Shown here in pieces: positions 1 through 64,000 of a DNA stretch of 64,000 nt. Where the stretch lies: the IMG/VR virus record IMGVR_UViG_3300028045_000001, positions 1 through 64,000 of that record; one strand, given 5' to 3'. How positions within the stretch are numbered: position 1 is the stretch's first letter; the number at the start of each line of letters is the position of its first letter. A program made the translations under genes and the position numbers. The notes below the pieces were generated by a model. The model did no database searches and was not told where the DNA came from. It was given only the letters and a program-made list of their open reading frames with translations. This DNA comes from a virus.

Positions 1-5
1 CTATC

Positions 6-248
6 ATGAAAAATCTATTCGATAACGAAACCGATGATCAAAAAAGGCGAAGACTGCATATACAAGAAGATGGATTTGATCTAATGCAATTCCTCATCAA
101 TGCCTCAGATAATATGGAAGTGCGCACCCCCTCTTATAAAGAGGAGACTGCATTTTCCAAATACATTGAGGAGTATAACCTTGATGATGAGTTTAAGCAA
201 CTGGCTGAGGAATTCGGCGAGTTAGATCCAGAATTCTTTAAAGTATGA
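6..248 (+). CDS. hypothetical protein (80 aa, acidic)
   Basis: Complete ATG-to-stop ORF on the same strand as its neighbours. No recognisable motif. Confidence 0.4.
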   Translation: MKNLFDNETDDQKRRRLHIQEDGFDLMQFLINASDNMEVRTPSYKEETAFSKYIEEYNLDDEFKQLAEEFGELDPEFFKV

Positions 249-291
249 AGTATATCCATAACTCCGAACTTGTTGAGGTTAGAGATTAAAT

Positions 292-2286
292 ATGTTCTTT
301 AAAAAAATCACTCAGGCTGGTAATAAGATCATCATAAAGGGATTTCCTATTCGATCGTTTAGTGTTAGATTGAGTAGGAGATATAAGACCAGTAGGCTCA
401 AACATCTATATGAGTCCCTAGGTGTCTCCTTTGGGGGCAAAGGCACTATCAAGATACATGTTTTCTTTTTACCTGAACTTGTCTACTTACTTCGTAGGAT
501 GAACTTTCCGGTACGACTTATACAAGAGATAATCAACAATACCTGGCTAAATAAAGTAGATGAAGAGATTAAGAACAGGGTTGATATAAGTCGTATTAAA
601 AAAGAGATGCATTGTACTCCGTTGCATTATCAATTGGAATTTTTAAATAAGTATGATTTATACAAACAACAATACCAATTGTTTGGTTATCTACTGAGCC
701 TTGATCAAGGACTTGGCAAGACATTAACTGCACTCATGTTGATGACTTGCCTTAGGAAAAAGATAGTTATTATTGTAGCACCCAATAATACACTCAATAC
801 TGTATGGGTAGCACATATAAAGGAATGGTATAAGTCTGAGAAGAAGATCTTCGTTGCCAATGAAGGTAAAGAATTAGATACTTCGTACGACTATTACATT
901 TTCAATTATGAGGCTATCCCCAAATTGGACCCTCTCGTTAGGATGCTTCGCGGAAGGGGAAAAGAGATAGGAATTATTATCGATGAGAGTCATAATTTCT
1001 TACGATTAGAAGCCGCCAGAACAACCAATGTAGTGGAGCTTCGTAGGAACCTTAACTGCGAAGATATGTTACCCATGTCTGGCACTCCATTAAAAAATGC
1101 TGGGTTGGAAATCATTCCGATACTTCTAATGATAGACAAGTATTTTGATGCTGAGGCAATGGCGATATTCAAAAAAGCATTTGGATTGAATACTAATATC
1201 GGTACAGACATACTAAGTGCCCGTCTTAGTACTATGATGTATAGGAAGATCAAAGAAGATGTTATCAAGCTCCCACAAAAAACAGAGGAGATCCGTAAGA
1301 TAAAAATGCGTACAGGGAAAGAGTACACATTCGCCGTAATTAGAAAAGAAATAAAGGAATTTATAGCTGATCGACTTAAATACCATAATGCTCGAAAAGG
1401 CAAATACGAGTCTGACTTCTACAGCGTCATGGACTATTTGCGCAAGCTTCCAAAATTTAAAAACGATCCTGAGTTTAAATTTTATCTGGATACCATAGCG
1501 GACTTTCAGACTCGTGATGTTAGCATGATGAACCCGAATGATGCTGAGTTAGTTAAGCGGGTGAATGAGTATGAAAAACATATCATTATCCCAGCGCTCC
1601 CAGCAGAATACAAAAAAAAGTTCAATAGTTCTAAGGCTGCTGTGAAGTACCTCATGCTTAAAATAAATGGTGAGGTGATAGGTAGCTACCTAATGGGTAA
1701 GCGCATAAAGATGACAACTGAATTAGCAGAGGCTGCGAACCTAACTGGCATAGTCGATGAATCAATTAAGAAGACAGTTTTCTTTACATCGTATGTTAAC
1801 ACAATAGAAACCGTGCAGTTGTACTTTGTAAAGCGTGGGTATAAGGTAATTGCGGTTTATGGAAAAACCTCATCTCAAGTAAAAGAAATGGTTCATAATT
1901 TTCAAACCAATGAAAAAGCCAATCCCATGGTCGCCAGTATTGATATGATGGCCACTGGTGTAACATTGACTGCAGCATCGACTGTTGCATTTTTAAATAG
2001 ACCATTTAGAGATATCCATAAAAGGCAGGCCTCCGACAGGATACATCGCATCGGACAAGATACTGATTGTACGATAATCATCATTGAATTAGATACTGGG
2101 GATAAATATAATCTATCCACCAGAATGGCGGACATCCTGCAAGAAAGTAAGATATTTTTTGACAGCGTTGTTGCTGGCACTACTGTCCAAGAAAAAATAG
2201 AAATAATAATAAATCTTGATGGCAACTATCATAAGGGTAAGGCTGCGATAAAAGCAAAGCGAGAACCCGATGAGGTGGTGGTTTAA
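292..2286 (+). CDS. SNF2/Rad54-family helicase (DEAD/H-like ATPase)
   Basis: 664-aa ORF with helicase motifs in canonical order: LDQGLGKT (I), IIIDESH (II, DExH), MSGTPLKN (III), QASDRIHRIGQ (VI). The exact start is uncertain. Confidence 0.85.
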   Translation: MFFKKITQAGNKIIIKGFPIRSFSVRLSRRYKTSRLKHLYESLGVSFGGKGTIKIHVFFLPELVYLLRRMNFPVRLIQEIINNTWLNKVDEEIKNRVDISRIKKEMHCTPLHYQLEFLNKYDLYKQQYQLFGYLLSLDQGLGKTLTALMLMTCLRKKIVIIVAPNNTLNTVWVAHIKEWYKSEKKIFVANEGKELDTSYDYYIFNYEAIPKLDPLVRMLRGRGKEIGIIIDESHNFLRLEAARTTNVVELRRNLNCEDMLPMSGTPLKNAGLEIIPILLMIDKYFDAEAMAIFKKAFGLNTNIGTDILSARLSTMMYRKIKEDVIKLPQKTEEIRKIKMRTGKEYTFAVIRKEIKEFIADRLKYHNARKGKYESDFYSVMDYLRKLPKFKNDPEFKFYLDTIADFQTRDVSMMNPNDAELVKRVNEYEKHIIIPALPAEYKKKFNSSKAAVKYLMLKINGEVIGSYLMGKRIKMTTELAEAANLTGIVDESIKKTVFFTSYVNTIETVQLYFVKRGYKVIAVYGKTSSQVKEMVHNFQTNEKANPMVASIDMMATGVTLTAASTVAFLNRPFRDIHKRQASDRIHRIGQDTDCTIIIIELDTGDKYNLSTRMADILQESKIFFDSVVAGTTVQEKIEIIINLDGNYHKGKAAIKAKREPDEVVV

Positions 2287-2335
2287 ATTTAGATGGCTGA
2301 CCTCAATGAAGTTACAAATATAGGAGCTTATCTGT

Positions 2336-3355
2336 ATGGCTAAAAATATAATTGAAAAGATCCGGTCTATTGCGCCAAGCATAGGCGATATCGTGCTTGA
2401 AGATCGGGACTTAGGTGTCAACAATGACATAATCGAATTGATGGCTATCCAAGAAAACATTACAACGTTATATGACTTAAGGGAGAATATAGAAAAGTAC
2501 GGATTCACCCAACAGATAGCAGATTATGCAAAACAGATCGGCTGTATGGAGTTGTTTAACGACACAACAGTATCTCTTCAGAGTTTTATTGATGTTGGCG
2601 ATGATGCAGATGCCACAAAAGAGATAGTGTTAAATGGGATCGGCGGAGCCATTAAAACTGGTGCAGAAAAAATCAGAAAGCTTATCGCAGCTATAATAGT
2701 CAGGTTCAAATCACTGTTTAAAAGCGAGACCGCATGGGAGAAGTACACTAATGAGTTAGAAATTATAGGAGAGGAGTTATTCGAAAAGTTTGATTGGGGG
2801 AAAATTAACCCATTTTCAGTTGGAATAGCCCGTGTTATAAAAATGCCTGTAAGTATAAACTTTCATAAGGCCATATTGTCTTGGGATCCAAGGGAGCTAA
2901 TAAATTTATTTGACCCAACCAGGGTAACGACAACTGCGGATATCCCAAACACTATGAAGGTATGCGATGCCCTCTACATCATTGTTGCTAATAATTTAGG
3001 CACTATCTCATATGACAAATCTCTTGAAAAACAAAAGATCGATAAGCCTACATTCGGGGATCTTAAATTTAAGCGACACTTCAAAGATTATTATTCTGCT
3101 GTAAGTGACTCGGTGGAACATATGAAATCATTGAACACATACGCTAGTGAGATAGTTGGAGCCGTAGAGGAGTTTAAAGACGATCTACGAAAATTAACTG
3201 ACGAGGAGTTGGTTAAAAGGATTAGATATAAAACCCTCGTTGAGATTTGGCTGCTAAATGAACTAACGAATAATATAGTCAAGCTTGCCAGCATCGACAC
3301 TGCAGTTGCTATCGCTATATTCAAGTCACTCATAAAAGTTAGCAAGAAAGGGTAA
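2336..3355 (+). CDS. paralog family A protein (probable virion/internal protein), copy 1
   Basis: AGGAG lies 9 nt upstream. Shares the block VSLQSFIDVGDDADATKEIVLNGIGG plus a following K-rich helix with the ORFs at 3378, 35714 and 38822. Confidence 0.6.
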   Translation: MAKNIIEKIRSIAPSIGDIVLEDRDLGVNNDIIELMAIQENITTLYDLRENIEKYGFTQQIADYAKQIGCMELFNDTTVSLQSFIDVGDDADATKEIVLNGIGGAIKTGAEKIRKLIAAIIVRFKSLFKSETAWEKYTNELEIIGEELFEKFDWGKINPFSVGIARVIKMPVSINFHKAILSWDPRELINLFDPTRVTTTADIPNTMKVCDALYIIVANNLGTISYDKSLEKQKIDKPTFGDLKFKRHFKDYYSAVSDSVEHMKSLNTYASEIVGAVEEFKDDLRKLTDEELVKRIRYKTLVEIWLLNELTNNIVKLASIDTAVAIAIFKSLIKVSKKG

Positions 3356-3377
3356 CCCACCTACTACGGAGATACTA

Positions 3378-4550
3378 ATGATGCGATCAATAATACCACA
3401 CTTGACAAAAGACTATAGCGTCTACGAAACACCCAATGCTCACCTAATTGAATTAAGTGAGATTCTGGAGGAAGTGCGACAAGATAAAAGAGAGGAGCTA
3501 AAGTTACAAAAAGAATTAGGGGAAATTGAACATCTAAAGGATACAATTAAGGAATTTGGTTTAACACCCTCTTTGGCTAAATATCTTAAATTAAATGGCG
3601 GAGATGCGCTATTTAATCCAGACCATGGGATATCGTTAAAGGGATATATTGATGATTTATATTCTATGGAAGCCACTCAAGAAATAGTTATGAGCGGGCT
3701 ATCCGATACAATAGGTGGTATTCGTCAAAGAATTAAAGATAGAGTTGGTGCGATAAAAAAAAAGTGGTCAGATTTTATAAAGGGAAAATGGGCACTACAG
3801 GCTGAAGGAATATTGGAGTATATAAAAAAGGTTAGATTCATTTTACAGAATGATTTCGATTGGAGTTCCGTCGAAGATAAGAAAATGGAAGCCGTCGTTC
3901 ATCCGAAAGATATACTTGCTTATTTTCAAAAACACAGCGATTATGATGCATCTCCCTGGACGCAATTAATTAATGATATGTTGGTACAATTCGACAATTC
4001 TGTCCCACATGCTAAGGCGTTAGATGCAACGCAATTGAATAAATTAATTGGGTCGTTCAAAGATATCATTACTATAAAAATTGATAGTAAAGTATGGTGT
4101 GGGGCAACGGTGTCTCCTACAAAAAAATACGAGGTGAATGGACCCCTAACTTTAAAAAATGTCAAACTAAAAAATTTAGCTATCAGAAAGCATGCATTGT
4201 CTTTATTGGAATCTATAGAGGGTATATACCGAGGCCTTCTGCCTCCTCAGGCTGAATTAAACGAAAGGTACCCCGACTCCAGTACTATTCCGGTGGCGGT
4301 AACTAATTTTTCGTCTTTTTACGATGCAGTAGCAAAATATTATAAAAAAATGCAGGACCGGTATGTATGGGCCGGCGACCCAGACAAGAAGGACTTCGAA
4401 CGTGCAGCCGCATTGTCTCTTGAAAGTATAGTAGTTATGCAGGGTAACTTTGATTATTGGGTCACAGAGCTTTTGCTCAATTATATAAAACATGGTCTGT
4501 CCATATTTCAAAAACTCACAACCGAAGAATTTACACTTTACGAACAATGA
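3378..4550 (+). CDS. paralog family A protein, copy 2
   Basis: Contains ISLKGYIDDLYSMEATQEIVMSGLSD, homologous to the family A signature. Sits in tandem with copy 1. Confidence 0.6.
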   Translation: MMRSIIPHLTKDYSVYETPNAHLIELSEILEEVRQDKREELKLQKELGEIEHLKDTIKEFGLTPSLAKYLKLNGGDALFNPDHGISLKGYIDDLYSMEATQEIVMSGLSDTIGGIRQRIKDRVGAIKKKWSDFIKGKWALQAEGILEYIKKVRFILQNDFDWSSVEDKKMEAVVHPKDILAYFQKHSDYDASPWTQLINDMLVQFDNSVPHAKALDATQLNKLIGSFKDIITIKIDSKVWCGATVSPTKKYEVNGPLTLKNVKLKNLAIRKHALSLLESIEGIYRGLLPPQAELNERYPDSSTIPVAVTNFSSFYDAVAKYYKKMQDRYVWAGDPDKKDFERAAALSLESIVVMQGNFDYWVTELLLNYIKHGLSIFQKLTTEEFTLYEQ

Positions 4551-4605
4551 AGCATACGGCATCTTTTTTTAATTAGTTTAAACGTTTGTTTATATTTAAT
4601 CACCT

Positions 4606-4646
4606 ACACCCACGGGAGAGACCTCCCGTGGGTGTATTATTTTTAT
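4606..4646 (+). terminator. intrinsic terminator hairpin
   Basis: Perfect 13-bp stem ACACCCACGGGAG/CTCCCGTGGGTGT with a 4-nt loop, followed by a T-rich tract. Confidence 0.75.
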
Positions 4647-4665
4647 TCCTCAATACTTTTTTATT

Positions 4666-4675
4666 TATATATTAC
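4666..4675 (+). promoter_or_regulatory. phage early-promoter-like motif TATATATTAC
   Basis: Exact copy of the recurrent motif, preceded by a T tract and a terminator. It lies 109 nt upstream of the ATG at 4775. Confidence 0.55.
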
Positions 4676-4774
4676 TGTAATAGTACATATAGTAATTTTA
4701 GTTTTATTAATCTAATAGGGTTTGGGGGTATAGGTGTCGTGAATAGCGCAGCGTTAGATCAAAGTGAGTTCAAT

Positions 4775-5398
4775 ATGAAACACATCCAGGAATCATTGCC
4801 AGCCCAAGGCAAGCCTAAATTTATTTGTAGGATATGGCGTGATGGGGGAATGGTATTCTATAGGACGTTCGAATATGATGCTCAAAATAAAGAGCAGCAG
4901 AGAATTGTTGCACAAAAAACGGTTAGGGCTTTTTTAACTGACCGCAACGAAGCACATACTCTACTGAAAGGGAGCAACTTTAGAAAGTTTCGCACATCTA
5001 CATCGGCACGTAGTAAGTACGATCAAGTGGGGGTATTTCGAAGTATGGGCTCCAAGCGACGATCCCCTTCTTACTCTGGCCATATCAGTTATGACAAACT
5101 ACATATAGCGATATCGTACTCTGAGAAATTTTTTAGTGAGCCCCTTGCGTACGAACTCGCAGTGAAGACTGCTAAAATGTTAAGAGTATACTTTAGTATA
5201 AAGGACGATAGTGATGAGCATGTAGAAAAATTATGGGAGTATCAATCCTTTAAAGCAGCCCGTAAAAATTTTAGAAAAATGGAAACTAAGCAACAGGCGA
5301 TAGAAGAGATCGTGGACAAATTAGAAGAATTAATAGCCTATTGTGATGAGCGGAGGAGTAACGATGTTAAGAGTAGAGAGAAAAGTACAATTGATTGA
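4775..5398 (+). CDS. hypothetical protein
   Basis: The tracked ORF (4586) starts inside the terminator/promoter cassette, so I used the first ATG downstream of the motif (MKHIQESL). No secure motif. Confidence 0.5.
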   Translation: MKHIQESLPAQGKPKFICRIWRDGGMVFYRTFEYDAQNKEQQRIVAQKTVRAFLTDRNEAHTLLKGSNFRKFRTSTSARSKYDQVGVFRSMGSKRRSPSYSGHISYDKLHIAISYSEKFFSEPLAYELAVKTAKMLRVYFSIKDDSDEHVEKLWEYQSFKAARKNFRKMETKQQAIEEIVDKLEELIAYCDERRSNDVKSREKSTID

Positions 5399-6458
5399 AT
5401 TCCCAATTGTAGTTGATAATGGAACTGAATGGATTATTAAGAAAGGCGTTAGGTCTGAAAATTTCGTAAGGAATTGCGAATGCCCATCTGATCAAAATCC
5501 AACTCCTGAATGTGGGGAGTGGATTTCAACTAATTTAATAAATGGAGCAGATTATTTTGAGATGTATCATCACTATGTTGATTTTACAGTAAAGAAAAAT
5601 ACTCAGGATATCATATCAGCATGTCCGCTGATATCCGCACCATCTGCATATAATCCAGACAGCCCATCTAATTTATTAGACTATACCATCGAAGCATTAT
5701 GCGTCACAGATGTGATACCAAAAAAGACTTATGCGGGGGATGGGTATATCGGAGACCTATTTTTATATACAATAGAAATAGCGAATAACCATAGGTACGA
5801 TCCAAAAGAAGGAGCTAATTCGAAAAGGCCTCTGTCATACAAAGTATTAGTTGATGAAAAAAAATTATTCGAATGTGAGCCGATTGATTGTTCACTTACC
5901 GGACACAGGTTATGTATTAAAGACAACGACGAAGACCCCTATCAAATAGGCGCGGGTCACTGTTGCGATATGCAGTACCTTGGACACGAAGTGCACGATA
6001 ACTACATTAACGATCATAGTACAATCTGGTGTAGAGTAATGAATGGTGTCAACGATCACTCTATAGTGGGGTATTATCATGACGGTATTTTCTATAAATT
6101 AAAAAGCTTTAGTACATCGTCATCTACATTGTTTGGAGAACTTATTCCAGGTAACGGCAAACTCATCAACGATAGCAACGATGGCGAACACTCTGTGCGC
6201 GTCACAGGAAACCATGTGATCTTATGCTACAAAGATACTTTACATGTAGAACAAAACAAGGCGTTTTTAAATGGTGAGATTGTATGCGATGGGACACTCG
6301 CAAAAGATAAGGATGCGTGGGGAATACTATCCGACGACTATAGTCCGGGTTGGAAAAGGGGAGTTGTGAAATTGTTTCCAGATATAATTAGAATTGAAAC
6401 GATCAATGTATCGGTACTCTTAGAAACAAGGGGTGCTTACACAGTCACATTTCGTTAA
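5364..6458 (+). CDS. hypothetical Cys/His-rich protein
   Basis: GGAGG lies 7 nt upstream of the ATG at 5364 (MLRVERK). The gene overlaps the end of the upstream gene. No recognised family. Confidence 0.55.
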   Translation: MLRVERKVQLIEFPIVVDNGTEWIIKKGVRSENFVRNCECPSDQNPTPECGEWISTNLINGADYFEMYHHYVDFTVKKNTQDIISACPLISAPSAYNPDSPSNLLDYTIEALCVTDVIPKKTYAGDGYIGDLFLYTIEIANNHRYDPKEGANSKRPLSYKVLVDEKKLFECEPIDCSLTGHRLCIKDNDEDPYQIGAGHCCDMQYLGHEVHDNYINDHSTIWCRVMNGVNDHSIVGYYHDGIFYKLKSFSTSSSTLFGELIPGNGKLINDSNDGEHSVRVTGNHVILCYKDTLHVEQNKAFLNGEIVCDGTLAKDKDAWGILSDDYSPGWKRGVVKLFPDIIRIETINVSVLLETRGAYTVTFR

Positions 6459-6490
6459 TACATTACAGATAACTAAATACGGAGATTGGT

Positions 6491-6832
6491 ATGATACAAG
6501 GCGTACACATTTTAAGTCACCTAATTGGAGATTTTTTATTACAGAATGATTGGATGGCCAAACATAAAAAAGAATCCAGTCTTATTTGCTTTATTCATGC
6601 AGCTTGTTACATGATTCCATTTTTGTTGTTTTGTAACTTGAGTTTAATGCAATCTCTTCTTATAGGTCTCCAGCATTTTATTCAAGATAGAACTTATATA
6701 GTTAACTACTTTATGACCATTGCAGGAAAATCGGAATTTGCTAAACCGCCACTAAGTCCTTGGTCTATATTTGTCGTAGATAATACTTTTCATCTTTTAT
6801 TTATTCAATTAATTTTAATGTTTGTAATTTAA
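6491..6832 (+). CDS. small membrane protein, DUF3307-like
   Basis: The N-terminal HLIGDFLLQNDWMAKHK matches my recollection of the DUF3307 signature (H..DF.LQ..WMA..K). Has 3-4 hydrophobic segments. Confidence 0.45.
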   Translation: MIQGVHILSHLIGDFLLQNDWMAKHKKESSLICFIHAACYMIPFLLFCNLSLMQSLLIGLQHFIQDRTYIVNYFMTIAGKSEFAKPPLSPWSIFVVDNTFHLLFIQLILMFVI

Positions 6833-6835
6833 CTA

Positions 6836-6858
6836 CGAGGTGGACTGAGCCCACCTCG
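6836..6858 (+). terminator. hairpin after the membrane-protein gene
   Basis: CGAGGTGG / CCACCTCG 8-bp stem with a 7-nt loop, directly after the stop codon. The T tract is weak. Confidence 0.45.
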
Positions 6859-6922
6859 TTAGAAAAACAGAGTGTTGTATTTGATGCCAGTAATTAATTT
6901 TTAAATAGCAAGGGAGATCTCT

Positions 6923-7486
6923 ATGGCGTACTACTATTGTGAAAAGTGTGGCAATTTAATCGAATCGAGAACGGCTATAGTGAATTGTCAAAATACAGAC
7001 TGTTTAAATTCACAATCCTCTGTAGACATGTATCAGATTGATGATTTATTTGTGGAATTAATTACAGGATTACATAGCCGAGGGATCCCAACTACCGGCT
7101 GTTGTTCTGGACACATCCATAATGTTACAGAACTCATTAACCCATATGTTGCTTTTAAAGTTGACAATATACATGAAGACTATGTCAGAGAATTATTTAT
7201 ACCAGAAATGAATAATCTCATCTCGGAAGAATATGTGTTTAGCGTCGTACCACACAATAAGGAAGGGGGCACGTTCATTGTAAAATTAGGAGTAGTTCGT
7301 AGAGATGAGTCATATATTAAAAACAGCTTAACTCTAACTCTTTTAACCCACATAAATAATTTTTATAAATTTCTTCATATGCAACAAGTGACGACTGATT
7401 TAGATCTATTAACTACTACACAGAGTAAACGCGATTATGGAACTTATAATGCGGCCGGAGGCATACATGATCCAATTACACGATGA
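6923..7486 (+). CDS. Zn-ribbon / CCSGH-motif family protein, copy 1
   Basis: N-terminal CEKCG...C..TDC zinc ribbon, then IDDLFVELITGLHSRGIPTTGCCSGH. The same architecture occurs at 10510 and 11067. Confidence 0.6.
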   Translation: MAYYYCEKCGNLIESRTAIVNCQNTDCLNSQSSVDMYQIDDLFVELITGLHSRGIPTTGCCSGHIHNVTELINPYVAFKVDNIHEDYVRELFIPEMNNLISEEYVFSVVPHNKEGGTFIVKLGVVRRDESYIKNSLTLTLLTHINNFYKFLHMQQVTTDLDLLTTTQSKRDYGTYNAAGGIHDPITR

Positions 7487-7742
7487 CGAATTGATATGTC
7501 CCAATTGTTTAATCAGCAACTACTTCTTTATTGGAGGTGGCTCTTGGTCCCCAGATAAATGTCCAGAGTGCCGTAGGACAGACTTGCCTGGAAGCCTTAG
7601 TTCGTACGCTACTTTATCTTTTGTAAGTAAGTTTAAAGCAGCGAAATTATTTTCTAAAATGTGGAGTTGCCACCATGGCGTGCCTGATAAATTTTCTAAT
7701 AGAAAGTTTATTATGGACAATTTATGTAAGAAGAAGAAATAA
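7467..7742 (+). CDS. small zinc-ribbon protein
   Basis: GGAGG lies 5 nt upstream of the ATG at 7467 (MIQLHDDELICPNC...CPEC). The start overlaps the end of the upstream gene. Confidence 0.5.
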   Translation: MIQLHDDELICPNCLISNYFFIGGGSWSPDKCPECRRTDLPGSLSSYATLSFVSKFKAAKLFSKMWSCHHGVPDKFSNRKFIMDNLCKKKK

Positions 7743-7823
7743 TAATTGTGTCCGGATATAACTGGAATAAAGATGATGGAAGTTAATTAGTAAGTACAAA
7801 AAAATAAAACTTAGGGGGAATAC

Positions 7824-8060
7824 ATGAAAACTGCAAACAAACCTTCATTGCAGGCTGTGGAAGCAATAAAGCATATGACCGATTTCCAAGTACAATTCAG
7901 ATGGGTGGTAGAAGATTTAGATAAACGAGCAGATCTTCTGCAAGCAAAGATGGAATTTACTAATCGAAGAACAGCATACCTTTCGCGAAAAATGAAATCT
8001 ATGGAGCGTACACTAAAAGCGCTCCGCCTAAAGCGCCTTTCCAAAAGTAATAGATGTTAA
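7824..8060 (+). CDS. hypothetical small protein (78 aa)
   Basis: Conserved upstream block AAAAAATAAAACTTAGGGGGA. Paralogous to the 50-aa ORF at 8101. Confidence 0.55.
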   Translation: MKTANKPSLQAVEAIKHMTDFQVQFRWVVEDLDKRADLLQAKMEFTNRRTAYLSRKMKSMERTLKALRLKRLSKSNRC

Positions 8061-8100
8061 GTAATTTATAAAATTTAAAAAATAAAACTTAGGAGGACAG

Positions 8101-8253
8101 ATGACAATTCATAATGAACTTCCAGCTAAGCTATTTACAGAAGCATTTATAATGCATACTGAAAACACCTTATCGCAATTTAAAGAGATATTGGATGCTC
8201 TAAGTGAACGAATGGATGTTGTGCAGGCAAGCATGGAAAAACCGATCAGATGA
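8101..8253 (+). CDS. hypothetical small protein (50 aa), truncated paralog of 7824..8060
   Basis: Not in the ORF track because it is under 60 aa. Reads [50 protein letters not shown]. Has the same upstream block AAAAAATAAAACTTAGGAGGA. Its stop overlaps the ATG at 8250 (ATGA). Confidence 0.45.
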
Positions 8254-10379
8254 TCTCGGACCTTTCACATAGAATGGAATTAAATGAGGAGTATATGAAA
8301 AATCAAGAAACAGTAGTGATACCAACTTACGATAGCCAAATTTTATTGCAAACTGACATGGATGCATATAAGTTAGGATGCAAATGGGCAGTGTTAATAA
8401 TCAATAGTAGCTGCGAACTAAAGTTTGAAAACGAGATAAACCGTTCCGAAGCAGACGATCTCATATCCAATACAAAAAATATTATGCTACAAATACAAAC
8501 GACAATAGATAGTTTAGGTATACAAAAAACGATTGTACAAGACAACTCACTAATGGATGAACCAGGTATCATACGCGTAGCTCTCATAGATAAAGAAGAA
8601 GGCATCGTGGACGGAGATATCCCATTATGTATAGCGATATGCTCAGATGAAGATTTAATTGAAGCAGCCGGAATGTGGCTCACTATTGTGTATCGGTTAA
8701 AGATAGGGTGTGAGATTGATTACACTAAATCCGAAAAAGAACGACTCCCACATTTTGAATACCTTGCCACAGTACGACCTGCCAATGCGACAGACAAGGA
8801 AGATTCGACAATGCCAAGTACTTATATTCTCATCGCCCATGCTGTTGCGACTGCCCCTCGGAGTGAAGAGGAACTACGTAAGCATAAAGGTTCGTTTATA
8901 ACAAAGTGGCAAGGACAAAAGATTACCTTACCGTTAGATAAATCCGGAACATATGACTTCGAAATCCATTGGGGCGACGGTGCACACGATAAAGTCATAG
9001 GGTACGATCATAGTAGAATCTCACACACATATGCCGATGGCGAGGAGGTGCATACCATAACCATTTATGGGACTGTAGAAGGATTCGGGTTTGATTATTC
9101 ACCGGGGGCAGGCGTAGCGGATATACTCGATGTACTTCAGTGGGGAGATGTCAAGTTACATAACAACGGAGCTCAGTTTGCACATTGTACAAAGTTAAAG
9201 GGATTCAGTGCTAAGGATGTTCCGGATTTATCTGATGTTACCAATATGTGCGGTATGTTCGGTAAGGCTATTTCTTTCAACCAAGATATATCTAAATGGG
9301 ATGTAAGCAGTGTTACTAATATGGAGCAGATGTTCTGTTACGCCATAGTCTTCAATCAAAACATCTCCAATTGGGATGTGAGTAATGTTACTACTATGGC
9401 TGGCATGTTTAGAGGTGCCGCATCATTCAACCAAGATATATCCAAATGGGATGTAAGCGGTGTTACTAATATGAGGGATATGTTCCATGAGGATACTTCT
9501 TTCAATCAAGCCTTATCTAACTGGGATGTTAGTAGTGTTACCAATATGAACCGCATGTTTTATATGGCTACCTGTTTCAATCAGGAGATCTCTAAGTGGG
9601 ATGTTGGAAATGTTACCGATATGGATGGCATGTTCATGTATGCTGTATCCTTCAACCAAGATATCTCCAACTGGGATGTGAGTAGTGTTACTGGTATGGG
9701 TGCGATGTTCCAGCGAGCTTCATCCTTCGATCAAGACATATCCAAATGGGATGTTAGTAATGTTACCGATATGATGGACATGTTCCGTTGCGCCATAGTC
9801 TTTAACCAAGACATATCCAAATGGGATGTTAGTAGCGTAACTGATATGCAGGATATGTTCCATGCAGCTACATCCTTTAACCAGGATATCTCTAAGTGGG
9901 ATGTAAGCAGCGTAACTGATATGGAGGATATGTTCCATTCAGCTCCATACTTCAATCAGGATGTATCTAACTGGGACGTTAGTAGTGTTACTAATATGAA
10001 CGGCATGTTCCATGAAGCTAAGGCTTTCGATCAAGATATCTCCAAATGGAATGTCGGCAGTGTAACTGATATGCACGGGATGTTCCGAGGGGCTCTTTCC
10101 TTCGATCAAGCTATCTCTAACTGGGATGTGAGTAATGTTACCAACATGAGCGGGATGTTCTATAATGCTGTTCGTTTCGACAAATGTATATATAGCTGGG
10201 ATGTAAGCAAGGTCACTAATATGAGGTGTATGTTCTATGGGGCTACCTGTTTCAACCAGGATATTTCTGAGTGGGACGTGAGTAACGTCACTAATGTACA
10301 AAGCATAGTCGGGCTTGCTCCAAGTTTTAAGCGAAATCTCCCCAATTTTAAAGATTGCGCCAATGTGATAGTTAGATAA
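8250..10379 (+). CDS. BspA-like / DUF285 repeat protein with a unique ~200-aa N-terminal domain
   Basis: About 15 tandem 25-residue repeats (FNQDISxWDVSxVTxMxxMF), preceded by the typical TKWxG..ITLPL..G.YDF.I.WGDG module. Alternative start at 8295 (GAGGAG RBS). Confidence 0.8.
9220..10320 (+). repeat. tandem ~75-bp coding repeats (DUF285 units)
   Basis: Periodic AAYCARGAYATHTC...TGGGATGT...GTTAC blocks are visible in the DNA. Boundaries are approximate. Confidence 0.8.
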
Positions 10380-10397
10380 GTTGTTTTGTACATAGGG

Positions 10398-10440
10398 CCG
10401 CTACACTGGGAATATCCCAGTGTAGCGGTTCAATTTTTTA
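10398..10440 (+). terminator. intrinsic terminator
   Basis: 13-bp perfect stem CCGCTACACTGGG/CCCAGTGTAGCGG with a 5-nt loop, then TTCAATTTTTT. Confidence 0.8.
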
Positions 10441-10444
10441 TACT

Positions 10445-10454
10445 TATATATTAC
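10445..10454 (+). promoter_or_regulatory. early-promoter-like motif TATATATTAC
   Basis: Exact motif, 65 nt upstream of the ATG at 10510. Confidence 0.55.
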
Positions 10455-10509
10455 ATTTATGAAGCGCTATAAAGTTCATATAAATTTAAATACATTACAG
10501 GAGATTATT

Positions 10510-11067
10510 ATGCAATATGGATATTGTGAAAAATGTGGTCAACTAAGTACAGGCAGGTACCCTTCACGTAAGTGTATGAATGTTGATTGTAAAGGGGAGG
10601 ATGGATACGCCATAGATGAGTTATTCGGGGAATTAATTATCAGGTTACATAGCAATGGTATTGTTACTTCGAATTGTTGTTCCGGACATACTCAACTACG
10701 TGCAAGATCAATAGATACACTTTATATGCAATTTAAAGTATCAGCGGATCGTTTTGATAACACCTTTTTAAAGAGGTGTAATGAAATGGTCCCTAACTTT
10801 CCGGAATGTGACTACAACTTTGAATTATGGTGTAACAAGCAAACCGATGTCACGTACTTCAACCTTGTACTGAAATTAAAATCTAAGGAGGATTCGAAAT
10901 GGCCTACTGAGGCAACTGAACGGCAAATATACCACGTCAGTAATCTTTACAACGTATTATCTGATCCAGGGATGATGCAATTTTTATTTTCATTAACTGA
11001 CGAAGAAGAGAAGCTTAGGTACGCCAGATACAAACTATCAAAGGGCCAAATAGGGGGGCACAAATAA
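10510..11067 (+). CDS. Zn-ribbon / CCSGH-motif family protein, copy 2
   Basis: AGGAG lies 7 nt upstream. Reads MQYGYCEKCG...CMNVDC...IDELFGELIIRLHSNGIVTSNCCSGH. The tracked start at 10459 falls inside the promoter cassette. Confidence 0.65.
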   Translation: MQYGYCEKCGQLSTGRYPSRKCMNVDCKGEDGYAIDELFGELIIRLHSNGIVTSNCCSGHTQLRARSIDTLYMQFKVSADRFDNTFLKRCNEMVPNFPECDYNFELWCNKQTDVTYFNLVLKLKSKEDSKWPTEATERQIYHVSNLYNVLSDPGMMQFLFSLTDEEEKLRYARYKLSKGQIGGHK

Positions 11068-11600
11068 TGAGATGCTTTTATTGTAAGTCATGTGGGGTAG
11101 TACATCGTGCGGGGTACCATCCTACTAATTGTAAAAATATGTGTTGCGATGGGACGGTATATGAGATAGATGAGCTGTTTGCAGAATTGATTGTGAAGTT
11201 ACATGGATTGGGCATAGTCACAACCGAATGTTGTTCTGGCCATGCCCATGATGAAAAATCAATTGGGGCGATATATATTTCATTCGCAGTTAAAGGAGCG
11301 AAGACGGAATTCATCAAAAACCACGTTGTAGTCTCACTTAATAAGCAGGCACACGAAGCTTATAAATTTGAGGTCATAGAAAAGGAGGACGAGTATGAGA
11401 GCACCATTAGACTCTGCGTAAAACCAGAATTTAGTGACGTATACATCAATGATTCCCCAACCTGTACAATTTTGAATCACACTAAGTCTTTCATTGCAAT
11501 GTTACTGTATACTCCAAAAATCATAAAGATGCTGTATAGCTTAACTGGAGAGAAAGAAAAACTTAAATACGCTAGATATAGATGTAAGTTACATGCCTAA
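11067..11600 (+). CDS. Zn-ribbon / CCSGH-motif family protein, copy 3
   Basis: Reads MRCFYCKSCG...C..MCC...IDELFAELIVKLHGLGIVTTECCSGH. The C-terminal LTGEKEKLKYARY is shared with copy 2 (LTDEEEKLRYARY). Confidence 0.65.
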   Translation: MRCFYCKSCGVVHRAGYHPTNCKNMCCDGTVYEIDELFAELIVKLHGLGIVTTECCSGHAHDEKSIGAIYISFAVKGAKTEFIKNHVVVSLNKQAHEAYKFEVIEKEDEYESTIRLCVKPEFSDVYINDSPTCTILNHTKSFIAMLLYTPKIIKMLYSLTGEKEKLKYARYRCKLHA

Positions 11601-11602
11601 CT

Positions 11603-11624
11603 GTATGGGGGACACCCCCCATAC
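11603..11624 (+). terminator. short GC hairpin after the stop codon
   Basis: GTATGGGG / CCCCATAC stem. The T tract only appears about 30 nt further on. Confidence 0.35.
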
Positions 11625-11659
11625 TTCCACAGCTTTGATGTCTTCCAATTTTTTTCATC

Positions 11660-11669
11660 TATATATGAC
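11660..11669 (+). promoter_or_regulatory. early-promoter-like motif variant TATATATGAC
   Basis: One mismatch to the consensus. Preceded by CAATTTTTTTCATC, as at 54204. Lies 91 nt upstream of the ATG at 11751. Confidence 0.45.
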
Positions 11670-11750
11670 TTATATGAACAACAAAGTTTCTATACCGTAC
11701 TAACGTTATCTAAATCATCTATATTTAATTTTTAAATGGAGGTCATCGAC

Positions 11751-12365
11751 ATGAAGAAGGAGTTACTGTTGGCTACAATTGCAATTGTGTGTATTTCCGG
11801 ATGTGATGTTAACCTTGATATTGGGCCTGATGAAAGCACCAGTGGAGATGTCACAAATCCATATGGCGTGCATTCTCATCGTAACGCGGCTGTTCCCAAA
11901 GCCTGGTCTAAATTCTGTGCCCGCTATAATCAACCAATTGCTTCGAAAGACTATGGAAAAAGGTTTCAGGATCTAAGGGAGATCTTTCACCCGCTATTCG
12001 ATAATTTCGATCATGTTGAAGACATAGATCATTGGGGAGTCGAAGAGCAATGGGATATCATGCCTGACGACGATCTTCGTGGGGATTGTGAGGACTTTGC
12101 ACTTACCCTAAGGGCTCGACTTATTAGAAATGGATTTCCCATGCATGATGTCCGCATTGCTACTTGTCATATATTGAGGAAAGGCAAGCCTATGCATCAC
12201 GCGGTCGCTTTGGTTGAGGTCGATAGAGGTGATGTCTATGTGGTTGATCCAAGTGGAATATATAAATTTAAAGAGTATCGAGTAGTGTCCTGGAATAAGG
12301 TATTGGATGAGAGTGGCATATATTGGGTCATGATAGATAATATCCCAGGTACAATCAAACTTTAG
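11751..12365 (+). CDS. LapG/BTLCP-like transglutaminase-fold cysteine protease lipoprotein, paralog 1
   Basis: Lipobox ISGC with Asp at +2. Has the WG.EEQWDIMPDDDLRGDCEDFALTLR nucleophile motif, then HHAV and VVD (C-H-D). Confidence 0.7.
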   Translation: MKKELLLATIAIVCISGCDVNLDIGPDESTSGDVTNPYGVHSHRNAAVPKAWSKFCARYNQPIASKDYGKRFQDLREIFHPLFDNFDHVEDIDHWGVEEQWDIMPDDDLRGDCEDFALTLRARLIRNGFPMHDVRIATCHILRKGKPMHHAVALVEVDRGDVYVVDPSGIYKFKEYRVVSWNKVLDESGIYWVMIDNIPGTIKL

Positions 12366-12366
12366 G

Positions 12367-12415
12367 GGTAGAGGGAGAGCATGCTCTCCCTCTACCTGAA
12401 CTCATTATTTTTTTT
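12367..12415 (+). terminator. intrinsic terminator
   Basis: 30-nt perfect palindrome GGTAGAGGGAGAGCATGCTCTCCCTCTACC, followed by a T8 tract. Confidence 0.8.
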
Positions 12416-12418
12416 ATT

Positions 12419-12428
12419 TATATGTTAC
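12419..12428 (+). promoter_or_regulatory. early-promoter-like motif variant TATATGTTAC
   Basis: One mismatch. A T tract lies immediately upstream. Lies 64 nt before the ATG at 12483. Confidence 0.45.
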
Positions 12429-12482
12429 AATCATAGTACAACGATGGTATGTGAAATTTAATTTATAGGGAGTAAAAAAAAT

Positions 12483-13520
12483 ATGGTAGCCAATATTGAA
12501 AAAATTTTAAGCACGATAGTTAGTGAATATAAATCATGGTGTCAAAAAAATAATGTTAAAGATTTTAATAATGAAGATTATAAATATTGTTTTATTGCGG
12601 ATTTTTTTAAACTTAATTCACAAGAACGACGCTTCACTGTTTTAATATCAAAGAAATGCTTAGAAGTATGTGAAGTCATACTCTATGGGGAATCTTTTGA
12701 ATATATGAAAAACGAAGAAAATTCTCTTTGGTTTTATACGGTAATAAATATGACATTCATGGAAAATTTACTTAACTGGGGTACTTCTATTCGTGTAGCA
12801 TGGTTTGAAATTGATGAGAAAGAATATTGTTTTACACATTTCACTCTTAATCTTGATATAGAATCATGGGGAGATTTTATTAAAGCGACTCGTGAATTTA
12901 CAAGAATGAGCTTAACGCCCACAGACTCAGTTGGATCTATAAATACAATTACATATGAAATGGGTTGTAGAATAGCAAAGGATATAATAAAATATTCTAA
13001 AACCAATGATTTATTATTTAAAGTAAAACAAATATTAGTGCGACTGCAGCACATAATGTTTAGCTTTAAAATAAATAAAAGATTTGTATTGACCAGCGAT
13101 AAGAACTTAAAAAATTATAATAATATAAAAATATATTTAATAGATAATACAGAACCACTTAATAGTTGTATATCGCATCTTGATCCAGATGATGTATTTA
13201 CAACGATACCACTTGACCGATTTTATTCGTTTGAAGAAGTAATTGATTCAACTACATTATGTATAAATGTATTGTCTGAAAAAGATTTAATCATTGCGTC
13301 TGGAATATATAGTTTTATTGGAAGCTGCTTATACAACGAATTTAGTATCGATTGTGTTGAAGATAGATGTATAGATGATTCTTATAAAATGCGCTTGCTG
13401 CAAAGCAAAGAAAAAAAGACACTATGTATAGAAAAGGGAGACTATGGCGAAAGGGGTCGTTTATATATAGATGATCTTGTCTATGTCACTATAGAAAATA
13501 TAGACGAAGTTAAATTTTAA
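12483..13520 (+). CDS. hypothetical protein (345 aa), very AT-rich gene
   Basis: The N-terminal 140 aa are paralogous to the next ORF (KKCLEVCEVILY, EENSLW, ESWGDFIKATREF). The C-terminal half resembles the N-terminal domain of the 8250 protein. Confidence 0.6.
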   Translation: MVANIEKILSTIVSEYKSWCQKNNVKDFNNEDYKYCFIADFFKLNSQERRFTVLISKKCLEVCEVILYGESFEYMKNEENSLWFYTVINMTFMENLLNWGTSIRVAWFEIDEKEYCFTHFTLNLDIESWGDFIKATREFTRMSLTPTDSVGSINTITYEMGCRIAKDIIKYSKTNDLLFKVKQILVRLQHIMFSFKINKRFVLTSDKNLKNYNNIKIYLIDNTEPLNSCISHLDPDDVFTTIPLDRFYSFEEVIDSTTLCINVLSEKDLIIASGIYSFIGSCLYNEFSIDCVEDRCIDDSYKMRLLQSKEKKTLCIEKGDYGERGRLYIDDLVYVTIENIDEVKF

Positions 13521-13536
13521 TCCAAGGAAAATGCGT

Positions 13537-14031
13537 ATGTCAGATAATATTAAAAAATACCTAGATGTACTAATTAAACAATATGAAGAATGGATTAAAG
13601 GTAGCGACTATTATGAGGCATGGGTTGAAGAAAATAAATATATTGAAAATTTTAATGATGTAGATTATAAATATTATTTCATTTCAGATGTTTTTGAATT
13701 TACTACATATGAAAATTACTACTCTGCATTAATGGCAAAAAAATGTCTGGAGGTATGTGAAACTATACTCTATAAGAATTTTGAATACATCAAAAATGAA
13801 GAAAATGCGCTATGGTATAACATAATAATTAATATGCCAATTTTAAATGATAAACTTAATTTAAATTCATCTATTCATGAAATACGATTTGAGATTGATG
13901 GGGGGACTAAATATGAAAGTTATTGGTTTCCATATAAATTAACTACTGAATCATGGGGAGAATTCATTAAAGCAATCCGCGAGTTTATACAAACGGAATT
14001 TTATAAACATAATGCACATATTGTAGTATAA
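13537..14031 (+). CDS. hypothetical protein, paralog of the N-terminal half of 12483..13520
   Basis: AAGGA lies 8 nt upstream of the ATG at 13537 (the alternative ATG at 13531 is only 2 nt from the RBS). Shares KKCLEVCETILY, EENALW and ESWGEFIKAIREF. Confidence 0.6.
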   Translation: MSDNIKKYLDVLIKQYEEWIKGSDYYEAWVEENKYIENFNDVDYKYYFISDVFEFTTYENYYSALMAKKCLEVCETILYKNFEYIKNEENALWYNIIINMPILNDKLNLNSSIHEIRFEIDGGTKYESYWFPYKLTTESWGEFIKAIREFIQTEFYKHNAHIVV

Positions 14032-14053
14032 ATGTCTTTCAATGTTTATTAGT

Positions 14054-14063
14054 TATATATAAC
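14054..14063 (+). promoter_or_regulatory. promoter-like motif variant TATATATAAC inside a 45-nt conserved block
   Basis: TGTCTTTCAATGTTTATTAGTTATATATAACTTGACTGAAAGAAG is nearly identical to the block at 15772-15815. Lies 71 nt before the ATG at 14125. Confidence 0.5.
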
Positions 14064-14124
14064 TTGACTGAAAGAAGGAAAGTATATAACTAATAAACTT
14101 AAATACATTGGAGGACACACTATC

Positions 14125-14739
14125 ATGAAAAAGAATATCTTAAATGCAATAGTTGTAATTTTTGTAGTATTGAATATGGTTGCTTGCGATAGCTCAGCCG
14201 ATGGAGATCAATCTCGATCTGGATCTTATAACAATCAAGTATCCAGGATCAAAGCTTATGATGAGTTCTTAGAGAGAGCAGGTCACGAAGTCCCAACAGC
14301 TCCTGAAAAATCCACTGCTGATCTTCAAAGAGTTTATAATGAACTTAGAGACAACTTCACTTACATGAGCGATAAGGAACAATACAATGTAGAAGATTAT
14401 TGGACCATCATGTCAGATGACAATCTTGTTGGAGATGCCGAAGACTTTGTGTTGACTCTTCGTAAGAAACTGATGGATGATGGGTTTAGACTGGCTAATG
14501 CACGAATAGCGCGATGCTATGTCCCAAGAGAAGACAATAAGTATGACTCTAAATACGTCAGCATCAACCATACTGTGCTTCTTGTAGAAGTCGAAATGGG
14601 TAGAGTGTATGTTGTAGATTCAGATGCCCATTATGATTTTTATAACTTTCCTGTGGTAGAGTGGGCTGACATGCTTGATGAAACTGGTGACTATTGGGTC
14701 AAGTTGGATATCCCTGGAAACAGCGATCGGATGATGTAA
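14125..14739 (+). CDS. BTLCP-like lipoprotein, paralog 2 (nucleophile Cys replaced by Ala)
   Basis: Lipobox MVAC with Asp at +2. The motif reads VGDAEDFVLTLR (GCC codon at 14437-14439) where its paralogs have GDCEDFA. His (NHTV) and Asp (VVD) are retained. Confidence 0.7.
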   Translation: MKKNILNAIVVIFVVLNMVACDSSADGDQSRSGSYNNQVSRIKAYDEFLERAGHEVPTAPEKSTADLQRVYNELRDNFTYMSDKEQYNVEDYWTIMSDDNLVGDAEDFVLTLRKKLMDDGFRLANARIARCYVPREDNKYDSKYVSINHTVLLVEVEMGRVYVVDSDAHYDFYNFPVVEWADMLDETGDYWVKLDIPGNSDRMM

Positions 14740-14743
14740 TAAC

Positions 14744-14801
14744 TATACAGGTACTGGGCGATATCGCCCAGTACCTGTATACAAATAAACATTATTTTTT
14801 T
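14744..14801 (+). terminator. intrinsic terminator
   Basis: Perfect 38-nt palindrome TATACAGGTACTGGGCGAT/ATCGCCCAGTACCTGTATA, then a T7 tract. Confidence 0.8.
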
Positions 14802-14839
14802 ACCATGTACTGATGTGCCGTCTTTCAATAAACCTTGGT

Positions 14840-14849
14840 TATATATAAC
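14840..14849 (+). promoter_or_regulatory. promoter-like motif variant TATATATAAC
   Basis: Same variant as at 14054 and 15790. Lies 65 nt before the ATG at 14905. Confidence 0.45.
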
Positions 14850-14904
14850 TTATATGAGGAATAAAAAATTATACAATCAATTTAACTACATTGGAGGACG
14901 GACT

Positions 14905-15702
14905 ATGAAAAAGAATATATTAATTGCGATATCTACACTATTCATGATGTTTACTATGGTTGCTTGTGATGGGAGCAGTGGTGGGGGTGGTGCCTCCGGC
15001 GATGACCTATCGGATTCCGGCGAGCTCACCGGAGATCTTGGCACAGACATCATCATAGATCAATATGTTGGGAACACTACTCCGATTATATCCGTTGGTC
15101 AACCAACTGGACGAGTGCGGGCGTATGATGATTTCTTAAGAAGGGATGGGCAGGATGTTCCAGTGGCTCCGAATAAAAATTCGTTTGATCTGAAAAAAGC
15201 GCATAAGGCATTCAGAAAAAAATTCACCTACATGCACGACATAGATAAATACGGTGTAGATGAATATTGGACTATTATGCCTGATGATGATCTTGTTGGG
15301 GATTGCGAAGACTTTGCTCTAACCTTTCGTGAGAAATTAATTGAAGCTGGATTTACTCCACCAAACGTTAGGATAGCAACCTGCGTAATGCCAAATGGAT
15401 ATAGAGATAATAGCCATCAGACTTATCATGCTGTACTCATCGTAGAAGTTTTTTGGGGTGAGGTGTATGTAGTAGATTCCAAGAGATGTTTGAAGTTCGA
15501 TAGCTTTAAAGTAATAGAGTGGGATAAAGTACTTGATGAAACTGGCAACTATTGGGTCAAGATGCGCATACCTAAGGATAAAGGAAATGGCGATCCAGGT
15601 AATGATAATAAAATTGAAGAAGAGGAAACCGAGAAGGAGGACATGGAAGACGACGAACGAAAAGATGGTCCAATAGGCTATTATGATAGACACTATGCAT
15701 AA
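14905..15702 (+). CDS. BTLCP-like cysteine protease lipoprotein, paralog 3
   Basis: GGAGG RBS. Lipobox MVAC with Asp at +2. A Gly/Asp-rich linker is followed by VGDCEDFALTFR, YHAV and VVD, then an acidic C-terminal tail. The tracked start at 14815 lies in the promoter cassette. Confidence 0.7.
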   Translation: MKKNILIAISTLFMMFTMVACDGSSGGGGASGDDLSDSGELTGDLGTDIIIDQYVGNTTPIISVGQPTGRVRAYDDFLRRDGQDVPVAPNKNSFDLKKAHKAFRKKFTYMHDIDKYGVDEYWTIMPDDDLVGDCEDFALTFREKLIEAGFTPPNVRIATCVMPNGYRDNSHQTYHAVLIVEVFWGEVYVVDSKRCLKFDSFKVIEWDKVLDETGNYWVKMRIPKDKGNGDPGNDNKIEEEETEKEDMEDDERKDGPIGYYDRHYA

Positions 15703-15709
15703 TTCAATC

Positions 15710-15766
15710 CTTACATGTTGTTGACCACACTTGGTCAACAACATGTAAGAATCATTTATTTTTTTT
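15710..15766 (+). terminator. intrinsic terminator
   Basis: 18-bp perfect stem CTTACATGTTGTTGACCA/TGGTCAACAACATGTAAG with a 4-nt loop, then a T8 tract. Confidence 0.8.
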
Positions 15767-15789
15767 AATGTCTTTCAATGTTTATTGGT

Positions 15790-15799
15790 TATATATAAC
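15790..15799 (+). promoter_or_regulatory. promoter-like motif variant TATATATAAC in the conserved 45-nt block
   Basis: Nearly identical to the block at 14030-14075. Lies 63 nt before the ATG at 15853. Confidence 0.5.
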
Positions 15800-15852
15800 T
15801 TGACTGAAAGAAGTAAAATATAAAACTAATTTAACTATATTGGAGGATGACA

Positions 15853-16470
15853 ATGAAAACAAATTTTATCAATACAATGATAATAATTACTGTAATGTTC
15901 GCTACAGCTGCATGTAAAGAAGATGCATCTATTAGTGATTATATGAATAGCGACGCCACCACAGCAGTTGAATCCATGGGTCGACCAACAAGAAGGGTTA
16001 GGGCTTATGATGACTTCTTAAAAAGAACTGGTAAGAAAGTTAATGCCATTCCAAAAAAGAACTCATTCGATCTTATACGAGTATACGACGAGCTCAGAGA
16101 TAATTTTACTTATATGCGCGACATGGAACAATACGGTGTGGAAGAATACTGGACTGTTATGTCGGACGATGATCCTGTTGGGGATTGTGAAGACTTTGCT
16201 CTAACTCTTCGTGCACGATTGATAGCCGATGGGTTCTCTCCAGTGAATGTCAGGATTGCAACTTGTTACGTACCAACCTCGTATACTAAATCCGATGATC
16301 CAGAAAAGCGACTGAATCATGCAGTTCTTATAGTTGAAATTAATAATGGCCAAGTGTATGTAGTTGATAATGGAGACCACTATAAGTTTCATGAATTTGA
16401 GGTAATTAACTGGGACCGCATGCTTGATGAGACTGGAAATTATTGGGTCAATATGAACGTGTCCAGCTAA
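15853..16470 (+). CDS. BTLCP-like cysteine protease lipoprotein, paralog 4
   Basis: GGAGGA lies 5 nt upstream. Lipobox TAAC (+2 Lys). Has VGDCEDFALTLR, NHAV and VVD. Confidence 0.7.
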   Translation: MKTNFINTMIIITVMFATAACKEDASISDYMNSDATTAVESMGRPTRRVRAYDDFLKRTGKKVNAIPKKNSFDLIRVYDELRDNFTYMRDMEQYGVEEYWTVMSDDDPVGDCEDFALTLRARLIADGFSPVNVRIATCYVPTSYTKSDDPEKRLNHAVLIVEINNGQVYVVDNGDHYKFHEFEVINWDRMLDETGNYWVNMNVSS

Positions 16471-16483
16471 AGATTAGACCTAA

Positions 16484-16526
16484 TGTAGGGTGGGCAATAT
16501 GCCCACCCTGTAGTGTATTTTTTTAT
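16484..16526 (+). terminator. intrinsic terminator
   Basis: AGGGTGGGC/GCCCACCCT stem extended by G-U pairs, with a 5-nt loop, then a T7 tract. Confidence 0.7.
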
Positions 16527-16554
16527 ATTTCTATAAAACTAATTGGAGGATGTT

Positions 16555-17157
16555 ATGAAAGGGATCTTTATAAACGTGACCCTAATTGGCCTACTGCTAC
16601 TTGGACTCGCTTGCGAAGAAACAGAAGTTACCCATTCAAAAATAGGTAAGCATAATAGATGGAGGCATGCCGGGTACGATGACTTTCTTAAGACACGTGG
16701 GCAAAAAATTTTCGATAACCCAAAGAAGTTCCTTGTCGATTTTCGAAAGATATACGACGAGCTTAGAGATAATTTCACGTATATGGGTGACGAAGAACAG
16801 TATGGCAAAGAAGACTATTGGACCATTATGCCTGACGACAATCTGGTTGGGGATGATGAGGATTTTGTGCTAACCCTCAGAGAAAGATTAGTTAGTAGTG
16901 GTTTTAATAAAGCTAACGTAAGGATTGCCAGATGTTATAAACCGAGGGAGGATAATAAATATGATTCGGAGTACCTTATGTTCAATCATGTTGTGGCCCT
17001 TGTTGAAATTGAAATGGGAAGGTTGCTTGTAGCAGATACAGATGACTACTACAACTTCTATCGTTTTCCAGTAGTCAGTTGGTACGACATGCTTGATGAG
17101 ACTGGCGACTATTGGGTCAAGTTGGATATGCCAGGAAATTCGGACAAAATGGAATAA
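16555..17157 (+). CDS. BTLCP-like lipoprotein, paralog 5 (nucleophile Cys replaced by Asp)
   Basis: GGAGGA RBS. Lipobox GLAC (+2 Glu). The motif reads VGDDEDFVLTLR (GAT at 16855-16857). Shares the REDNKYDS insert and the ...DETGDYWVKLD.PGNSD tail with paralog 2. Confidence 0.7.
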   Translation: MKGIFINVTLIGLLLLGLACEETEVTHSKIGKHNRWRHAGYDDFLKTRGQKIFDNPKKFLVDFRKIYDELRDNFTYMGDEEQYGKEDYWTIMPDDNLVGDDEDFVLTLRERLVSSGFNKANVRIARCYKPREDNKYDSEYLMFNHVVALVEIEMGRLLVADTDDYYNFYRFPVVSWYDMLDETGDYWVKLDMPGNSDKME

Positions 17158-17159
17158 CT

Positions 17160-17187
17160 ACAACGCCTGGACATGTCCAGGCGTTGT
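17160..17187 (+). terminator. hairpin between paralogs 5 and 6
   Basis: 28-nt palindrome ACAACGCCTGGACATGTCCAGGCGTTGT. No clear T tract, so it may be only a partial terminator or a processing site. Confidence 0.5.
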
Positions 17188-17219
17188 GTAACTTATTTAA
17201 ATACATTGGAGGACATGTC

Positions 17220-17861
17220 ATGAAAAATAAAATTATCAGTATGATGTTAATGGGTGCAATTGTCCTTAATGTAGTTGCATGTGTAGAAGTGACAACTACC
17301 ACAACTACTACAGCTACTGGCGAACCTATTGTAATGGGCGACTACGATATCTCAGGTAATGAAACCCCACTCGAATACATTGATCGACCTTCAAGGAGAG
17401 TTCGATTTTATGATGATTTTTTGAGAAGGACTAATAAGAAAGTTCCCTTAAGTCCTAAAAAGAATGTTGGTGATCTTAAAAAAATATATAAGAAACTTAG
17501 GTCTACTTTTACCTATGTGTCTGACATAAATCAATATGGTGTGGATGATCATTGGGTAGTTATGCCGGACAATAATCGCACAGGGGACTGTGAGGATTTT
17601 GCTTTGACTCTTCGTGAAAAGTTAATTGCAGATGGGTTTGAAAAATCCAACGTGAGATTCGCCACGTGTTACACTCCTAAAAAATATGAGGAAGATGCAA
17701 AGAACAATTACCATGCGGTCCTTATTGTTGAGTTATTTTGGGGAAAAGTGTATGTTGTGGATTATAAGTATTGTGTAGAGTTTCGTAAATTCCCTGTTGA
17801 GAAATGGGATCATGTATTAGATGAGACGGGGAAGTATTGGATCCGGATGGAGATTCGTTAA
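17220..17861 (+). CDS. BTLCP-like cysteine protease lipoprotein, paralog 6
   Basis: GGAGGA RBS. Lipobox VVAC (+2 Val). A Thr-rich linker is followed by TGDCEDFALTLR, YHAV and VVD. Confidence 0.7.
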   Translation: MKNKIISMMLMGAIVLNVVACVEVTTTTTTTATGEPIVMGDYDISGNETPLEYIDRPSRRVRFYDDFLRRTNKKVPLSPKKNVGDLKKIYKKLRSTFTYVSDINQYGVDDHWVVMPDNNRTGDCEDFALTLREKLIADGFEKSNVRFATCYTPKKYEEDAKNNYHAVLIVELFWGKVYVVDYKYCVEFRKFPVEKWDHVLDETGKYWIRMEIR

Positions 17862-17906
17862 TTGTTAACGAAATAAATAATAAATTTTAAACGGGGGGTG
17901 TTTAGT

Positions 17907-18962
17907 ATGGCAGAAGAAGCGTATGAAGAAGAGCTGCATTTATTAGCCCTTATGAAAAAACTATTCACGATGGGCGTTGTTTGTTGCAGTGTTGTTTGGG
18001 CAGGATTTAATGTTTGCAGCACTGTCTGGGATTGGGGCAAGGCAAAGTATGAGACACACAAGCAACAATCCCATACTGAGAAACGGTATCTACGACGAAT
18101 GAAATCACTCGTTGCCAGCTACAATGCTCTCGAATCACAAGTTGCCAAAAACGATAGACGATTAACTGAAATTGAAGGAACGATGACCAGTAAATCCGTT
18201 GGACGAACTTCGAACTCATCTAAGGTCAAACTGTGGCCAAGTAATACTATCAGATACCACATTGATGAGAAAATTGAGGATTGGGATTTAACCCAAATGA
18301 TCGATGAGGCATTTGAAAAAATAAGTGAGAATACTTGTTTAAAATTTCATAAGCTTCCGATACTTTGGAAGGATAGGAGTAGCTTTCTGCTAATCACATT
18401 GACGGAGAGTGACGAGGACTATCCTAATGCGACATTGGGCTATTCGCAAAGAAATCAAGTTGAATTGAGTATGTATTCTGAATTTGATACTGTATACCAT
18501 GAGTTTCTACATGCACTTGGATTGCCCCATGAACACCAAAGACCTGATGCTGAAATAGTCGTTAATTTTGATAACCTTGAAGGTGATAGTACTTGGTACA
18601 GAAAATATCCAAAAGATATGTACCCATACCCTTTGGATAAATTCATCTTTGATGCTGACTCCATTATGGCATATTGCTCATATAGCGAGACAACACAACG
18701 AGGGAAGAAAACTATTAATTACGGGAGAGCGCAGGGGTCACTCAGTCCCACTCCAATTGACTACATGAAGATCAATTGTATGTACTGTGGCTCTAATCCT
18801 CCACCGAAAGAGACCCAGTGGTACATGGCACTACTGAACAGGTATTCCCATAAAGGCTCACCAAAGAAGTTGAAGGTGGTCATAGAAGGGGAAGATGGCG
18901 AACGTGATGTACTTGTCACTTTAGATGAAATGGCATCTTTTGGTAATAAAAAAGAATACTGA
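17907..18962 (+). CDS. astacin-like (M12A) zinc metalloprotease with N-terminal membrane anchor
   Basis: Full astacin signature HEFLHALGLPHEHQRPD (HExxHxxGxxHE) and the Met-turn SIMAY. Has an N-terminal hydrophobic segment LFTMGVVCCSVVWAGF. Confidence 0.75.
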   Translation: MAEEAYEEELHLLALMKKLFTMGVVCCSVVWAGFNVCSTVWDWGKAKYETHKQQSHTEKRYLRRMKSLVASYNALESQVAKNDRRLTEIEGTMTSKSVGRTSNSSKVKLWPSNTIRYHIDEKIEDWDLTQMIDEAFEKISENTCLKFHKLPILWKDRSSFLLITLTESDEDYPNATLGYSQRNQVELSMYSEFDTVYHEFLHALGLPHEHQRPDAEIVVNFDNLEGDSTWYRKYPKDMYPYPLDKFIFDADSIMAYCSYSETTQRGKKTINYGRAQGSLSPTPIDYMKINCMYCGSNPPPKETQWYMALLNRYSHKGSPKKLKVVIEGEDGERDVLVTLDEMASFGNKKEY

Positions 18963-19085
18963 TAGTTACATGACCGGGAAAACAGATCCTCTTGGCGGCT
19001 GGTATAGTGAAGGTATAATGGGATTTGTGAGAATAGAAGACATGATAGATTTTAGTAGGTAAATTAAAACGAAAGGAGACGTAAA

Positions 19086-20084
19086 ATGAAAAAAGGTAAA
19101 ACAACAATCAAGGGCAGTAATGCAAAAATGGCTACATTGGCAATTTGTGGGATAGTTAACATCATTTTTATTTGGACTTTTTGTAGTGCAACGGTGACTG
19201 TTGCAGAGGATGTCGCTGTAACGCACGAGGTACAAGAAGAACAAGTTCCATTTTCAATGGAAGAGCATCGTGTACGATGTCGAAAAGCTACCACTTTAGG
19301 TAGAGAGCACCTTCTGTCAAAGCCCCACACTGTGCAAGGATGGCCCGATAAGGTCATTCGATACTATATCGATAAAGACAGATTGACGGATCCATATGTT
19401 GTTGAAGAAGTAATAAATGTATTCGACGCCATAGCAGAAACCACATGTTTAGACTTCATCCGACTTGATGGACCAGAATCATACAATGTGCAGGTTAAGG
19501 TATTATTGGTAACATCCACTACAAATGGGAGGTACCCCACTTCAACATTAGGATACAATGAGATCGCGAATATAATTAGATTGCGCAATGATTCTCAAAT
19601 ATGGACTATCTATCATATGGTTTTACATGCGTTGGGTTTGACTCATGAGAACCAGCGACCCGACGCAGAGCTTCTTGTTGATATGGATAACATACAAGAA
19701 GAGTTTAAATGTAATTTTGAGAAGCTCCCTGCAAGTTGCTTTCTGTACCCAGTAGATAAGTTCATTTTTGAGGTAAGTTCCATTATGTCGTATAGGCCAT
19801 ACTCTGCCTGTAAAGATTGTAGCAAAAGAACTATCGACTACGGGCGCGAGAAGGAGGGACAACGTGAACCGACATCTATTGATTATATGAAATTGGAGTA
19901 CATTTACTGTGGACTTAATCCGCCACCTAAAGAAACCCAATGGTATTTGTCTTTTCTACATAGGTACCATAATCACTCAAAGCCTGAGGATTTGACGGTT
20001 ACAATAAAAAGTAACGGTATAACTTCATACGTTAATTTTGGTGGCATGGCGTCGCCACTCGGCGATCATGTGAAACCGGAGTAA
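19086..20084 (+). CDS. astacin-like paralog with the catalytic Glu replaced (HMVLH)
   Basis: Reads YHMVLHALGLTHENQRPD. The three Zn-ligand His residues and the Met-turn SIMSY are retained, but the HExxH Glu is Met (ATG at 19617-19619). Has a signal-peptide-like N-terminus. Confidence 0.7.
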   Translation: MKKGKTTIKGSNAKMATLAICGIVNIIFIWTFCSATVTVAEDVAVTHEVQEEQVPFSMEEHRVRCRKATTLGREHLLSKPHTVQGWPDKVIRYYIDKDRLTDPYVVEEVINVFDAIAETTCLDFIRLDGPESYNVQVKVLLVTSTTNGRYPTSTLGYNEIANIIRLRNDSQIWTIYHMVLHALGLTHENQRPDAELLVDMDNIQEEFKCNFEKLPASCFLYPVDKFIFEVSSIMSYRPYSACKDCSKRTIDYGREKEGQREPTSIDYMKLEYIYCGLNPPPKETQWYLSFLHRYHNHSKPEDLTVTIKSNGITSYVNFGGMASPLGDHVKPE

Positions 20085-20112
20085 TAAAACAAGGGTTTAT
20101 TTAATCTTATCG

Positions 20113-20147
20113 ACGAGACTGTGGATCGAATACCCACAGTCTCGTTT
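20113..20147 (+). terminator. intrinsic terminator
   Basis: 12-bp stem ACGAGACTGTGG/CCACAGTCTCGT with a 9-nt loop, then TTTGT. Confidence 0.6.
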
Positions 20148-20180
20148 GTATCAGTATAAAAACTATAAGGGAGAACTGTC

Positions 20181-21470
20181 ATGAAAACAGACACTACCGC
20201 GTTCGTAACAAAGTGGGAAGGGAAACGAGTCACGTTACCATTACACAAAAATGGAACATTTGATTTTGTAGTAGACTGGGGCGACGGTGTAGCAGATCAT
20301 ATAACTGAACATGATCAAAAAGAAATTATACACGATTATGAGGATGGCCAGTTAACGCATGAAGTAGCTATATCTGGCACCATAGAAGGGTTTGGATTTA
20401 TTGTCGATGACCCACTTAGTTACACTGCCATAAATTCGCTCCCCTTTGGATCTTTTCCATTAAATAACACCGACGGCTTTGCGCAGCAGTCCAGGACCAT
20501 TGCATTAGTAAAGAAATTCACGAACTGGTGTATGGGGTTTGTCACATCCAAGCAAGCCATAGTGTCAGGACCAAAGGAAGGAAGCCAATTTATGGACTTT
20601 ATTAAGTCAGCCCAAGCTATGGCCCCAAAACCGAGCGACTGCATATTACTCGATGTCTTACAGTGGGGGGCCGTTAAGTTACACAATGGAGGGTGTCAAT
20701 TTACAGATTGTACAAAGTTAAAAGGCTTCAGTGCTAAGGATGTTCCAGATTTATCTAATGTTACTAATATGATGGGCATGTTCCTCAGAGCTACATCGTT
20801 CAATCAAGACTTATCTAAATGGGATGTGGGTAGTGTTACTGATATGAAAGATATGTTCTGTGGCGCTACTTCCTTTAACCAAAATATCTCTAAATGGGAT
20901 GTGAGTAGTGTTACTGATATGAGCGGTGCGTTCCTCAGGGCTGCATCTTTCAACCAAGACATATCTAATTGGGACGTTAGCAGTGTCACTAATATGAAAG
21001 ATATGTTCTTGGGTGCCGAAGTCTTCGATCAAGACATATCTAACTGGGATGTTGGCAAGGTTACTGATATGGCGAATATGTTTAATGGCGCTACATTATT
21101 CAATCAACCCATCTCTAACTGGAATGTTAACAGCGTCACCGATACAGCTGGGATGTTCTATGAAGCTTCATCCTTTAACCAAGACATATCCAATTGGGAC
21201 GTGGGTAGGGTAACTGACATGAGGTTTATGTTCCACAATGCCACTGCCTTCAATCAAGATATTTCTAAGTGGAATGTTGGCAGTGTTAGGAATATGGATT
21301 GTATGTTCATGTCGGCTGTATCCTTCAACCAAGATATCTCTAACTGGGATGTGAGTAGCGTAACTGCTATGGGAGGTATGTTCTATGAAGCCAGCTCATT
21401 CGATCAGAATATATCCGATTGGGATGTAATCAACACGACCAAAGGAAGTCCCATTAAACAAACAAATTAA
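20181..21470 (+). CDS. BspA-like / DUF285 repeat protein, copy 2
   Basis: The N-terminal MKTDTTAFVTKWEGKRVTLPL...VDWGDG is nearly identical to the ORF at 62864. About 9 repeats of 25 residues. No signal peptide. Confidence 0.8.
   Translation: MKTDTTAFVTKWEGKRVTLPLHKNGTFDFVVDWGDGVADHITEHDQKEIIHDYEDGQLTHEVAISGTIEGFGFIVDDPLSYTAINSLPFGSFPLNNTDGFAQQSRTIALVKKFTNWCMGFVTSKQAIVSGPKEGSQFMDFIKSAQAMAPKPSDCILLDVLQWGAVKLHNGGCQFTDCTKLKGFSAKDVPDLSNVTNMMGMFLRATSFNQDLSKWDVGSVTDMKDMFCGATSFNQNISKWDVSSVTDMSGAFLRAASFNQDISNWDVSSVTNMKDMFLGAEVFDQDISNWDVGKVTDMANMFNGATLFNQPISNWNVNSVTDTAGMFYEASSFNQDISNWDVGRVTDMRFMFHNATAFNQDISKWNVGSVRNMDCMFMSAVSFNQDISNWDVSSVTAMGGMFYEASSFDQNISDWDVINTTKGSPIKQTN
20750..21430 (+). repeat. 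tandem ~75-bp coding repeats (DUF285 units)
   Basis: Same periodic unit as at 9220-10320. Boundaries are approximate. Confidence 0.75.
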
Positions 21471-21478
21471 TTTTGACC

Positions 21479-21524
21479 GCATGGACAAGACTGTCGGGAG
21501 TTCTATCCACAGTCTTGTCCGTGC
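21479..21524 (+). terminator. hairpin terminator
   Basis: GGACAAGACTGT/ACAGTCTTGTCC 12-bp stem plus a flanking GCAT/GTGC extension, with a 14-nt loop. A T7 tract follows about 15 nt later. Confidence 0.6.
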
Positions 21525-21550
21525 TAACAACATCTCATTATTTTTTTATT

Positions 21551-21560
21551 TATATATTAC
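21551..21560 (+). promoter_or_regulatory. early-promoter-like motif TATATATTAC
   Basis: Exact motif after TTTTTTTATT. Lies 101 nt before the ATG at 21652. Confidence 0.55.
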
Positions 21561-21651
21561 CATTACAGTATGCGACCTCCTTACTTAACCAACAATAAAT
21601 ATAATTACCTGGTTACTATCATATAAAAGGATCTTTTTATAAGGAGTATAT

Positions 21652-22086
21652 ATGATCAGTCAAGAGATAGAACCTATCATTGAATCATTTTTAGTGGTGG
21701 ATAAGGATAATAAGCAGAACGCGATATCATGTTCATTGATGCTTCATGGGAGGGTTAGTCCAGGATATCAGGATAGATACGGCTTACAGTTTAGAGGAAG
21801 ACGCGGTTATAAGCTATACAAGATGACTTGTGCAAAAACCGAATACATCTCACTGGTCCCTGACCCAAATGATGATAAATACCCAATCCATTCTGAAGAC
21901 TGTGGGAGCGACACTTGTTCAAGATTAACTTCCGGAATCTGTCCTGGCACTATCTTTGGTACATACTACACTGGTGCCGAAAGACCCAAACGAAATGAGT
22001 ATTCGGACCATCATTATCAATGCATACATCTGGATGATCAAATCCCACCTTATGATCCCCCACCAATATGCACCTGGGAAGAATAG
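21652..22086 (+). CDS. hypothetical protein
   Basis: AAGGAG RBS. Shares a ~40-aa module and a C-terminal C...C......C.G.I.GT pattern with the next ORF. Confidence 0.6.
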   Translation: MISQEIEPIIESFLVVDKDNKQNAISCSLMLHGRVSPGYQDRYGLQFRGRRGYKLYKMTCAKTEYISLVPDPNDDKYPIHSEDCGSDTCSRLTSGICPGTIFGTYYTGAERPKRNEYSDHHYQCIHLDDQIPPYDPPPICTWEE

Positions 22087-22095
22087 GAGATTGAA

Positions 22096-22629
22096 ATGGC
22101 TTACGGGGACATATTAAGAGTGCGCTCAAGATTCATGGTGACCAGCGAAGAAGCCCCAGAAAAGGCATCCCTTTGCCTGTTAGATGACAGGGGGCAGCTA
22201 TGGTTCGAACGTCACAATAAACATGGCAGATACTTTAGAAAAAGAATTATGGAACTATGGGATCTTCTTAGATATCTCTTTCGTGACAAAAATCTACGAA
22301 GAATACATTCGATGTACATGCTAATAAATGGGGACAATAGTAGAAAGGCGTCAGTCTGTGCATTGGATAGATCGGGAACTCTGTGGATAGAGTACTATAC
22401 TGACCATGGGAGGTTCTTTAAAAAAAGTGACTCGCTTATCTATTATATGGGGTGCAGTCAAATACAATATTATGGACTCAACAAAAGAGAACCGTGTAGA
22501 CGTAATCCTTGTATAGAAAGAGATGCACAGCATTGTGCTGGATGGATAACTGGCACAGTGGTTGATGTCAGTAAGCCATTTAGATTGCCTGCAACTTCAA
22601 AAAAATATGAGCATCAAATAGGCGACTGA
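22096..22629 (+). CDS. hypothetical protein with an internal duplication
   Basis: AGGAG RBS. ASLCLLDDRGQLWFERHNKHGRYFRK is repeated as ASVCALDRSGTLWIEYYTDHGRFFKK. Confidence 0.6.
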   Translation: MAYGDILRVRSRFMVTSEEAPEKASLCLLDDRGQLWFERHNKHGRYFRKRIMELWDLLRYLFRDKNLRRIHSMYMLINGDNSRKASVCALDRSGTLWIEYYTDHGRFFKKSDSLIYYMGCSQIQYYGLNKREPCRRNPCIERDAQHCAGWITGTVVDVSKPFRLPATSKKYEHQIGD

Positions 22630-22639
22630 TGTAATAAAA

Positions 22640-23008
22640 GAAAAGATATCTGTTGGGACACTTTGTTTGGAGGAGAGTACCCAACGAACGAGTCTGGTCT
22701 TGGTGTAACAATGTAGTTGTACTTGAAGTACAAACCCTTAAGTCGGTACACAATTGTTGACGGATTTCTAGTTTAGGGGCATCTACCATGCTGCGCTCGC
22801 AGCCGGTATGATGCATGCTCTACAACAGAAACATTACAATAAACTTGAGAGTGACTGATAGCGGAGGTTACTTATCAACGTGCGACAATTGCTGCACTGA
22901 GGCCAGTTAAACAGTATCGCTGAGAAGTGTGACGACATCAATGCATGAATACTATATGTCCATGGGGGGCGCATGCAGTATCTTAATTGTGACGATGTAA
23001 TAAAACTG
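22640..23008 (+). ncRNA. candidate structured RNA / small inserted element (GC-richer, ORF-free)
   Basis: No credible ORF on either strand. The ends are complementary (AAGATATCTG at 22643-22652, CAGTATCTT at 22976-22984). Several internal hairpins. Flanked by a 12-nt direct repeat and followed by a strong terminator. The strand is assumed from that terminator. Confidence 0.3.
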
Positions 23009-23050
23009 CACATACATATCTATGGGCGACTGCCCATAGATATGTATGTG
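23009..23050 (+). terminator. intrinsic terminator
   Basis: 19-bp perfect stem CACATACATATCTATGGGC/GCCCATAGATATGTATGTG with a 4-nt loop. Confidence 0.7.
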
Positions 23051-23082
23051 TGCTCGTTTAATTTAAACAATGGACGGTGAAG

Positions 23083-23382
23083 ATGCTATATCAAATTAAA
23101 AAAAGGTCCTACCGTGATCTTTATATAAATATGAAAATTAAAACAGATACAGATGCCATAGATTATAAAAATATGAAACTCATAACGTTACCAACAACTT
23201 ACCCGATCACTTGTCCAGTAGAGCTTGTAGACAAACTCGGAAACGTTGTAATGGTTTTCTTTATGGATCGTGCTAATAAAAATAAATTAAATGTTCTACA
23301 TAATAAAACTATTTCAAAAGACAGACTGAGTATAATAATTTCAGTAATGATAACTCCAACCCAAAACAAAATGAGGATATGA
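23083..23382 (+). CDS. hypothetical protein
   Basis: First gene of the operon after the terminator. The start could be ATG 23083 or GTG 23077. Confidence 0.5.
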   Translation: MLYQIKKRSYRDLYINMKIKTDTDAIDYKNMKLITLPTTYPITCPVELVDKLGNVVMVFFMDRANKNKLNVLHNKTISKDRLSIIISVMITPTQNKMRI

Positions 23383-23726
23383 TGGACCGTATTTCTACCG
23401 AATGTAGTTTTCTTTATTTAAAGCCAACGCACAGCTACGATTTAGCTAAACTATCACATAATTATGAGGACATTAATGTAATTCAACTGCAATTAAATGA
23501 GCAATTTAAAGACACCGTCTGGTACATGAATATTTATAATGAATCAGATACCTTTATCGGGACAATTCGGAGATTGTTCGAAGAGGAGCCACGCAGAAAG
23601 GATGACGCTCCCTGCAGTCATGAGGTAGCACTAATGAAGAGCTTGGGCGATAGTACCACAGAAGCTATAATAGACGATGTAGTAGCATATATTTATGAAA
23701 CAATAAACAACTTCGGGGGCCATTAA
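23379..23726 (+). CDS. hypothetical acidic protein
   Basis: ATGA start/stop overlap with the upstream ORF, suggesting translational coupling. Confidence 0.55.
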   Translation: MMDRISTECSFLYLKPTHSYDLAKLSHNYEDINVIQLQLNEQFKDTVWYMNIYNESDTFIGTIRRLFEEEPRRKDDAPCSHEVALMKSLGDSTTEAIIDDVVAYIYETINNFGGH

Positions 23727-23727
23727 C

Positions 23728-24624
23728 ATGAAGGTACTTGTATTTTATCGAGAACAAAATATGGACAGTAGAAGCTGCTTAGCCGTACTTGAATCAGTAT
23801 ACGATAAAAAGAATATTACTCCGATCCCAATAAATTACAATTACTTCATTCGGCCAGAATCAAGGGAATTTGATAAGGTATACGTTGTCGGTATCAACCT
23901 CAGGGGAGACAATAAACTCTTTCTTGATGGATTATGCAAAGAGGTGTTTTACTTTGAACAGAATGAAAAAAGTGGAGCACTACTTCCGCTATTGGTTCAT
24001 CTAAATATTAAAGATATCGATCCATGGAGAATGGAACTATACCGCATAATAGATGCTCACCAAAGAGGGGACGCCTCAGTACATGGGGATGCGATACACA
24101 TAGTTAATTGTGGGCTACGTTACTTGGCGGAGGAATCAAACGAACTTGAGAATGGAACTGGGAAGGGAACCGAGCGCAGCCTTGATTGGAATGTCTTCTT
24201 CTCAAATATGAGTGAGGCATGTGGGCAGATCGATATGGAGGCAGTGGCCATGGTTGGGCAGCCTATATATAAAGCAGAACAAGCGGCATTAAAAATATTA
24301 AGTGGGAGATTGGTGCGGGCGGTACAGTTTAAAGGCAAATCGTGTCTCATAGCAAATCATACAACAGGAGATCTATTTCAATTTGTTCCAAACGTCGATG
24401 AGTACAGCATTCACATAACGTACTCCAGAAATAAACGAGGCAAGGTCAACGTTCGATTGACTACTAAGGATGATACGGTGGATGTGCGAAAGATAGCCGA
24501 AGAGTATGGGAATGGTTCCGGTGGAGGTCCATCTCCAAATATAGCTGGATTCACTTGTGACTTTTTACCAGAAGAAATATTATTTCAGATACACAATAAG
24601 CCACACCCCCTGGTTAAAAATTAG
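23728..24624 (+). CDS. DHH/DHHA1-like phosphoesterase-fold protein with degenerate motifs (tentative)
   Basis: The C-terminal GNGSGGGPSPNIAGF resembles the DHHA1 GGGH..AAG motif. The N-terminal VLVFYREQNMDSRSCLAVL and IIDAHQRGD resemble DHH motifs I and III, but the metal ligands are substituted. Confidence 0.35.
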   Translation: MKVLVFYREQNMDSRSCLAVLESVYDKKNITPIPINYNYFIRPESREFDKVYVVGINLRGDNKLFLDGLCKEVFYFEQNEKSGALLPLLVHLNIKDIDPWRMELYRIIDAHQRGDASVHGDAIHIVNCGLRYLAEESNELENGTGKGTERSLDWNVFFSNMSEACGQIDMEAVAMVGQPIYKAEQAALKILSGRLVRAVQFKGKSCLIANHTTGDLFQFVPNVDEYSIHITYSRNKRGKVNVRLTTKDDTVDVRKIAEEYGNGSGGGPSPNIAGFTCDFLPEEILFQIHNKPHPLVKN

Positions 24625-24665
24625 AACTGGACCAGCAAATACAAATAACGGGAGGATGCATCGGG

Positions 24666-25136
24666 ATGTACAATCAAGACTGTAAAGAGGTAGCTGGCGA
24701 TATAATACAATTGGCCATAGAAGGGAGATTTGATGTCATTGTTCACGGTTGTAATTGTTTCTGTACCATGGGGGCAGGACTTGCAAAAGCAATTAGAGCA
24801 GAATTTCCAGAAGCTTATAAAGCGGATCTCAATACAAAGAAAGGAGATGCATCAAAACTCGGTACCTACACCAAAGCAACGGTAGATAGAAATGGAAACA
24901 CTATAACTATAATCAATGCTTACATCCAGTTTGAGTATGGATGGGTTGGAACTATGGCTCAGTACGAAGCCATACGAAACGTTTGTATAAAATTAAAATC
25001 TGAATTTTCTGGGAAACGATTTGGATTCCCTTTAATTGGGGCAGGATTAGCTGGGGGCAACTGGAAAATCATCGAGATTATTTTGTGTAAGGAATTACAA
25101 GGTGAAGACTATACTGTAGTTAAGTTGCCAACTTAA
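24666..25136 (+). CDS. macro domain protein (ADP-ribose binding/hydrolase fold)
   Basis: Reads GDIIQLA..GRFDVIVHGCNCFCTMGAGLAKAIRAEFPEAY ... FGFPLIGAGLAGGNW. This is the typical short bacterial/phage macro domain pattern. Confidence 0.75.
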   Translation: MYNQDCKEVAGDIIQLAIEGRFDVIVHGCNCFCTMGAGLAKAIRAEFPEAYKADLNTKKGDASKLGTYTKATVDRNGNTITIINAYIQFEYGWVGTMAQYEAIRNVCIKLKSEFSGKRFGFPLIGAGLAGGNWKIIEIILCKELQGEDYTVVKLPT

Positions 25137-25172
25137 TAACATGTGTGGCAATGGTTAAAAAAGGAGTACGAT

Positions 25173-25259
25173 ATGGGAGCTATTATAATAAATAAAACTC
25201 AGCAGGTGGTTAAAATTTTAGACGGGCACTCAACGACAGAAAAGATTTATTATCAATAG
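25173..25259 (+). pseudogene. 28-codon ORF, possible truncated third copy of the KNLT-family gene
   Basis: AAGGAG lies 7 nt upstream. MGAIIINKTQQVVKILDGHSTTEKIYYQ resembles the N-termini MKLKNLTGNDVTIFDDKHN and MKIKNLTSRSVTLLDKNHN. About 100 nt of non-coding sequence follows. Confidence 0.25.
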
Positions 25260-25361
25260 GCCGACATACAGAAATTAAAAGCGGTGTTGATGGAAGTACA
25301 ATTGGGTATGACACACTTTTTAGTAATATTTAAGCTATACAGCTTTAAATCGGAGGCGTGA

Positions 25362-26045
25362 GTGAACACTAAATATAAAAATATGATAGCTGATTATCCA
25401 GAAAGATTGTTCGTTCGTCAAGAAGAAATGAATTTAATGGCCGCCATCATATCCAAGGTTGAACCCTATTATAACCTAAATGATGGTGCGCATAAAGTGA
25501 GCCATGCGGTCGATGTAATGTTACTTGCTATGACTCTCCAAAAAGCCACTATGAAAGGCGTTATAGGTTACTATGAGGATAGAAGAAACATAATAGCATC
25601 CGCGTTGCTACACGACATATTTGTACATAGGGGTCGAGCCTCCCATGAAACGGCAGCAGTATTTGAATTAAATTTTGGCACACTAAAGGATTGGTTTACA
25701 CAAATAATTGAAGAGTTTAAATTAGATAGGAATATTGTAGTAGATGCCATTAATGAACATAGGGCATCGTATAGTGGCGCGTACACATCAATTATATCTG
25801 AGTATGTATCAGGTGCGGATAGAGGTCGTCCTGATATCGATCGTTTATGTAAGAGGGTTAAATCCGGGACTGATGCCACACAAGATGAGCATATGATCGA
25901 TCATATAATTGAGAAATTTGGAAGAGAGGGGTATGCGAGATGGTCAGATAGCTATAAACTGCACTTTGGGTCAGAGTTACGACAAATGCAGGACACTATA
26001 GGGGATAGAAGTAGATTGACTGAAATATATGGAAATCAGATGTAG
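25362..26045 (+). CDS. HD-domain phosphohydrolase
   Basis: GGAGG lies 5 nt upstream of a GTG start. Has H..SHAVDV ... IIASALLHDIFVH (H...HD). The C-terminal half is shared with the ORF at 26927. Confidence 0.65.
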   Translation: MNTKYKNMIADYPERLFVRQEEMNLMAAIISKVEPYYNLNDGAHKVSHAVDVMLLAMTLQKATMKGVIGYYEDRRNIIASALLHDIFVHRGRASHETAAVFELNFGTLKDWFTQIIEEFKLDRNIVVDAINEHRASYSGAYTSIISEYVSGADRGRPDIDRLCKRVKSGTDATQDEHMIDHIIEKFGREGYARWSDSYKLHFGSELRQMQDTIGDRSRLTEIYGNQM

Positions 26046-26117
26046 GGGAAAGTAGGGAGTTGATCATTTTAATCAATAATAACAACCGCATAACATTTAA
26101 GAAAGAGGGAGCAAGTT

Positions 26118-26456
26118 GTGAAATTAAAAAATCTTACAGGTAACGATGTCACTATTTTTGACGATAAGCACAATGCCATATGTGAGCTCGCTAAAAACAA
26201 CCATACGATGTTAGCAATTACACAATCATATGAGGATGAAGGTGAGACGTTTTCTATTAATGGGCACGATGTTCCGGTTCGTATATGTAACCCATACCAA
26301 GTCGGGCTACCTGCACCGGAGGACGGTGTTCTATATGTTGTACCACGTGTGATACTACAGATATGTAGTGAAAGAGAGGATCTGGTAGCCTTAGCATACA
26401 GGTCTCCACAAATTGGGCATGGGCTCATCCCAACTATAGTGTCCCTTTTAAACTAA
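26118..26456 (+). CDS. small hypothetical protein, KNLT family copy 1
   Basis: GTG start after AGAGGGAG. MKLKNLTGNDVTIFDDKHNAI...INGHDVP is paralogous to the next ORF. Confidence 0.55.
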   Translation: MKLKNLTGNDVTIFDDKHNAICELAKNNHTMLAITQSYEDEGETFSINGHDVPVRICNPYQVGLPAPEDGVLYVVPRVILQICSEREDLVALAYRSPQIGHGLIPTIVSLLN

Positions 26457-26490
26457 TTAGACGCATATGAAAGAAGGATAGTTTTAAATT

Positions 26491-26880
26491 ATGAAAATAA
26501 AAAATTTAACTAGTAGAAGCGTTACACTTCTAGACAAAAATCACAATACTATCATTGCACTCAAGCCAGAACCATTTGAGAAGAATAAGGCAGGGGAAAG
26601 GCTCCCCCATTTTTACAGTGAGAACAAGTACGAAAAATGTGGAACTTGTGACATTAATGGGCACACTTTACCGACATTCAAGTGGTCACGTGAAATTGTG
26701 GCAGGAATGCCTGAGTTTAAAAAGGACGAGGCGTATCTCATCAACCATAGCCAACTACTGGACCCAGAGTATGTGCAAATTCTAAAAAATCACACTGTGT
26801 TCATTTTGGATGTACAGACGATGGTTAAGAACATAGATGGATCCATAAAAGGCTATTGCGGATTAGCTAAACTTAAATAA
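26491..26880 (+). CDS. small hypothetical protein, KNLT family copy 2
   Basis: Reads MKIKNLTSRSVTLLDKNHNTI...INGHTLP. Confidence 0.55.
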   Translation: MKIKNLTSRSVTLLDKNHNTIIALKPEPFEKNKAGERLPHFYSENKYEKCGTCDINGHTLPTFKWSREIVAGMPEFKKDEAYLINHSQLLDPEYVQILKNHTVFILDVQTMVKNIDGSIKGYCGLAKLK

Positions 26881-26926
26881 CTAAGATACGACATGTGCTT
26901 ATGTGTTGGTGGTGGAGAAGAAAAGA

Positions 26927-27736
26927 ATGGATGAAAGATGTTCTGTAATGATAGACAGTAATTCAAAAAATCTATGTTTCACAGAAGAGGAAATCGAATT
27001 AATAGATGCCGTCTTATCAATGCTTACGGATGCTCGTAACTTAGATAACAACAGTGTCGATGATAACAATAGCGAAATTAAGGACTCCGATAATGACGAT
27101 AGATGTCTGGGACTACATATATTTGTCGAAGGGAGTATGCGTAATCTAACCCATGTAGTCGAGGTTATGATACTTGCACTTAAGGTGCAAAAAGGTACAA
27201 CAAAGACTCTCGAAGGTAGAAAATCTATAATAGTTGCATCCTTACTGCACGATGGCGTATACGTAGATCGCTATTATTCCCTAATTAGTGAATTCATGCA
27301 AGGCAGTTCAAAGATATGGTTCATGGAATTATGCAAGAAGTTCAAATTGGATTCTCTTCAAATACTGCACACTCTCATTGAAATTAACGGCTCTATGAAT
27401 TGCAATTATCTGATAGTCCCGCAGAAAGGACAAAGCTCATCTGAGAATACGTTTATTTCAGTAGCATCAGTATTTGTGGTTTGTGCCATCGTAGGCAAGC
27501 CAGATATTTCTGAATTATGCAGAGGAATTAGACTATCCTATCATATGATGCCGAGCGAGACTGCGGTGGACTGTATAATCAGAGAGTACGGTAGAAATGG
27601 AACTATGGCATGGCCGGGCACTTATAAGTTATATTTCAAGCACGAACTAAATAAAATGTACGACATTATAGACGATAGGGATAGACTAACTGGGATCTAT
27701 ACCAAAATCGATAAAGAGATATGCCGAGGTAGCTAA
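26927..27736 (+). CDS. HD-domain-like protein, divergent paralog of 25362..26045
   Basis: Has THVVEVMILALKVQKG...VASLLHDGVY. The C-terminal IREYGRNGTMAWPGTYKLYFKHELNKMYDIIDDRDRLTGIY aligns with IEKFGREGYARWSDSYKLHFGSELRQMQDTIGDRSRLTEIY. Has an extra acidic N-terminal segment. Confidence 0.55.
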   Translation: MDERCSVMIDSNSKNLCFTEEEIELIDAVLSMLTDARNLDNNSVDDNNSEIKDSDNDDRCLGLHIFVEGSMRNLTHVVEVMILALKVQKGTTKTLEGRKSIIVASLLHDGVYVDRYYSLISEFMQGSSKIWFMELCKKFKLDSLQILHTLIEINGSMNCNYLIVPQKGQSSSENTFISVASVFVVCAIVGKPDISELCRGIRLSYHMMPSETAVDCIIREYGRNGTMAWPGTYKLYFKHELNKMYDIIDDRDRLTGIYTKIDKEICRGS

Positions 27737-27751
27737 AAACTGAGTGCTACA

Positions 27752-27785
27752 ATAACACCTGTCTCCACGTGGAGACAGGTGTTAT
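27752..27785. terminator. bidirectional terminator between convergent genes
   Basis: Perfect 34-nt palindrome ATAACACCTGTCTCCAC/GTGGAGACAGGTGTTAT. Confidence 0.75.
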
Positions 27786-27795
27786 ACAACACTAT

Positions 27796-29331
27796 TTATT
27801 TTTTCGGGTCGATAACCATCTGTTTTAAAAAATCGATAACTATATCTGTCACCACGGCACTGTTGATGCGCTTAACGATATCCTCATCCTGAGTCCCATT
27901 CAGATTTGAAAGATAATCTACAAAGCTACTATCCAACCTTTTATACAGGGTATAGCCGAACGATTCAGGCGCAGTGACACCAAATACAAGATTTGTTAGA
28001 ACTGTATTAAGTGGTGCCTCTGAGTTACGCTGAGCCTTTGCCATATGGACACAACGATTTAAACTTTGTGGAAGGATCGGATCGCCTTCGTGGTTTGTTT
28101 TGATGTCCCTTTCCCAAGAAAACATTACAGTATTAAACGCCGCAGTCTCATACTTTTTCTTTAAGAAAGAAACCTTGCTGGATATGTCATCCATGCGCAC
28201 AGAGTATTTATCCTCGATCATCTTTGTGTCGCGAACCACAACATCCGATGCGATGCCTAACTCTGGGAGCACACGGTCATTTGGAAATTTAACAAAGAGA
28301 TGCTGGAGGATTTCTTTATCTGTGTGACCATCTGCAATGAATGGGCTGTAGTTATCCATGTTAACGGTTCTGTTCTGCATGATGAGGGTATCATTAAAAA
28401 TATTATTGCGCATAATTATCAAGTTATACGCGCAGCCGTACAGTATTCCTTTAATAACCTCGGCATTATCTTCGATGAGTCGTATGGCATCTGGACCAAG
28501 TGTACTGGAGTGTTCCAATATACCATCTACGGTTGGCTTATAGATCCTCACCATATTGGCGATTTCAGTTGTATTCTGGGCCATGTCTTTAGTTGCCGAT
28601 AATTGGTTGGTCCATTTTTTAACAAAAGTATTTACTCTAGTTGGGGTAAGTAGAGTCTTCAAAACCATTTCGGTATCGTCATAGGTGACATCAAAATTAT
28701 CTATCACCGCATGAATCACAGTATCGGCATATTGTTTTTTAAGGATTAGTGGAGTTGTATCTGGGACTTCGATGCTTTTTAATTTTAGTGCGATCGTCCC
28801 AAGTAATTTAAAACTTGGTTCTTCGAGAGAAGTTTTCGTTAAGTCATGGCAAAAGCTAACTATGTCCATAACTGAACTTACCATATTGATCTCTTCCCAA
28901 TCAACTTCACCAAGCCCGTGTGCCACAGACTTATCGTCATTCCCGTGCTCATAATACTGAATCAGAAATGGGTCCGAGGCAACTAATCGATTCAGTGTTT
29001 CAGTATATGAGCTCTCGATGTCACTTACTTGTACACGAACGTCATTTATTTCTGTATACGATTTGTTGATCCTCTCCGACAAGGCTTCCGCGAGTGTGTC
29101 GATGTTATTTAAAATGTGTTCAGATATAACGTCGATGTTTTGACTGTAGCCGTTCAATACCTCGACGACATATTCCTCTGGGGAGGATGTGGCATCCATC
29201 GTCGGACTGAAGGTAGATAACTTCTCAACATATCCAGCTACAGTTGGATCCGTTATAGTAAAGTCTGGAAGGCCGCCATTCACCATGATGTGCTTGATGA
29301 ATGCTTTTTTCATAAGGTCTAAATTTTGCAT
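27796..29331 (-). CDS. hypothetical protein (511 aa), probable virion/morphogenesis operon member
   Basis: Long uninterrupted ORF and last gene of a 4-gene minus-strand operon. No motif recognised. Confidence 0.6.
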   Translation of the reverse strand: MQNLDLMKKAFIKHIMVNGGLPDFTITDPTVAGYVEKLSTFSPTMDATSSPEEYVVEVLNGYSQNIDVISEHILNNIDTLAEALSERINKSYTEINDVRVQVSDIESSYTETLNRLVASDPFLIQYYEHGNDDKSVAHGLGEVDWEEINMVSSVMDIVSFCHDLTKTSLEEPSFKLLGTIALKLKSIEVPDTTPLILKKQYADTVIHAVIDNFDVTYDDTEMVLKTLLTPTRVNTFVKKWTNQLSATKDMAQNTTEIANMVRIYKPTVDGILEHSSTLGPDAIRLIEDNAEVIKGILYGCAYNLIIMRNNIFNDTLIMQNRTVNMDNYSPFIADGHTDKEILQHLFVKFPNDRVLPELGIASDVVVRDTKMIEDKYSVRMDDISSKVSFLKKKYETAAFNTVMFSWERDIKTNHEGDPILPQSLNRCVHMAKAQRNSEAPLNTVLTNLVFGVTAPESFGYTLYKRLDSSFVDYLSNLNGTQDEDIVKRINSAVVTDIVIDFLKQMVIDPKK

Positions 29332-29519
29332 TATTTTCCTCCAGTGGTAGTTGAGTTCCCCATGTAAGCTACCTGAGTCATTACAACATCGTATCGGCTT
29401 TCTTCATCAAGATCGATGGCGTTAATTTTCCCCAAAATTTCATTTATTAGATAAAATAAAATGAAATTGTTTTGCAGGGAAGTTGGGGTAAGAGTCGGTG
29501 TAGTTTTATTTTCCATCAA
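29331..29519 (-). CDS. hypothetical small protein (62 aa)
   Basis: Its stop overlaps the start of the downstream gene by 1 nt. AAGGAG-like RBS (AAAGGAGATTTTG) upstream. Confidence 0.5.
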   Translation of the reverse strand: MMENKTTPTLTPTSLQNNFILFYLINEILGKINAIDLDEESRYDVVMTQVAYMGNSTTTGGK

Positions 29520-29563
29520 AATCTCCTTTAAAATTGTTTTTACTACAATATAAATTTAGGGTA

Positions 29564-32437
29564 TCAACTGAATGCATTTAGGTCGCCAGTGCTAACGGTC
29601 TCAATGATTAAGTCTTCAACGTAGTGAATTGTGTTGTCTGTATTAAATGTTAATTTTCGTGCTACGATTGATTTCGTTTTGTCATTAACATTAATTAGGG
29701 TTTGAAGTTCCGGATCTCCATTGATACCATAATTGTCAATGCTTAAGATTTGATCACCTAAGGAAGATATGATCTCATCTTGGATAAGAGATATGGATAT
29801 GGTACCGGATTCGACATGTGCCCTTATAATATTTACCACGGATGATTTAAGACTATTTATCATTTCGATGTTATCTATTGTTTTAGTCGAGACGTATAGA
29901 ACTAGATGCATGGTCACGTTCAGCGGCTGATTAACGAACGTATTCTTTTTTGTAACGTAGTTACTATTTCCTATCGTACATATAGGTTCAAAGAACATGT
30001 AGGTTTTTTCAAGCAAGTCTTTCTGAACTCGACTAAGCTCCTCCAAATAATGTCCTATCATTTCAGAGAGATTGATTCCTATCATGGAGGGATCGGTCGA
30101 ATTATCGTACAGTAACCTATAATCTATATGGAGCATGTTGATGGCGTAAATACTTGTTCTTTCTTTCACAACTATGCCATTGCCCCGGTAATCCAAGACC
30201 ATATCTCCAGCAAGATGTGCTACGATCTTGTGCCCAAACTCATCAACGATATCATCGCCCTCTGAAAATAATTTATTTAATTCTACCGCGCCATCAAATA
30301 CAATAAATATGAGCTTACCTTCGTCGTCGTACTCATACACATCGGATGTATATTTTTTATATATTGTTTCTGGATATGTTTGGTACTTGATATCTGTATA
30401 ATTAATATCAACCGATGGATCTATAGTACTGTTCAATCTTTTTCCAAGAACTATAGTTAAATCCTGTCGTATAGTGGTAACAAACTCACTTGGGGACAGC
30501 GTACTTCCTAATATGTTGGAAGACCTTACTTCGAGACTGACCATGAGCGAAAACTTCATATCTATATAGCAGCCGTTAGAGTTCCCACCAGAGGTGCGGT
30601 TAAAGGAATTAATTAGTATGCGATGAAATTTATTTATGTCGTACTCAGTCGTGAGCACGAAGTCATAGTAGGTAACTTTTTCTACTTCGCTACTTTTTAC
30701 TGCATCTATATAAAACTCCTCACCTGAATTCGGGTCTGTCGTGTACCCCCGAATGCGGATATTGTCCTCAATAACATCCTTTAGATCATTGGACTTTAGG
30801 ACACCTATGCGTACTATAAACTTTTCTGTCTCTAGTAAATTATGTATGATGATGCCATTCATTATAGTTAGCTGAGTACTTATCTCCACGTTCTCAGATA
30901 CAAAGACAATTTCTTGTATAGCTGGGTTGGTTAATTCATATATGGATGCAACTGGAAATTCATCCTCTACAGAAAGTCTTATGTGGAATGGGGAAAAAGT
31001 ATATTGTGAGTCATTTAAAATAGACACCCGCTGTTCGATGGAGCGTGCATCAAAAGTAGCTCTCTCCATATCACATACTGGCTCAGCTATATTGCCGTTT
31101 AATTTATATAGTATGGCGGGTAATACTGTGACGGAATTGTCGCTGTTAGTTTTAATATGCGTACACGCTTCTATACTGAGTTCTGATATATTTGTGCGCA
31201 GATTCCCTGCTGGCAAATGAATCCCTTCTGCATCTTTAATAGGCGAATGCGCTATGAAATTACGTGCTGTCAAGTTATCTAACTGTTTGGTGACTGTAGT
31301 TTCTTTGTTAGTAAATAAATTTTTCATTCTTGGCAACGTTATAGCAGCTTCAGTTGTGAATGCATCGTTAATGACTTTGTCTCTGAGTTCTTCAAATGTC
31401 CAGCCATTAGAGCCACCTGAGATTCGATTCGTTGTAGGCAATACTTCTCTGACGGGTATCCTGTTTAATATTTCGGTGTAGGCAAGTGTCCCCTCTCCGA
31501 TGTCACCAAGCGTAAACGACAGGTCGCTGGGTTTTATATTACCTATGTTTATATCTAACTCTCCCTTTGTTTCATAGATCTCCACCTTTAAGTTAGTCCC
31601 AATAGTCCCATTAGAAAAATATATTTGTGGGATATTAATTGATATTGTATTCTCATCGAGATTTACTCTGAGCTTAGCGGTTGGAGTAAACGGATCATAC
31701 GACATGTCCGATAGTGTTTGTCCTATCGGGGACCACCGTTTATTTTTAAGATGTGTTATCACTACAGCATAGAACTTATTTTGTAACTCCCATTTGTTTG
31801 TGTAACCTTGTCCCTTAACAAGGGTCTCCGTATAAATGCGCCTGCGGAATTGATATACTGGAAACTCCATATCTATCATGGCCATATCGTGTAGATGCAT
31901 TTCGGTGTGTTTAATTGTATTATCTACAAGAGTTTTTAATGGGCTATCCATGGATGTATCATGTGATATTAAGAACGTATTTGTTAGCTTGTTGATCTTA
32001 ATTTCAATCGGGTAATATATACCGAAATCAATGCCGCCTATTGTGAACTTTGATGTGGACGGAATTATGATCTTATTGTAGTTGGAGTTGTAGGATACAG
32101 AGTGGTCTATTATGTATTTTTTATCTAAGAGCAGTCTTAGGTTAGTGGACGATGGCAAAGAGTACAACCCAACATAATCCCACTGCGACATATGCCGATA
32201 TAACTCCTTCGAAGTAGTTGCTCGTTTTGAATAACTATCGTTATTCATACGGATCATTTCTTGAGTAGCCCCACTAACCAAATTGCACATAGTCTCTAAC
32301 ATCCAGCAGGGGACGTTATTGCCATCGACTATTTTATTGCCACTCCCATGGCGTTCCTGTAGGTCCCGCAACGCTAAACTTTGAGTCAACATCGGATTTT
32401 TTAAAAGATGGTCCAAGTTATTAATTTTGTCTACCAT
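29564..32437 (-). CDS. hypothetical large protein (957 aa), probable structural
   Basis: GAGGT RBS. The longest ORF in the window. No catalytic motif seen. Confidence 0.65.
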   Translation of the reverse strand: MVDKINNLDHLLKNPMLTQSLALRDLQERHGSGNKIVDGNNVPCWMLETMCNLVSGATQEMIRMNNDSYSKRATTSKELYRHMSQWDYVGLYSLPSSTNLRLLLDKKYIIDHSVSYNSNYNKIIIPSTSKFTIGGIDFGIYYPIEIKINKLTNTFLISHDTSMDSPLKTLVDNTIKHTEMHLHDMAMIDMEFPVYQFRRRIYTETLVKGQGYTNKWELQNKFYAVVITHLKNKRWSPIGQTLSDMSYDPFTPTAKLRVNLDENTISINIPQIYFSNGTIGTNLKVEIYETKGELDINIGNIKPSDLSFTLGDIGEGTLAYTEILNRIPVREVLPTTNRISGGSNGWTFEELRDKVINDAFTTEAAITLPRMKNLFTNKETTVTKQLDNLTARNFIAHSPIKDAEGIHLPAGNLRTNISELSIEACTHIKTNSDNSVTVLPAILYKLNGNIAEPVCDMERATFDARSIEQRVSILNDSQYTFSPFHIRLSVEDEFPVASIYELTNPAIQEIVFVSENVEISTQLTIMNGIIIHNLLETEKFIVRIGVLKSNDLKDVIEDNIRIRGYTTDPNSGEEFYIDAVKSSEVEKVTYYDFVLTTEYDINKFHRILINSFNRTSGGNSNGCYIDMKFSLMVSLEVRSSNILGSTLSPSEFVTTIRQDLTIVLGKRLNSTIDPSVDINYTDIKYQTYPETIYKKYTSDVYEYDDEGKLIFIVFDGAVELNKLFSEGDDIVDEFGHKIVAHLAGDMVLDYRGNGIVVKERTSIYAINMLHIDYRLLYDNSTDPSMIGINLSEMIGHYLEELSRVQKDLLEKTYMFFEPICTIGNSNYVTKKNTFVNQPLNVTMHLVLYVSTKTIDNIEMINSLKSSVVNIIRAHVESGTISISLIQDEIISSLGDQILSIDNYGINGDPELQTLINVNDKTKSIVARKLTFNTDNTIHYVEDLIIETVSTGDLNAFS

Positions 32438-32457
32438 TTATTTTACCTCGTTGGTAT

Positions 32458-33453
32458 TCAGGGTGCATACTTAAATAGTAATTCGTATCCGTCGCCAATG
32501 TATTCTTTTTTCGCTCCTATATATGGTACTCCTGAATAGTTAGTATCTGTGGCATACCCATAGTTTGAGTATGACTCTATATTTGGATTAAACATCCTCA
32601 CCAGTCTATTGAAGTCCATCAGTATTCTATAATCGTTGTACTCTATTTTGTTAACTGAGCACGGTATACTGAACGACTTCGCAGCCTGGGAAATTACTTC
32701 ATTTGCCGCAACATTGAACTTTGCGCCCATTGGGACAGCGGTTAAGATGCATCCGGTCGCCTTTGCCCAACCAGTTATGTACCTACTGGTTGGATCCATA
32801 AGGAACCTGTAGATACTAAATGTATAACACATACGTTGCGCATCTATATCCTCATTATACATAACTATCTCGCCCTTCAATACAAGTCGCATAAATTCGT
32901 ACCAATAGTGAAACATGTTTAGCAGGGGAGAGTTTTGGACATCCATAAATTGCATAGTTATGTCATAGTTCTTCATAAGGTCATCTGCACCTGTCGCATA
33001 TATTTGATTCTCTCCATGATGCCCACCAGTAGTGGTAGCAGTGTTCATAACCATATCTGGGAATCCAGATATGCTCTGCAGTGCAGTACAGAGTGGCACC
33101 ATAAAAGGATTCTTATTCACTAACAACAGGCACTCAGACGAGTACCTACTTTGTGCACTAGCAAAACGTTTATCCAATAAGCATCTTATAGCAAACTGTA
33201 TGGAATTGACGTCCAGTGTGTTCAGTACTGACAGTATGGCGCTGTGCTTTATATTACTGGAGGTTAGATTCAACTGTGGCCTTGTTATAAAAGTAAGTCC
33301 GGTTAGTTCTGTGCCAGTGCTTACATTATTACATTTAAATCTGTCATGCTGTGTAAATAATTGCTGGATGGTGTTATACGCCCCACCTGTACCAGCGTTC
33401 CTACTCAGAAGTTCAATTTCTGATTTATATTGAGCTACATTGTCATTTGCCAT
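32458..33453 (-). CDS. hypothetical protein (331 aa), probable structural
   Basis: AGAGG RBS. First gene of the minus-strand operon, diverging from the gene at 33539. Confidence 0.6.
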   Translation of the reverse strand: MANDNVAQYKSEIELLSRNAGTGGAYNTIQQLFTQHDRFKCNNVSTGTELTGLTFITRPQLNLTSSNIKHSAILSVLNTLDVNSIQFAIRCLLDKRFASAQSRYSSECLLLVNKNPFMVPLCTALQSISGFPDMVMNTATTTGGHHGENQIYATGADDLMKNYDITMQFMDVQNSPLLNMFHYWYEFMRLVLKGEIVMYNEDIDAQRMCYTFSIYRFLMDPTSRYITGWAKATGCILTAVPMGAKFNVAANEVISQAAKSFSIPCSVNKIEYNDYRILMDFNRLVRMFNPNIESYSNYGYATDTNYSGVPYIGAKKEYIGDGYELLFKYAP

Positions 33454-33538
33454 ACATACCTCTTATTATTTTATATAGGTAAGGATTATATAGTATGTTA
33501 AATTATTATTAATTTCATTATAATTAGAGGGTATCTAA

Positions 33539-34597
33539 ATGAGCTATTCTGATTTAAAAACAGGGGTATCCATTTTCACGAGTCTCTTACGAAAGGTGGA
33601 CGAGATAGGCCCCAAAGCATTAAGTGACTATGTGCGACCTGCGACAATCATGGGGTCCGTTGTGGTTGACATTTCCCTGGGAGATGAGGACATCATACTG
33701 CCGTTGGCGTCCATGTTGAATTCTTTCTACATAGGGTACATAACTACTGCATTAGAATTAAACACTATAATCGAGGGGGGTAAAACTGTAAGAGATGCGT
33801 TGACTATAGTCTCATCTAATAACAACTATATAGAGTTACTAGAGGAAGTCGATGAAAAGTTTTTATCTTGCGAATTAACTGGCGAGTACGAAGTATCCCT
33901 ACAGGCCGATGGTGGCAAACAAGGTAACAAGGTAGAGGCTTCTGTATTCTCTGGGAAAGTAGTCGAACTGAATATTCGCTCAAAAGAACATGATCGCCCG
34001 ATTTCCATAAAACTAATAGTTCAACTACTTTCTCGACAGGTACAGCAATCTGTGATAGAGCAACTCTTTGCAGTTAGCAACAAATCAACAATAGATCAAA
34101 GATGGACTATGTTTAAAACTGGCGAAATTTCCTTTTGGAAAGATTTCATATGGGAGCGGGACCTCGTTAAACGCCATAGGAGCGCACTAAAAAAGGACGA
34201 CACTGGGTACCTATTTGATGAGTTACAATCCCGTTCAAATAAATTAACGAGAAATATCGAAACGAGTGTCGATATTGGTAAGGTGTCTCAGAATTCCGCC
34301 AATAACATACTTATAGTTGAAAAGCGGTTTTTTACGCAGATGGTAAAACGCTTGGGTATAAAAATTGATGACTTTTCCAGCAGGCAGCGATTTATGAGCA
34401 ATAACTACTGCCTTATTATAGTTGTTGTTGATATCATGTACAGTTCATTGGAAGTTTATTTCAATGGCATACGAACGAAAGCCGATTACAGTTTCAAAGC
34501 CGTGCTATCAAACTATGGTGGCGGAGGCAGTAGTAAGACCGAGTTAGCCGAGATCATGGCGCAGTTTCAAGCTGGGAGTTCGCCAAAAGTATTTTAA
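33539..34597 (+). CDS. hypothetical protein (352 aa)
   Basis: AGAGGG RBS. No motif recognised. Confidence 0.6.
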   Translation: MSYSDLKTGVSIFTSLLRKVDEIGPKALSDYVRPATIMGSVVVDISLGDEDIILPLASMLNSFYIGYITTALELNTIIEGGKTVRDALTIVSSNNNYIELLEEVDEKFLSCELTGEYEVSLQADGGKQGNKVEASVFSGKVVELNIRSKEHDRPISIKLIVQLLSRQVQQSVIEQLFAVSNKSTIDQRWTMFKTGEISFWKDFIWERDLVKRHRSALKKDDTGYLFDELQSRSNKLTRNIETSVDIGKVSQNSANNILIVEKRFFTQMVKRLGIKIDDFSSRQRFMSNNYCLIIVVVDIMYSSLEVYFNGIRTKADYSFKAVLSNYGGGGSSKTELAEIMAQFQAGSSPKVF

Positions 34598-34612
34598 TGG
34601 ACGGGAGAAAAC

Positions 34613-35602
34613 ATGTCAACTATAAAAGATCTGAGTTCTGAGGTCGATAAGCGTATCCAAGCAAAACTTCGAACTGGTAACATCACTAAAGAGTCTATAG
34701 AAAAGATGCTCGATGTGAACCGCAGTGTGCATCTTCAAATAAATAAACACATAAACAGTTTCAGTGTAGATGATATTGTAAAAATCTACGATCGGATGCT
34801 TAATAGAAAAAATGATAAGTCCTACACTGCCGTACAGGTATACTTTAGCTTTGTTGCGTCATTGCCGCTGCGCCTAAGGCAGATGGAAGAACAAAGGCCA
34901 TTCTCTTCATTCGCAGAGATAAACAATAAGTTTATAAACTGCTACAATGATCTGATGGCTAATTTTGATAAGTACATCGATATAGAAAACCTGGCACTCC
35001 CAAAGACCAGATTGAGCCATTACCTAATCATTGGTCTCACAGACAAGTCTGATTTTGTAAGTCAATTCTTTTTCTTCCTATTCGATGGAATAACATTTGA
35101 TTTAATTGACAGTCTGTCTGACAAACCAAAGTATCGAATGCTCTTTCTTCAAAATAACGTCAAGAAGGTTGCTGGCATTATGGATAGCATCGATAAATTG
35201 GGGAAGTCGCGTAGGCCCGTCGAAATAATGATTAACAATCTTAAGAAGTCTGGTATGAACCTCGTTGTTGTAAATGAGAACGGCGAAAACTTAACCGCCT
35301 ACCTAAGAACTGGCGTCTTGAGTAAGGGGTTGCTGAGTAATATTACCCAAGGCATTAAGCGTGTGAGATTTTTTGGATCCATCGGTGAGCATTGGGAAAC
35401 ATTTAAATATTATTGGGTGGTAAGAAGAACCAAAGTTAACAAGGAGTGGATGGAGACTCAGAGACAATTGTTAGTTGAGGATCTAGAAGACCTTGATCAA
35501 AACTCTAAAGAATATAAGCGACTGTTAAAGATTGTTGAGAACTACTCTGTGGAAATATCTAAGCTCGATAAACGTCTCCAGACTTACATGGATTCAGATT
35601 AG
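34613..35602 (+). CDS. hypothetical protein (329 aa)
   Basis: GGGAG RBS. Helical, K/E-rich C-terminus. Confidence 0.6.
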   Translation: MSTIKDLSSEVDKRIQAKLRTGNITKESIEKMLDVNRSVHLQINKHINSFSVDDIVKIYDRMLNRKNDKSYTAVQVYFSFVASLPLRLRQMEEQRPFSSFAEINNKFINCYNDLMANFDKYIDIENLALPKTRLSHYLIIGLTDKSDFVSQFFFFLFDGITFDLIDSLSDKPKYRMLFLQNNVKKVAGIMDSIDKLGKSRRPVEIMINNLKKSGMNLVVVNENGENLTAYLRTGVLSKGLLSNITQGIKRVRFFGSIGEHWETFKYYWVVRRTKVNKEWMETQRQLLVEDLEDLDQNSKEYKRLLKIVENYSVEISKLDKRLQTYMDSD

Positions 35603-35713
35603 ATGATAATAATATGAACTCTATTTGCACGTCGGATTATAAATAATTTTTTTTTAGCATGCTGGACTTTATCCGAGTCCGTTTATTTACACACCATCCT
35701 AGGAGGATAGACA

Positions 35714-36727
35714 ATGCGGAATGTTTTTGCAAAATTGAACGATGATGCTCCAGTTAACAACGCCATCACTGATGAGGTTGTTATAGTTGAAGCCATTCTG
35801 GAAGCCAGTGAGAAGTTAAGTGAGGATCTCGCAGACCTTGAACTCAGTATGATGGACTTCAATACCAAGCTTGAAACCATCGATGAGATCGAAGTGTACG
35901 TAGCTACAATTGAAGAAGCCGGTATTGATAAAGGTCTTGCCACCATGGCGATTAAGACTGGTTGGGGAAGCCTCTTTGAGGACTCCGCTGTATCACTTCA
36001 GGGACTCATCGATGGGACAGATGACGCCGAGGAAGTAAAAGTCCATATGCTCGCAAGCGTTGGTGACGTTATCAAGAAAGCAAAGGAGAATGTGGCAAAG
36101 CTACTGACTGCTCTATGGGAAAAGCTTAAGGCTGTTCTCGCAAGCTTCTTTGACTTTTCAGTTAAGTATCAAAATGCACTCAATAAGTTAAGCGGCTGGG
36201 ATAAAGCTGACTGGGGTGCCATCAAGGATAAGAAACTTGGTCTTGCTTACAGCGGAGATGACCTCATCTCAGCGTACGGAAAGATCCAGGAACTTGCCGC
36301 TGCGTTAGCTTCCACTGACAAATTTCCAGCGCCGGAACAAATTCTTGGTGCATGGGCTCTCAAAAATGGATCATATTCAAGAACGAAGTCAGATGCTCCG
36401 GCTAAGGGTAAAACAGTTGCAGAGAATGGCTACGAAAAAAATGCCTCTGCCATCTTTAAAGGAACTGGCCTCGCCCTTAAGGCTGTTGCCGATCTCAGGG
36501 ATAAAATTACAGCTATCGAAAAAGCAAAGACTGACGCCGTCAAAGCAATCAAAGAAACAAAAGACGATGGCTACAAAGAAGCAATCAAGGCTGTCAAAAT
36601 GGATAGTCTGACACACATCAGCGCTATTAAGGCCGCAATTACAGAAACAAAAATGGTCTCTTCTTCTGCGGTTAAAGTACTCAAAGTTGCAGCAAAGTCA
36701 GCAAAGAAAGAAAAAAAAGCCGATTAG
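35714..36727 (+). CDS. paralog family A protein, copy 3
   Basis: AGGAGG RBS. Reads GIDKGLATMA...VSLQGLIDGTDDAEEVKVHMLASVGD. Ala/Lys-rich C-terminus. Confidence 0.65.
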   Translation: MRNVFAKLNDDAPVNNAITDEVVIVEAILEASEKLSEDLADLELSMMDFNTKLETIDEIEVYVATIEEAGIDKGLATMAIKTGWGSLFEDSAVSLQGLIDGTDDAEEVKVHMLASVGDVIKKAKENVAKLLTALWEKLKAVLASFFDFSVKYQNALNKLSGWDKADWGAIKDKKLGLAYSGDDLISAYGKIQELAAALASTDKFPAPEQILGAWALKNGSYSRTKSDAPAKGKTVAENGYEKNASAIFKGTGLALKAVADLRDKITAIEKAKTDAVKAIKETKDDGYKEAIKAVKMDSLTHISAIKAAITETKMVSSSAVKVLKVAAKSAKKEKKAD

Positions 36728-36765
36728 TAATAAGTTCCCAAAGAAGATAGTGTGTGTGGTCCCAG

Positions 36766-36803
36766 CAACTCCTACGCAGCCATGCGTAGGAGTTGTATTT
36801 TTT
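36766..36803 (+). terminator. intrinsic terminator
   Basis: 13-bp stem CAACTCCTACGCA/TGCGTAGGAGTTG with a 4-nt loop, then TATTTTTT. Confidence 0.8.
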
Positions 36804-36810
36804 ATGATTG

Positions 36811-36823
36811 TCATTATATAAAA
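36811..36823 (+). promoter_or_regulatory. second promoter-like motif TCATTATATAAAA
   Basis: Lies exactly 41 nt upstream of the ATG at 36852. The same motif at the same spacing precedes the ATG at 39986. Confidence 0.35.
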
Positions 36824-36851
36824 ATTAACCTACTCTGGAGATGTATTAAAT

Positions 36852-37898
36852 ATGGATCAACTACAATGTGACTTTGACAATGCTGTTAGGGAATTCGATA
36901 CAGTATCGTATGGGCTAGGTATATTGGTAGATCTTTCACAGACTATGAATGAAAAGGATCTATCAGTTGCATTATTAACTTTTGTAGAAAAACAAAACTT
37001 ATCTAGTATCCTACCGTCGGAAATAAGCTCTTGCTTTGATGAGGTGTCCGTTGAGAACACTTTTGTTGTGTGTAACACAATAACAGATAAGGTTGCAACT
37101 ACAATAAAAAAACTATGGGGATTTTTAATAAGTATCGCAGAGAAAATAAAGGAGTTGTTTTTTAAAATAATTGATAAATTAACTAAGCTTAAGAAGAATG
37201 TGGGAAAACGCATCAGGAGCTTATTGGGCGTATTGTCAAAGTATGAAGCTGCGGCACTTACTGAGATGTTCGCTAACTCCAAGGGGCAGATCATGGAAGC
37301 CCACAAAATAAAATCCTACACGGAGGCCATTAACGAGGGAATCGCGATAGACTCTTTGGAGTATGTAAATCTATCCGAGACTACGCCTAATTTAAACTTA
37401 CCAGAGCTCGTCATTATGCGGACGATAATGCAGAAAATAGAATGCAGTATAACCCACAACCTAGTTATCACAAATAGACGACCCGAGGCACAATTCGCCA
37501 TGGCATCTCTCAATGAACTAGGATATAATGAAGTAGTTATTAAGGATCTAAAGGAATACGTCGAGAACATCGATCTTGATAGCTTAAAAAAGACCCAGAC
37601 TAACGCAGCCGAAAAACTCAAGTCTGCCGTGAATTTTTTTGTGGATCAATCTGTATCCGCTACTGCAGATTTACTTAAGCAGCAAAAATTGGCGAAGGTC
37701 GGATCCCCAGAACACAAAGACCTTACAAGAAAAATTAATACTTTATCAATTAAAGAAAAACTTAAAGTCAGCAATGTTAAAAAATGGCAATCCATTTACA
37801 ATGGCTACTATCGACAATTGATAAACAAACAATTGTTGGTAATAAATACTGTCGATAAGTTGGTAACAATCGTTGATAACACATTAAAAAAATTATAA
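36852..37898 (+). CDS. paralog family B protein, copy 1
   Basis: Aligns with the ORF at 39986: DLSVALLTFVEKQNLSSIL / DASLLSFVSKIGFNEIL, and KKLWGFLISIAEKIKELF / DRVWKFIENLIERIKELW. Confidence 0.6.
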   Translation: MDQLQCDFDNAVREFDTVSYGLGILVDLSQTMNEKDLSVALLTFVEKQNLSSILPSEISSCFDEVSVENTFVVCNTITDKVATTIKKLWGFLISIAEKIKELFFKIIDKLTKLKKNVGKRIRSLLGVLSKYEAAALTEMFANSKGQIMEAHKIKSYTEAINEGIAIDSLEYVNLSETTPNLNLPELVIMRTIMQKIECSITHNLVITNRRPEAQFAMASLNELGYNEVVIKDLKEYVENIDLDSLKKTQTNAAEKLKSAVNFFVDQSVSATADLLKQQKLAKVGSPEHKDLTRKINTLSIKEKLKVSNVKKWQSIYNGYYRQLINKQLLVINTVDKLVTIVDNTLKKL

Positions 37899-37915
37899 TG
37901 GAGGATACTTAAGTT

Positions 37916-38800
37916 ATGTTAGGTAACGACCTATTACGACGACCACCTCCACCAGTATTTTCTGCAGATACACCCTTAACGATGGGCGATATTGTTGATT
38001 TTCTTAGGGAGATCAGTAGCACTATCCCAAGTAAATCTGCCAGGATGCTGTATTTTGCGCTACACAACAATATAAATTTTGACACACATGCACTCAATGT
38101 GTATAACAATACTCGCACTGTTGCAGTCACTGCATATATACACAGGTGCATCGTGGAGACATGCTTCAATGTATGGAGGCTTTACCGCGAGCTGTTTAAT
38201 AGAACAACAAACATGTATCCATTAATCTCTTCTAATGCCGATGCTCTGTTTGAACGAATTGCAAATCAACAAACCGCCAGACACACGTACGATCACATCA
38301 AGACCATCTCCATCCAAATAAAATATGATATACTCTTAGACTCCGATAGAGTTATGTCCTTATCTGATGAGGCGAATGCGGTCATCGATAGGATCACCAG
38401 TCCAAAAGCGATGGATAGTATAACTCGACAGTTTACTGAGGCCTATGCAGATGAAGACCACTATGTGATCATGCTCAAAGAAAAAAACTTAATTGACGAT
38501 CTATTGGACATTACAGAATTGATCGGGTTACTATGTAGGTGGGAAACAACAGGCCCACTTGGAAAATACCCTGGCATGTATGACAGCCCTATCACTGCCG
38601 ATAGAATGGTTAAAAGTAGATTATCTAATGATACTATGTTAATGGTAGTATCACAGAGCATACCACTGCCAAATTGGCTACGTCGAGAGCAACATCACAT
38701 TGGATACAATGCATCATCTAATGACTTTATAACGCTATATAAGTTTATGATGGAAAAACTTGAAATGGCCGAAGCCCATATGGAAGATGAAAAAATTTAA
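37916..38800 (+). CDS. hypothetical protein (294 aa)
   Basis: GGAGGA RBS. Sits between the two A-B pairs. Confidence 0.6.
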   Translation: MLGNDLLRRPPPPVFSADTPLTMGDIVDFLREISSTIPSKSARMLYFALHNNINFDTHALNVYNNTRTVAVTAYIHRCIVETCFNVWRLYRELFNRTTNMYPLISSNADALFERIANQQTARHTYDHIKTISIQIKYDILLDSDRVMSLSDEANAVIDRITSPKAMDSITRQFTEAYADEDHYVIMLKEKNLIDDLLDITELIGLLCRWETTGPLGKYPGMYDSPITADRMVKSRLSNDTMLMVVSQSIPLPNWLRREQHHIGYNASSNDFITLYKFMMEKLEMAEAHMEDEKI

Positions 38801-38821
38801 ATTACGAATTAAGGAGCTACG

Positions 38822-39868
38822 ATGAAACAATTATTTGATGGTATTGTAAAGGATACCTGCGATAACAAAAGTGAGACGCAATTAGTAGAAGAATTACTTG
38901 AAGCAACTCTGCACTTTAATACTTCTTTTTATGAAATCTGCACTGATCTCAGGGAAGCCACAGAGATGATGGAAGTATTAGGTGAACTGAGCTCGTTTCA
39001 AGAAACGATTGTTTCTTGTGGACTTGACAAGGGTCTTGCTTCCATGGCTAAAAAAAATAACTTCGATATGCTGTTTGAGAATTCTTCTGTCTCTCTACAA
39101 GGATTCATCGATGGGGTTTATGAAACGCAAGAAGTTACCGATGTGATGTTGAATGGCATAAAAGATACAGGTAAGAACGCCATCGAGAAAATAAAAAAGA
39201 TGTTTGCAGCGCTAAGCGCTAAGGTACGGAAATTAATAAGTTGGTTGACCGATACCTGGGCAACCCGTGCTAAAAAAGCCCTTGAAAAAATAAATGGCTA
39301 TAAGGAACTCACAAAAGAAGACTGGGACGTTCTTTACAGTAAAAACAAACGAACCAAGATTCACTGGGATGCTAAAGGACTGCTCGATATCATTGGGACG
39401 CTTTCTAAAGGGAAAGAGGCATTTGCTGAATTGGATCAGGATAAGATAGTTCCTTTTATGGAGAGTATAGGCTGGGCCCTTGATCCTGGAGTCTACTCTA
39501 TCCAGCGAGACAAAGATTACCAGAAGCGCTCAAAAGGCAAGTTGACTTTTAAGGAAGCAGGATTTAACGAACAAACAACCGCCTCTGTCTATGACGCAGC
39601 TATGGGCTTGATGACAATGGCTATCTCCATCGAACAACATTTTGAACGGCTGGAAGAAATTATAAAAGAGAAGATCGATGAGGCTAGTTATAGTAGCGAG
39701 GAGGAAGAGACACTGGACGTTAAAAAATTTGTACTTAGTTTCACAACGATCGGATATAAATACAACTGCTACATGAAGTATGTCCGGGACCTGAGTGAAG
39801 TTGGAAACTCGGCTATCTCAGTCCTCAGAGTGGTAAACTCATTCAAGGGAAAAGGCACTAAAAAATAA
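38822..39868 (+). CDS. paralog family A protein, copy 4
   Basis: AAGGAG RBS. Reads GLDKGLASMA...VSLQGFIDGVYETQEVTDVMLNGIKD. Confidence 0.65.
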   Translation: MKQLFDGIVKDTCDNKSETQLVEELLEATLHFNTSFYEICTDLREATEMMEVLGELSSFQETIVSCGLDKGLASMAKKNNFDMLFENSSVSLQGFIDGVYETQEVTDVMLNGIKDTGKNAIEKIKKMFAALSAKVRKLISWLTDTWATRAKKALEKINGYKELTKEDWDVLYSKNKRTKIHWDAKGLLDIIGTLSKGKEAFAELDQDKIVPFMESIGWALDPGVYSIQRDKDYQKRSKGKLTFKEAGFNEQTTASVYDAAMGLMTMAISIEQHFERLEEIIKEKIDEASYSSEEEETLDVKKFVLSFTTIGYKYNCYMKYVRDLSEVGNSAISVLRVVNSFKGKGTKK

Positions 39869-39893
39869 TGTGACCTTTGAAATAGTAAATTTT

Positions 39894-39924
39894 AAATAGT
39901 CGGTACTTAGAGTACCGACTATTT
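39894..39924 (+). terminator. intrinsic terminator
   Basis: 14-bp stem AAATAGTCGGTACT/AGTACCGACTATTT. Confidence 0.7.
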
Positions 39925-39944
39925 ATATAATAAAAAACATTTGA

Positions 39945-39957
39945 TCATTATATAAAT
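39945..39957 (+). promoter_or_regulatory. second promoter-like motif TCATTATATAAAT
   Basis: Lies exactly 41 nt upstream of the ATG at 39986. Confidence 0.35.
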
Positions 39958-39985
39958 TTACTAAAGTAATATAGGAGATGTATAA

Positions 39986-41023
39986 ATGGACGAAACTATG
40001 GATATGCAAATTAACAATCTGACTAAGCTATATACGGACCTCGATGATCTGGAAACTGCTCTATGTCTTGTTATTGATTTTAACGACACCATAAATGAAG
40101 TACAGGTTGACGCATCACTACTCTCATTCGTATCTAAGATAGGATTCAATGAGATACTCAAAGAAGAGATGGCTGATTGTCATCGTGAGAATTTCAGTGA
40201 CGCATCTGTTGCGAACTTAAAACTTGGCAGCGTAGGCAAGATCGGCGAGATAATCGATCGCGTTTGGAAATTCATAGAGAACTTAATTGAACGCATCAAA
40301 GAGCTTTGGGGCAAACTCACCGATCGTAATGGGACGGTCTTAAAAGAGGTTCGCGACATCAACGATCGGATAACGCTAATCTATAAAAAAATACAAGATA
40401 TGGATAAAAAGCTTCCAAGTTCTGATGAAGTGAACAATGAGCTCTCTTTTGTTAAAAAGGGAGTCTATGACCAATTGACCCTGCGTGCGAATATTAATTA
40501 TTTAATGGAGGGGTTAACTACGGCTAACTATCTAAATGCCCTGGATGTTAAAGATGCCCCGAACGAAGTGGTCGAACCATTTAAAACCATGAGGGGAGTT
40601 TTGGATCATCTCGGTATGAATATTGGAAAGGACCTCATTGTAAAAATACTAACTACTAACTCCAAAAGTAAAGGGGATTTAAAAACAAAGGGCTTTACTA
40701 TTGAAAAAGTCCTCAGAATATTGGAGGAGGGTCCTAAATTAAATACTGTCTGCAACAACGGCAAAGATGCTATAAAAGAAATAAAAGGGATCTTAAAGAA
40801 AGAAGAGCAGACAGCTAAGAAAAATCCAGCACTCTCTAAAAATAGAACTGAGAATGCAAAACAATGGGTTAGTGCGTATGTCAAATACTTTTCTCTGTTA
40901 GGAAAAGAGTGTTCCATCTGCGTTGATATGATGCTCGATATTGCGAAGGGAGCGGAGACTGCTTTGAAGCAAGCCACCGCTAAAAAAGAAAAAGAAAGGG
41001 CACACGAAAAGGGCCGTAAATAA
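39986..41023 (+). CDS. paralog family B protein, copy 2
   Basis: AGGAG RBS. See the entry for 36852. Confidence 0.6.
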   Translation: MDETMDMQINNLTKLYTDLDDLETALCLVIDFNDTINEVQVDASLLSFVSKIGFNEILKEEMADCHRENFSDASVANLKLGSVGKIGEIIDRVWKFIENLIERIKELWGKLTDRNGTVLKEVRDINDRITLIYKKIQDMDKKLPSSDEVNNELSFVKKGVYDQLTLRANINYLMEGLTTANYLNALDVKDAPNEVVEPFKTMRGVLDHLGMNIGKDLIVKILTTNSKSKGDLKTKGFTIEKVLRILEEGPKLNTVCNNGKDAIKEIKGILKKEEQTAKKNPALSKNRTENAKQWVSAYVKYFSLLGKECSICVDMMLDIAKGAETALKQATAKKEKERAHEKGRK

Positions 41024-41040
41024 CAACATGCGCAACTATG

Positions 41041-41078
41041 ACATGACCGGATGGTGAGTACTCACCATCCGGTCATGT
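41041..41078 (+). terminator. hairpin terminator
   Basis: About 17-bp stem ACATGACCGGATGGTGAG/CTCACCATCCGGTCATGT. Confidence 0.65.
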
Positions 41079-41092
41079 ATAAGGAGTTAGAT

Positions 41093-42577
41093 ATGAAAGT
41101 TGATTTACATGGATTGGGGTATTATCCACTATCCCCTGGATCACAGGCATTGACCGATATATTCCAAGAGGGTATCGAATACGTTAAAAAATATCGGGGC
41201 ATGTCACCTGTGAAGAAAAAGGTGGCTGTCGCCAGGTATATAAGAAGGGGATTATTTCCTAAATTTAAAGCTGCTGTCTTAAAGTACTATGGGCTAAAAG
41301 TTAGACGCGTATATGTCCAAACCGACCCTGGCTTTGATGACCCAGTATACTTTGCAATGACGCCAACAGTCAAAACTACGAATACGGCCTGGGACATAAC
41401 CTCCGTGATCACTGGTTGGGGGTACGATGTCGATCCAGAAACTGCAGAAGAGTTCATACGATTAGCAGAAAGCATCAATCAGGATTCCCATAAGGTGAAC
41501 TATGAGCTAAAGGACGACAGCGTGCCATTGTATCTTGACATATGCATACCCAATGGGGCGTTCCTACTTCAAGAGCTCACTGCCAATAGTGTGGCCAATT
41601 TTACTGCTAAAGAGCTGACTGCAATCTACCTGCACGAAATAGCACATCAATTGATTTTAATTGAGCGATGCACCCATACAATTGCGCAATCTATGCTATT
41701 AGAAGAAAAAATGAATCACTTCAATCGCAATGCTGATTTGAAGGAGCGCATAAAATTAGCAAAGTACTTCTTAGCCAATGAGGACACCGCGACAATAGAT
41801 GATGTTGAGGCACTCCACGAAAGCACCATGTCACTGGTAGGCCTCGCTAAGGAAGTAAGCAATGTTGTGGATACATTTGTAGAGGTAGTTATCGTGTTAA
41901 TACTCAGATACTTTCCGATTATACTCGCGTTCAAGACATTAATGCGTTTTCTGATGGCTGTCTCTACGGTACAAATAAAAACCGAAGGTGGGAAACTAAG
42001 TGATAAGGCTCCGACCTACTTTGAAAATATGTCTGAGGAAATCAATGCCGATGAGTTTATATCTAAGAATGGAATGGGGTCCCATCAAATAAGTGCATTA
42101 TCCAAGTTGGAAGTAGCCTTCAAACTTGGGCTTGGCAGTCAGAGTGCTACAAACCCAGTGTCAAAATTACTTATGAGTATACCATACTATCTGTTGGCGG
42201 TAAGCGGGAGATTATCGGCTACTGGTTGGTTGGCTTCTCACGAGGAAGACTTTAATAGAATTATTCGACTAACCAGAAATTCATTTGCTGCGCTTAAGGA
42301 TGAGGGATTGCCTCATGGGTTAGTGAAGTATTCAATGGAAGAATGCGAACGAGCCATCCAAGAACAATATAAGTACGTAAAGAAACATTCGATTGCATAT
42401 AAGCTTAAGCTCATACATAACTTCATTAGGAAATATATGAGCCCCTTCAATCTTGTGACTATGATCGCCAACGGAAACTATATAAAGCAGTATAGTGAGT
42501 TGGAATCAAAGATAGAGGATTTGAACACCTCTAAGTTGTGGTACCAATCCACTAAGATCAAATCTTTTATAAAGTGA
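41093..42577 (+). CDS. putative HExxH zinc metallopeptidase with hydrophobic segments
   Basis: AAGGAG RBS before the ATG at 41093 (the tracked start at 41051 lies inside the hairpin). Has YLHEIAHQL (HExxH) plus two hydrophobic stretches, resembling M48/M56-like peptidases. Confidence 0.4.
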   Translation: MKVDLHGLGYYPLSPGSQALTDIFQEGIEYVKKYRGMSPVKKKVAVARYIRRGLFPKFKAAVLKYYGLKVRRVYVQTDPGFDDPVYFAMTPTVKTTNTAWDITSVITGWGYDVDPETAEEFIRLAESINQDSHKVNYELKDDSVPLYLDICIPNGAFLLQELTANSVANFTAKELTAIYLHEIAHQLILIERCTHTIAQSMLLEEKMNHFNRNADLKERIKLAKYFLANEDTATIDDVEALHESTMSLVGLAKEVSNVVDTFVEVVIVLILRYFPIILAFKTLMRFLMAVSTVQIKTEGGKLSDKAPTYFENMSEEINADEFISKNGMGSHQISALSKLEVAFKLGLGSQSATNPVSKLLMSIPYYLLAVSGRLSATGWLASHEEDFNRIIRLTRNSFAALKDEGLPHGLVKYSMEECERAIQEQYKYVKKHSIAYKLKLIHNFIRKYMSPFNLVTMIANGNYIKQYSELESKIEDLNTSKLWYQSTKIKSFIK

Positions 42578-42722
42578 TGGAGAGTGGTAGTTTGGAATAT
42601 AGAGAGCGGTGGGGTATAAATCAGAATGTCGATTTAATGCGTAGTTGTTCTAACTATTACACTACCCTTAGCTTGTTATTTGGTATAATCTTGGATCAGG
42701 TGCGTCATCAATCAACCCCGGC

Positions 42723-42753
42723 CTATAACGCTTCCATTTAGGAAGCGTTATAG
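42723..42753. terminator. bidirectional terminator between convergent genes
   Basis: 13-bp stem CTATAACGCTTCC/GGAAGCGTTATAG with a 5-nt loop. Confidence 0.7.
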
Positions 42754-42783
42754 ACTTTGATCGTTATGAGCAAACAGTTATAA

Positions 42784-43185
42784 TCACGGAGTATACTCGG
42801 AGGCCTGATATCCGGCAGCATCCAATATATTTAATATCTCTGCCTTAACCGATGGAGAGCTGACTGACCTAACGACTATGTGAAAATCCACCGACTCGTC
42901 TAAGACTGCGAATGTAGCCGCAGATACCCAATCCTTTGCAACTGCCATGAGTGTATTGTCCGGGAATCGGAGTATGAAATACTCATGATTTTTTGGATCC
43001 GGATTGATTGAGTTACCTTTCAATATCTGCAAATGATAATTGTCCACATCGTTATGGCACACGGAAGTGATGTCGTAATCTCCAAGTGCCACTATGGTCC
43101 CGACGTATGACTGCGTGTCAAATTGATTTGTCGTTGTAAAAGTGACTCTGCTTTTAATTGTGAGTTCGATACCATTTATAATCAT
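42784..43185 (-). CDS. hypothetical protein (133 aa) immediately downstream of the chaperonin
   Basis: AAGGAG RBS. YVGTIVALGDYD is faintly reminiscent of the GroES G.V.AVG.G strand. Speculative. Confidence 0.5.
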   Translation of the reverse strand: MIINGIELTIKSRVTFTTTNQFDTQSYVGTIVALGDYDITSVCHNDVDNYHLQILKGNSINPDPKNHEYFILRFPDNTLMAVAKDWVSAATFAVLDESVDFHIVVRSVSSPSVKAEILNILDAAGYQASEYTP

Positions 43186-43195
43186 GTGGTCTCCT

Positions 43196-45010
43196 TTAAG
43201 AGTCTAACGGTTCCTTTACCTTTAATCCACCAGTGACCACAATAGAACTTGTCTTAGCTAACTTCAAGCATATCTCCCTAAACCGTCTAAGGAGAGTTGT
43301 ATGAACTGCGGCGGGTTGGATGATCCAAGGTAACACATCGCCATCCTCTCCATACATGGGACTGTCGCCGATAATAGAAGTTATCCCAGTAAGGATATCT
43401 GTGGACATCTTTGGATAAAACGAACTCCCCACGCTATCTATATTGAGGTTGTCTTCGATGATGCGTATCCCTGCACGATATGCCGTACAAAAAGCATTGG
43501 ATACCTCCAGGTCTTCTGTCGGAGTGCCAGCCATCATATCGCCTTGTGGCGCAAGTGCCCGATGCAGTGAACTATATGCGCCTACCGTAAATCCATCTAC
43601 CAATGTTTTACGAGTGGCTCCGATAACATCTATCAATGTGTCAAGCATAGATATATTTTCAAAGCTTGTGCCACCCACCATGATAGATACATTCCGTGGG
43701 TAAACTAATCGATTGTACACTTTTAACACATCGTTTAGCTTTGTAATCTTATCCGGAGTTGTATCATCCTGTAGTCGCTCGATGACTCGTTCCAATTGAA
43801 CGATAGTGGCCATAAATTCTATTTTTGTTTCATCGCCATAATTTGGATGTGCCCCGCTCTCGGTTCTTGTGAAGATATTGTCAATTGAGACCTTGCCATC
43901 GTAGTACTTATAATGAACGCCCGGCATAGTTTCAATTTCTGACATTGGGGCCGTTGGAGTTTCGACGAGATTTCTAAGTACTAAGAGTTCATTAACCTCT
44001 TCTGGATGATGCGGTGGTGACTTGATGCACACTGCAATCCTGTCAAATAAATCCAATTGTGATACAGTCTCTACAACAGAGGCTCGAAACCCGCCACTCA
44101 TGCCTCCTACAATCACAACTAACTTTTCCTCGGGAGTTTCATTTACTCTTTTTACAGCTTCGAATATCTTTGCGGCACTTGTATCATTATCTGATATTTC
44201 TGTGTGATGGACCATGAGGGTACATACCTCATGTTCGAGTGCGGTCTGTAGTTCTCTATTATGCATGCGAGCGTCTATAACAACTGCATCCATAGTTTCA
44301 AACTGAGATTCTGATTGTACAACGTACCATGGTTCTGGCTTCTCTATGCGATGGCGATCGATGATTATTGTTTTAAAATTATTCTGTTGATTATTGACAA
44401 ATACCTCAGCAACGGCTTCTGAAAGGTCTCTGTCACCATGAGAACTTGTATACGCCTGGGAATAAGCTATGTGCCGTATAGCGTCGTCCCTATCGCATCC
44501 ATATTCCTCCACAATATCATCGATGGTCCATGTCTCATTTAGCTCTATATGGTCCTCAACAAGCTCAACGAATTTATTGTATCTTTGAACCAGTACCGAG
44601 TAGGGTGTATTTTGGATCGTATCCGATTCCATCATAACGACGATCGCTTTCAATGCTATTATCATTGATGATGTTGTACCATCGTAGGATAAGCGATCTA
44701 TTTTTTTACCTATGTGTGCTATGAGTTTTCGTACTGCTTCAGATACTGGGTTTATGTAATTTATAGAGCGAACAATATTTATTCCGTCGCACGTAAACAC
44801 CGAATCAGATGTCCGATCAGATGGGTTCAGTAAAAGCCCATATGCTGCCTGTGGGCCACTGTGCAATAACAGTTCTTTTATGATATCTTCAAATATTGGA
44901 ATAACTGTTTTCGCATAATCGTCCTTTCGTATTACGTTGTTTTCCAACTCCCTTGCATTTAGTATGGTCCTAGCCCCTGGGCGATGTGATCCATCTGCGT
45001 TACTGCTCAT
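43196..45010 (-). CDS. GroEL-like (Cpn60-family) chaperonin
   Basis: Collinear matches to GroEL landmarks: HSGPQAAYGLLLNP...TCDGINIVRSI (LGPKGRNVVL...TKDGVSVAREI), SYDGTTSSMIIA (GDGTTTATVLA), VGGTSFENISMLDTLIDVIGATRKTLVDGFTVG ([34 protein letters not shown]), IIQPAAVHTTLLR (ILDPTKVTRSALQ). Confidence 0.8.
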   Translation of the reverse strand: MSSNADGSHRPGARTILNARELENNVIRKDDYAKTVIPIFEDIIKELLLHSGPQAAYGLLLNPSDRTSDSVFTCDGINIVRSINYINPVSEAVRKLIAHIGKKIDRLSYDGTTSSMIIALKAIVVMMESDTIQNTPYSVLVQRYNKFVELVEDHIELNETWTIDDIVEEYGCDRDDAIRHIAYSQAYTSSHGDRDLSEAVAEVFVNNQQNNFKTIIIDRHRIEKPEPWYVVQSESQFETMDAVVIDARMHNRELQTALEHEVCTLMVHHTEISDNDTSAAKIFEAVKRVNETPEEKLVVIVGGMSGGFRASVVETVSQLDLFDRIAVCIKSPPHHPEEVNELLVLRNLVETPTAPMSEIETMPGVHYKYYDGKVSIDNIFTRTESGAHPNYGDETKIEFMATIVQLERVIERLQDDTTPDKITKLNDVLKVYNRLVYPRNVSIMVGGTSFENISMLDTLIDVIGATRKTLVDGFTVGAYSSLHRALAPQGDMMAGTPTEDLEVSNAFCTAYRAGIRIIEDNLNIDSVGSSFYPKMSTDILTGITSIIGDSPMYGEDGDVLPWIIQPAAVHTTLLRRFREICLKLAKTSSIVVTGGLKVKEPLDS

Positions 45011-45348
45011 TATGTTTCCCCTTTCCTTTCTTTTTTAAGGGCATCGATCTGGCTCTGCCTATCCCTTATTCTAAATTTAATCGTACGATATGTGTCGAGA
45101 TCGAGCCCCATCAGCTCCTTATATCCCATACCAAATTGCTCTATTGCCATACCGTTGCTTAATAAAAAATCCAGGACATCATCCTGGATAGATTTACTTA
45201 TTCCAAATAAAGTGTTCACTTGTTTTTTAGGCGTGTGCATTGCAGAATTGAATCTCGTTATATCTGGAGTAGGCTCAATAGCCGCATCGCTCATGACACG
45301 TACAGTATAGTATTTTTCAATGGATGATAAATTCTGCATTCTGTCCAC
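45010..45348 (-). CDS. hypothetical protein (112 aa)
   Basis: Its stop overlaps the chaperonin start by 1 nt, suggesting translational coupling. Confidence 0.55.
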   Translation of the reverse strand: MDRMQNLSSIEKYYTVRVMSDAAIEPTPDITRFNSAMHTPKKQVNTLFGISKSIQDDVLDFLLSNGMAIEQFGMGYKELMGLDLDTYRTIKFRIRDRQSQIDALKKERKGET

Positions 45349-45377
45349 CAGAACATTGTATTTTTCAATGTATCCAT

Positions 45378-46925
45378 TTACAATGTCTGCAACTGCATTA
45401 AGATTAAGATCTGGCGGACACCTATAAAAAAAAGTGTTTGTACGTCTCCTATTTGAAGATAGCTTTTATCCATGCTAAATTCTTTACAGATTGGGCATGG
45501 CTTAGGTCGATGCCCTATAAATGTAACTCGTCCAGTAGCGCTGTACTCAACTAATTTATCGTACATGTTCTGCGATTCTACTAACGTTACTCCAAGGGTA
45601 TCTCCAATGGCCTCATAGTCTTCTATTGTATTTACAACTGCCCCATCCTCATCGACGGTCCTTACATTTTTTATCCAAGGTCGGACCATCTTCGAGGTGT
45701 TGACTCTAACGAGTTCCTCTACCTTATATCGTGTGTTCGACTTTAATTTAGATACAATGTGCTTGACTATCTCTAATCCATAAACTATTCTATCGCTCAT
45801 TGTTGGTGGGGAAAAGGTCACTTGTAGACCTTCTTGTAGATCATACACTTTTTCTTTAAATATACGATCACGATATACTTTCAATTGCTCGGGTGTTCTT
45901 TCGGCCGACATGATATCTACTACATCGGATGCGTCTAACAAGTCGAGATTATCCAACCTCAACTTTGATATATCTAATAGAAATTTTTCTTCATGGGTAC
46001 AGTTTGAACCAACGCAGAGTTGTGTTATGTTAACTCCCTTTGGAAACATTAACGATACCGCTCCCCATAACAACGTGTCATAATCGCAATTGTGGATGTT
46101 AGATAAAAATGTATTGTAGTTCTCGTAACCAACTAAATTGCTATCGGCTATGGAGTTGTGCAATGCCTTCATTATAACACTCTCTACAACAACGCTGCCC
46201 ATTAAGAGAGAGTGTGCAGAATACATACGACCATATTCTTTCAGTTCCTCGTCTATGGCGGTGTAGGCATTGTGTAGATCTTCAAGGACCAGTGGCTTCT
46301 GCTGAACATAAAACCCACTGTTCAGTAGCATATTTTTTTTTACACCAGTAGTCTTACTAAGTATTGCTAACTTTGCCGCGTCGCCTTTCAGTGTGCCCGA
46401 ACCAGTTTTAAACTCGGTATGACTAGTTGCTACAAGTGGACCTTCTGTTGTTTGCTTGTAATTGTCGTTGGAGGCAAGTGCCTTTTGAAACATTAAGTTA
46501 TATAGCTCAGATCGCTGTGTCTGAGTATGTTGATAGTTCAAAAACTTATGAAGATAGCTGTCGGGGTCCTGTGTGAGTTCAGCCACTTCTTCGTCAGTGT
46601 ACTTCTCATACCGCTTATCTACACTGCGTCTTACAGAATTAAGATCCCCAACGAGTAAAGTCATTGTATCAGATAGATCGGATGCAGTTTTCTGCATCCC
46701 TTTAACTATTGATGAGAATGCATCAAAATCGTTTTTTAGTGTTCCATCACCTTTATCATTAGTGGCTGGCTGGTCCACAGGACCGGCTGTTCCCTGTACT
46801 ATTTCCGGAGCCTCATCCTTTGCAATCTCTTCAGACTCGCCCTCTTGTTCGATGGATCCCATCGACTCCAACACTTTGTCCAAGCTATTAGAGAACCCTT
46901 GTTTTACATTGTTGTCATCTTCCAT
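45378..46925 (-). CDS. hypothetical protein (515 aa)
   Basis: AGAGGA RBS. Acidic disordered N-terminus, and a CPICKEF motif near the C-terminus. Confidence 0.6.
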   Translation of the reverse strand: MEDDNNVKQGFSNSLDKVLESMGSIEQEGESEEIAKDEAPEIVQGTAGPVDQPATNDKGDGTLKNDFDAFSSIVKGMQKTASDLSDTMTLLVGDLNSVRRSVDKRYEKYTDEEVAELTQDPDSYLHKFLNYQHTQTQRSELYNLMFQKALASNDNYKQTTEGPLVATSHTEFKTGSGTLKGDAAKLAILSKTTGVKKNMLLNSGFYVQQKPLVLEDLHNAYTAIDEELKEYGRMYSAHSLLMGSVVVESVIMKALHNSIADSNLVGYENYNTFLSNIHNCDYDTLLWGAVSLMFPKGVNITQLCVGSNCTHEEKFLLDISKLRLDNLDLLDASDVVDIMSAERTPEQLKVYRDRIFKEKVYDLQEGLQVTFSPPTMSDRIVYGLEIVKHIVSKLKSNTRYKVEELVRVNTSKMVRPWIKNVRTVDEDGAVVNTIEDYEAIGDTLGVTLVESQNMYDKLVEYSATGRVTFIGHRPKPCPICKEFSMDKSYLQIGDVQTLFFIGVRQILILMQLQTL

Positions 46926-46937
46926 ATCATCCTCTTT

Positions 46938-47747
46938 TTATTTAAATGGGAACCATCTCCTGTGATGCAGTGACACCACATTGAATTTATCAGTTAGTAC
47001 CTTCATACGTAATTGTATAGTCTTATTCGCTACTATTAACTCTGCTATTATCTGAGGTTCATCTTTAAACTTTTGTTTTTTAAGGTACTCCGTCACCGAT
47101 ATAGTAGTCTCGCCATCCCACAATGGAATCTTGATAGAGATAGATGTTTCTTTGTCTAAGGTTTCTATTTCCCCGTCTTTAAAATGGAGAAAAGAGGTCT
47201 CGCTTTTTTTAAATGCAGCACTATCTATTTTTTTTGCTACAATATGTCGACCATCCTGTGCTTCGATCTGATTATCAATTGAAAATTGAATGTGCTCACT
47301 TATAGCTCTCCCAATCTCTATGTCTCTTATTACAACATCTTTGGGATGTTCTTTAGGTGTGAGCACTTTAAATCCCTGCTTTGTATTAACAGTTCTAACA
47401 TCCTTAATGTAAAAAAGGTTGTTCTCAATCGATATCTTTATGTCTCTTATATCGGCATACTTATTAATGACTGTAGCTAACCGTTTAGACATAAGACATA
47501 TGTTATTTTTTTCGAAGGCTGGGAATACACTATAAAGGGCATTCATAAATTCAGGATCTTTGAACGACACCTTATGAATCGGGCGATGTTTTATAGTAGT
47601 ATCGTAGTGGATGATATCATTTTCTTCCATTGTTGTGTAGTAACATATTCCGTTCACTATATAAATATATTCATTTTGGCGTCTACATAATGAAAGGTAT
47701 TCTTTTATAATCTTTTTTTCATTAACTGTATCTTGTTTCTTTGCCAT
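46938..47747 (-). CDS. hypothetical protein (269 aa)
   Basis: AAGGGG RBS. No motif recognised. Confidence 0.6.
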   Translation of the reverse strand: MAKKQDTVNEKKIIKEYLSLCRRQNEYIYIVNGICYYTTMEENDIIHYDTTIKHRPIHKVSFKDPEFMNALYSVFPAFEKNNICLMSKRLATVINKYADIRDIKISIENNLFYIKDVRTVNTKQGFKVLTPKEHPKDVVIRDIEIGRAISEHIQFSIDNQIEAQDGRHIVAKKIDSAAFKKSETSFLHFKDGEIETLDKETSISIKIPLWDGETTISVTEYLKKQKFKDEPQIIAELIVANKTIQLRMKVLTDKFNVVSLHHRRWFPFK

Positions 47748-47765
47748 GTCCCATACCCCTTAAGT

Positions 47766-48119
47766 TTAATAAAGAAAGTTTTTCATTGGGGGGTCTGACT
47801 CATTATCCATTGCAAACCCGTTCGCATCTGCCATGAGCCGTGACATTGCGGTATTGGCAGGTGATGTTGGATTGAGTAGATCTGAGCCAGCTACTGATTG
47901 CTTTTGTGGGACGACGTGCTCCAATAGTTTCGTCATGCTTGCATGTGCTGCGCTCGCACGGCTGATCATTTTTTTTAAACCCGCAGTACTCTCCCTTTGT
48001 ATCTTCTTTGCATTCGCACGCTTGCGTTGCTCTGACTTCTTGGCTCGTTTTACTTTCTTTTTTTTTCTTCGATCTCTATTATTAGTACCCATATTTACCC
48101 CCACAATTGTCACGCTCAT
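47766..48119 (-). CDS. small highly basic protein
   Basis: ATGA overlap with the upstream gene. Contains RDRRKKKKVKRAKKSEQRKRANAKK, so it may bind nucleic acid. Confidence 0.5.
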   Translation of the reverse strand: MSVTIVGVNMGTNNRDRRKKKKVKRAKKSEQRKRANAKKIQRESTAGLKKMISRASAAHASMTKLLEHVVPQKQSVAGSDLLNPTSPANTAMSRLMADANGFAMDNESDPPMKNFLY

Positions 48120-48610
48120 TTAATGTTAATAAATTTGTCCTTTTCTGATATAGCGTATTCGACCATATTTCCAATAACTGTACGAAGCTGCTCTTCCTTA
48201 TCCTTTAGTGCAACTTGGGCGGCATGCACTTCCGAGAACGCTGTCGTAACATCGTCCTCGTCGCTCAGTTTAGTGAATAGCGAAGGCTCGTCGATAATCA
48301 AGTCAAGTACAGTGTTAACGCGCTTACTAATAAGGTTCGGGGCACTTGCGAGCTTGGCAATGTATGGATCAACTAATTTCTCTGCGCCGGCTACACATTT
48401 ACCAATAACGCTTGCATTTTTAGTGATGTCGAAAATTTGTTTTTTAATGGCTACTGCATCGGTGCCACCCTTCTTTAGGTTGAGGGCACGCTCCTTCAAT
48501 AGAGCTACATCACACATTGCCCCGAGTACATCCTTTGTTCGCTCTTCCAATGAAGCGAACTCTTCCTTTCCTATAGCAACGTTATTGGATAGCATCTTCT
48601 TAATGTCCAT
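48116..48610 (-). CDS. hypothetical protein (about 164 aa)
   Basis: AGGAG RBS before the internal Met (MDIKKMLSNN). The longer tracked N-terminus looks like read-through of the promoter region. Confidence 0.55.
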   Translation of the reverse strand: MDIKKMLSNNVAIGKEEFASLEERTKDVLGAMCDVALLKERALNLKKGGTDAVAIKKQIFDITKNASVIGKCVAGAEKLVDPYIAKLASAPNLISKRVNTVLDLIIDEPSLFTKLSDEDDVTTAFSEVHAAQVALKDKEEQLRTVIGNMVEYAISEKDKFINIK

Positions 48611-48715
48611 CTTTGGTATTCTCCTAATATAGTAGTGAATAATAAAATATAGCACCGTCAAATTATATGATGACAACAAACATATAAAATATATAAGGTA
48701 CTGGGGGTATATAAA

Positions 48716-50917
48716 ATGAATTGTGCTGCACGTGAATCAATGCTTGAAACGTATGTACTCAAGCAAGTTAACGGCTACTTGCTGGCCAATCCCGGGGCGG
48801 ACCGAGATAAAGTATCAAGTATAGTTCAAAATGAGGTTACGGCGAACTTCAAAGATAAGCACCTGGTGAATGTAATCATAGAAAAAGGGGAGTACGTTCT
48901 AAAAAAAGAAAAACTCTCGGAGATCGTCGAAACAACCAGAGATAAGGTTATTGCTCCAAGTGGTAGCATATATTTTACGCCAGATGTAAAAGAATCGGTC
49001 ACATCAAGAATGCTACGGACCAGGGTAAGTGAGCGCGATGCTGCGAAACTGGCTGGGTTCGTAGCTACGCAGCGGGGGGACCACGAGCTAGCGCTATCTA
49101 AACATTTTGAGCAGTCTAATAAAAAGGTTATGGTTAACTCTCTGCCAGGAGCGTTCAACGCCCCGCAAAATGTCCACTGCGACAGAGGGAACTATAACGC
49201 TATAACGTCAATCGGCCGCGCAATTATAAAATCCTGTTACACTGTTTGTGAACAACTACTTGGAGGCAACTTCCATTGGAAGGATGATGACGCTGTAGTT
49301 AACTACATAGAGACCCACCTATCCACGATGCCTCCTGAAAGTGAGGTCATGGATACAGTACATAGCCACAAGCTCAAAATACCAACTGTGGATGAGACAG
49401 TTAATTTTATTTTGACTATGGTTGACAAATACTCAATAACTCCATCCATACCCATATCAGAAAAAATAGTTAGATGTATGACCGAACCACAGCGAACATA
49501 CTTCTATTATGTCAATAATTTAAAACACCTGATAATCGAAAACGAAGTTATATTTAAACCAATGCTAAAAAAGTTCTTTGATATTAAAGATATTAAAGGG
49601 TCTCCCGGTACAGATCCAAACGAACTATTAGAGATGGATGAAAATCTATTAGTCATAATTTGCTCGAATGCCTACATGGACCTTAGGTATACTTCCAAGG
49701 ATGGGAGGGTAAAAAACCGAACGCTTCCCGAGTTTGTAAAAAATAACCCAGATGGAGCAAGACGATTCATAGCTATAGGGCGACACTTTGAATCAATTTT
49801 AAACCCATGTAAACTTCTAATGGATGTCCTTATTGACACCGATACCAGTATAGCAGATATTCAAACAAAACAAAATACTGTACGAAATACAATAATTGGA
49901 TCCGATACGGACAGTTGTATATTTTCATGTCATAAGTGGGTAGAGTGGTATACTGGTGAGCCGGTTAAAACAACTCCTGGGATGTATGAGATCGCATCAA
50001 TAGTCATATACTGGTTAGTTATGCTTATAAAACCAACCCTACATAAATTCAGTGTTGACCACGGAGTTACTGACTCCCAGGCCACTATTTTAAAGATGAA
50101 GAACGAATTCTTGCAACCTATATTTATGGGCTTCTCTATTAAAAAACAAGATGCCTCAATAGTCTCTATCATTGAAGGCAACGTACTGGTCGAACCGAAA
50201 ATTAATATGAAAGGGCTAGGTCTAAAATCCTCCACGTTTACAAAAAAGACTCTCGAACTCATAAATGTACTCGTTGTTAAAGATATATTGATGGGTGCTC
50301 AAGAGGGGCCGATATCTGGGAAGGCAATTATAAATAAATGCCTCAGGAGAGAAGTTGAAATTATTGATAGTTTGAAGAATGGCGAGATGGACTTTTTGAA
50401 ATCGCTATCTGCCAATCCTCCAAGTGAATATAAAAATCCTATGTCGAGTAACTATGCATATGTGCATTTTTGGAATGAGGTGTACGCTAAGAGCCATGGT
50501 AAAATAGAGGTTCCATCTAAACCTATAATGGTTACCTTGAGCGAACCTACGATCGGCTACATTGATTGGTTAAAAGAAAACTACCCTGTAGTGTATAATG
50601 ACATTGATAAGCTACTGGATTATATTTGGAGCGTCTATATAGAAACTGCAAGAAAAAAGAAACCAAATATTCCTGAACAAAAACTGCTACCTAAGAACAT
50701 CCTACAAAAATGGAAAAAGTGTCCAAGCAAATTAGCAATCAATGGGGAGTACAATAAAGTACCAAAATCAATTATCTCATTAATCGCAGTTAGAGATATA
50801 GTTTTTCAAAACATGAAACCCATATACGTCATATTAGAATCTTTAGGTATTGTAACCTACACAACTAATACAGATAAAAAACTCACGCTATTATCTGACC
50901 AGTACGAGCCATACTAA
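48716..50917 (+). CDS. family-B-like DNA polymerase, catalytic (palm/fingers/thumb) part
   Basis: KVMVNSLPGAF resembles motif B (K...NS.YG). IIGSDTDSCIF matches motif C (DTDS, codons 49904-49915). I saw no exonuclease motifs and no clear motif A, so the enzyme is probably split. Confidence 0.6.
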   Translation: MNCAARESMLETYVLKQVNGYLLANPGADRDKVSSIVQNEVTANFKDKHLVNVIIEKGEYVLKKEKLSEIVETTRDKVIAPSGSIYFTPDVKESVTSRMLRTRVSERDAAKLAGFVATQRGDHELALSKHFEQSNKKVMVNSLPGAFNAPQNVHCDRGNYNAITSIGRAIIKSCYTVCEQLLGGNFHWKDDDAVVNYIETHLSTMPPESEVMDTVHSHKLKIPTVDETVNFILTMVDKYSITPSIPISEKIVRCMTEPQRTYFYYVNNLKHLIIENEVIFKPMLKKFFDIKDIKGSPGTDPNELLEMDENLLVIICSNAYMDLRYTSKDGRVKNRTLPEFVKNNPDGARRFIAIGRHFESILNPCKLLMDVLIDTDTSIADIQTKQNTVRNTIIGSDTDSCIFSCHKWVEWYTGEPVKTTPGMYEIASIVIYWLVMLIKPTLHKFSVDHGVTDSQATILKMKNEFLQPIFMGFSIKKQDASIVSIIEGNVLVEPKINMKGLGLKSSTFTKKTLELINVLVVKDILMGAQEGPISGKAIINKCLRREVEIIDSLKNGEMDFLKSLSANPPSEYKNPMSSNYAYVHFWNEVYAKSHGKIEVPSKPIMVTLSEPTIGYIDWLKENYPVVYNDIDKLLDYIWSVYIETARKKKPNIPEQKLLPKNILQKWKKCPSKLAINGEYNKVPKSIISLIAVRDIVFQNMKPIYVILESLGIVTYTTNTDKKLTLLSDQYEPY

Positions 50918-50948
50918 CCACTAATTAAAAAGGAAAGGATAGGTTAAA

Positions 50949-51440
50949 ATGATTAATGGCACAGAAATAAAACAGTACATTGGAATTAAAATTGTTAAGG
51001 GCTGTCCTATGACACGTGGAGAGTCTGCTATGCTACGTGGCGTCACACTTGACCCAAGTATCGATAAGCATGAACCAGGGTACCACGTCATATACCCTGA
51101 TGACTATGCATCGTGGTCGCCAGAGGATGTGTGGGAGCAGGCGTATTTAGAGCTTCCTGGTGATGGATCATATGTTGAGGATGCAATGGTGAAAAAGTTC
51201 ATTGGAGATATCGAATCAAAAAAGGTGGGTACCTCTACCACACATGTTACAGCCACTATGCTAACTGGGTTCATTCATTGCGATCGATCTGTCTGCGACA
51301 ACCCTAAGCGATACAATTATGCTGTTGGTACGAAGGTAGCTACTGAGAAAATAAAACAAAGAATCATAGAAGGCCTCTCATTTGTATTGCAGTGGGGAAA
51401 GTATGGCCTTACAGGATATAAGGATCTGGAAAAAGAATAA
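50949..51440 (+). CDS. N4-gp49 / Sf6-gp66-like phage protein
   Basis: IKIVKGCPMTRGE...PGYHVIYPDDYASWSPEDVWEQAYLEL, then a second half ending LSFVLQW. This matches my recollection of that family's pattern. Confidence 0.5.
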   Translation: MINGTEIKQYIGIKIVKGCPMTRGESAMLRGVTLDPSIDKHEPGYHVIYPDDYASWSPEDVWEQAYLELPGDGSYVEDAMVKKFIGDIESKKVGTSTTHVTATMLTGFIHCDRSVCDNPKRYNYAVGTKVATEKIKQRIIEGLSFVLQWGKYGLTGYKDLEKE

Positions 51441-51451
51441 ATGTACTAACA

Positions 51452-51481
51452 CATAGGGGTGGTCTAAGGACCACCCCTATG
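51452..51481 (+). terminator. hairpin terminator
   Basis: 13-bp stem CATAGGGGTGGTC/GACCACCCCTATG with a 4-nt loop. Weak T tract. Confidence 0.6.
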
Positions 51482-51515
51482 TCCCACCTCCACTGTCTTT
51501 TCAGTTCTTATTACT

Positions 51516-51525
51516 CATATATAAC
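51516..51525 (+). promoter_or_regulatory. promoter-like motif variant CATATATAAC
   Basis: Lies 64 nt before the ATG at 51580, the same spacing class as the other copies. Confidence 0.35.
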
Positions 51526-51579
51526 TACAGTGAGTAAGTCAATCACTAATGAAAACTTATATACAAGGGAGTGTAAAAA

Positions 51580-51972
51580 ATGAAAAAAATGATATTATTC
51601 ATTGTGGCTATAACTTGTTCTTTGTTGGCCGTCTTAGCTGCTATATTTATTAAGACGATGGACGTGGGAATAATTACTGCATCTGTAATCGTCGTGCTTG
51701 GAATGGCGTCGGCAATAGGCGTTAGTGTGGCACTGATGATACGTCCGATTACAGCTATTTCTAATATAGACATGGGGCTATATGTAAGTTGCCAAGGTAC
51801 ATGCATAGTACTTGCAGCAGTCCTTATGTATAACTTGTCTGACATCAATGCATTCGGCGCTGGATTGATGGCTGTTGGAAAATCTTGTCTTATCGTGGCG
51901 CTAATTCAGATCATTGTGCTCGTAGCCATCTTAGTCCTCAGTAAGATGGCGCGGAAAATTAAATGTCTTTGA
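51580..51972 (+). CDS. small integral membrane protein (about 4 TM segments)
   Basis: GGGAG RBS. Almost entirely hydrophobic. Confidence 0.6.
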   Translation: MKKMILFIVAITCSLLAVLAAIFIKTMDVGIITASVIVVLGMASAIGVSVALMIRPITAISNIDMGLYVSCQGTCIVLAAVLMYNLSDINAFGAGLMAVGKSCLIVALIQIIVLVAILVLSKMARKIKCL

Positions 51973-51982
51973 CTGATGGGTA

Positions 51983-52050
51983 GTGACGGGGATAGTATGG
52001 GCTATGATAAGCCCATACTATCCCCGTCACTCAGAGATTATTTTTTTTTA
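51983..52050 (+). terminator. intrinsic terminator
   Basis: 20-bp perfect stem GTGACGGGGATAGTATGGGC/GCCCATACTATCCCCGTCAC with an 8-nt loop, then a T9 tract. Confidence 0.85.
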
Positions 52051-52070
52051 TATCTCAGTATGTTTTTATC

Positions 52071-52080
52071 TATATATTAC
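52071..52080 (+). promoter_or_regulatory. early-promoter-like motif TATATATTAC
   Basis: Exact motif, 71 nt before the ATG at 52142. Confidence 0.55.
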
Positions 52081-52141
52081 TACTAAGAGGCAAACTATAA
52101 GGTATTGCAATTACAAATTTATTAAAAAGGAGAAACTAACT

Positions 52142-53137
52142 ATGATCGACCACCTTACTATTCTTGTGAAGCGAATGGGGGAAGATACCTCAGGCGAGTT
52201 TAATATTTCGAATATGAGTATCCGCTTCAACAATCTTGACGGAGGAACATTTCCAATAAAAGCTCCCAATTACATTGGCCTTTATTATGGCAGTCCCACT
52301 TTTGCAATAACACATATTGCTTCTATAAGTTCCATAGTAAAGGAAGAAGCCTGTCATACTTATTATCTTGATTCAATGAAGAAGCTAACTACACCAATCA
52401 AACTTACTGATACTGTAGAAGGCGATAAAGCCATTAGAAAATACGAGTACTGGACAGTGTGTGAACTTGGCTTACACGAATGTTGTAGTGGACTATCGCC
52501 ACATCACTACATTGATCCCTCTGTGCCATTGCCACTACAACACGGTCATGTACATCCACACGATCATATGGCACAACCACCACAATACGGTTATGTACAT
52601 CCACATGGTCATATGCCCCAGAGTATCTTACAAAATGGACTACGTTCATTGAGGGAAGGTTATATGATGCCTAAGGATCTTGATAGTCCACTCTCGGAAG
52701 AAGACAAGCTGAGAACGCCATCAAGTAGCTATGTGCGTGCAGTACCCAAACCTAACGTTGTAGAATCCCCATACACTTATGTAACCGATAAGGATAATGA
52801 GGAGCCATCAGCCAAACCTCACTTGGTAAGTCATAGCGTTGCAACTATGGAGGCGCTTACACGTGGACTTGCAGATGAAAGGATACGCGAACGTGCAGCC
52901 TCTGGGGAAGTAACACTGGAATTAGACGAGACGCTCACCGCTATTACTGGTGGTGATATCGTAGAAAGCGATAGCGTATCTTCCGACATACTTACCCGTA
53001 CTGAAGATAACCATGTACTTTCCTCAGACGATTCACCTGTGGTTTGTAACCAAACAAAAGAAGGTGAAGACGTCTCTCCAGTTCTTAAGGATGAGGAGGA
53101 CGAATCACCACAACATGTAGAGGGGACACACAGATAG
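52142..53137 (+). CDS. hypothetical protein with a His-rich tandem repeat and an acidic tail
   Basis: AAGGAG RBS. Contains HGHVHPHDHMAQPPQYGYVHPHGHMPQ. The tracked start at 51983 lies inside the terminator. Confidence 0.6.
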   Translation: MIDHLTILVKRMGEDTSGEFNISNMSIRFNNLDGGTFPIKAPNYIGLYYGSPTFAITHIASISSIVKEEACHTYYLDSMKKLTTPIKLTDTVEGDKAIRKYEYWTVCELGLHECCSGLSPHHYIDPSVPLPLQHGHVHPHDHMAQPPQYGYVHPHGHMPQSILQNGLRSLREGYMMPKDLDSPLSEEDKLRTPSSSYVRAVPKPNVVESPYTYVTDKDNEEPSAKPHLVSHSVATMEALTRGLADERIRERAASGEVTLELDETLTAITGGDIVESDSVSSDILTRTEDNHVLSSDDSPVVCNQTKEGEDVSPVLKDEEDESPQHVEGTHR

Positions 53138-53191
53138 TTGAAGTATCTGATGAAGAGGTGTTCGATCAAATACTTCGATAAGGGGGGACTA

Positions 53192-53485
53192 ATGGATCAA
53201 AACTTAGAGCAGTTGTGTGAGGAGATAATAAGTGAGACAAAGGCACTTATATTAAACTACATAGATAACAAGTTGGAGCCACAAGTGTTGCGGGACACCG
53301 TACAGGGTTTACTTGGCAAGTATGTGGATGTACTCCGCATGATCGAGGGTAAACAAGACTATTTCAATTTAGATAATCCTAAAGTCTCTGACTTACTGCA
53401 AAGATTCACCTCCGCCCAATCAATTCTTGACCTGACATCACTCATGGTCATGGAGAATGACGCAGTCGAGGTTGGTGGATTTTAA
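53192..53485 (+). CDS. hypothetical protein, paralog pair member 1
   Basis: AAGGGGGG RBS. LCEEIISETKALILNYIDNKLEPQVL aligns with LCAELLSQAKVFLLDYIDNKLDPEEL in the next ORF. Confidence 0.55.
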   Translation: MDQNLEQLCEEIISETKALILNYIDNKLEPQVLRDTVQGLLGKYVDVLRMIEGKQDYFNLDNPKVSDLLQRFTSAQSILDLTSLMVMENDAVEVGGF

Positions 53486-53507
53486 AAAATAAATAGGAGA
53501 TATACTA

Positions 53508-53897
53508 ATGGGTAAAGTTAAAAGGAAGTCGCCCCAAAGATCAACGGAGACGGAACGATATGTAACCAGTGTATGTGCTGAGGCAGCAAGCCTTAGACCG
53601 CAGAGTTACGACGATGAATGGGGGCAGTTATATGAGAAACTGGCGAAAAAGCCCTGGTTACGACCAAAGCCTTCCGCAGAAGGACTATGTGCGGAGCTAC
53701 TATCGCAAGCCAAGGTATTTTTATTAGATTATATCGATAACAAATTGGATCCAGAGGAGTTAAAGTCTACCAAAATGTCCTTGGTGAGAAAGTATGTGGA
53801 GGTAGCTACCTTGATAGAAACACAGGGCTGCAGTGATTGCGATAATGTATCTGCTATGCTACAAAAACTGAAATTGGTATTTTCTATGCTCCCATAA
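53508..53897 (+). CDS. hypothetical protein, paralog pair member 2
   Basis: AGGAG RBS. See the previous entry. Confidence 0.55.
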   Translation: MGKVKRKSPQRSTETERYVTSVCAEAASLRPQSYDDEWGQLYEKLAKKPWLRPKPSAEGLCAELLSQAKVFLLDYIDNKLDPEELKSTKMSLVRKYVEVATLIETQGCSDCDNVSAMLQKLKLVFSMLP

Positions 53898-54011
53898 GAT
53901 ACAATTTTAAAGTGCCGATGATAAACGGTATGACGGAGAAACCTGATCCGAAAACTATACATACCCGAGAGTTAAGTGGAAACACCATCGATCCTTAACA
54001 CTAATTACGTT

Positions 54012-54044
54012 GTACCTACTTGGCCATTTAGGCCAAGTAGGTAC
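54012..54044 (+). terminator. hairpin terminator
   Basis: 14-bp stem GTACCTACTTGGCC/GGCCAAGTAGGTAC with a 5-nt loop. Confidence 0.6.
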
Positions 54045-54203
54045 GTCGTTAAAGGGAAATGAGATGGACCTTGGACACTCCTTGTATGCACTGCCAAGTA
54101 TGCATAGTCAAAGTATCCTTACAACAGTTACGAGAGTAAAATATGGGTCATAACATGATGCGAGTTTTTTAAATCAACTACATGACTCTTAATTTTTTTC
54201 ATC

Positions 54204-54213
54204 TATATATTAC
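54204..54213 (+). promoter_or_regulatory. early-promoter-like motif TATATATTAC
   Basis: Exact motif after AATTTTTTTCATC. Lies 67 nt before the ATG at 54271. Confidence 0.55.
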
Positions 54214-54270
54214 CATAATGAGTAACAATCTATTAATTTAATTTACACAAAGGAGAGAGTATACACTATC

Positions 54271-54735
54271 ATGAAAAAGCATATGCGGTCGACACTTATA
54301 TTTAATCTATTATTTGGCTTTGTTTTCTTTACTTCGATTGGGATAGGCTTTGCAATTATGGTGAAAGCGGAGATAATGTCGACCATATTAGTACTGGTAA
54401 TTTGGAGTGTCTGCATGCTGCACACCAATTTTGTAAGTCTTGAAGTCACTATGGCAGAGGGTGGGACTACCATGGACTACGTGTACCGTTCTTTCTTCAG
54501 TACTCTGAGTGTTCTCGTAATTATGTTAATTGTTATCTGGAGATTAGGAGGAATAGAAACCGTTCCATCGGGTATGTGGGTGATATTTACCACATGGGTA
54601 GGCGGGGTGCTACTCAGTCCGATCGTGTTCGTCCCATTAATAATTAAAGAGATGTTATCGTCAGATGCCAAAACTTTGCGGCTGCGATTTTTTGATGCCT
54701 GCAGAAAAGTAGTAAAGCGATACCTTGTCCCATAA
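54271..54735 (+). CDS. integral membrane protein (about 4 TM segments)
   Basis: AAGGAGAG RBS. Hydrophobic throughout. Confidence 0.6.
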   Translation: MKKHMRSTLIFNLLFGFVFFTSIGIGFAIMVKAEIMSTILVLVIWSVCMLHTNFVSLEVTMAEGGTTMDYVYRSFFSTLSVLVIMLIVIWRLGGIETVPSGMWVIFTTWVGGVLLSPIVFVPLIIKEMLSSDAKTLRLRFFDACRKVVKRYLVP

Positions 54736-54762
54736 ATGATAGTTATATTGGAGGATAACGAG

Positions 54763-55191
54763 ATGAAAGAATTAACTTCAGTGTACGTAGCGCAGGTGTC
54801 CTACGTAGTTGCATTGTGCGGTTTGATTATACTTAACTATGAGATTGAACTTTGTTCTGGGATGGCAGCGACCGCACTCATAACCTACCATAGGATAAAG
54901 ACCATAAATAATTTTTACATCAAGTCTGTACCAGCTAATCGAATGCAATACAATGGAGGAGTGGTGATCGTGTACTTGTCGATATTGCTTTATATGTACA
55001 GACTCAATGGAGTTACTACATTTACAGATGGGGTAATATCTGTAGGTATTTCATGGGCGATATTAATTATTGTGCTGATCATTATCCCTGTGACATACAT
55101 CCAGATTAGACGTAGAGTAGGACATGTCGACGATGACTTCACTGCGGCATACATGGAGAATGCGGAAAAATTATTGGATAAAGAAGATTAG
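54763..55191 (+). CDS. integral membrane protein (about 4 TM segments)
   Basis: GGAGGA lies 7 nt before the ATG at 54763 (MKELTSVY). Confidence 0.6.
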   Translation: MKELTSVYVAQVSYVVALCGLIILNYEIELCSGMAATALITYHRIKTINNFYIKSVPANRMQYNGGVVIVYLSILLYMYRLNGVTTFTDGVISVGISWAILIIVLIIIPVTYIQIRRRVGHVDDDFTAAYMENAEKLLDKED

Positions 55192-55236
55192 GGGCACCCA
55201 AAGGATAGTGTGATTCATAAAACTAATTTCCATTAC

Positions 55237-55277
55237 ATAACACCCACAGTGACTATTATAGTCACTGTGGGTGTTAT
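55237..55277. terminator. bidirectional terminator between convergent genes
   Basis: 17-bp stem ATAACACCCACAGTGAC/GTCACTGTGGGTGTTAT with a 7-nt loop. Confidence 0.75.
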
Positions 55278-55281
55278 AGCC

Positions 55282-55581
55282 CTAAGTAAACCGTATAAGA
55301 TTCTTCACCGATCTTTTTTTTACTGCAACTATACCATCGTCGGTCTTGTAATGTACCCATGAAAATGTGACATTGTGAACAGATGCGTTGGTTACAACGT
55401 GTCCGTTAGGAAAAACTATTTTTTTATATTTTTTTTGGTCACTGAATCTATAGTGCGAATTGAATACGTCACATATGCCGATATATACATTTGCAAAGAT
55501 GTCCAATACAATAGGAATAAGAAATGTTGTAACGATTGCAGTCATACTAAGAATTGTTATAATGTTGATGTGTTCACTCAT
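55282..55581 (-). CDS. small protein with an N-terminal TM segment
   Basis: Preferred over the antisense ORF 55375..55737, which is low-complexity. Weak RBS. Confidence 0.45.
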   Translation of the reverse strand: MSEHINIITILSMTAIVTTFLIPIVLDIFANVYIGICDVFNSHYRFSDQKKYKKIVFPNGHVVTNASVHNVTFSWVHYKTDDGIVAVKKRSVKNLIRFT

Positions 55582-55657
55582 GTTATCAACCCCATAATTA
55601 AATTAATGTTATATAACCACCCATTTAAATTATGTTACTACGAAAAGGTAATTGGAA

Positions 55658-55691
55658 AAGTACTCTCGGCCGTAATTGGCCGAGAGTACTT
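55658..55691 (-). terminator. minus-strand intrinsic terminator
   Basis: 14-bp stem AAGTACTCTCGGCC/GGCCGAGAGTACTT. Read on the minus strand it is followed by TTTTCCAATTACCTTTT. Confidence 0.65.
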
Positions 55692-55780
55692 TCGCATAAT
55701 ACACGCACTAACCAATCAAAAGGAATCTATGACATAAAATGAATGTGGCATGCACCCATTGGATATCTTTCGTTATAATT

Positions 55781-56010
55781 GCAGGGCCTGTCCAACATAG
55801 CCAACACCTGGAGTAGTATATGCTCCGGCTGTAGCGCCGGCAGGTTCGCACTACAACAACTGAGTACCCCTCTCAGCCATACGGGACCCTCATGATGGGT
55901 TGCATCGAGCGGGTCCGTTCAGGTGGATGTGGCTGCATCATGACATATTAGAGGTACATGGTTGTGCTCGTCATGGGTGTGTGGCGGTCAGTTGGACACC
56001 AGGCCCTGCA
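55781..56010. ncRNA. candidate ~230-nt structured RNA closed by a long terminal helix
   Basis: GCAGGGCCTG-TCCAAC (55781-55796) pairs with GTTGGA(CAC)CAGGCCCTGC (55991-56009), giving 17 Watson-Crick bp with one 3-nt bulge. Internal pairings are TCATGATG/CATCATGA, GGACCC/GGGTCC and CCGGC/GCCGG. The segment is GC-richer than its flanks and has no ORF. The strand is undetermined. Confidence 0.35.
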
Positions 56011-56063
56011 AATCGTAAAAGACATTAATATTTATTCACTACATATAATAGTTAAACAATGTG

Positions 56064-56087
56064 TATATATATATATATATATATATA
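56064..56087. repeat. (TA)12 dinucleotide microsatellite
   Basis: Twelve uninterrupted TA units, flanked by the 11-nt direct repeat CTACATATAAT at 56039-56049 and 56096-56106. Confidence 0.95.
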
Positions 56088-56125
56088 TGTTACTTCTACA
56101 TATAATTTTACACTGCCTATATTTT

Positions 56126-56590
56126 TTATAGGCACCTATTATACGCTGCTGTACATAAACTATCTACTACTATGTTGCCTCGATTGCTGGCATGTCCTTG
56201 TACCCACACCATACGTAGACTGTGTGGGGCGATAACGTCTAAGAACATCGTCCAAAGATCTATATTCTTAGCGAGCCTTCCAGAGGAAGTCACCCACCCA
56301 TTACCCGACCAATTATATACCCAGCCCTTATTATAACTATCCACAACATACCTACTATCACTGTACACTGTAACCCTACAAGGAACAGTCAGGGCCCGTA
56401 TAGCATTTATAACCCCGCTAAGTTCCATACGATTGCTGGTAGTGTCCTCGACGGCTTCGCACATAATCATGTACCTATTGTCATCGCTTATAAGCAAGGC
56501 AGCGTTAGTGCCGTACTCTTTACTACCCCCACCATCGGTATATATGCTGACATCTTGTGTTTTGTCCATACGAATCAATTTCCTATACAT
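56126..56590 (-). CDS. rnhA: ribonuclease HI
   Basis: The D-E-D-D catalytic set sits in canonical context: IYTDGG, TSNRMELSGVINAL-like, VYSDSRYV, GHASNRGNIVVDSL. Alternative start at the Met 7 codons downstream (56569). Confidence 0.85.
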   Translation of the reverse strand: MYRKLIRMDKTQDVSIYTDGGGSKEYGTNAALLISDDNRYMIMCEAVEDTTSNRMELSGVINAIRALTVPCRVTVYSDSRYVVDSYNKGWVYNWSGNGWVTSSGRLAKNIDLWTMFLDVIAPHSLRMVWVQGHASNRGNIVVDSLCTAAYNRCL

Positions 56591-56803
56591 CTATGAGTAC
56601 TAAAGGCATGGATCCAGGAGCGTACATAGGGGAATGGCAAGTATCCTATGTCGCCCCGAACCCAGCGTTGCGAGAGAAAAGAGGTCACCAGCAAGCGACT
56701 TAATTGGCACAGATTAAGTTAGAACCAGGAGGTGACGTTGTCTGTATAAGATATACTGCATGCATTTTTTATTATAACCTATACATCCAAGGAGTTAACA
56801 TCT

Positions 56804-57256
56804 ATGTACAACCTAATAGTGACCGACATGTTCTCAGTCAGCAGCGTACCAAACACCTCCCTGTACCGTAGGGTCACACTAAGTAACATGGCACAGACCA
56901 TAGCCGAGATAGAGGCCTGCGACAACATATATCCAGTGTACAAGTATGTAATGTTTAACAGCATGCTGACGCTGATGCCATCCAAAGGCACCAGGCAGTT
57001 AATAGCGGCCATAAATAAAAAAAACAAACTGCGTCCAGATAATCTGGTAGCGCTGAGGGATGACACCCTTCAGTTCAATGCAGGCGAAATCCACAATGTG
57101 CTACACCTATATTTCAATGATAATTTAGAGATAGCCTGCGATCGTATCAGGATACTCCCCCATCGCAGGATAGCCAAGGAGCAGGCGGGGAATGGCAACA
57201 TCTATCCGATGCTACACGCAAAGATGGATGAGTACCCACAAGAAGCAACCCAATAG
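56804..57256 (+). CDS. hypothetical protein (150 aa)
   Basis: AAGGAG lies 9 nt upstream. Divergent from rnhA. No motif recognised. Confidence 0.55.
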   Translation: MYNLIVTDMFSVSSVPNTSLYRRVTLSNMAQTIAEIEACDNIYPVYKYVMFNSMLTLMPSKGTRQLIAAINKKNKLRPDNLVALRDDTLQFNAGEIHNVLHLYFNDNLEIACDRIRILPHRRIAKEQAGNGNIYPMLHAKMDEYPQEATQ

Positions 57257-57493
57257 ATTTTTCAAAAATTATTTGAGAATTGTGTCTCCCTGCGGTCTGC
57301 CAGGGTGTAGATAATTTTCTTTATCTGAGCATTATTACACTGTATAGTAAAACTCTCTTCGAGAGTTAGACATGTTTATACGATCATACTTTTATATAAA
57401 AAAATATGCACGATAGGCACGTTAATTCTTACGGGTCAGCAGCGAGCTGGTCGGGCCTAACCGATGCGGGTGTGCGTATCAGTTTTTTTCACT

Positions 57494-57503
57494 TATATAT
57501 TAC
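57494..57503 (+). promoter_or_regulatory. early-promoter-like motif TATATATTAC
   Basis: Exact motif after CAGTTTTTTTCAC. Unusually, it lies 264 nt upstream of the next ATG (57758). Confidence 0.5.
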
Positions 57504-57504
57504 T

Positions 57505-57715
57505 ATAATAAGAACGGAAATGGTGCTGTTCTTTTTTTCACCATAGGGGGGAGTAACGCCGACGTGTTACTGCACGAATGCGCGCTCCTGAATCGAGTGC
57601 GAATCAACTAACCCACAAGTTGCTGAGTATAGCTCGTAGGCCCGGTCCACTATAACGTAAATGTGGATCGGGTCGATTCAGCGGTGCTGCGGGGGAGTAT
57701 TGTTTTTTTTTTCGT
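57505..57715 (+). ncRNA. candidate early-promoter-driven structured RNA / long leader ending in T10
   Basis: Nested helices CTGAATCGA (57588-57596)/TCGATTCAG (57673-57681) and CCCGGTCCAC (57641-57650)/GTGGATCGGG (57663-57672). The second contains a G-U pair that is only valid on the plus strand. A T10 run lies at 57703-57712. No ORF. Confidence 0.4.
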
Positions 57716-57757
57716 GTCCCTGGCCGCACAAGTTAACAATTCTTATAGGAGAGCGAG

Positions 57758-58855
57758 ATGATTGGATTAGAGGATACATCACTGATAGATGTGGAGAGGG
57801 AACTAGAGAACTTACGGAATGCTTCGACTACGGTCAGTGACTTAACTCATACTGATGCTAACGAGGGTAGCCCGACTGGTGAGTCAGAGGATGTGGGCAT
57901 TCACGATGAGAGGAGTACTGGGGCTGTGCTGCTTGACGCCTACGCTGTGCTGCAGGAGTACTTGGAGTCGACTGGCATCGTTATCGCTATTCCACGTGAA
58001 ACTCTGTACAGTAACTTTATGACGCTCCGGGTGATACTGTGGCTTAGGAGGGTGTTCGATCGTGAGTTTCTGTTAGGGATCTTGCGATCGAACTCGGAAG
58101 TTCGGGAACTCTTAGAGTCGAGCATCATTGCCAGTGAGGACGAGGAGGTGGACGATGTGGAGGATGAGACAGACAGTGGGGAAGCTTACTCAGATCTTAT
58201 CTCAACTCTTATAGGGACACTCTACGATAACTACCCACTAAACTCAGACTTAAAGCAACTTATGGCACATGCCGATGAGATCGTCAACACTCCAGATTTT
58301 TTAGCTTATGTAGCGCATCTGTTAGAGGTTATAGTGGGAGAAGCTACTGCACCAGTTATCAACGACAGCAACATGGAGGAGTTTACCGAATACTTATCCG
58401 GGTTCAGTTCTAACCTTGACAGGCTGGGCGAGTTTATGGATAGCTACAGTAAGGAGTTTAAACGTAGGGACTGGAACATGGTACTTGGTCTGCTCCGTAA
58501 CTACCACCATGAAAAATACAACGGACCGCAGGCTGTTGCATTTATGTTCACATACAACAACGACGTAAATAAGTTCTATCATCCGCGAGCTCTTTTTCCT
58601 GCTGAGGAGGAGCACCGGCAGCATAGCAAGCACCACATAGAGTATTGGTTGAATAGTCCGGATAAAGAAATTCCAGAGCATGTCTTCGTTATGCTTGTGT
58701 TCGCCATAATGGACGATGTCCAGTTCGATCAAAGACTTGCTGCGGAAACCTTCAGTGGCATTGCAAGCAAGTATACTTTTCATGACGGATACATCGATGT
58801 GGCTTGGACCATACTTAACTACGAGTACACCAATCATATGGGGGACGCATCATAA
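57758..58855 (+). CDS. hypothetical acidic protein (365 aa), translationally coupled to the RNAP beta-prime-like gene
   Basis: AGGAGAG RBS. TAATG stop/start overlap with the next ORF. Confidence 0.6.
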   Translation: MIGLEDTSLIDVERELENLRNASTTVSDLTHTDANEGSPTGESEDVGIHDERSTGAVLLDAYAVLQEYLESTGIVIAIPRETLYSNFMTLRVILWLRRVFDREFLLGILRSNSEVRELLESSIIASEDEEVDDVEDETDSGEAYSDLISTLIGTLYDNYPLNSDLKQLMAHADEIVNTPDFLAYVAHLLEVIVGEATAPVINDSNMEEFTEYLSGFSSNLDRLGEFMDSYSKEFKRRDWNMVLGLLRNYHHEKYNGPQAVAFMFTYNNDVNKFYHPRALFPAEEEHRQHSKHHIEYWLNSPDKEIPEHVFVMLVFAIMDDVQFDQRLAAETFSGIASKYTFHDGYIDVAWTILNYEYTNHMGDAS

Positions 58856-60078
58856 TGTTAACTAAGGAGCAGACCAACTATCTAATTAAAAATATCGAAC
58901 GGATGCCACTCAGAAGGTTTTTAATAGACACCTTTACCCCAAGAATACCGGGAGTAGATGATGATGTTTTTAAGATACCGCTGAGAGAAGAATTCATACT
59001 AACTAACGATATGATAATAAACTACAACGGCCCTCCTGTAAAAACAACGGTTCCTATCTTTATAGTAAATGTTATTATATTGGCTGTGCCTCTCAGATCC
59101 AGGGTTGATTATATCAATATGCCCTTCACGAACGCTGTCATAGATAAGATGCAGGACCGCATCATAGACCTTCTTATAGAAAGCTCTAATAATCCTGACA
59201 TAGATCCAGAGTTAAAGATGGACGTTAAAATGTTTTATCATCACTACGATAGCTTAGCGTATATAGGGCATTTTTCAGAGTTAGCTACGTCTGCATATAG
59301 TAAAAAATCTTTAACTACATCTCCTGCTGTGATAGCCAGAGCAAAAGAACTGTATGAGAAACATAAGCATGAGTTAGATGATCCGCGAGTTGTTGTGGCC
59401 ATAGAAGATGAATTGATATCTATGGATAAAGATTGGTTAAAGGGGGATGTAGGATCGGTGTTCTTTGAGTCACTGGGTGCCAAGGGGTACGATATCCATA
59501 GGAAATCATTATTTATAACACAGGGAGCCATACTTAAGTTTGACAAGCAAGGAACGGAGACCTCTGTAGTAAAGCCCCCACTTCATGACGGCTGGGATAA
59601 AAAGGATTTTGTATCTATAGTCAATAATATTAGAAGAGGGTCGTATGGTCGAGCTAACTCGACACAGCAAGGTGGGTATCTGACCAAGATCATGTATCGA
59701 GTATACTCTTCTGTGAAAATAAATATAGAAGATTGTGGTACTAAGAAGGGGATCAAGTTAGTACTGACAGAGCCAGATAAATACATTGGGAGGTTCATAA
59801 CTAAGAATGGAAAAACGATACCATTGACAAGCGATAATGTGGGATCATACGTAGGTAAGGAAATAACAGTAAGGGATCCATTTTATTGTGAGGCCGACCC
59901 TGGGTTCTGTTTTCATTGCATGACTGACGTGGCAAAGGCGATAGGTGCAGATGTCATAGTGAGTCAAGTGAGTGGGATCGGCTCCACTATATTACAAACA
60001 TCTATGAAGGCCATGCATGGGGTCAAACAAAAAGTTTTAACGATCGACTACAAGGATTACTTTATCGATATAGAGTAG
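58855..60078 (+). CDS. multisubunit RNA polymerase beta-prime-like fragment (bridge-helix region)
   Basis: IRRGSYGRANSTQQGGYLTKIMYRV followed by NIEDCGTKKGI aligns with the bacterial beta-prime [26 protein letters not shown] ... EDCGT..G. No NADFDGD motif, so this is only part of beta-prime. Confidence 0.65.
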   Translation: MLTKEQTNYLIKNIERMPLRRFLIDTFTPRIPGVDDDVFKIPLREEFILTNDMIINYNGPPVKTTVPIFIVNVIILAVPLRSRVDYINMPFTNAVIDKMQDRIIDLLIESSNNPDIDPELKMDVKMFYHHYDSLAYIGHFSELATSAYSKKSLTTSPAVIARAKELYEKHKHELDDPRVVVAIEDELISMDKDWLKGDVGSVFFESLGAKGYDIHRKSLFITQGAILKFDKQGTETSVVKPPLHDGWDKKDFVSIVNNIRRGSYGRANSTQQGGYLTKIMYRVYSSVKINIEDCGTKKGIKLVLTEPDKYIGRFITKNGKTIPLTSDNVGSYVGKEITVRDPFYCEADPGFCFHCMTDVAKAIGADVIVSQVSGIGSTILQTSMKAMHGVKQKVLTIDYKDYFIDIE

Positions 60079-60181
60079 CGGGTATGTGACCCTTATAATT
60101 TTATAAACTTATTATATAAATGGCCATATTCGTGATTCGCTTTACATAACAAAGAATGATACATTTAAAGGAGACAATACC

Positions 60182-60889
60182 ATGACGGGTACATCTACAA
60201 AAAAAATAACTCCGACTGTACAGGCTACGACTGGAGTACCGGCAGCAGGCGAGAACAAGGAAGGAGACAAGGGCAGGGAGAAATCGAGTGTCGGTACCCC
60301 TACTTTTGAAACTACAAAAAAGGGGGAGGATGCACTAAAGGATCTACCGCATATGTCCCAATTGATTCCTCCAAAGAATCCTATCAGTAACATACCGCCA
60401 ACTCCGAGGTCTACGCCACCGGTGCATCCCAATACCGGAGCAACAAAGTCTCCGGTCAAAAGTAAGGAGTATGTGGCATACAAAAGATGCATAGAGCAAA
60501 TAACAATTGCATTTGACGCGAAGAAAAAAGCGATCCCAAGTACAAGACGAACGATCCTAAGTAACTGGGCTACAGAATTGAACAAGCTCGTGACAATTTT
60601 AACAACCACCTCAGATACAAAAGTACTCGAGGCGTTCTTGGAATTTGTCGATGCTAACCGACGCCCTGGAAAATGCCTTCATAGCGATGAAGTGTTCTCA
60701 TATGTTTCCAGACAGTTCCCAGCAACTCAGGTTGACAAGATTGCTGTCACCATCACATCCTTTGTGGCACTCGCAGAATTCTACGAGAAAAAGGCAATCA
60801 ATAAGGCTGCAGTCTTCCGTATCGATACTGAACGCATTGCCGCAATAACTGGTTCGGAGACAATCGCTGGATACTTGACGACCGATTAA
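60182..60889 (+). CDS. hypothetical protein with a Pro/Thr-rich disordered N-terminal half
   Basis: AAGGAG RBS. Preferred over the antisense ORF 60142..60609. Confidence 0.55.
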   Translation: MTGTSTKKITPTVQATTGVPAAGENKEGDKGREKSSVGTPTFETTKKGEDALKDLPHMSQLIPPKNPISNIPPTPRSTPPVHPNTGATKSPVKSKEYVAYKRCIEQITIAFDAKKKAIPSTRRTILSNWATELNKLVTILTTTSDTKVLEAFLEFVDANRRPGKCLHSDEVFSYVSRQFPATQVDKIAVTITSFVALAEFYEKKAINKAAVFRIDTERIAAITGSETIAGYLTTD

Positions 60890-60915
60890 CCCTTCTCATA
60901 TCGTGAGGTGAGTCT

Positions 60916-61365
60916 ATGCAAGAGGTAGAGCAACTTAAAAAGACAGTGCCTTACTTTATGGATAAGGCAGACAACACTATCGACAAAACTACTGTCATCA
61001 GAGATAAGATGATAGAGTCTATGTCAGATGTTGTGTTAAACATGAAATGGGATCCAGATGCCGATTCTGTTGGAAAGACAGAAGTTAAAGTCGGAATGAT
61101 GAATTCTCTTGATTCATTATTAAAGAACCAAGAGAAGGTCAGACTTAATAGAGCTAAATTATCTCTTCAGGATAAGACCAATGAATTTTTACAAGATGTA
61201 AGTAGAGACCTAACGGCCATCCTTCCTAAAATTAACCTGCAATCACTACTCGATAGCAGGGACAGTCTGACAGGTGACGAGATGGATACGGTGATTGAAC
61301 AAGCGTTCAAAGAATCCGGATTAACCATCAAGTCAGCTGAGTTGGAGGATGATCCAACAAAGTAA
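60916..61365 (+). CDS. hypothetical protein (149 aa)
   Basis: GAGGTG RBS. Confidence 0.55.
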   Translation: MQEVEQLKKTVPYFMDKADNTIDKTTVIRDKMIESMSDVVLNMKWDPDADSVGKTEVKVGMMNSLDSLLKNQEKVRLNRAKLSLQDKTNEFLQDVSRDLTAILPKINLQSLLDSRDSLTGDEMDTVIEQAFKESGLTIKSAELEDDPTK

Positions 61366-61529
61366 AACGGGACATGTTAAGGCGAGCTCCTCCCGTCTGG
61401 GAAGAGCTTGTTTAAGCATGCCTCCAATCATTAAAAAGTATTTATTATAATAGCCACCGATTCTCTTGTAAAAATTCTATAGATGCGATAGAATGAATTA
61501 ATAATGGTTTAAGGTAGAATAGGTGAATA

Positions 61530-62057
61530 ATGAGTCATTCCAAGGACGATGTGCCGAAGAATGGTACAGAATCATCTGCCATACTTTCTTTAAGGGGGGC
61601 GGTTAGGCAGAAATTAAATTATTTTAAAGGTCTAAGTAATATAATAAAGACGATCGACGACTCAATAGAAGATTTAAATGTTACAGAAGTCACAACTACA
61701 ATGGAGGGCATGTATCAAGAAGTCGTGTATGAGAAAATGAGGTTTTTTTCTGATGTGACAAATGTACAGAGAGCAATAGAAGTGAAAAATATCGAATTGT
61801 CTGTAATCGCAAAGATTAAACAAGCTGAAAGTAGGTGTAAGAGATTACTTATGCTGGTTGAAAAATTACTTGCCTACATAGGAAAAACTACCTCTAAGAT
61901 TAAGAAAGCGAATAATATTAATGGGAAGTCGTATATGGGTACGGTCACTTTAATTGACCGTACAAATGAACTGAGTCTAAAAATAGATATACTGTTAAAT
62001 GACATTACTGCAGTATTCGAAAGACTCATCGGCGTATTGCACGCAGACAACATTTAA
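61530..62057 (+). CDS. hypothetical protein (175 aa)
   Basis: AGGTG RBS. Predicted helical. Confidence 0.55.
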   Translation: MSHSKDDVPKNGTESSAILSLRGAVRQKLNYFKGLSNIIKTIDDSIEDLNVTEVTTTMEGMYQEVVYEKMRFFSDVTNVQRAIEVKNIELSVIAKIKQAESRCKRLLMLVEKLLAYIGKTTSKIKKANNINGKSYMGTVTLIDRTNELSLKIDILLNDITAVFERLIGVLHADNI

Positions 62058-62081
62058 ATGTTGTGCTATTAAACTTACCTA

Positions 62082-62113
62082 CTGACACGAGTCTCATATG
62101 AGACTCGTGTCAG
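62082..62113 (+). terminator. hairpin terminator
   Basis: 13-bp stem CTGACACGAGTCT/AGACTCGTGTCAG with a 6-nt loop. Confidence 0.65.
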
Positions 62114-62135
62114 TGCAGGTCATCATCATTTCATT

Positions 62136-62145
62136 TATATATTAC
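62136..62145 (+). promoter_or_regulatory. early-promoter-like motif TATATATTAC
   Basis: Exact motif, 59 nt before the ATG at 62195. Confidence 0.55.
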
Positions 62146-62194
62146 TATTATGTATATACGTCACTTATATTAATTTTAACATAAGGAGAAAATT

Positions 62195-62548
62195 ATGGAT
62201 AAACTTGCAAAAGCTATCGTAGAAAGCACTAACGAACTATTTGGTCCAATGGCCGCTTTAGATAGAATGATGATGCTGGAGATAGCCACTTTAGAGACGA
62301 TAAAGGACACTCACATTAAGGGGGGCAGAGGATATGCGGGCGTAATTATGCCTACAAATGAATTCGGCGAGACAGCAGATATCATACTCGACCGCTCGGA
62401 CGCGCTTCTAAATAGTGAATATTGTCTTAAACTAAGTAGATTAAAACAAAAAGCTGTGTTGGATTTTTTGCCAAAGATACAAGCTTTTCTTGATGAGGCT
62501 GCGACACTATCTGATGAGGTAGAGAATCTTTTAAACAAGTTTAAATAA
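62195..62548 (+). CDS. hypothetical protein (117 aa)
   Basis: AAGGAG RBS. Confidence 0.55.
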   Translation: MDKLAKAIVESTNELFGPMAALDRMMMLEIATLETIKDTHIKGGRGYAGVIMPTNEFGETADIILDRSDALLNSEYCLKLSRLKQKAVLDFLPKIQAFLDEAATLSDEVENLLNKFK

Positions 62549-62578
62549 AGGGTGCGAATAGATCACAAGGAATGAGTA

Positions 62579-62836
62579 ATGGGAATCGTAAAGGAAAGTA
62601 AAGCACTTCTATTTAAGTTAGATGATAATGCGATAAAGATCAGAGATATATTAATGCGGGTCTGTAAGGATAAAGAACAGTATCCGGACTCTTGTAAGGT
62701 ACAATCCGAACTCGAAGAGATATATAGGCAAATCGCAATAGAGAGAGATGATCTACTGGACTTACAGCGTGAGATATCTGAAAGACTGACTACCTTAGTA
62801 CAGTGGCATAGATATGGATTTTCAAAGTACGAATAA
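62579..62836 (+). CDS. hypothetical protein (85 aa)
   Basis: AAGGAA RBS. Preferred over the antisense ORF 62563..62985. Confidence 0.5.
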   Translation: MGIVKESKALLFKLDDNAIKIRDILMRVCKDKEQYPDSCKVQSELEEIYRQIAIERDDLLDLQREISERLTTLVQWHRYGFSKYE

Positions 62837-62863
62837 AATGAATTAGCTGAGGAGGGAGGTGCC

Positions 62864-63955
62864 ATGAAAACAGACACTAACGCGTTCATAACAAAGTGGG
62901 AAGGCGAACAGATCGAACTGCCGTTAGATCCAGATGGAACATATGACTTCACAGTAGATTGGGGAGATGGTACATCGAACCGCATAACCGAGCATGATCA
63001 AAAAGAAATTATACATGGTTATGAGGATGGCCAGGTAGCGCATGAAGTAGTTATATCGGGAGTTATAGAAGGGTTTGGGTATAGGGGTCTCCATATGCAC
63101 GATTACGAGTTAACTAAAGGCATATTACTCGATGTCCTACAGTGGGGAGATGTTAAGTTACATAATAGAGGGAGTCAGTTTGACCATTGCACAGAACTAA
63201 AAGGCTTCAGCGCTAAGGATGTTCCAGATTTATCTAATGTCACTAATATGGGTGGGATGTTCTATGGAGCTTCATCATTCAACCAAGACATCTCTAACTG
63301 GGACGTAAGTAATGTAACTGATATGATAGGCATGTTCGGTTACGCCACATCATTCAATCAAGACATCTCTAACTGGGATGTGAGTAGCGTAACTGACATG
63401 GGTGCGATGTTCTCTGACACTTTACGCTTCAACCAAGATATCTCCGATTGGGATGTTAGTAACGTTATTGGCATGCACAGTATGTTCCATAACGCTACCT
63501 CCTTCAACCAAAATTTATCTAATTGGGATGTGAGTAATGTGGGTGATATGGGATTTATGTTCTATGGAGCTACATCCTTCGATCAGGACATATCTAACTG
63601 GGATGTGAGTAAGGTTACTTATATGGGATTTATGTTCCATGGAGCTACCTCGTTCAACCAAGATATCTCTAAGTGGAATGTTGGCAATGTCACTAATGTA
63701 GACTGCATGTTTCTCAAAGCTTCATCCTTCAACCAATCCATCTCTAACTGGGATGTGAGTAATGTTACTAGTATGTCGGGTATGTTCGCTAAAGCTTCAT
63801 CCTTCAACCAAGATATCTCCAACTGGGATGTTGGAAATGTTACTAATATGGAGGGCATGTTCGGTGAGGCTTCATCCTTCAACCAAGACATCTCTAAATG
63901 GAACATCAGTGATGCTGCTGCTGACACATGTAATATATATGGCGATAAATCATAA
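62864..63955 (+). CDS. BspA-like / DUF285 repeat protein, copy 3
   Basis: GGAGGGAGG RBS. MKTDTNAFITKWEGEQIELPL...VDWGDG, plus about 9 repeats of 25 residues. Confidence 0.8.
   Translation: MKTDTNAFITKWEGEQIELPLDPDGTYDFTVDWGDGTSNRITEHDQKEIIHGYEDGQVAHEVVISGVIEGFGYRGLHMHDYELTKGILLDVLQWGDVKLHNRGSQFDHCTELKGFSAKDVPDLSNVTNMGGMFYGASSFNQDISNWDVSNVTDMIGMFGYATSFNQDISNWDVSSVTDMGAMFSDTLRFNQDISDWDVSNVIGMHSMFHNATSFNQNLSNWDVSNVGDMGFMFYGATSFDQDISNWDVSKVTYMGFMFHGATSFNQDISKWNVGNVTNVDCMFLKASSFNQSISNWDVSNVTSMSGMFAKASSFNQDISNWDVGNVTNMEGMFGEASSFNQDISKWNISDAAADTCNIYGDKS
63230..63915 (+). repeat. tandem ~75-bp coding repeats (DUF285 units)
   Basis: Same periodic unit as in the other two copies. Boundaries are approximate. 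Confidence 0.75.
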
Positions 63956-63958
63956 CAT

Positions 63959-63990
63959 CATAGAGACGGCATTAGACTGCCGTCTCTATG
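63959..63990 (+). terminator. hairpin terminator
   Basis: 12-bp stem CATAGAGACGGC/GCCGTCTCTATG with an 8-nt loop, directly after the stop codon. Confidence 0.65.
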
Positions 63991-64000
63991 AAACCCAGTA

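Follow-up and report, generated by a model that had tools for sequence, protein, structure and literature searches.

Positions 6923-21470 of the window, as the whole 64,000-nucleotide stretch analysed here is called, form a 14.5-kb region of an uncultured phiKZ-like giant phage that consists almost throughout of gene duplicates, old and diverged. Its functional core (11.7-20.1 kb) would comprise six lipoprotein BTLCPs, which are cysteine proteases of the LapG/HvyA family with a papain-like Cys-His-Asp triad, and two astacin-type zinc metalloproteases that are predicted to be anchored in the membrane through a hydrophobic segment at the N-terminus. The probable target of these proteases is the host cell envelope. 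The best reading, which is given roughly an even chance, is of a periplasm-facing protease battery, probably transcribed early, that would remodel host surface structures in the manner of LapG and HvyA. The same even chance covers the explanation as a whole, in which the region belongs to an extended run of same-strand genes in a deep-branching phiKZ-like jumbo phage, and in which whole promoter-gene-terminator cassettes would have been duplicated in tandem long ago and then diverged, giving rise to its six lineage-specific families.

Composition of the region

The phage encodes RNAP beta, a DNA polymerase and a PHIKZ087-like protein, and on these genes it is read as a phiKZ-like jumbo phage; no diverged relatives of it were found in IMG/VR, the JGI metagenomes, the GTDB genomes or a set of 5.8 billion proteins. 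The five multi-copy families named in a preliminary description of this DNA (Zn-ribbon/CCSGH x3, mini-gene x2, BspA-like/DUF285 x2 here, BTLCP x6 and astacin x2) were all confirmed by family matches or pairwise identity. A sixth emerged from the AT-rich insert of that description, which has a GC content of 0.274 in 12483-14031 against 0.391 for the window (z = -4.65) and is itself a two-member paralog family. With this pair included, paralogous sequence occupies 88.7% of the region versus roughly 21% of the rest of the window, and a dense block of lineage-specific paralogs is what the sequence supports. All open reading frames of the block are intact despite saturated dS.

The observations of the preliminary description are thus largely real, and its interpretation is supported in part. 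It had held that most products carry export signals and that the whole stretch is aimed at the cell surface, neither of which is supported: export signals occur in eight of the 18 genes, covering 40.6% of the bases, and nothing ties the greater part of the region to the envelope. Within the region, the Zn-ribbon/CCSGH, mini-gene, AT-rich and DUF285/PARCEL products have neither a signal peptide nor a TM segment, and for this reason these co-located paralog families should be left out of the proposed protease function.

The predicted exported proteases

The core genes are as follows.

11751..12365, + strand: BTLCP 1; PF06035 E 1.1e-19; lipobox ISGC; Cys/His/Asp triad intact; most divergent copy
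14125..14739, + strand: BTLCP 2; lipoprotein signal MVAC; Ala in place of the catalytic Cys (GDAEDF), predicted dead
14905..15702, + strand: BTLCP 3; lipobox MVAC; intact triad and a long acidic tail at the C-terminus
15853..16470, + strand: BTLCP 4; lipobox TAAC; triad intact
16555..17157, + strand: BTLCP 5 (motif given under ORF 16543); lipobox GLAC; catalytic Cys replaced by Asp (GDDEDF), predicted dead
17220..17861, + strand: BTLCP 6; lipobox VVAC; triad intact
17907..18962, + strand: astacin 1 (351 aa); PF01400 E 2.8e-18; N-terminal signal anchor and coiled-coil linker
19086..20084, + strand: astacin 2; PF01400; N-terminal hydrophobic signal; HMVLH instead of HExxH

PF06035 matches all six BTLCPs (E 1e-10 to 1e-19), and a trace match to PF01841 (transglutaminase-like) was seen among them. 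In the alignment the catalytic Cys is found in four of the six (motif GDCEDF), and the His and Asp are invariant throughout; BTLCPs 2 and 5 retain His, Asp and the acidic residues beside the Cys position. These two dead copies are sisters (NJ bootstrap 98%) within a monophyletic group of six (bootstrap 100%), and this monophyly supports an expansion of the array within the lineage.

The N-terminus of every BTLCP, and of no other window protein, combines an n-region and an h-region with an invariant Cys, the lipobox being confined to these six among 71 window proteins. Of the six lipoboxes described previously, only three pass a strict PROSITE-like rule, the others deviating at position -4 or -3. 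Although identity between the copies is only 38-61%, the Met, Lys and lipobox Cys do not vary. Linkers beyond the lipobox are highly variable in the alignment, and in the AF2 model residues 13-53, past the lipobox Cys, have a pLDDT below 50 and are modelled as disordered, which fits the expectation for a tether.

LapG is the sole PDB relative of the BTLCPs, both by sequence (4U65_E) and by fold, with the AF2 model of BTLCP 1 matching LapG 4U65/4FGO at probability 1.0 and E 9e-5. That the phage proteins are LapG equivalogs is ruled out by a score of 21.8 bits against a cut-off of 320 for the equivalog model. As the top 21 bacterial matches are all LapD-unlinked, the BTLCPs are nearer to the LapD-unlinked alphaproteobacterial BTLCPs than to true LapGs, although no alphaproteobacterial BTLCP is more than about 34% identical to them. 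Most of the LapD-unlinked clade is uncharacterised, and the only characterised relatives, LapG and HvyA, are both periplasmic and act on surface adhesins and capsule. The six-copy array is unique among 91 BTLCP loci, just one other locus having even two copies.

Both astacins match PF01400 with E about 1e-18, their PDB matches being meprin, astacin and myroilysin, and each has one N-terminal hydrophobic segment, in keeping with the one anchor and one signal peptide reported before. The HEFLHALGLPHE motif (HExxHxxGxxHE) and the SIMAY Met-turn are intact in astacin 1. In astacin 2 the HMVLH sequence means that the catalytic Glu is lost whilst the Zn ligands are kept, and the protein is predicted to be dead; hence two families do contain active-site-dead members, as had been proposed. 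No astacin occurs in 50,697 phage records, and IMG/VR contigs hold astacin-like genes of ~220 aa bearing lipoboxes as well as a lipoprotein BTLCP. Judged by their signals and motifs, the BTLCPs and astacins are plausibly exported proteases.

Promoter-like motifs and terminator hairpins

Private terminator and promoter cassettes had also been claimed, and they were recovered: hairpins lie directly 3' of the stop codon in ten genes (MFE -17 to -32 kcal/mol), and a phiKZ-type promoter-like motif, TATATATTAC, stands upstream of seven.

10395..10431, + strand: 17-bp terminator hairpin followed by a T-run
10445..10454, + strand: phiKZ-type promoter-like motif TATATATTAC (motif table in PMC7058600)
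11603..11669, + strand: terminator hairpin (11603-11624), T-run and promoter-like TATATATGAC (11660)
12366..12428, + strand: terminator hairpin (12366-12397), T-run and promoter-like TATATGTTAC (12419)
14031..14094, + strand: conserved promoter/leader element with GGTTATATATAACTT, 94% identical to 15767-15830
14744..14849, + strand: perfect 19-bp hairpin (14744-14781) and promoter-like motif (14840)
15710..15799, + strand: 18-bp hairpin (15710-15749) and promoter-like motif (15790)
16484..16512, + strand: 13-bp terminator hairpin followed by a T-run
17159..17188, + strand: 13-bp hairpin
20108..20150, + strand: terminator-like hairpin
21479..21560, + strand: terminator hairpin (21479-21524), T-run and promoter-like TATATATTAC (21551), closing the block

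In the general form TATAT[AG]WWAC the motif occurs at 10445, 11660 (variant), 12419, 14054, 14840, 15790 and 21551, and it equals the phiKZ/201phi2-1 promoter consensus TATATTAC (motif table in PMC7058600). Across the window it was observed 20 times against 3.6 expected, mostly in intergenic positions and co-oriented. The promoter/leader element has remained 94% conserved although neighbouring synonymous sites are saturated. BTLCPs 2, 3 and 4 have the variant promoter-like motif TATATATAAC, without a T-run, and this variant may belong to another temporal class.

Proposed function

It is envisaged that the phage's own RNA polymerase transcribes the genes from the phiKZ-type promoters, probably early, and that the products are exported by the host Sec system, with Lgt and LspA lipidating the BTLCPs. 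Flexible linkers of differing lengths would then tether the proteins at the periplasmic face of the membranes, where the active members would cleave or modify host envelope proteins, with substrates that may differ between paralogs. LapG releases giant adhesins, cutting them in Vibrio dispersal (PMC13603594), and HvyA, a periplasmic BTLCP, needs its catalytic triad to block capsulation through capsule export, thereby permitting infection by phage phiCr30 (PMC4241560). By analogy with these, the infected cell would be expected to lose surface structures, so that receptors might be removed (giving superinfection exclusion, with no progeny lost on debris) and/or the cell detached from surfaces. 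The Cys-less BTLCPs and the Glu-less astacin, which appear to keep the rest of the fold, are probably non-catalytic binders or partners.

Age of the copies

The paralogs are 30-61% identical at the amino acid level, with dN of 0.32-0.72 and dS of at least 1.5 or undefined/saturated; where dS is defined, dN is below it, and purifying selection on the copies is supported at this level. No long near-identical DNA repeats were found in the region, and the copies are, by these sequence measures, ancient. Contigs of the same phage (99.9-100% identical) come from three other samples (ENA ERZ27250540, SRR8436474 and SRR8436476), with a further one from JGI 3300027996. The longest, of 11.3 kb, has the same gene order and one SNP in the island part, which is intergenic, and over the 11.3 kb covered by the contigs from the three other samples there is no change in copy number. 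The region had been called accordion-like, a description against which the saturated dS and the lack of near-identical repeats both speak, as do the divergence and the stable copy number.

Alternative explanations

The block might instead be an arms-race (accordion) locus, in which diversifying selection, directed against variable surface proteins of the host or against defences based in the envelope, makes copy number and sequence change fast. The local paralog density (89% against about 21% elsewhere in the window), the variable post-lipobox linkers and the uniqueness of the array among BTLCP loci would agree with this, and other paralog families do vary in copy number between phiKZ-like phages (PMC5694885). 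It is nevertheless thought unlikely, given the age of the copies, the dN values and the near-identity of the contigs from other samples. A slightly less probable proposal concerns the chemistry, namely that the BTLCPs, as transglutaminases or deamidases, cross-link or modify proteins of the envelope or of the phage, for instance in envelope hardening or secretion-machine modification, rather than acting as shedding proteases. The family falls within the transglutaminase-like superfamily, as the PF01841 match reflects, and transamidation and deamidation are discussed for HvyA and could take the place of proteolysis in BTLCP chemistry (PMC4241560). However, LapG, the sole member with a known reaction, is a protease, and the co-location with two astacin endopeptidases suggests proteolysis.

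Improbable to a marginally greater degree is a role as lysis or egress helpers, with the proteases cutting envelope tethers (Lpp, OmpA or Pal-type links, or proteins associated with peptidoglycan) late in infection to supplement the endolysin and spanins. Predicted periplasm-facing lipoproteins do recall o-spanins, papain-like and zinc-peptidase folds are common among cell-wall enzymes, and the distinct promoter subclass of BTLCPs 2, 3 and 4 could be later. Yet no holin, endolysin or spanin-like gene adjoins the proteases, the flanking promoter-like motifs agree with the early consensus of phiKZ, peptidoglycan cleavage is not known for any BTLCP, and six diverged paralogs with dead copies are not expected of a simple lysis role. 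The lowest probability is assigned to largely neutral genome inflation, in which gene duplicates persist because jumbo phages tolerate them, and the block would be a collection of decaying copies that now do little. Paralogs are indeed frequent throughout the window, a catalytic residue is missing from three of the eight proteases and most families are without known function. Against such decay stand the intact reading frames and the conserved motifs, lipobox Cys, promoters and terminators; moreover, the dead copies keep their His, Asp and flanking acidic residues and were themselves duplicated.

Comparison with known systems

One of the closest counterparts of the proposed envelope-directed protease battery is LapG, a BTLCP cysteine protease that serves the Lap adhesin system in the periplasm of Pseudomonas, Legionella and Vibrio. 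Both belong to PF06035 and have the His, the Asp and a GDCED(F/Y) motif in which acidic residues flank the Cys, and LapG is exported to the periplasm and changes surface display, as the phage BTLCPs are predicted to be exported. Unlike LapG, which is soluble, they are predicted lipoproteins, phage-encoded and in six copies, two of which lack the nucleophile, and the phage locus has no LapD partner. HvyA of Caulobacter crescentus is likewise a periplasmic BTLCP with an export signal, is triad-dependent and links capsule to phage adsorption (PMC4241560). The phage copies are closest to the alphaproteobacterial standalone type, the likeness to HvyA itself being one of description; HvyA differs in having a Sec signal without lipidation and in being a single host gene under cell-cycle control.

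In river single-virus genomes and viromes BTLCP is reported to be the most frequent viral AMG (PMC11283719). Single lipoprotein astacin-like or BTLCP genes of the 'moron'/AMG kind occur in other phages (loci L095, L096, L098, L099 and L005, of which L096 is a real phage), the annotation being 'transglutaminase' in Caulobacter phage CcrPW and 'peptidase' in Vibrio phages K477-K481. Identity to these is no more than 30-57% over short stretches, and none has an array, an active/dead pairing or the two-family combination, or lies in a phiKZ-like phage. Lineage-specific expansions are also known from phiKZ-like phages, where head proteins such as SPN3US families A-C and the phiKZ inner-body proteins form paralog families whose 2-20 members have diverged and among which there is a protease paralog without activity (PMC5694885). 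Multi-copy DUF285 is also common among jumbo phages, with 6 to 40 or more sites in phages such as OBP, Aeromonas D3/LAh10 and Vibrio pir03. These are virion or giant repeat proteins, not exported enzymes with a promoter and terminator per copy. The earlier suggestion that such amplification is not established for jumbo phages accordingly fails for paralog families, multi-copy DUF285 and viral BTLCPs and holds for an array of exported proteases, no description of which was found in searchable papers. The new element is the monophyletic array of six lipoprotein BTLCPs, which pairs active with dead members and adjoins two astacins.

Poxvirus gene accordions (K3L-type) are likewise tandem arrays of a single gene within a large dsDNA virus genome, but they are recent, near-identical and unstable in copy number, in contrast to the diverged phage copies with saturated synonymous sites and a gene order identical in other samples over the part covered. 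T5 Llp and Cor of phi80/N15 are phage lipoproteins made during infection that alter receptor availability from the periplasmic side; they are small receptor-binding blockers without an enzyme domain, and no sequence relation is known. A BFVD match to a 'receptor-blocking protein' is at chance level (E 0.15).

Families without export signals

The remaining genes of the region are the following.

6923..7486, + strand: Zn-ribbon/CCSGH member 1 (187 aa), paralog of 10510-11067 and 11067-11600; no export signal
7437..7742, + strand: small CxxC...CxxC ORF (101 aa), a singleton with no family match; true start probably further downstream
7824..8060, + strand: mini-gene 1 (78 aa), weak paralog of mini-gene 2
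8101..8253, + strand: mini-gene 2 (50 aa), weak paralog of mini-gene 1
8250..10379, + strand: DUF285/PARCEL-repeat protein (709 aa); PF03382 E 2.7e-147; TIGR02167 244 bits; no signal peptide
10510..11067, + strand: Zn-ribbon/CCSGH member 2, by paralogy; ORF start at 10459 possible
11067..11600, + strand: Zn-ribbon/CCSGH member 3, by paralogy; AF2 model pLDDT 70.8
12483..13520, + strand: AT-rich gene 1 (345 aa); phrog_18399
13531..14031, + strand: AT-rich gene 2 (166 aa); paralogous to AT-rich gene 1 over the N-terminal half of the latter
20181..21470, + strand: DUF285/PARCEL-repeat protein (429 aa); PF03382 E 5e-101; TIGR02167; no signal peptide

The three Zn-ribbon/CCSGH proteins are 30-34% identical to one another (E 1e-21 to 1e-24) and belong to a wider family of 784 distant homologs of ~140 aa each, for which there is no Pfam family and no fold match in the PDB. 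The mini-genes match weakly (37% over 30 aa, pairwise E 6e-6) and have the leader AAAAAATAAAACTTAGG and RBS in common. The 709-aa DUF285 protein has a 208-aa N-terminal extension and 75-nt repeat units, and a third DUF285/PARCEL copy lies in the window outside the region, at 62864-63955. The AT-rich genes are 40% identical (E 4e-34), and the first has a C-terminal half similar to the N-terminal domain found in the larger DUF285 protein (709 aa). Homologs of AT-rich gene 2 in cultured phages are from Vibrio phages only (47 of 47 records), and the matches to Vibrio phages may offer a hint of the host.

Composition and age of the island

By sequence, the island (6923-21470) codes for six BTLCPs, of which four are catalytically complete and two Cys-less, together with one complete and one Glu-less astacin. 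All 18 ORFs lie on the + strand, and every one of the five multi-copy families named in the preliminary description was recovered by all-against-all BLASTP and profile searches. The families, together with the AT-rich insert, are as follows.

7824-8060 and 8101-8253, + strand, two mini-genes with weak similarity and an identical leader
8250-10379 (709 aa) and 20181-21470, + strand, DUF285/PARCEL proteins, with a third copy beyond the island at 62864-63955
Starts at 11751, 14125, 14905, 15853, 16555 (also given as 16543) and 17220, + strand, six BTLCPs (PF06035), 38-61% identity
12483-13520 and 13531-14031, + strand, a paralog pair forming the AT-rich insert (12483-14031; GC 0.274, z = -4.65)
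17907-18962 and 19086-20084, + strand, two astacins (PF01400), 43% identity
Three further genes, + strand, Zn-ribbon/CCSGH proteins, 30-34% identity

Six families account for 88.7% of the island versus roughly 21% paralogous sequence in the remaining window. The paralog density is real, and paralogy is also a genome-wide habit of this phage since diverged families are found beyond the island. These include one family at 2336-3355, 3378-4550, 35714-36727 and 38822-39868, and the pairs 25362-26045/26903-27736, 36852-37898/39986-41023, 53138-53485/53508-53897 and 26118-26456/26491-26880, with identities within families of 22-43%. In this the phage is similar to SPN3US and phiKZ, where paralogy has been described for the head proteins (PMC5694885). 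The phiKZ-like phages contain paralog families of 2-20 members, even including an inactive protease paralog, but these are head proteins (PMC5694885). Within the island, the N-terminal domain of the 709-aa DUF285 protein resembles the C-terminal half of the AT-rich gene 12483-13520, a sequence likeness that suggests domain shuffling between the two families. The resemblance (window 8250-8870 and 12950-13310) joins residues 39-143 of the former to residues 157-276 of the latter with 26% identity and an E value of 3e-4 in a window-only database.

The paralogs are only 47-62% identical at the nucleotide level, with dN values of 0.32-0.81 and a dS that is at least 1.5 or undefined in every pair; with dS saturated, the dN/dS ratio among the paralogs is uninformative. 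One ENA contig of this phage, 11.3 kb long and spanning window 15162-26470, keeps the gene order and differs at eight sites, of which just one, at 19019 and intergenic, is located in the island. No long high-identity repeats were found, and no change in copy number was seen for the same phage in other samples over the covered part, window 15162-26470. The earlier term accordion-like consequently has to be abandoned, as the copies are diverged and saturated in dS, with neither near-identical tandem copies nor copy-number polymorphism where there is coverage. The island is the opposite of a poxvirus-type accordion. As read from these comparisons, it is an old, stable expansion, apparently under purifying selection. 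The other seven differences of the ENA contig fall within 103 nt (25367-25469), at the 5' end of a gene (25362-26045) whose paralog lies at 26903-27736, and three codons there are amino-acid changing, marking a local spot of hypervariability beyond the island.

The BTLCP proteins

All six BTLCPs score well on PF06035 (40.3-71.2 bits versus a Pfam gathering cut-off of 27). The alignment shows a complete Cys-His-Asp triad in four of them, whilst the nucleophilic Cys is replaced by Ala in the protein at 14125 and by Asp in that at 16543; no copy has lost the His or the Asp. The set may thus be described as four candidate enzymes and two putative pseudoenzymes. Dead active sites had already been noted in the preliminary description, and they are indeed present in these two proteins and in the astacin at 19086, which has HMVLH where HExxH is expected.

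LapG is the sole solved relative of the BTLCPs, both by sequence (4U65_E) and by fold. An AF2 model with a core pLDDT of 85-95 gave LapG for each of the top six Foldseek matches (probability 1.0, E 9e-5 to 2e-3, TM 0.41-0.51). LapG proper is a Ca-dependent protease that cleaves the N-terminal retention module of an adhesin at a di-alanine site. An assignment of the phage proteins to LapG proper was rejected, with scores of 21.8 and 16.7 bits versus the NF045674 equivalog cut-off of 320, and neither a LapD gene (LapD_MoxY_N-GGDEF-EAL) nor a LapA-type adhesin/T1SS gene was found within the window. LapD is a neighbour at 40 of 80 bacterial BTLCP loci, and all of the 21 best bacterial matches to the phage proteins are LapD-unlinked, those with a named taxon being mostly alphaproteobacterial. 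HvyA belongs to this same LapD-unlinked alphaproteobacterial group. This periplasmic BTLCP keeps Caulobacter from forming a capsule, an effect that depends on its triad and that makes infection by phiCr30 possible (PMC4241560).

The six phage proteins are monophyletic with 100% bootstrap, indicating one acquisition followed by expansion within the lineage. Those lacking the Cys are sisters (98%). A segmental duplication of a dead-plus-active pair (14125+14905 giving 16555+17220) was considered but, since the pairing of the active genes reaches only 45%, it is kept as a suggestion only. Among 91 loci with a BTLCP, just one other has even two tandem copies. Single BTLCP-like genes are found in Caulobacter phage CcrPW and some Vibrio phages, and in single-virus genomes from rivers BTLCP is the most frequent AMG and is horizontally exchanged (PMC11283719). 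No paper on a phage-encoded LapG was found in the literature searched.

The astacins

The two astacins score 66.7 and 68.0 bits on PF01400 against a gathering cut-off of 22.5, and their PDB matches are meprin, astacin and myroilysin. They were tested for the family hallmarks, the HExxHxxGxxHExxRxD zinc motif and the SxMxY Met-turn. Both are intact in astacin 1 (HEFLHALGLPHEHQRPD and SIMAY), whilst astacin 2 (HMVLHALGLTHENQRPD and SIMSY) has lost the catalytic Glu and retained the ligands. Identity with Legionella LegP (NF045530) was rejected at 39.9 and 50.7 bits versus an equivalog cut-off of 300.

No astacin homologs were detected among 50,697 phage records, nor any besides the two themselves in a set of 5.8 billion proteins, and phage astacins were the subject of no paper in the literature searched. 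Nine distant astacin-like genes of ~220 aa are present in IMG/VR; four of them start with a clear lipobox, and one of these (L096) lies beside portal and head genes in a bona fide phage contig. Small HExxHxxGxxH astacin-like genes (about 215-240 aa) with clear lipoboxes occur on several uncultured viral contigs (L095, L096/L097, L098 and L099), and a further viral contig, L005, carries a lipoprotein BTLCP. The lipobox-bearing protease genes of L095-L099 and L005 are an unstudied class of phage-encoded lipoprotein proteases.

Export signals

Each of the six BTLCPs begins with a predicted signal in which an n-region rich in K and a hydrophobic core lead to a Cys that is the same in every copy. 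The strict lipobox rule is satisfied by three of them, the other three departing from it at position -3 or -4; a lipobox is absent from all 65 other window proteins listed. Beyond the Cys, the sequence differs between copies in both length and composition, and its disorder in the model fits a lipoprotein tether. At position +2, BTLCP 1-3 have Asp and BTLCP 4-6 have Lys, Glu and Val, differences that, by the E. coli rule, could send the proteins to different membranes. Each astacin has one N-terminal hydrophobic segment. It is very probable that these N-terminal signals of the BTLCPs and astacins direct export.

No export signal is present in the products of the CCSGH, mini-gene, AT-rich or DUF285 genes. 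The statement that most products of the island carry such signals is therefore overstated: it applies to the BTLCPs and astacins, which represent only 8 of the 18 genes and 40.6% of the bases. Likewise, what survives of a wholly surface-directed island is a predicted exported protease core, with over half of the block unconnected to the cell surface.

The phage, its possible host and its promoter-like motifs

The source of the window is a phiKZ-like (chimallivirus-type) jumbo phage, with the following characteristic genes.

29564-32437, PHIKZ087-like virion protein
48716-50917, phiKZ-type DNA polymerase
58855-60078, split multisubunit RNAP beta subunit (phrog_2962)

The virion protein matched 280 cultured phiKZ-like phages at only ~25% identity, and the longest contig given by database entries for these phage proteins is 239,960 bp. 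Pieces of the same phage, 99.9-100% identical, are present in ENA ERZ27250540, SRR8436474 and SRR8436476 and in IMG 3300027996. When the island was compared by megablast with 50,697 phage records, no nucleotide match emerged, and IMG/VR scans based on the helicase, on gene 23728 and on the CCSGH alignment turned up no relative of the phage. The BTLCP alignment retrieved only distant single-copy homologs from IMG/VR, JGI metagenomes and GTDB genomes. In the 5.8-billion-protein set the matches were limited to the phage itself, a single BTLCP from a bacterium and a short relative of CCSGH. Among cultured phages, homologs of the BTLCP and AT-rich genes come from Vibrio phages only, and the closest bacterial BTLCPs are all from Pseudomonadota, which together hint at a marine Gram-negative host.

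The private terminator/promoter cassettes proposed for the island hold up. Directly after 10 genes there is a perfect or near-perfect GC-rich hairpin with an MFE of -17 to -32 kcal/mol, generally accompanied by a T-run. The motif TATAT[AG]WWAC is found in seven intergenic regions behind hairpins, at 10445, 11660 (a variant), 12419, 14054, 14840, 15790 and 21551. Most BTLCP genes are equipped with a promoter-like motif and a terminator of their own. Across the window there are 20 occurrences of the motif versus 3.6 expected, and its + strand copies are mostly intergenic and upstream of + strand genes. It equals TATATTAC, the promoter consensus of phiKZ and 201phi2-1 (PMC7058600). A phiKZ-type early unit was taken as an AT/T-rich stretch and TATATTAC promoter upstream with an intrinsic terminator downstream. 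In the work of Ceyssens and colleagues from 2014, this class in phiKZ is reportedly early and served by the virion RNAP. The temporal class and RNAP dependence of the island motifs would be carried over, by analogy, from phiKZ only. Sigma-70-like sites are fewer than in shuffled sequence (52 versus 66), so host-type promoters do not explain the cassettes.

The promoters of BTLCP 2, 3 and 4 are of a sub-variant, GTCTTTCAAT-N8-GGTTATATATAACTT, also written with (GACTGAAAGAAG) after it. This promoter/leader element, in which TCTTTCA/TGAAAGA arms surround a palindromic core, is 94% identical between 14031-14094 and 15767-15830 and has a third site at 14820-14851. It is without the T-run of the general TATATATTAC promoters and may represent a separate regulatory class or an operator. 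That the leader is so well preserved despite saturated synonymous sites in the adjacent genes argues that the unit of duplication is the whole promoter-RBS-gene-terminator cassette, and on sequence grounds the regulatory part appears to be under strong constraint. Elsewhere, a (TA)n run of ~30 nt at 56060-56093 leads straight into a promoter-like TATATGTTAC.

Possible roles of the protease array

The BTLCP and astacin genes would be transcribed by the phage RNAP, probably early, and the proteases would then pass through Sec, acquire a lipid and remain tethered at the periplasmic face. There, by analogy with LapG and HvyA, they may cleave or modify envelope proteins, so that the infected cell loses surface structures such as adhesins, capsule and possibly receptors. 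The dead copies might bind substrates or partners. The purpose could conceivably be superinfection exclusion, the shielding of progeny from debris, or detachment. It is reasonably likely that the proteases act on host-envelope targets, and the overall explanation in terms of exported proteases has an even chance of being right, whilst any specific purpose among superinfection exclusion, progeny protection and detachment is tentative. The most elaborate version is doubtful. It pictures an early-expressed "surface-stripping" programme of a nucleus-forming-type jumbo phage, in which diversified membrane-tethered LapG/HvyA-like cysteine proteases and astacins, as enzyme/pseudoenzyme pairs, would remove adhesins, capsule or other receptors from the periplasmic side, the Cys-less and Glu-less copies being substrate traps or regulators. 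If true, this would be a form of enzymatic superinfection exclusion or forced detachment as yet undescribed for any phage.

In rival and less probable readings, the exported enzymes would instead be lysis helpers, their chemistry would be that of a transglutaminase, or the expansion itself would reflect neutral accumulation of duplicates or a true arms-race locus. The label of an arms-race island should not be cited for the block ahead of comparative data. PADLOC gave zero matches for a defence or anti-defence role. The array falls under known kinds, namely envelope-altering phage morons and the paralog expansion of giant phages, and does not call for a new category. It is unusual and provides a concrete, testable hypothesis, though the phage is uncultured. 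Should the proteases act as proposed, they would show large phages altering the host envelope from inside by enzymatic means, with the very protease family that bacteria employ to control adhesin release and capsulation. Superinfection exclusion, the spread of phages in biofilms and on particles, and the actual role of the often reported viral "BTLCP AMG" would all be touched by this, and the active/dead pairs would offer a compact natural system for pseudoenzyme evolution.

Other genes in and around the island

The DUF285 proteins score 482.6 and 333.2 bits on PF03382 and 243.9 and 165.4 bits on TIGR02167, and their tandem repeats (about 25-26 residues in the family) give a 75-nt periodicity in the DNA. 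Bacterial DUF285/BspA-like members reach the surface through a signal peptide or lipobox. Neither phage protein has a hydrophobic N-terminal segment (maximum H15 0.99 and 0.55) and both have zero TM-like windows. The family is common and multi-copy in jumbo phages, including OBP, Aeromonas D3/LAh10, Vibrio pir03 and Serratia and Kosakonia phages.

The CCSGH family has 784 distant homologs of ~140 aa. It matches nothing in Pfam, PADLOC or NCBIfam and has weak PHROG matches only, to entries with no assigned function; its AF2 model (pLDDT 70.8) found no PDB fold match at an E value below 0.1. An interpretation of CCSGH as an NlpC/P60-like "DCSG" motif was discarded, as neither the model nor any profile backs it.

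Directly upstream of the island, gene 6491-6832 encodes a 113-aa protein with two TM-like segments and is followed by a strong hairpin at 6833-6862. Its sole family match, to a T3SS gatekeeper model (24.8 versus 520 bits), is probably meaningless. Just downstream of the island, 22630-23076 (+ strand) is a 447-nt ORF-free and comparatively GC-rich spacer. No Rfam family matched anywhere in the window. The spacer folds with an MFE of -152.6 kcal/mol versus -115.0 +/- 6.2 kcal/mol for shuffled sequence (z = -6.1) and ends in a perfect hairpin of ~20 bp, and it is a candidate structured non-coding RNA.

Follow-up and report, generated by a model that had tools for sequence, protein, structure and literature searches.

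Six predicted lipoproteins of the BTLCP (LapG-fold) family, two of them predicted to be catalytically dead, are encoded in an array of a distant phiKZ-like jumbo phage

Introduction

Among the bacterial transglutaminase-like cysteine proteinases (BTLCPs), LapG and DvhG act on giant adhesins of type 1 secretion, whose retention module they cleave. A second characterised function of the family is that of HvyA, which blocks capsule formation (PMC4241560). Phages, too, commonly carry BTLCPs as auxiliary genes, and in the genomes of river viruses no other auxiliary gene was as frequent (PMC11283719). In phage T5, the lipoprotein Llp binds the receptor FhuA and serves superinfection exclusion (PMC9586334).

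Here, a BTLCP array was investigated in a window of 64,000 nucleotides (positions 1 to 64,000 of IMG/VR record IMGVR_UViG_3300028045_000001). It comes from a jumbo phage that is distantly phiKZ-like, encodes a multisubunit RNA polymerase (RNAP) and shows only about 25% identity to any cultured phiKZ-like phage.

Results

Six BTLCP genes on the + strand, at 11751-17861, were confirmed, as had been observed in an earlier note on this DNA. They encode predicted lipoproteins of 204 aa (P1, 11751-12365), 204 aa (P2, 14125-14739), 265 aa (P3, 14905-15702), 205 aa (P4, 15853-16470), 200 aa (P5, 16555-17157) and 213 aa (P6, 17220-17861). These coordinates represent the most likely starts, five of the six agreeing with public gene calls (P0001-P0005), and about 5-10 nt separate each ATG from the end of an upstream TTGGAGGA or a near variant of it (ATGGAGGT in the case of P1). 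Assemblies made independently from further samples contain the same P1-to-P2 region, with a single mismatch over 13.4 kb.

All six proteins matched PF06035 (BTLCP/Peptidase_C93; E 1e-19 to 3e-10, 40-71 bits) above its gathering cut-off of 27 bits, while no further ORF of the window did so; the family assignment of the earlier note was thus borne out. A profile search of PDB sequences found LapG alone. The AlphaFold models of P4 (pLDDT 83) and P5 (pLDDT 84) both had LapG structures as their best PDB matches, and these were also their only strong matches, with an identity of 16-20% in the structural alignment. More distant structural matches were protein glutaminases and N-terminal glutamine amidases, together with weak matches to NlpC/P60. 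The description of the proteins as LapG-like therefore holds at the level of family and fold, but not as orthology: the NCBIfam LapG equivalog model, with a cut-off of 320 bits, gave 12.6-21.9 bits in four copies and no match in P2 and P5, and LapG orthology was rejected. Since the six proteins are far from LapG, a LapG-type specificity should not be assumed. P1 is the most divergent of the six copies and retains the ancestral W..FC motif, an N-terminal motif common in the family; its alignment to the Pfam profile begins at position 4.

A hydrophobic N-terminus ending in a Cys was present in 6/6 copies, with the lipobox-like signals ISGC|D, MVAC|D, MVAC|D, TAAC|K, GLAC|E and VVAC|V in P1 to P6. 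Three of the six pass a strict PROSITE-style lipobox rule, and the other three fail it at position -4 alone; three lipoboxes are non-canonical at -3 or -4. When all ORFs of the window were scanned, this type of N-terminus was confined to the BTLCP family, except for one spurious internal start, and it was likewise found in the closest relatives with a complete N-terminus (P0006 and P0096-P0102). The claim of a lipoprotein-type signal in all six copies was thereby upheld at the level of prediction. Asp at position +2 was found in P1, P2 and P3, as had been claimed, but its reading as an inner-membrane retention signal was not supported, as this is an enterobacterial rule that may not be that of the host. 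Between membrane and domain, a predicted disordered tether of about 18-50 residues would follow in the six copies. It comprises about 31 aa in P1, about 50 Gly/Ser/Asp-rich residues in P3, which also ends in an acidic tail (about 44 aa), and about 40 aa including a poly-Thr run in P6.

The active-site block reads GDCEDF in P1, P3, P4 and P6, and an invariant His and Asp are present in all six copies; the triad is thus intact in these four. In P2 the nucleophile Cys is replaced by Ala (GDAEDF, codon GCC at 14437) and in P5 by Asp (GDDEDF, codon GAT at 16855), in agreement with the earlier note, while the Ca-binding Asp/Glu pair is retained in all copies including these two. Mutation of the equivalent D/E or C residues abolishes the activity of DvhG (PMC13090378), and HvyA function is lost on C-to-A or C-to-S exchange (PMC4241560). 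The inactivity of the C-to-A and D/E-to-A mutants of DvhG supports the prediction that P2 and P5 are catalytically dead and the reading of their retained D/E pair as a Ca site. The proposal that P2 and P5 form a subfamily of their own was supported, as they are sisters with 97% bootstrap support and constitute a constrained clade. Both strings said to be shared by them are real (PREDNKYDS and LDETGDYWVKLD.PGNSD), but the former is no private insert, since the loop that holds it differs among all six copies and has equal length in P4.

Comparison of the six copies yielded pS values of 0.64-0.88 (saturated) and pN values of 0.27-0.46, the lowest pN being that of the dead pair. The saturation of synonymous sites indicates that the copies are old; all six ORFs are intact nevertheless, and by this measure the copies are under constraint, with P2 and P5 under purifying selection. 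Variation was found mainly in the tether, in the residue that follows the lipid-bearing Cys and in the loop just before the catalytic His, which suggests that the copies differ in reach, membrane address and substrate.

P1-P4 are each preceded, at a distance of 63-101 nt, by a T-run and a TATATAT(T/A/G)AC motif, which is also found before many other genes of the window. Since early promoters of a matching pattern have been described in jumbo phages that encode an RNAP (PMC7598289), an early timing may be inferred from the motif alone. Before P1, the T-run is followed by TATATATGAC at 11660-11669 (+ strand, as are all elements named below). Conserved promoter/5'UTR cassettes precede P2 (14032-14115, with GTCTTTCAAT and, at 14054-14063, TATATATAAC), P3 (14820-14899, with TATATATAAC at 14840-14849) and P4 (15768-15847, with TATATATAAC at 15790-15799). 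The cassettes are mutually 82-92% identical, those of P2 and P4 showing 92% identity. A GC-rich hairpin with a 9-bp stem (11603-11624) lies ahead of the P1 promoter and closes the unit before it. Hairpins also directly follow P1 (perfect, 15 bp, 12367-12396), P2 (perfect, 19 bp, 14744-14781) and P3 (21 bp, then a T-run, 15707-15752). Those after P4 (16487-16509, then a T-run) and P5 (17160-17187) have no promoter motif behind them. Of the terminator/promoter cassette ascribed to most copies, the promoter part was thus found for P1-P4 only and the hairpin part for P1-P5.

Two paralogs, X1 (12483-13520) and X2 (13531-14031), are interposed on the + strand between P1 and P2. They match phrog_18399 (function unknown), possess a promoter motif of their own at 12419, lack an export signal and are not BTLCPs; they probably represent an unrelated insertion. 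A new observation was that the array is directly followed by two astacins predicted to be exported, one of them dead. Ast1 (17907-18962, + strand) belongs to the astacin family of metalloproteases and has an N-terminal membrane anchor, an intact HEFLHALGLPHEHQRPD motif and a SIMAY Met-turn. Its paralog Ast2 (19086-20084, + strand; 43% identical) has an N-terminal signal or anchor and is a predicted pseudo-astacin, because its catalytic Glu is replaced (HMVLHALGLTHENQRPD; HMVLH). Neither a hairpin nor a promoter was found between P6 and Ast1, and transcription of P5, P6 and both astacins probably starts from the P4 cassette as well. Further paralog families in the window, besides X1/X2 and the two astacins, were DUF285 (two copies), Z1/Z2 and two families among ORFs of 330-390 aa. 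Neither a holin nor an endolysin was recognised beside the array, no LapD receptor, type 1 secretion system or LapA-type adhesin was seen near it, and a LapG-type cleavage context was not found in the ORFs of the window.

When 80 viral BTLCP loci in IMG/VR were scanned over ±10 kb, 79 contained one copy and one contained two. The earlier note had called a phage with six LapG-like proteins unusual; this is true of the number six, but not of carrying a BTLCP as such, given their frequency in river viruses (PMC11283719). The closest relatives of P1-P6 are single-copy lipoprotein-type BTLCPs on other phage contigs. Together they form a subfamily of lipoproteins of about 170-210 aa, of which this phage alone has six copies, and no related phage carrying the six-gene array was found. 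The neighbours of these relatives are replication or early genes and not genes for lysis or structure, and in one of the relatives (P0100) the triad is fully degenerate. Also new was an adjacent pair of an active and a dead BTLCP on another viral contig (L027), indicating that this pairing recurs. Numerous BTLCPs of phages lack a signal peptide or occur as a domain within larger proteins (about 780 aa), so the family has other uses in phages as well. The best cellular matches of a genome scan were alphaproteobacterial (Microvirga, Phreatobacter, Rhizobiales), with an identity of at most 34%, and no recognisable LapG ortholog was among them.

Discussion

The reading we prefer, with a probability of roughly 0.45, is that of an early, exported and lipid-anchored BTLCP toolkit which cuts or blocks host envelope proteins. 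The jumbo phage would make the six small transglutaminase-like proteins early in infection and export them from the cytoplasm by a Sec-type signal, whose lipobox Cys would be lipidated, so that the domains would hang from the membrane into the periplasm. The most likely role of P1, P3, P4 and P6 would be that of Ca-dependent proteases which attack host envelope machines where these face the periplasm, with the adhesin cleavage by LapG and DvhG and the switching off of capsule formation by HvyA as precedents. The likely outcome would be an infected cell whose surface structures are removed or made non-functional, and the phage might benefit because superinfection is blocked, because progeny do not stick to infected cells and debris, or because the cell is freed from its matrix. 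P2 and P5 would most likely bind their target uncut, as a blocker, trap or regulator, with a logic comparable to that of T5 Llp and FhuA. Ast1 and Ast2, predicted to be active and dead, respectively, are probably part of the same module.

Alternatively, the phage BTLCPs might resemble HvyA in acting on the periplasmic export or assembly of capsule/EPS, so that no capsule is made, and not on adhesins or receptors. The catalytic Cys of HvyA is needed against capsulation and susceptibility to phage phiCr30 is altered (PMC4241560). A BTLCP-fold 'transglutaminase' is encoded by a Caulobacter phage, the alphaproteobacterial cellular matches without a recognisable LapG ortholog point in the same direction, and so does the N-terminal match of P1 to the Pfam profile with its family-common W..FC. 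Identity to cellular BTLCPs is low, however; a cell that loses its capsule after infection would be more open to superinfection, not less, and one pathway hardly accounts for six copies. We regard this explanation as unlikely.

It is improbable that the array has no specific collective function and arose, like many others, by paralog expansion in an accessory region of a jumbo phage, with copies kept for different hosts or drifting. The other paralog families in the window would fit such an origin, but six ORFs intact at saturated synonymous sites, with pN well below pS, argue against drift, as do the closely similar regulatory cassettes and the recurrence of the active-plus-dead pairing elsewhere. 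Slightly less credit is given to transglutaminases or deamidases that modify or link envelope proteins, whereby the envelope would be hardened or sealed or receptors inactivated. The fold is transglutaminase-like, transamidation, hydrolysis or deamidation was first proposed for the family (quoted in PMC4241560), and glutaminases and glutamine amidases are among the distant structural matches. The BTLCPs with a defined reaction, LapG and DvhG, are nevertheless all Ca-dependent proteases (PMC13090378, PMC4359373), and the Ca-binding D/E pair typical of them is present in 6/6 copies.

Phage lipoproteins include outer-membrane spanin subunits, and by analogy with their location the six proteins might break the envelope late, e.g. 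by cutting tethers between outer membrane and wall. Papain-like folds include cell-wall peptidases, which would suit the weak NlpC/P60 matches. Against this very improbable role stand the early-type promoter motif common to many window genes, the array's surroundings without a recognised holin or endolysin, the position of relatives among replication genes, and the six diverged copies with dead ones among them, which a lysis function would not lead one to expect. Equally little weight is given to a mimicry of LapG, in which P2 and P5 would occupy a LapD-type host receptor and free the host LapG to cut adhesins at any c-di-GMP level, the active copies being redundant or having other targets: LapD does retain LapG at the inner membrane via a defined docking surface (PMC4359373), and P2 and P5 are strongly constrained with the fold kept in the P5 model, but their similarity to LapG is very low.

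LapG of Pseudomonas fluorescens and Legionella pneumophila (PDB 4u65, 4fgo/4fgp/4fgq) belongs to the same Pfam family and fold, shares the Cys-His-Asp triad and the Ca-binding D-C-E motif with four of the six phage copies and acts in the periplasm, as is predicted for these. LapG is soluble, whereas the phage copies have a predicted lipoprotein anchor, are phage-encoded and number six, two of them dead. Like them, DvhG of Desulfovibrio vulgaris is a BTLCP tethered to the membrane through a long disordered linker, but its anchor is a transmembrane helix followed by a linker of about 180 residues, and it is cellular, single-copy and controlled by the c-di-GMP receptor DvhD (PMC13090378). HvyA of Caulobacter crescentus is a periplasmic BTLCP that requires its catalytic residues and alters the cell surface and phage susceptibility; unlike the phage copies, it is soluble and has no lipidation signal, its gene belongs to a locus for capsule export, and it is under control of the cell cycle (PMC4241560). 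The phrog_12671 'peptidase' of Vibrio phages, the 'transglutaminase' of Caulobacter phage CcrPW and the river-virus BTLCPs (PMC11283719) have the same domain, are phage-carried and horizontally mobile among phages, yet are single-copy and mostly either about 130 aa long and free of a signal peptide or part of proteins of about 780 aa. T5 Llp is a small binder that is not of protease fold and has no sequence or fold relation to P2 and P5, but as an early phage lipoprotein at the periplasmic membrane face that binds a host envelope protein (PMC9586334) it provides a functional model for both.

Six BTLCP genes, two without the catalytic cysteine

Six genes of the bacterial transglutaminase-like cysteine proteinase family (BTLCP; PF06035, Peptidase_C93), designated P1 to P6, were located on the plus strand at 11751-12365 (P1), 14125-14739 (P2), 14905-15702 (P3), 15853-16470 (P4), 16555-17157 (P5) and 17220-17861 (P6), each start being picked by its ribosome-binding site. 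These sites read TTGGAGGA or a near variant (ATGGAGGT for P1) and ended about 5-10 nt 5′ of the ATG in all six copies; public gene calls agreed with five of the six chosen starts. A Pfam scan matched PF06035 in every copy with 40-71 bits (E 1e-19 to 3e-10; curated cut-off 27 bits), and a family HMM search detected no seventh BTLCP copy in the 64 kb. The alignment of P1-P6 contained 41 invariant columns, among them the catalytic His and Asp and the GD-x-EDF block. The Cys-His-Asp triad was intact in P1, P3, P4 and P6 (GDCEDF), whereas P2 reads GDAEDF and P5 GDDEDF, i.e. the nucleophile Cys is replaced by Ala and Asp, encoded by GCC and GAT versus TGT or TGC in the active copies. All six keep an invariant Asp in front of the nucleophile position and an invariant Glu behind it; a Ca-binding role of this Asp and Glu of D-C-E is taken from DvhG D316A/E318A (PMC13090378). 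The earlier note, made from the sequence alone, had described six BTLCP paralogs, two of them with the Cys lost and His and Asp kept, and both observations were confirmed by the open reading frames, the PF06035 scores, the alignment and the codons.

The stretch from P1 through P2 was reproduced in independent assemblies from other samples with one mismatch in 13.4 kb, which excludes a sequencing error as the cause of the dead P2. L003 and L004, two shorter contigs of this phage in public data, both end inside P3 at about 15125; the array of paralogs is probably where assemblers break off.

The N-termini of all six proteins showed a basic start, 12-15 hydrophobic residues and then a Cys, at the lipobox-like sites ISGC/D (P1), MVAC/D (P2 and P3), TAAC/K (P4), GLAC/E (P5) and VVAC/V (P6). 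A putative lipoprotein signal, as claimed before for the start of all six ORFs, was thus present in the form of a relaxed lipobox; the strict PROSITE-style rule was satisfied by three copies, and the remaining three missed it at position -4 alone. The Asp right after the Cys, likewise noted before in three copies, was found in P1-P3. Its reading as an inner-membrane retention signal follows an enterobacterial rule, which may not be that of this phage's host. Among all ORFs of at least 60 aa on both strands, a lipoprotein-type N-terminus was limited to the BTLCP copies, save one spurious internal start. The signal Cys was also conserved in the nearest relatives with a complete N-terminus (P0006 and P0096-P0102). 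Since about 19% of 230 retrieved family relatives were lipoprotein-like too, the anchor itself is not new.

Divergence of the copies and maintenance of the dead ones

Pairwise identity among P1-P6 was 36-58%. P2 and P5 were sisters with 97% bootstrap, and P2-P6 formed a clade with 85%; P1 was 40-44% identical to relatives in other phages, i.e. as near to these as to its own neighbours. Synonymous sites were saturated across the copies (pS 0.64-0.88; pN 0.27-0.46), and pN and pS are for this reason reported instead of dN/dS. These values indicate that the duplications are old and that every copy is constrained. A single loss of the nucleophile, in the common ancestor of P2 and P5, is probable. 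An origin of P2-P3 and P5-P6 from one duplicated two-gene unit was considered but not supported, as P2 and P5 grouped with 97% bootstrap but P3 and P6 with just 47%.

Variation among the aligned copies was found mainly in the tether, in the loop before the catalytic His and at the C-terminus. The tether measured about 31, 21, 50, 28, 18 and 40 residues in P1 to P6, respectively, and P3 ended in an acidic tail of about 44 residues. An insert previously held to be private to P2 and P5 turned out to be the variable loop before the catalytic His, which is of equal length in P4.

The P2-P5 pair had a pS of 0.88 (saturated) and the lowest pN of all pairs, 0.27. Both ORFs were intact, with His, Asp and the Ca site kept. 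Intact reading frames and constraint after the residue loss mark P2 and P5, as far as can be judged from their sequences, as maintained pseudo-enzymes rather than decaying pseudogenes. Loss of the Cys is rare among BTLCP relatives: in about 199 motif-bearing relatives it was seen only in P5 itself and in P0100. The latter, encoded at 5184-5756 of the phage-like contig L007, is a single-copy lipoprotein BTLCP in which the whole triad is changed (GDTNDF, His to Arg, Asp to Glu). The sole other viral locus with two BTLCP genes (L027, IMGVR_UViG_3300023180_005464) carried an active copy beside a copy without the GDC motif, with His and Asp kept. These adjacent paralogs, at 3858-4709, were 33% identical and the first reads GDCDDY.

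The astacin pair and neighbouring genes

Two astacin genes (PF01400) were found downstream of P6, Ast1 at 17907-18962, directly after the BTLCP array, and Ast2 at 19086-20084, the second gene after P6. Both scored 67-68 bits against PF01400 (cut-off 22.5 bits), were 43% identical to each other, and each had a predicted N-terminal anchor or signal. Ast1 contained the full HEFLHALGLPHEHQRPD zinc motif (HExxHxxGxxHExxRxD) plus the Met-turn. Ast2 reads HMVLHALGLTHENQRPD, with HMVLH for HExxH; the catalytic Glu is changed to Met and the three zinc-binding His are kept, and Ast2 is therefore predicted to be a dead metalloprotease. The best NCBIfam match of the astacins was the Legionella effector LegP, a weak match of 40-51 bits against a cut-off of 300. 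Tblastn with the astacins against 50,697 phage records gave no match, and no homologs of Ast1 or Ast2 beyond each other were found in 5.8 billion proteins. The dead Ast2, the L027 pair and P0100 together indicate that dead paralogs beside live ones are a recurring theme and not an accident of this locus.

Further paralogs were observed around the array. X1 (12483-13520) and X2 (13531-14031), between P1 and P2, are phrog_18399 paralogs, 40% identical, with no export signal; their domain was weakly like the N-terminal part of a DUF285 protein at 8250-10379 (26% over 133 aa). This protein and a second DUF285 (BspA-like repeat) protein at 20181-21470 flank the protease region, with repeats 47-60% identical. 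Just 5′ of P1, two Cys-rich paralogs at 10459-11067 and 11067-11600 (34% identical, CxxC-type N-termini) had a common IDELF.ELI..LH..GIVT..CCSGH block and no family match. Related ORFs of 330-390 aa were present at 2336-3355, 3378-4550, 35714-36727 and 38822-39868, and a second related set of this size at 36852-37898 and 39986-41023.

Fold and relation to LapG

When the six-copy profile was run against PDB sequences, LapG alone was matched (4u65_E, E 1e-3; 4fgo_A, E 1e-2). For the AlphaFold model of P4 (mean pLDDT 83, core above 95), the LapG structures of P. fluorescens and L. pneumophila ranked best (E 6e-6 to 3e-4, probability 1.0), and LapG structures were likewise best for the model of the dead P5 (pLDDT 84). 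Against 4u65_E and 4fgo/4fgp/4fgq, both models gave a probability of 1.0, with E about 6e-6 to 1.5e-3 across chains; unrelated folds followed next, at least 10-fold weaker. Both models showed disorder in the 18-50 residues that follow the signal, and confidence was low for the loop before the catalytic His. The structure and profile searches proposed in the earlier note thus returned LapG for an active and for a dead copy, and P4 and P5 are predicted to have the transglutaminase-like fold of the solved LapG structures.

The claim that the proteins are LapG-like stood with regard to family and fold but not to ortholog status. The NCBIfam LapG equivalog NF045674 has a cut-off of 320 bits; P1, P3, P4 and P6 scored 12.6-21.9 bits, and P2 and P5 gave no match. 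As these scores lie far under the cut-off, and identity to LapG in the structural alignment was 16-20%, identification as LapG orthologs was rejected. A regular-expression search of the window ORFs for the LapG-type cleavage context DP...[TAP]AAG found none, and no gene for a LapD/DvhD c-di-GMP receptor was seen among the 30 window ORFs scanned with Pfam or PHROGs. The earlier interpretation as a whole is partly supported.

Relatives and host

When 1.84 billion representative proteins were searched exhaustively with HMMER, just eight reached an E of 1e-30 or lower, and four of these were the window's own. The nearest others (P0006, P0096-P0102) comprised 167-207 aa and had the architecture of P1-P6, in which a signal that closes with Cys precedes the domain. 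Those that could be placed were single genes on phage-like contigs amid replication or early-type genes (L001, L007 and L006, the last a contig of 38 kb that carries genes for ERF, SSB, terminase and portal). Cellular relatives in a scan of GTDB genomes were at most 34% identical and almost all proteobacterial. The nearest relatives being of lipoprotein type and, where placed, on phage-like contigs, P1-P6 are assigned to a phage-borne lipoprotein subfamily of BTLCPs. IMG/VR, GTDB genomes and JGI metagenome contigs yielded no relative above about 42% identity and no second array.

A phage with six secreted copies had been called unusual. This was supported for the copy number, as in a scan of 80 IMG/VR loci and their 10-kb flanks 79 had one BTLCP copy and one had two; phage BTLCPs in themselves are, however, not rare. 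PHROG 12671 is annotated 'peptidase', BTLCP also occurs in Vibrio phages and one Caulobacter phage, and in river single-virus genomes it is the most frequent auxiliary gene (PMC11283719).

The proteobacterial BTLCP matches, the strong Shine-Dalgarno sites and the phiKZ-like character of the phage are indirect hints of a Proteobacterium as host. A Bacteroidota host, suggested by the acidic residues after the lipid-bearing Cys, was dropped in view of the ribosome-binding sites, which are strong and of the GGAGGA type, and of the spread of the BTLCP family, which is proteobacterial. No tRNAs were found in the window.

Genome context and transcription signals

The window is part of a 239,960-bp metagenomic contig. 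phiKZ gp087 has a homolog there, at 25% identity across 98% of its length; also encoded are a multisubunit RNA polymerase beta-like subunit, a GroEL-like chaperonin (43196-45010, minus strand, phrog_5725), a helicase and a DNA polymerase. Some phiKZ-related phages are known to carry such chaperonins. The region 11000-20100 had no megablast match among 50,697 phage records, and the phage is known from metagenome contigs only.

Transcription signals were found by intergenic alignment and inverted-repeat search; a sigma-70 promoter scan showed no enrichment (37 sites versus 45.7 expected), and a generic terminator scan gave 7 sites versus 6.1 expected. Intergenic alignment revealed a T-run followed by TATATATTAC 5′ of many plus-strand genes, at 10445, 21551, 54204, 57494, 62136 and others. 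Variants were located, likewise on the plus strand, at 11660 upstream of P1 (TATATATGAC), at 12419 upstream of X1, and at 14054, 14840 and 15790 upstream of P2, P3 and P4, respectively (TATATATAAC). The motif stood 63-101 nt from the start codons. A T-run with TATAT(A/G)TTAC, in most cases 60-100 nt 5′ of plus-strand genes, also recurred on the plus strand at 4666 and 52071, and at about 56060-56093 a long (TA)n run led directly into a TATATGTTAC promoter-like motif. The recurrent motif is probably the early promoter of the phage's virion RNA polymerase, and it agrees with an AT-rich element, about 10 nt long, that is read by the virion RNA polymerase at the early promoters of jumbo phages with an RNAP of their own (PMC7598289).

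Strong hairpins were found 3′ of P1, P2, P3, P4 and P5. The intergenic regions before P5 and P6 contained no promoter motif, and neither hairpin nor motif separated P6 from the next two genes, indicating that P4, P5, P6 and both astacins probably form one unit with internal attenuators. The cassettes upstream of P2 and P4 were 92% identical over 80 nt despite the saturated synonymous sites of the coding regions, which suggests that the regulatory cassette is under selection or subject to gene conversion.

Discussion

The locus encodes a phage lipoprotein subfamily of BTLCPs in six copies, with maintained pseudo-enzymes among them, beside an active-plus-dead astacin pair. By analogy with BTLCPs of known role, the reading preferred here is that four proteases and two binders that do not cut are expressed early and addressed to the envelope. 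P1-P6 would be made early in infection, exported, lipidated and addressed to the envelope, where four copies would cut presumptive targets, P2 and P5 would bind without cutting, and the astacin pair would probably act together with them; surface structures of the infected cell would in this way be removed or blocked. The wider proposal is that the 8.3-kb stretch 11751-20084 is a new kind of early envelope-editing module, in which active and dead BTLCP and astacin paralogs serve as cutter-blocker pairs directed at machines of the host surface (such as capsule exporters, phage receptors or the pores that secrete adhesins), for superinfection exclusion or biofilm release, the dead copies being evolved binders and not relics. 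To this proposal a probability of roughly one in five is assigned.

A rival explanation is capsule control, for which HvyA, a BTLCP that prevents capsule formation and alters phage sensitivity (PMC4241560), can be cited; capsule exporters are likewise among the candidate targets of the envelope-editing module. The dead copies might alternatively be LapD decoys, as their LapG-like fold would permit. Paralog expansion is a general trait of this phage genome, and the array might reflect such expansion without collective function; constraint on every copy and the recurrence of dead paralogs are to be set beside this. Of the rival readings, cross-linking chemistry and a role in lysis agree least with the evidence.

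In environmental phages, BTLCP genes rank with the most frequent auxiliary genes, yet have no tested phage function. The present locus is unusually informative in this regard, with its predicted envelope address, apparent early expression, six diversified copies and dead versions kept by selection, as is also seen in the neighbouring astacins and on a further viral contig. Were the proteins indeed to cut or block adhesins, capsule machinery or receptors of the host, this would open a new way to superinfection exclusion or dispersal and a possible source of enzymes detaching bacteria from surfaces. Should the function differ, the active-plus-dead pairing would still be a testable rule for phage BTLCPs.

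The BTLCPs of known role are all periplasmic and act on envelope systems (PMC4359373, PMC13090378, PMC4241560). Giant adhesins are cut by LapG and DvhG in their retention module, at a di-alanine site, and both enzymes depend on the Cys and on the Asp/Glu that flank it (PMC4359373, PMC13090378). LapG is a soluble periplasmic protein with an ordinary signal peptide, whereas P1-P6 are predicted to be of lipoprotein type, with a Cys closing the hydrophobic region. The pair of the other viral locus, L027, is active-plus-dead like P2/P3 and P5/P6, but is without signal peptides. For P2 and P5 as putative non-cutting binders, the precedent is Llp of phage T5, an early phage lipoprotein that simply binds its receptor (PMC9586334).

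Follow-up and report, generated by a model that had tools for sequence, protein, structure and literature searches.

An astacin-like metalloprotease gene and its adjacent HMxxH paralog in a distant phiKZ-like phage

A phiKZ-like phage carries two adjacent astacin-like genes, one with a canonical active site and one in which the general-base glutamate is replaced by methionine, and this pair is real and unusual. Both genes lie on the + strand of the window, by which we mean the whole 64,000-nucleotide stretch of DNA that was analysed. The first, P0001 (17907-18962), encodes 351 amino acids; the second, P0002 (19086-20084), encodes 332 amino acids and is a pseudopeptidase candidate. Both were identified with Pfam PF01400, AlphaFold2 (AF2) and Foldseek. 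On balance, and by a little more than an even chance, we favor the view that they are lineage-specific duplicates, an exported protease and a non-catalytic binding paralog, acting on host envelope proteins. A preliminary description had read the first ORF as a complete astacin signature with a SIMAY Met-turn behind a membrane anchor, and the second as a paralog with a signal-like N-terminus that keeps three His and SIMSY and has Met for Glu. Sequence, hydropathy and the homolog alignment bear out both readings.

By its gene content, the window comes from an uncultured, distant phiKZ-like jumbo phage, on a contig of 239,960 bp. We assign it to a phage because it encodes a tail tube protein (Phage_TTP_15), a phiKZ gp087-like protein (25% identity over 98% of its length, present in 280 phage records), a divergent DNA polymerase B (divDNApol) and RNA polymerase beta pieces (phrog_2962). 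A weak match to a phiKZ internal head protein, below the cut-off, occurs at 2336-3355.

Upstream of the astacin genes, on the + strand (11751-17861), Pfam and alignment place six lipoprotein BTLCP (Peptidase_C93) paralogs, an array broken by two unrelated ORFs (12483 and 13531) that are paralogous to each other. All six have lipoprotein signal peptides, and the lipobox Cys is invariant in their alignment. The earlier claim that the pair follows an active/inactive BTLCP array agrees with the nucleophile Cys of GDCEDFA, which is kept in four of the six and replaced by Ala in 14125 (GDAEDF) and by Asp in 16555 (GDDEDF). The enriched motif TTATATAT(A/T)AC, considered as a phage promoter for the pair, was set aside; it is found upstream of BTLCP genes and of neither astacin gene. 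A consensus scan gave a candidate sigma-70-like element, TTGGCG-16-TATAAT (18992-19019, + strand), in the 123-nt spacer between the astacin genes.

Membership of the astacin family is supported by sequence, including the profile search that had been proposed, and by predicted structure. Both proteins match Pfam PF01400 (P0001, E 2.8e-18, 66.7 bits; P0002, E 1.1e-18, 68.0 bits; cut-off 22.5 bits) over profile positions 2-188 of 189, and a PDB sequence search matched the pair to astacin, meprin, TLL-1 and myroilysin. The sole NCBIfam match is LegP (NF045530; 39.9 and 50.7 bits, E 3e-10 and 2e-13), neither protein reaching its equivalog cut-off of 300 bits. AF2 models of both proteins (mean pLDDT 84 for P0001 and 81 for P0002) have catalytic domains with pLDDT mostly above 90 and a predicted two-subdomain astacin-type metzincin fold. 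The top 20 Foldseek PDB matches are all astacin-family, with TMt 0.73-0.79 for catalytic-domain-only entries, and MMPs are far behind. For P0001 the best matches are ZHE1, TLL-1, BMP-1 and astacin (TMt 0.73-0.79); for P0002 they are likewise astacin-family structures (TMt at most 0.79). Both proteins have the family Glu after the third His (E209/E188) and an SxMxY Met-turn with its Tyr (Y256/Y236).

P0001 encodes the zinc-binding consensus HEFLHALGLPHEHQRPD (residues 198-214, nt 18498-18548, + strand), read from the sequence. Within it, HEFLHALGLPH (residues 198-208) is a full HExxHxxGxxH motif including the general-base Glu, with H198, E199, H202, G205 and H208 followed by the family Glu E209, and these motif columns are invariant or almost so across 90 aligned homologs. 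The Met-turn SIMAY (residues 252-256, nt 18660-18674, + strand) places Tyr256 at the fifth zinc ligand position by sequence and alignment. The XXRXDRD motif is reduced in P0001, P0002 and P0003, the only close relative that we found (HQRPDAE, NQRPDAE and HQREDAN, respectively). All three phage proteins retain the first Arg and the Asp but have Ala at the position of the second Arg, where 97% of homologs have Arg.

The corresponding motif of P0002 is the degenerate HMVLHALGLTHENQRPD (residues 177-193, nt 19614-19664, + strand; sequence and alignment), which reads HMVLH. Met178 (codon ATG, 19617-19619) stands in place of the general-base Glu that all 90 aligned homologs have, and P0002 alone among 177 motifs examined has Met at this position. 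Only this Glu is lost; the three His ligands, the family Glu E188 and the Met-turn SIMSY with Tyr236 (residues 232-236, nt 19779-19793, + strand; sequence and alignment) are retained. Across about 25 family-conserved columns, the Glu to Met change is the sole departure of P0002 from its phage relatives. By its motif, P0002 is classed as a non-peptidase homolog of the astacin family and not as an active member.

The preliminary description had named a sequencing or assembly error as a possible source of HMxxH. This is ruled out because the Met codon is the same in at least four independent assemblies and its origin from GAA or GAG takes two to three substitutions. Contigs from ERZ27250555 and SRR8436476 show no difference over nucleotides 17907-20084, and an ERZ27250540 contig has one difference across this range, at intergenic position 19019, the last T of the sigma-70-like TATAAT. 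A contig of JGI sample 3300027996 likewise encodes the exact 332-aa P0002 product. Independent gene callers yielded the same products of 351 and 332 amino acids.

P0001 and P0002 are paralogs with about 43-44% identity (242 amino acids aligned, E 7e-62), and each is 31-33% identical to P0003. This difference indicates that the duplication and the loss of the Glu took place within this phage lineage. A Tajima-type relative-rate test with P0003 as outgroup counted 20 unique changes in P0001 and 17 in P0002 (chi2 0.24). We conclude that P0002 is most likely a retained pseudopeptidase, since its other family-conserved residues are kept and it has evolved no faster than P0001. Alternatively, P0002 could be a duplicate without function that is decaying into a pseudogene, with P0001 the only gene that matters; in favor of this are the loss of the one residue indispensable for catalysis and of the 22-residue stalk segment, and a linker that is predicted to be disordered. 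We think this improbable: the 332-codon frame is intact, its start ATG at 19086 is preceded by AAGGAG, a strong ribosome-binding site, and the sequence is the same in at least four samples. P0002 has also kept its remaining conserved residues, the two disulfide cysteines and the private C-terminal domain, its catalytic domain is modeled confidently and the rate test gives no acceleration. The start ATG of P0001 at 17907 is preceded by a GGGGGG Shine-Dalgarno-like run.

Each protein has one N-terminal hydrophobic segment. In P0001 it is the sole membrane segment (residues ~19-41, nt 17961-18029, + strand; Kyte-Doolittle and AF2), with a 19-residue hydropathy maximum of 1.88 and windows above 1.6 confined to it. 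In P0002 a signal peptide or signal anchor is predicted from hydropathy, flank charges and AF2 (residues ~15-38, nt 19128-19199, + strand; 19-residue maximum 2.13), with five Lys ahead and three acidic residues behind. The positive-inside rule fits P0002 (five K/R before the segment, none after) and P0003 (four before, one after). The flanks of P0001 do not favor an N-in/C-out orientation (two K/R before and three after as read; zero and one by the hydropathy window), and its topology is predicted from homology and a conserved Cys pair, not from flank charges. The cysteines at the positions of the astacin Cys42-Cys198 disulfide are invariant in the three phage proteins (C144/C294 in P0001, C121/C275 in P0002 and C389/C565 in P0003). 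Together, the hydrophobic segment and the Cys pair point to export of both proteins: the N-terminal segment would insert them in, or pass them across, the host cytoplasmic membrane, and the catalytic domains would then face the periplasm or the cell surface. Neither protein is predicted to be a lipoprotein, as the sequences LAIC and FNVC do not match a lipobox, unlike those of the BTLCPs.

These export features also bear on whether the proteins are virion-borne, head-internal or tail-associated, and act on the envelope of the next host at entry, which we regard as highly unlikely. The below-cut-off internal-head-protein match elsewhere in the window and the position of an astacin gene next to tail-fibre or baseplate genes in two IMG/VR contigs are consistent with such a role. 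Virion assembly, however, is cytoplasmic and in phiKZ-like phages takes place around a nucleus-like compartment, which is at odds with proteins that have a segment for export or anchoring and a conserved pair of disulfide cysteines. In addition, the astacin genes of the IMG/VR contigs lie on the strand opposite to that of the tail genes and their products have lipoprotein signal peptides, and the pair has no similarity to any PHROG structural family.

In the AF2 model of P0001, the membrane segment falls within a long helix (residues 4-90) that continues unbroken as a stalk (residues 42-90), after which pLDDT falls below 50 over residues 90-103. We annotate the stalk and a floppy linker (residues 91-104) at 18030-18218 (+ strand). 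In P0002 the helix covers residues 12-34 and is followed by disorder over 37-78; P0002 alone has a Cys (C65) in this disordered linker, where P0001 and P0003 have the helical stalk. Both proteins end in a mini-domain (in P0001 at 18795-18959, + strand; helix, beta-hairpin, helix by alignment and AF2). In the alignment this mini-domain, which starts with NPPPKETQWY in P0001, is common only to P0001, P0002 and P0003, and in an exhaustive search few of the 150 listed matches other than P0003 cover the profile positions where this tail begins.

With its full set of catalytic elements, P0001 is most likely a membrane-tethered endopeptidase held on a helical stalk of about 50 residues, and a cut in the floppy linker, just ahead of the catalytic domain, may release and activate it. 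The linker is a candidate maturation site because the activation mechanism of astacins, in which the N-terminus becomes buried, would require cleavage there. No astacin prosegment is recognisable in P0001 or P0002, and the N-terminal sequences of P0001, P0002 and P0003 were read without finding an FxGD aspartate-switch upstream of the catalytic domain; latency and activation are therefore speculative.

Release by such a cut would set the predicted P0001 catalytic domain free, which fits another proposal: that the proteases are let out at or before lysis and digest animal matrix or mucus, biofilm matrix or competitors, in the manner of other bacterial astacins, as phage-carried moron or virulence-type factors. 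The bacterial astacins that have been studied are secreted and act on external or eukaryotic proteins, for example flavastacin and the elastase myroilysin, and their carriers mostly live with animals (PMC9848320). LegP, the only NCBIfam match, though far below its cut-off, is a Dot/Icm effector. We nevertheless consider the proposal unlikely: the predicted tether and stalk in both P0001 and P0003 suggest that the membrane is the site of action, and the neighboring BTLCPs are lipoproteins that remain on the cell. To our knowledge, phiKZ-like phages are not lysogenic converters.

The same architecture could serve lysis, with the active astacin cutting the proteins that tether the outer membrane to the peptidoglycan, or proteins of the outer membrane itself, so as to finish disrupting the envelope, and with the dead copy as a regulator. 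The inferred topology would face the periplasm, the predicted stalk of about 50 residues would keep the domain off the inner membrane, and the genes may share a transcript, in one direction, with other exported hydrolases. Yet no endolysin, holin or spanin was recognised among the genes scanned around the pair, the short lipoprotein astacins of other phage contigs sit among tail genes and not in lysis cassettes, and we know of no astacin in phage lysis. We doubt that the pair is a lysis accessory.

Under the interpretation that we favor, an exported protease with a binding paralog, P0001 would be active, P0002 inactive, and both would be aimed at the cell envelope. P0002 is most likely non-cleaving, because its fold, zinc ligands, Met-turn and cleft are kept and the general-base Glu is lost; it may bind the same or a related substrate, or its sister enzyme P0001. 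Most plausibly, judging from the neighboring genes and the topology, the pair and the live and dead BTLCPs remodel host envelope proteins in infection, for example by shedding or masking receptors or adhesins. A broader version is unlikely in our estimation. It holds that the genes form a live/dead exported toolkit (astacins one and one, BTLCPs four and two) in which live members shed receptors or adhesins and dead members are non-cleaving clamps or masks on these targets or regulators of the live sisters, giving a proteolytic receptor-destroying and receptor-masking system for superinfection exclusion or for release from debris, and that phages are an unrecognised astacin reservoir.

The rarity of astacins in phages, claimed at the outset, holds for isolated phages. 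Among 50,697 GenBank phage records there was no astacin match by megablast or by tblastn, even at E<=1, and a lipoprotein-type phage astacin used as second query likewise had no match among isolated phages at E<=1. PHROGs contains no astacin family, and BFVD has no phage astacin, only one from a reovirus. Among more than 25,000 astacin sequences surveyed in 2023, a single virus was listed, also a reovirus (PMC9848320). Astacins are regarded as animal enzymes with sporadic bacterial xenologues. A word-indexed search of 5.8 billion proteins found only the query itself, its paralog and P0003. P0003 is a single canonical copy on another large metagenomic contig, which is probably another phage. 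Its genomic context was taken from the cluster member P0151. P0003 and P0151 have the architecture of the pair (transmembrane segment, helical stalk, astacin domain and a PPPK(E/D)xQW tail), and P0003 has in addition a 240-aa cytoplasmic N-domain that nothing in the window matches. The P0151 locus and the window have in common only a macro-domain gene, DUF285 genes and the astacin.

Clade-specific patterns gave no match in an IMG/VR scan. A looser pattern qualifies the rarity, as it found at least 12 distant viral loci with astacin-like genes, mostly short lipoproteins. A JGI metagenome scan returned, among the matches listed, weak motif-level metzincins only, and the contig that carries the pair was not among them. 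The 185,579 species genomes of GTDB contain no close bacterial relative; the matches there are weak, motif-level and scattered over assorted MAGs, and so give no clue to a host or donor.

Some phages thus appear to have exported metzincins among their accessory genes, given the jumbo-phage pair, the close relative on a second large contig and about 10 tailed-phage contigs with lipoprotein astacins. The live/dead pairing recurs in the BTLCP array, which makes this a compact system in which to ask what viral pseudoproteases do; each dead copy is one catalytic residue away from a live sister, a change that can be undone (as by M178E). Should the target prove to be a receptor or adhesin, the pair would represent a new way, by proteolysis, in which phages manipulate the host surface; otherwise it would be a well-documented but ordinary accessory protease. 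If phages are an unrecognised astacin reservoir, the view of prokaryotic astacins as simply animal-derived xenologues becomes more complicated.

The short lipoprotein astacins of IMG/VR (loci L022-L031, for example P0010) resemble the pair in being phage-encoded, exported astacin domains, and they are among the best-scoring relatives that the exhaustive search listed (E 1e-18 to 1e-22). They differ in having 211-241 amino acids and a lipobox signal peptide and in lacking both the stalk and the C-terminal mini-domain. No dead paralog was seen for them, and they are only 25-37% identical to the window proteins. Their contigs have 26-31% GC, are mostly 46-90 kb long and carry ordinary tailed-phage genes.

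Members of the astacin family (MEROPS M12A; crayfish astacin 1AST, BMP-1/TLL-1, meprins and fish hatching enzymes) share with the phage pair the full-profile PF01400 match, the HExxHxxGxxH motif (in P0001), the family Glu, the SxMxY Met-turn, the Cys42-Cys198 cysteine positions and the predicted fold, but identity is only 17-23%. They have a signal peptide and an Asp-switch prosegment, whereas the phage pair has an N-terminal membrane anchor with helical stalk. The phage proteins also lack the second astacin disulfide, have XXRXDRD reduced to RPDAE, possess a private C-terminal mini-domain of about 55 residues and are encoded by a bacteriophage. Bacterial astacins (myroilysin 5GWD/5ZJK, flavastacin and Legionella LegP) are, like the pair, astacin domains in a prokaryote context. 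Myroilysin was found by sequence (E 5e-3) and by fold, where it ranks beneath all animal astacins, and the phage pair has no recognisable cap-type Cys-switch propeptide.

Replacement of the HExxH Glu, with zinc ligands and Met-turn kept as in P0002, is found in ADAM7 (HQLGH) and ADAM29 (HHLGH), pseudopeptidases with intact His ligands in a review that covers no astacin pseudopeptidase (PMC11266112). It is also found in animal tandem astacins with one Glu-less domain, in Trichuris (A0A077YYB9, HQLMH and HELLH), a tardigrade (HEILH and HLVLH) and Manduca (HEVMH and HIFVH). In these, as in the phage pair, a Glu-less copy lies beside a canonical one, but the animal proteins hold both domains in one chain, whereas the live and dead copies of the phage are two separate genes.

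Two adjacent plus-strand genes encode the astacin-like proteins P0001 (17907-18962, 351 aa) and P0002 (19086-20084, 332 aa), which are 43% identical across 242 residues (E 7e-62). P0001 has the full astacin signature, HEFLHALGLPHEHQRPD (residues 198-214, nt 18498-18548), and the Met-turn SIMAY (residues 252-256). P0002 keeps the three His and the Met-turn (SIMSY, residues 232-236), and in its zinc motif, HMVLHALGLTHENQRPD (residues 177-193, nt 19614-19664), the general-base Glu is replaced by Met178 (ATG, 19617-19619). This confirms what the preliminary description observed. A GGGGGG run lies 5′ of the start at 17907 and AAGGAG 5′ of the start at 19086, and independent gene calls on public contigs agree with both start codons. 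The possibility that HMxxH is a sequencing or assembly artefact is rejected: the 2,178 nt of the pair have the same sequence in contigs from ERZ27250555 and SRR8436476, and ATG is two to three substitutions from any Glu codon. A contig from JGI sample 3300027996 has a gene call for the exact 332-aa P0002 product, and the ERZ27250540 contig has a single difference across 17907-20084 (intergenic, T to A at 19019). A consensus scan places a putative sigma-70-like site between the genes; base 19019 is the final T of this promoter-like TTGGCG-16-TATAAT.

Both proteins match nearly the full Pfam Astacin profile (PF01400; E 2.8e-18 for P0001 and 1.1e-18 for P0002; 67-68 bits, cut-off 22.5), and the motifs are not chance instances of HExxH. 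A PDB sequence search with the pair found astacin, meprins, TLL-1, and myroilysin. AlphaFold2 models built from 93-sequence alignments (mean pLDDT 84 for P0001 and 81 for P0002, catalytic domains mostly >90) predict an astacin-type fold for both. In Foldseek searches of the PDB the top ranks were all astacin-family structures (ZHE1, TLL-1, BMP-1, HCE-1, astacin, and meprins; target-normalized TM-scores 0.73-0.79), with myroilysin next and MMPs far lower. When the pair was aligned with 90 short homologs, 25 columns were conserved at ≥75%, and P0001 and P0002 match the family residue in nearly all of them, including the three His, a Gly, the family-specific Glu, Arg-x-Asp, and Ser-x-Met-x-Tyr. 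The general-base Glu, present in 90 of 90 homologs, is the sole departure of P0002 from its phage relatives in those columns. Cysteines at the Cys42-Cys198 positions of astacin are both invariant in the phage proteins (TCLxF and YCG, by alignment to astacin), the second astacin disulfide is without counterpart in the pair, XXRXDRD is shrunk to RPDAE, and no FxGD aspartate-switch prosegment was found in the two sequences. Based on the conserved columns, fold, cysteines, and loss of the general-base Glu, P0001 is a divergent yet complete astacin domain and P0002 a predicted non-peptidase homolog of the family.

Hydropathy identifies one hydrophobic segment in each protein. In P0002 it follows five Lys and precedes acidic residues, so the N-terminus resembles a classical signal peptide or signal anchor, in keeping with the signal-like N-terminus first described. 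Possible signal-peptidase sites, by reading alone, are CSA/T and TVA/E, and the model predicts a transmembrane helix (12-34) and then ~45 disordered residues. The membrane anchor ascribed to P0001 corresponds to its lone hydrophobic segment, which is modeled within a single helix (4-90) that also forms a ~50-residue stalk; residues 90-103 are predicted to be floppy (pLDDT <50) and lead to the catalytic domain. Flanking charges leave the topology of P0001 undecided, and the topology of relatives and the conserved disulfide cysteines point to an N-in/C-out orientation. Mature astacins bury the newly made N-terminus against the family Glu; this residue is kept here, so cleavage of the floppy linker could both activate P0001 and free it from its membrane tether. 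Either protein could instead be a component of the virion, but the predicted export signals weigh against this, and we consider it very improbable. A C-terminal mini-domain of ~55 residues (helix, hairpin, helix) beginning at NPPPKETQWY is found in both proteins and elsewhere only in P0003, their nearest relative.

The window is from a distant phiKZ-like jumbo phage. Its family matches include a SNF2 helicase, a Phage_TTP_15 tail tube, a divergent family B DNA polymerase, a GroEL-like chaperonin, and a piece of a multisubunit RNA polymerase beta subunit, and a 957-aa protein with homologs in 280 phage records is 25% identical to phiKZ gp087 over 98% of its length. The longest public contig bearing the pair is 239,960 bp; the GenBank phage collection contains no DNA-level likeness to this region. 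Astacins are rare in phages, as initially proposed: tblastn against 50,697 GenBank phage records gave no match to full-length P0001 (E≤1e-5), the P0002 catalytic domain (E≤1), or one other phage-type astacin (E≤0.01), and there is no PHROG family for astacins. The sole astacin-like viral structure in BFVD is from Lutzomyia reovirus 2 (A0A0H4M9A8), the single virus named in a 2023 survey of the family (PMC9848320). A pattern scan of IMG/VR found at least 12 loci with astacin-like genes. At ten of them (L022-L031), on contigs of 26-31% GC, the product is a protein of 211-241 aa that has canonical HExxH and a lipoprotein signal peptide (for example L022:7920-8555, L025:7734-8390, and L024:7731-8408, all uncultured phage contigs); this group of phage accessory proteases appears not to have been described before. 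Those of the ten contigs that were examined bear large terminase, tail fiber, or baseplate genes, and the astacin gene of L025 and of L024 adjoins tail-fiber or baseplate genes on the other strand. The pair are bona fide astacin domains, in a bacteriophage carrier without precedent among catalogued phages, though uncultured phage contigs hold others.

HMMER was run exhaustively over 1.84 billion representatives and returned 3,100 matches at E≤1e-3. P0003 (clustered with P0151) is the sole close relative (E 6.5e-32); all remaining matches have E≥3e-25, one of the ten IMG/VR lipoprotein astacins (P0010) being among the best. No close relatives were found in 185,579 GTDB species genomes. P0003, 614 aa long, has a 240-aa cytoplasmic domain followed by a Lys-flanked membrane segment; a helical region then leads to an astacin domain, whose HELGH is canonical, and to a PPPKDVQW tail. 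Its contig, L021 (191,840 bp), comes from one of the pair's own samples and has a macro-domain gene (61% amino acid identity) and DUF285 genes in common with the window, and little more. Downstream of the L021 astacin, four successive genes (14830-16917) encode repeated Cys/His-rich units (GCKVEGCD..H.AKGYC.KHY.Q..KHGK) resembling tandem zinc ribbons or treble clefs. P0001 and P0002 are 44% identical, versus 31-33% for either with P0003, which indicates that the duplication and Glu loss occurred inside this phage's lineage. P0002 might be a decaying duplicate, but it has 17 unique changes and the catalytically intact P0001 has 20. With no more changes than the live copy, the dead one was probably retained, and decay is improbable.

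Six Peptidase_C93/BTLCP (LapG-type) paralogs (11751-17861, plus strand), all with lipoprotein signal peptides and an invariant lipobox Cys, lie directly upstream of the pair. ORF 14125-14739 has Ala, and ORF 16555-17157 Asp, in place of the nucleophile Cys of GDCEDFA; both retain the His and Asp. Thus, at the sequence level, the live/dead array said to precede the astacins is borne out (two of six lack the nucleophile) and the pattern is real in both families; the live/dead astacin duplication mirrors that of the neighboring cysteine proteases. The two dead BTLCPs are most alike each other (shared REDNKYDS and GNSD[RK]M); among isolated phages the sole BTLCP match, a weak one, is Rhizobium phage L338C. 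The array also contains paralogous ORFs (12483-13520 and 13531-14031; shared KCLEVCE.ILY...Y.KNEEN.LW) without Pfam match or signal peptide. Terminator-like hairpins occur between BTLCP genes at 15710, 16484, and 17159, and the scan found none between the final BTLCP gene and P0001. The motif TTATATAT(A/T)AC(T), which is similar to the AT-rich consensus of phiKZ early promoters, is enriched (25 matches, ~7-11 expected; shuffles never reached 25). It is often 60-90 nt 5′ of plus-strand genes, three BTLCP genes among them (sites 14053-14065, 14839-14851, and 15789-15801; also 10444, 57493, 62135, and others), and is absent before both astacin genes.

Directly downstream of the pair, 20181-21470 encodes a DUF285/PARCEL-repeat protein that has no signal peptide; it is one of three in the window (also 8250-10379 and 62864-63955; Pfam E as low as 3e-147; phrog_17273). 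An L021 DUF285 gene (7071-8135), three genes upstream of the astacin, is 58-64% identical, and its N-terminus likewise has no signal peptide. Some kilobases further downstream are the macro-domain gene shared with L021 (24666-25136; Pfam E 1.3e-5) and an HD-domain gene (25362-26045; E 6e-5). Seven plus-strand ORFs of 294-352 aa lie in a row at 33539-41023; of two scanned against PHROGs, ORF 33539 matches phrog_3239 (E 1.6e-39, function unassigned) and ORF 35714 has no match.

We somewhat favor a role for the pair and the lipoprotein BTLCPs on host envelope proteins during infection, in which P0001 would be an exported zinc endopeptidase tethered to the membrane and P0002 a retained pseudopeptidase that binds without cleaving. 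Within the reach of sequence analysis, the evidence supports the interpretation in the preliminary description. An externally acting or virulence-type protease freed at lysis is unlikely, and a lysis accessory rather more so. There are precedents for metzincin pseudopeptidases that retain the His and lack the Glu, among them ADAM7 and ADAM29 (PMC11266112). Among the best 150 of the 3,100 relatives, the Glu is missing in 7 of 177 zinc motifs, mostly in animal proteins, and live/dead pairing may be recurrent in the astacin family. Five two-domain animal astacins (P0004, P0018, P0041, P0061, and P0078) mostly have one canonical and one Glu-less domain; a protein of the jellyfish Sanderia lacks the Glu in both. 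Compared with classical astacins, the pair has an N-terminal anchor, no recognizable prosegment, and a private C-terminal domain, and P0001 also has a stalk. Live and dead astacin domains are joined in one chain in Trichuris trichiura (A0A077YYB9; HQLMH and HELLH), the tardigrade Paramacrobiotus (HEILH and HLVLH), and Manduca sexta (HEVMH and HIFVH).
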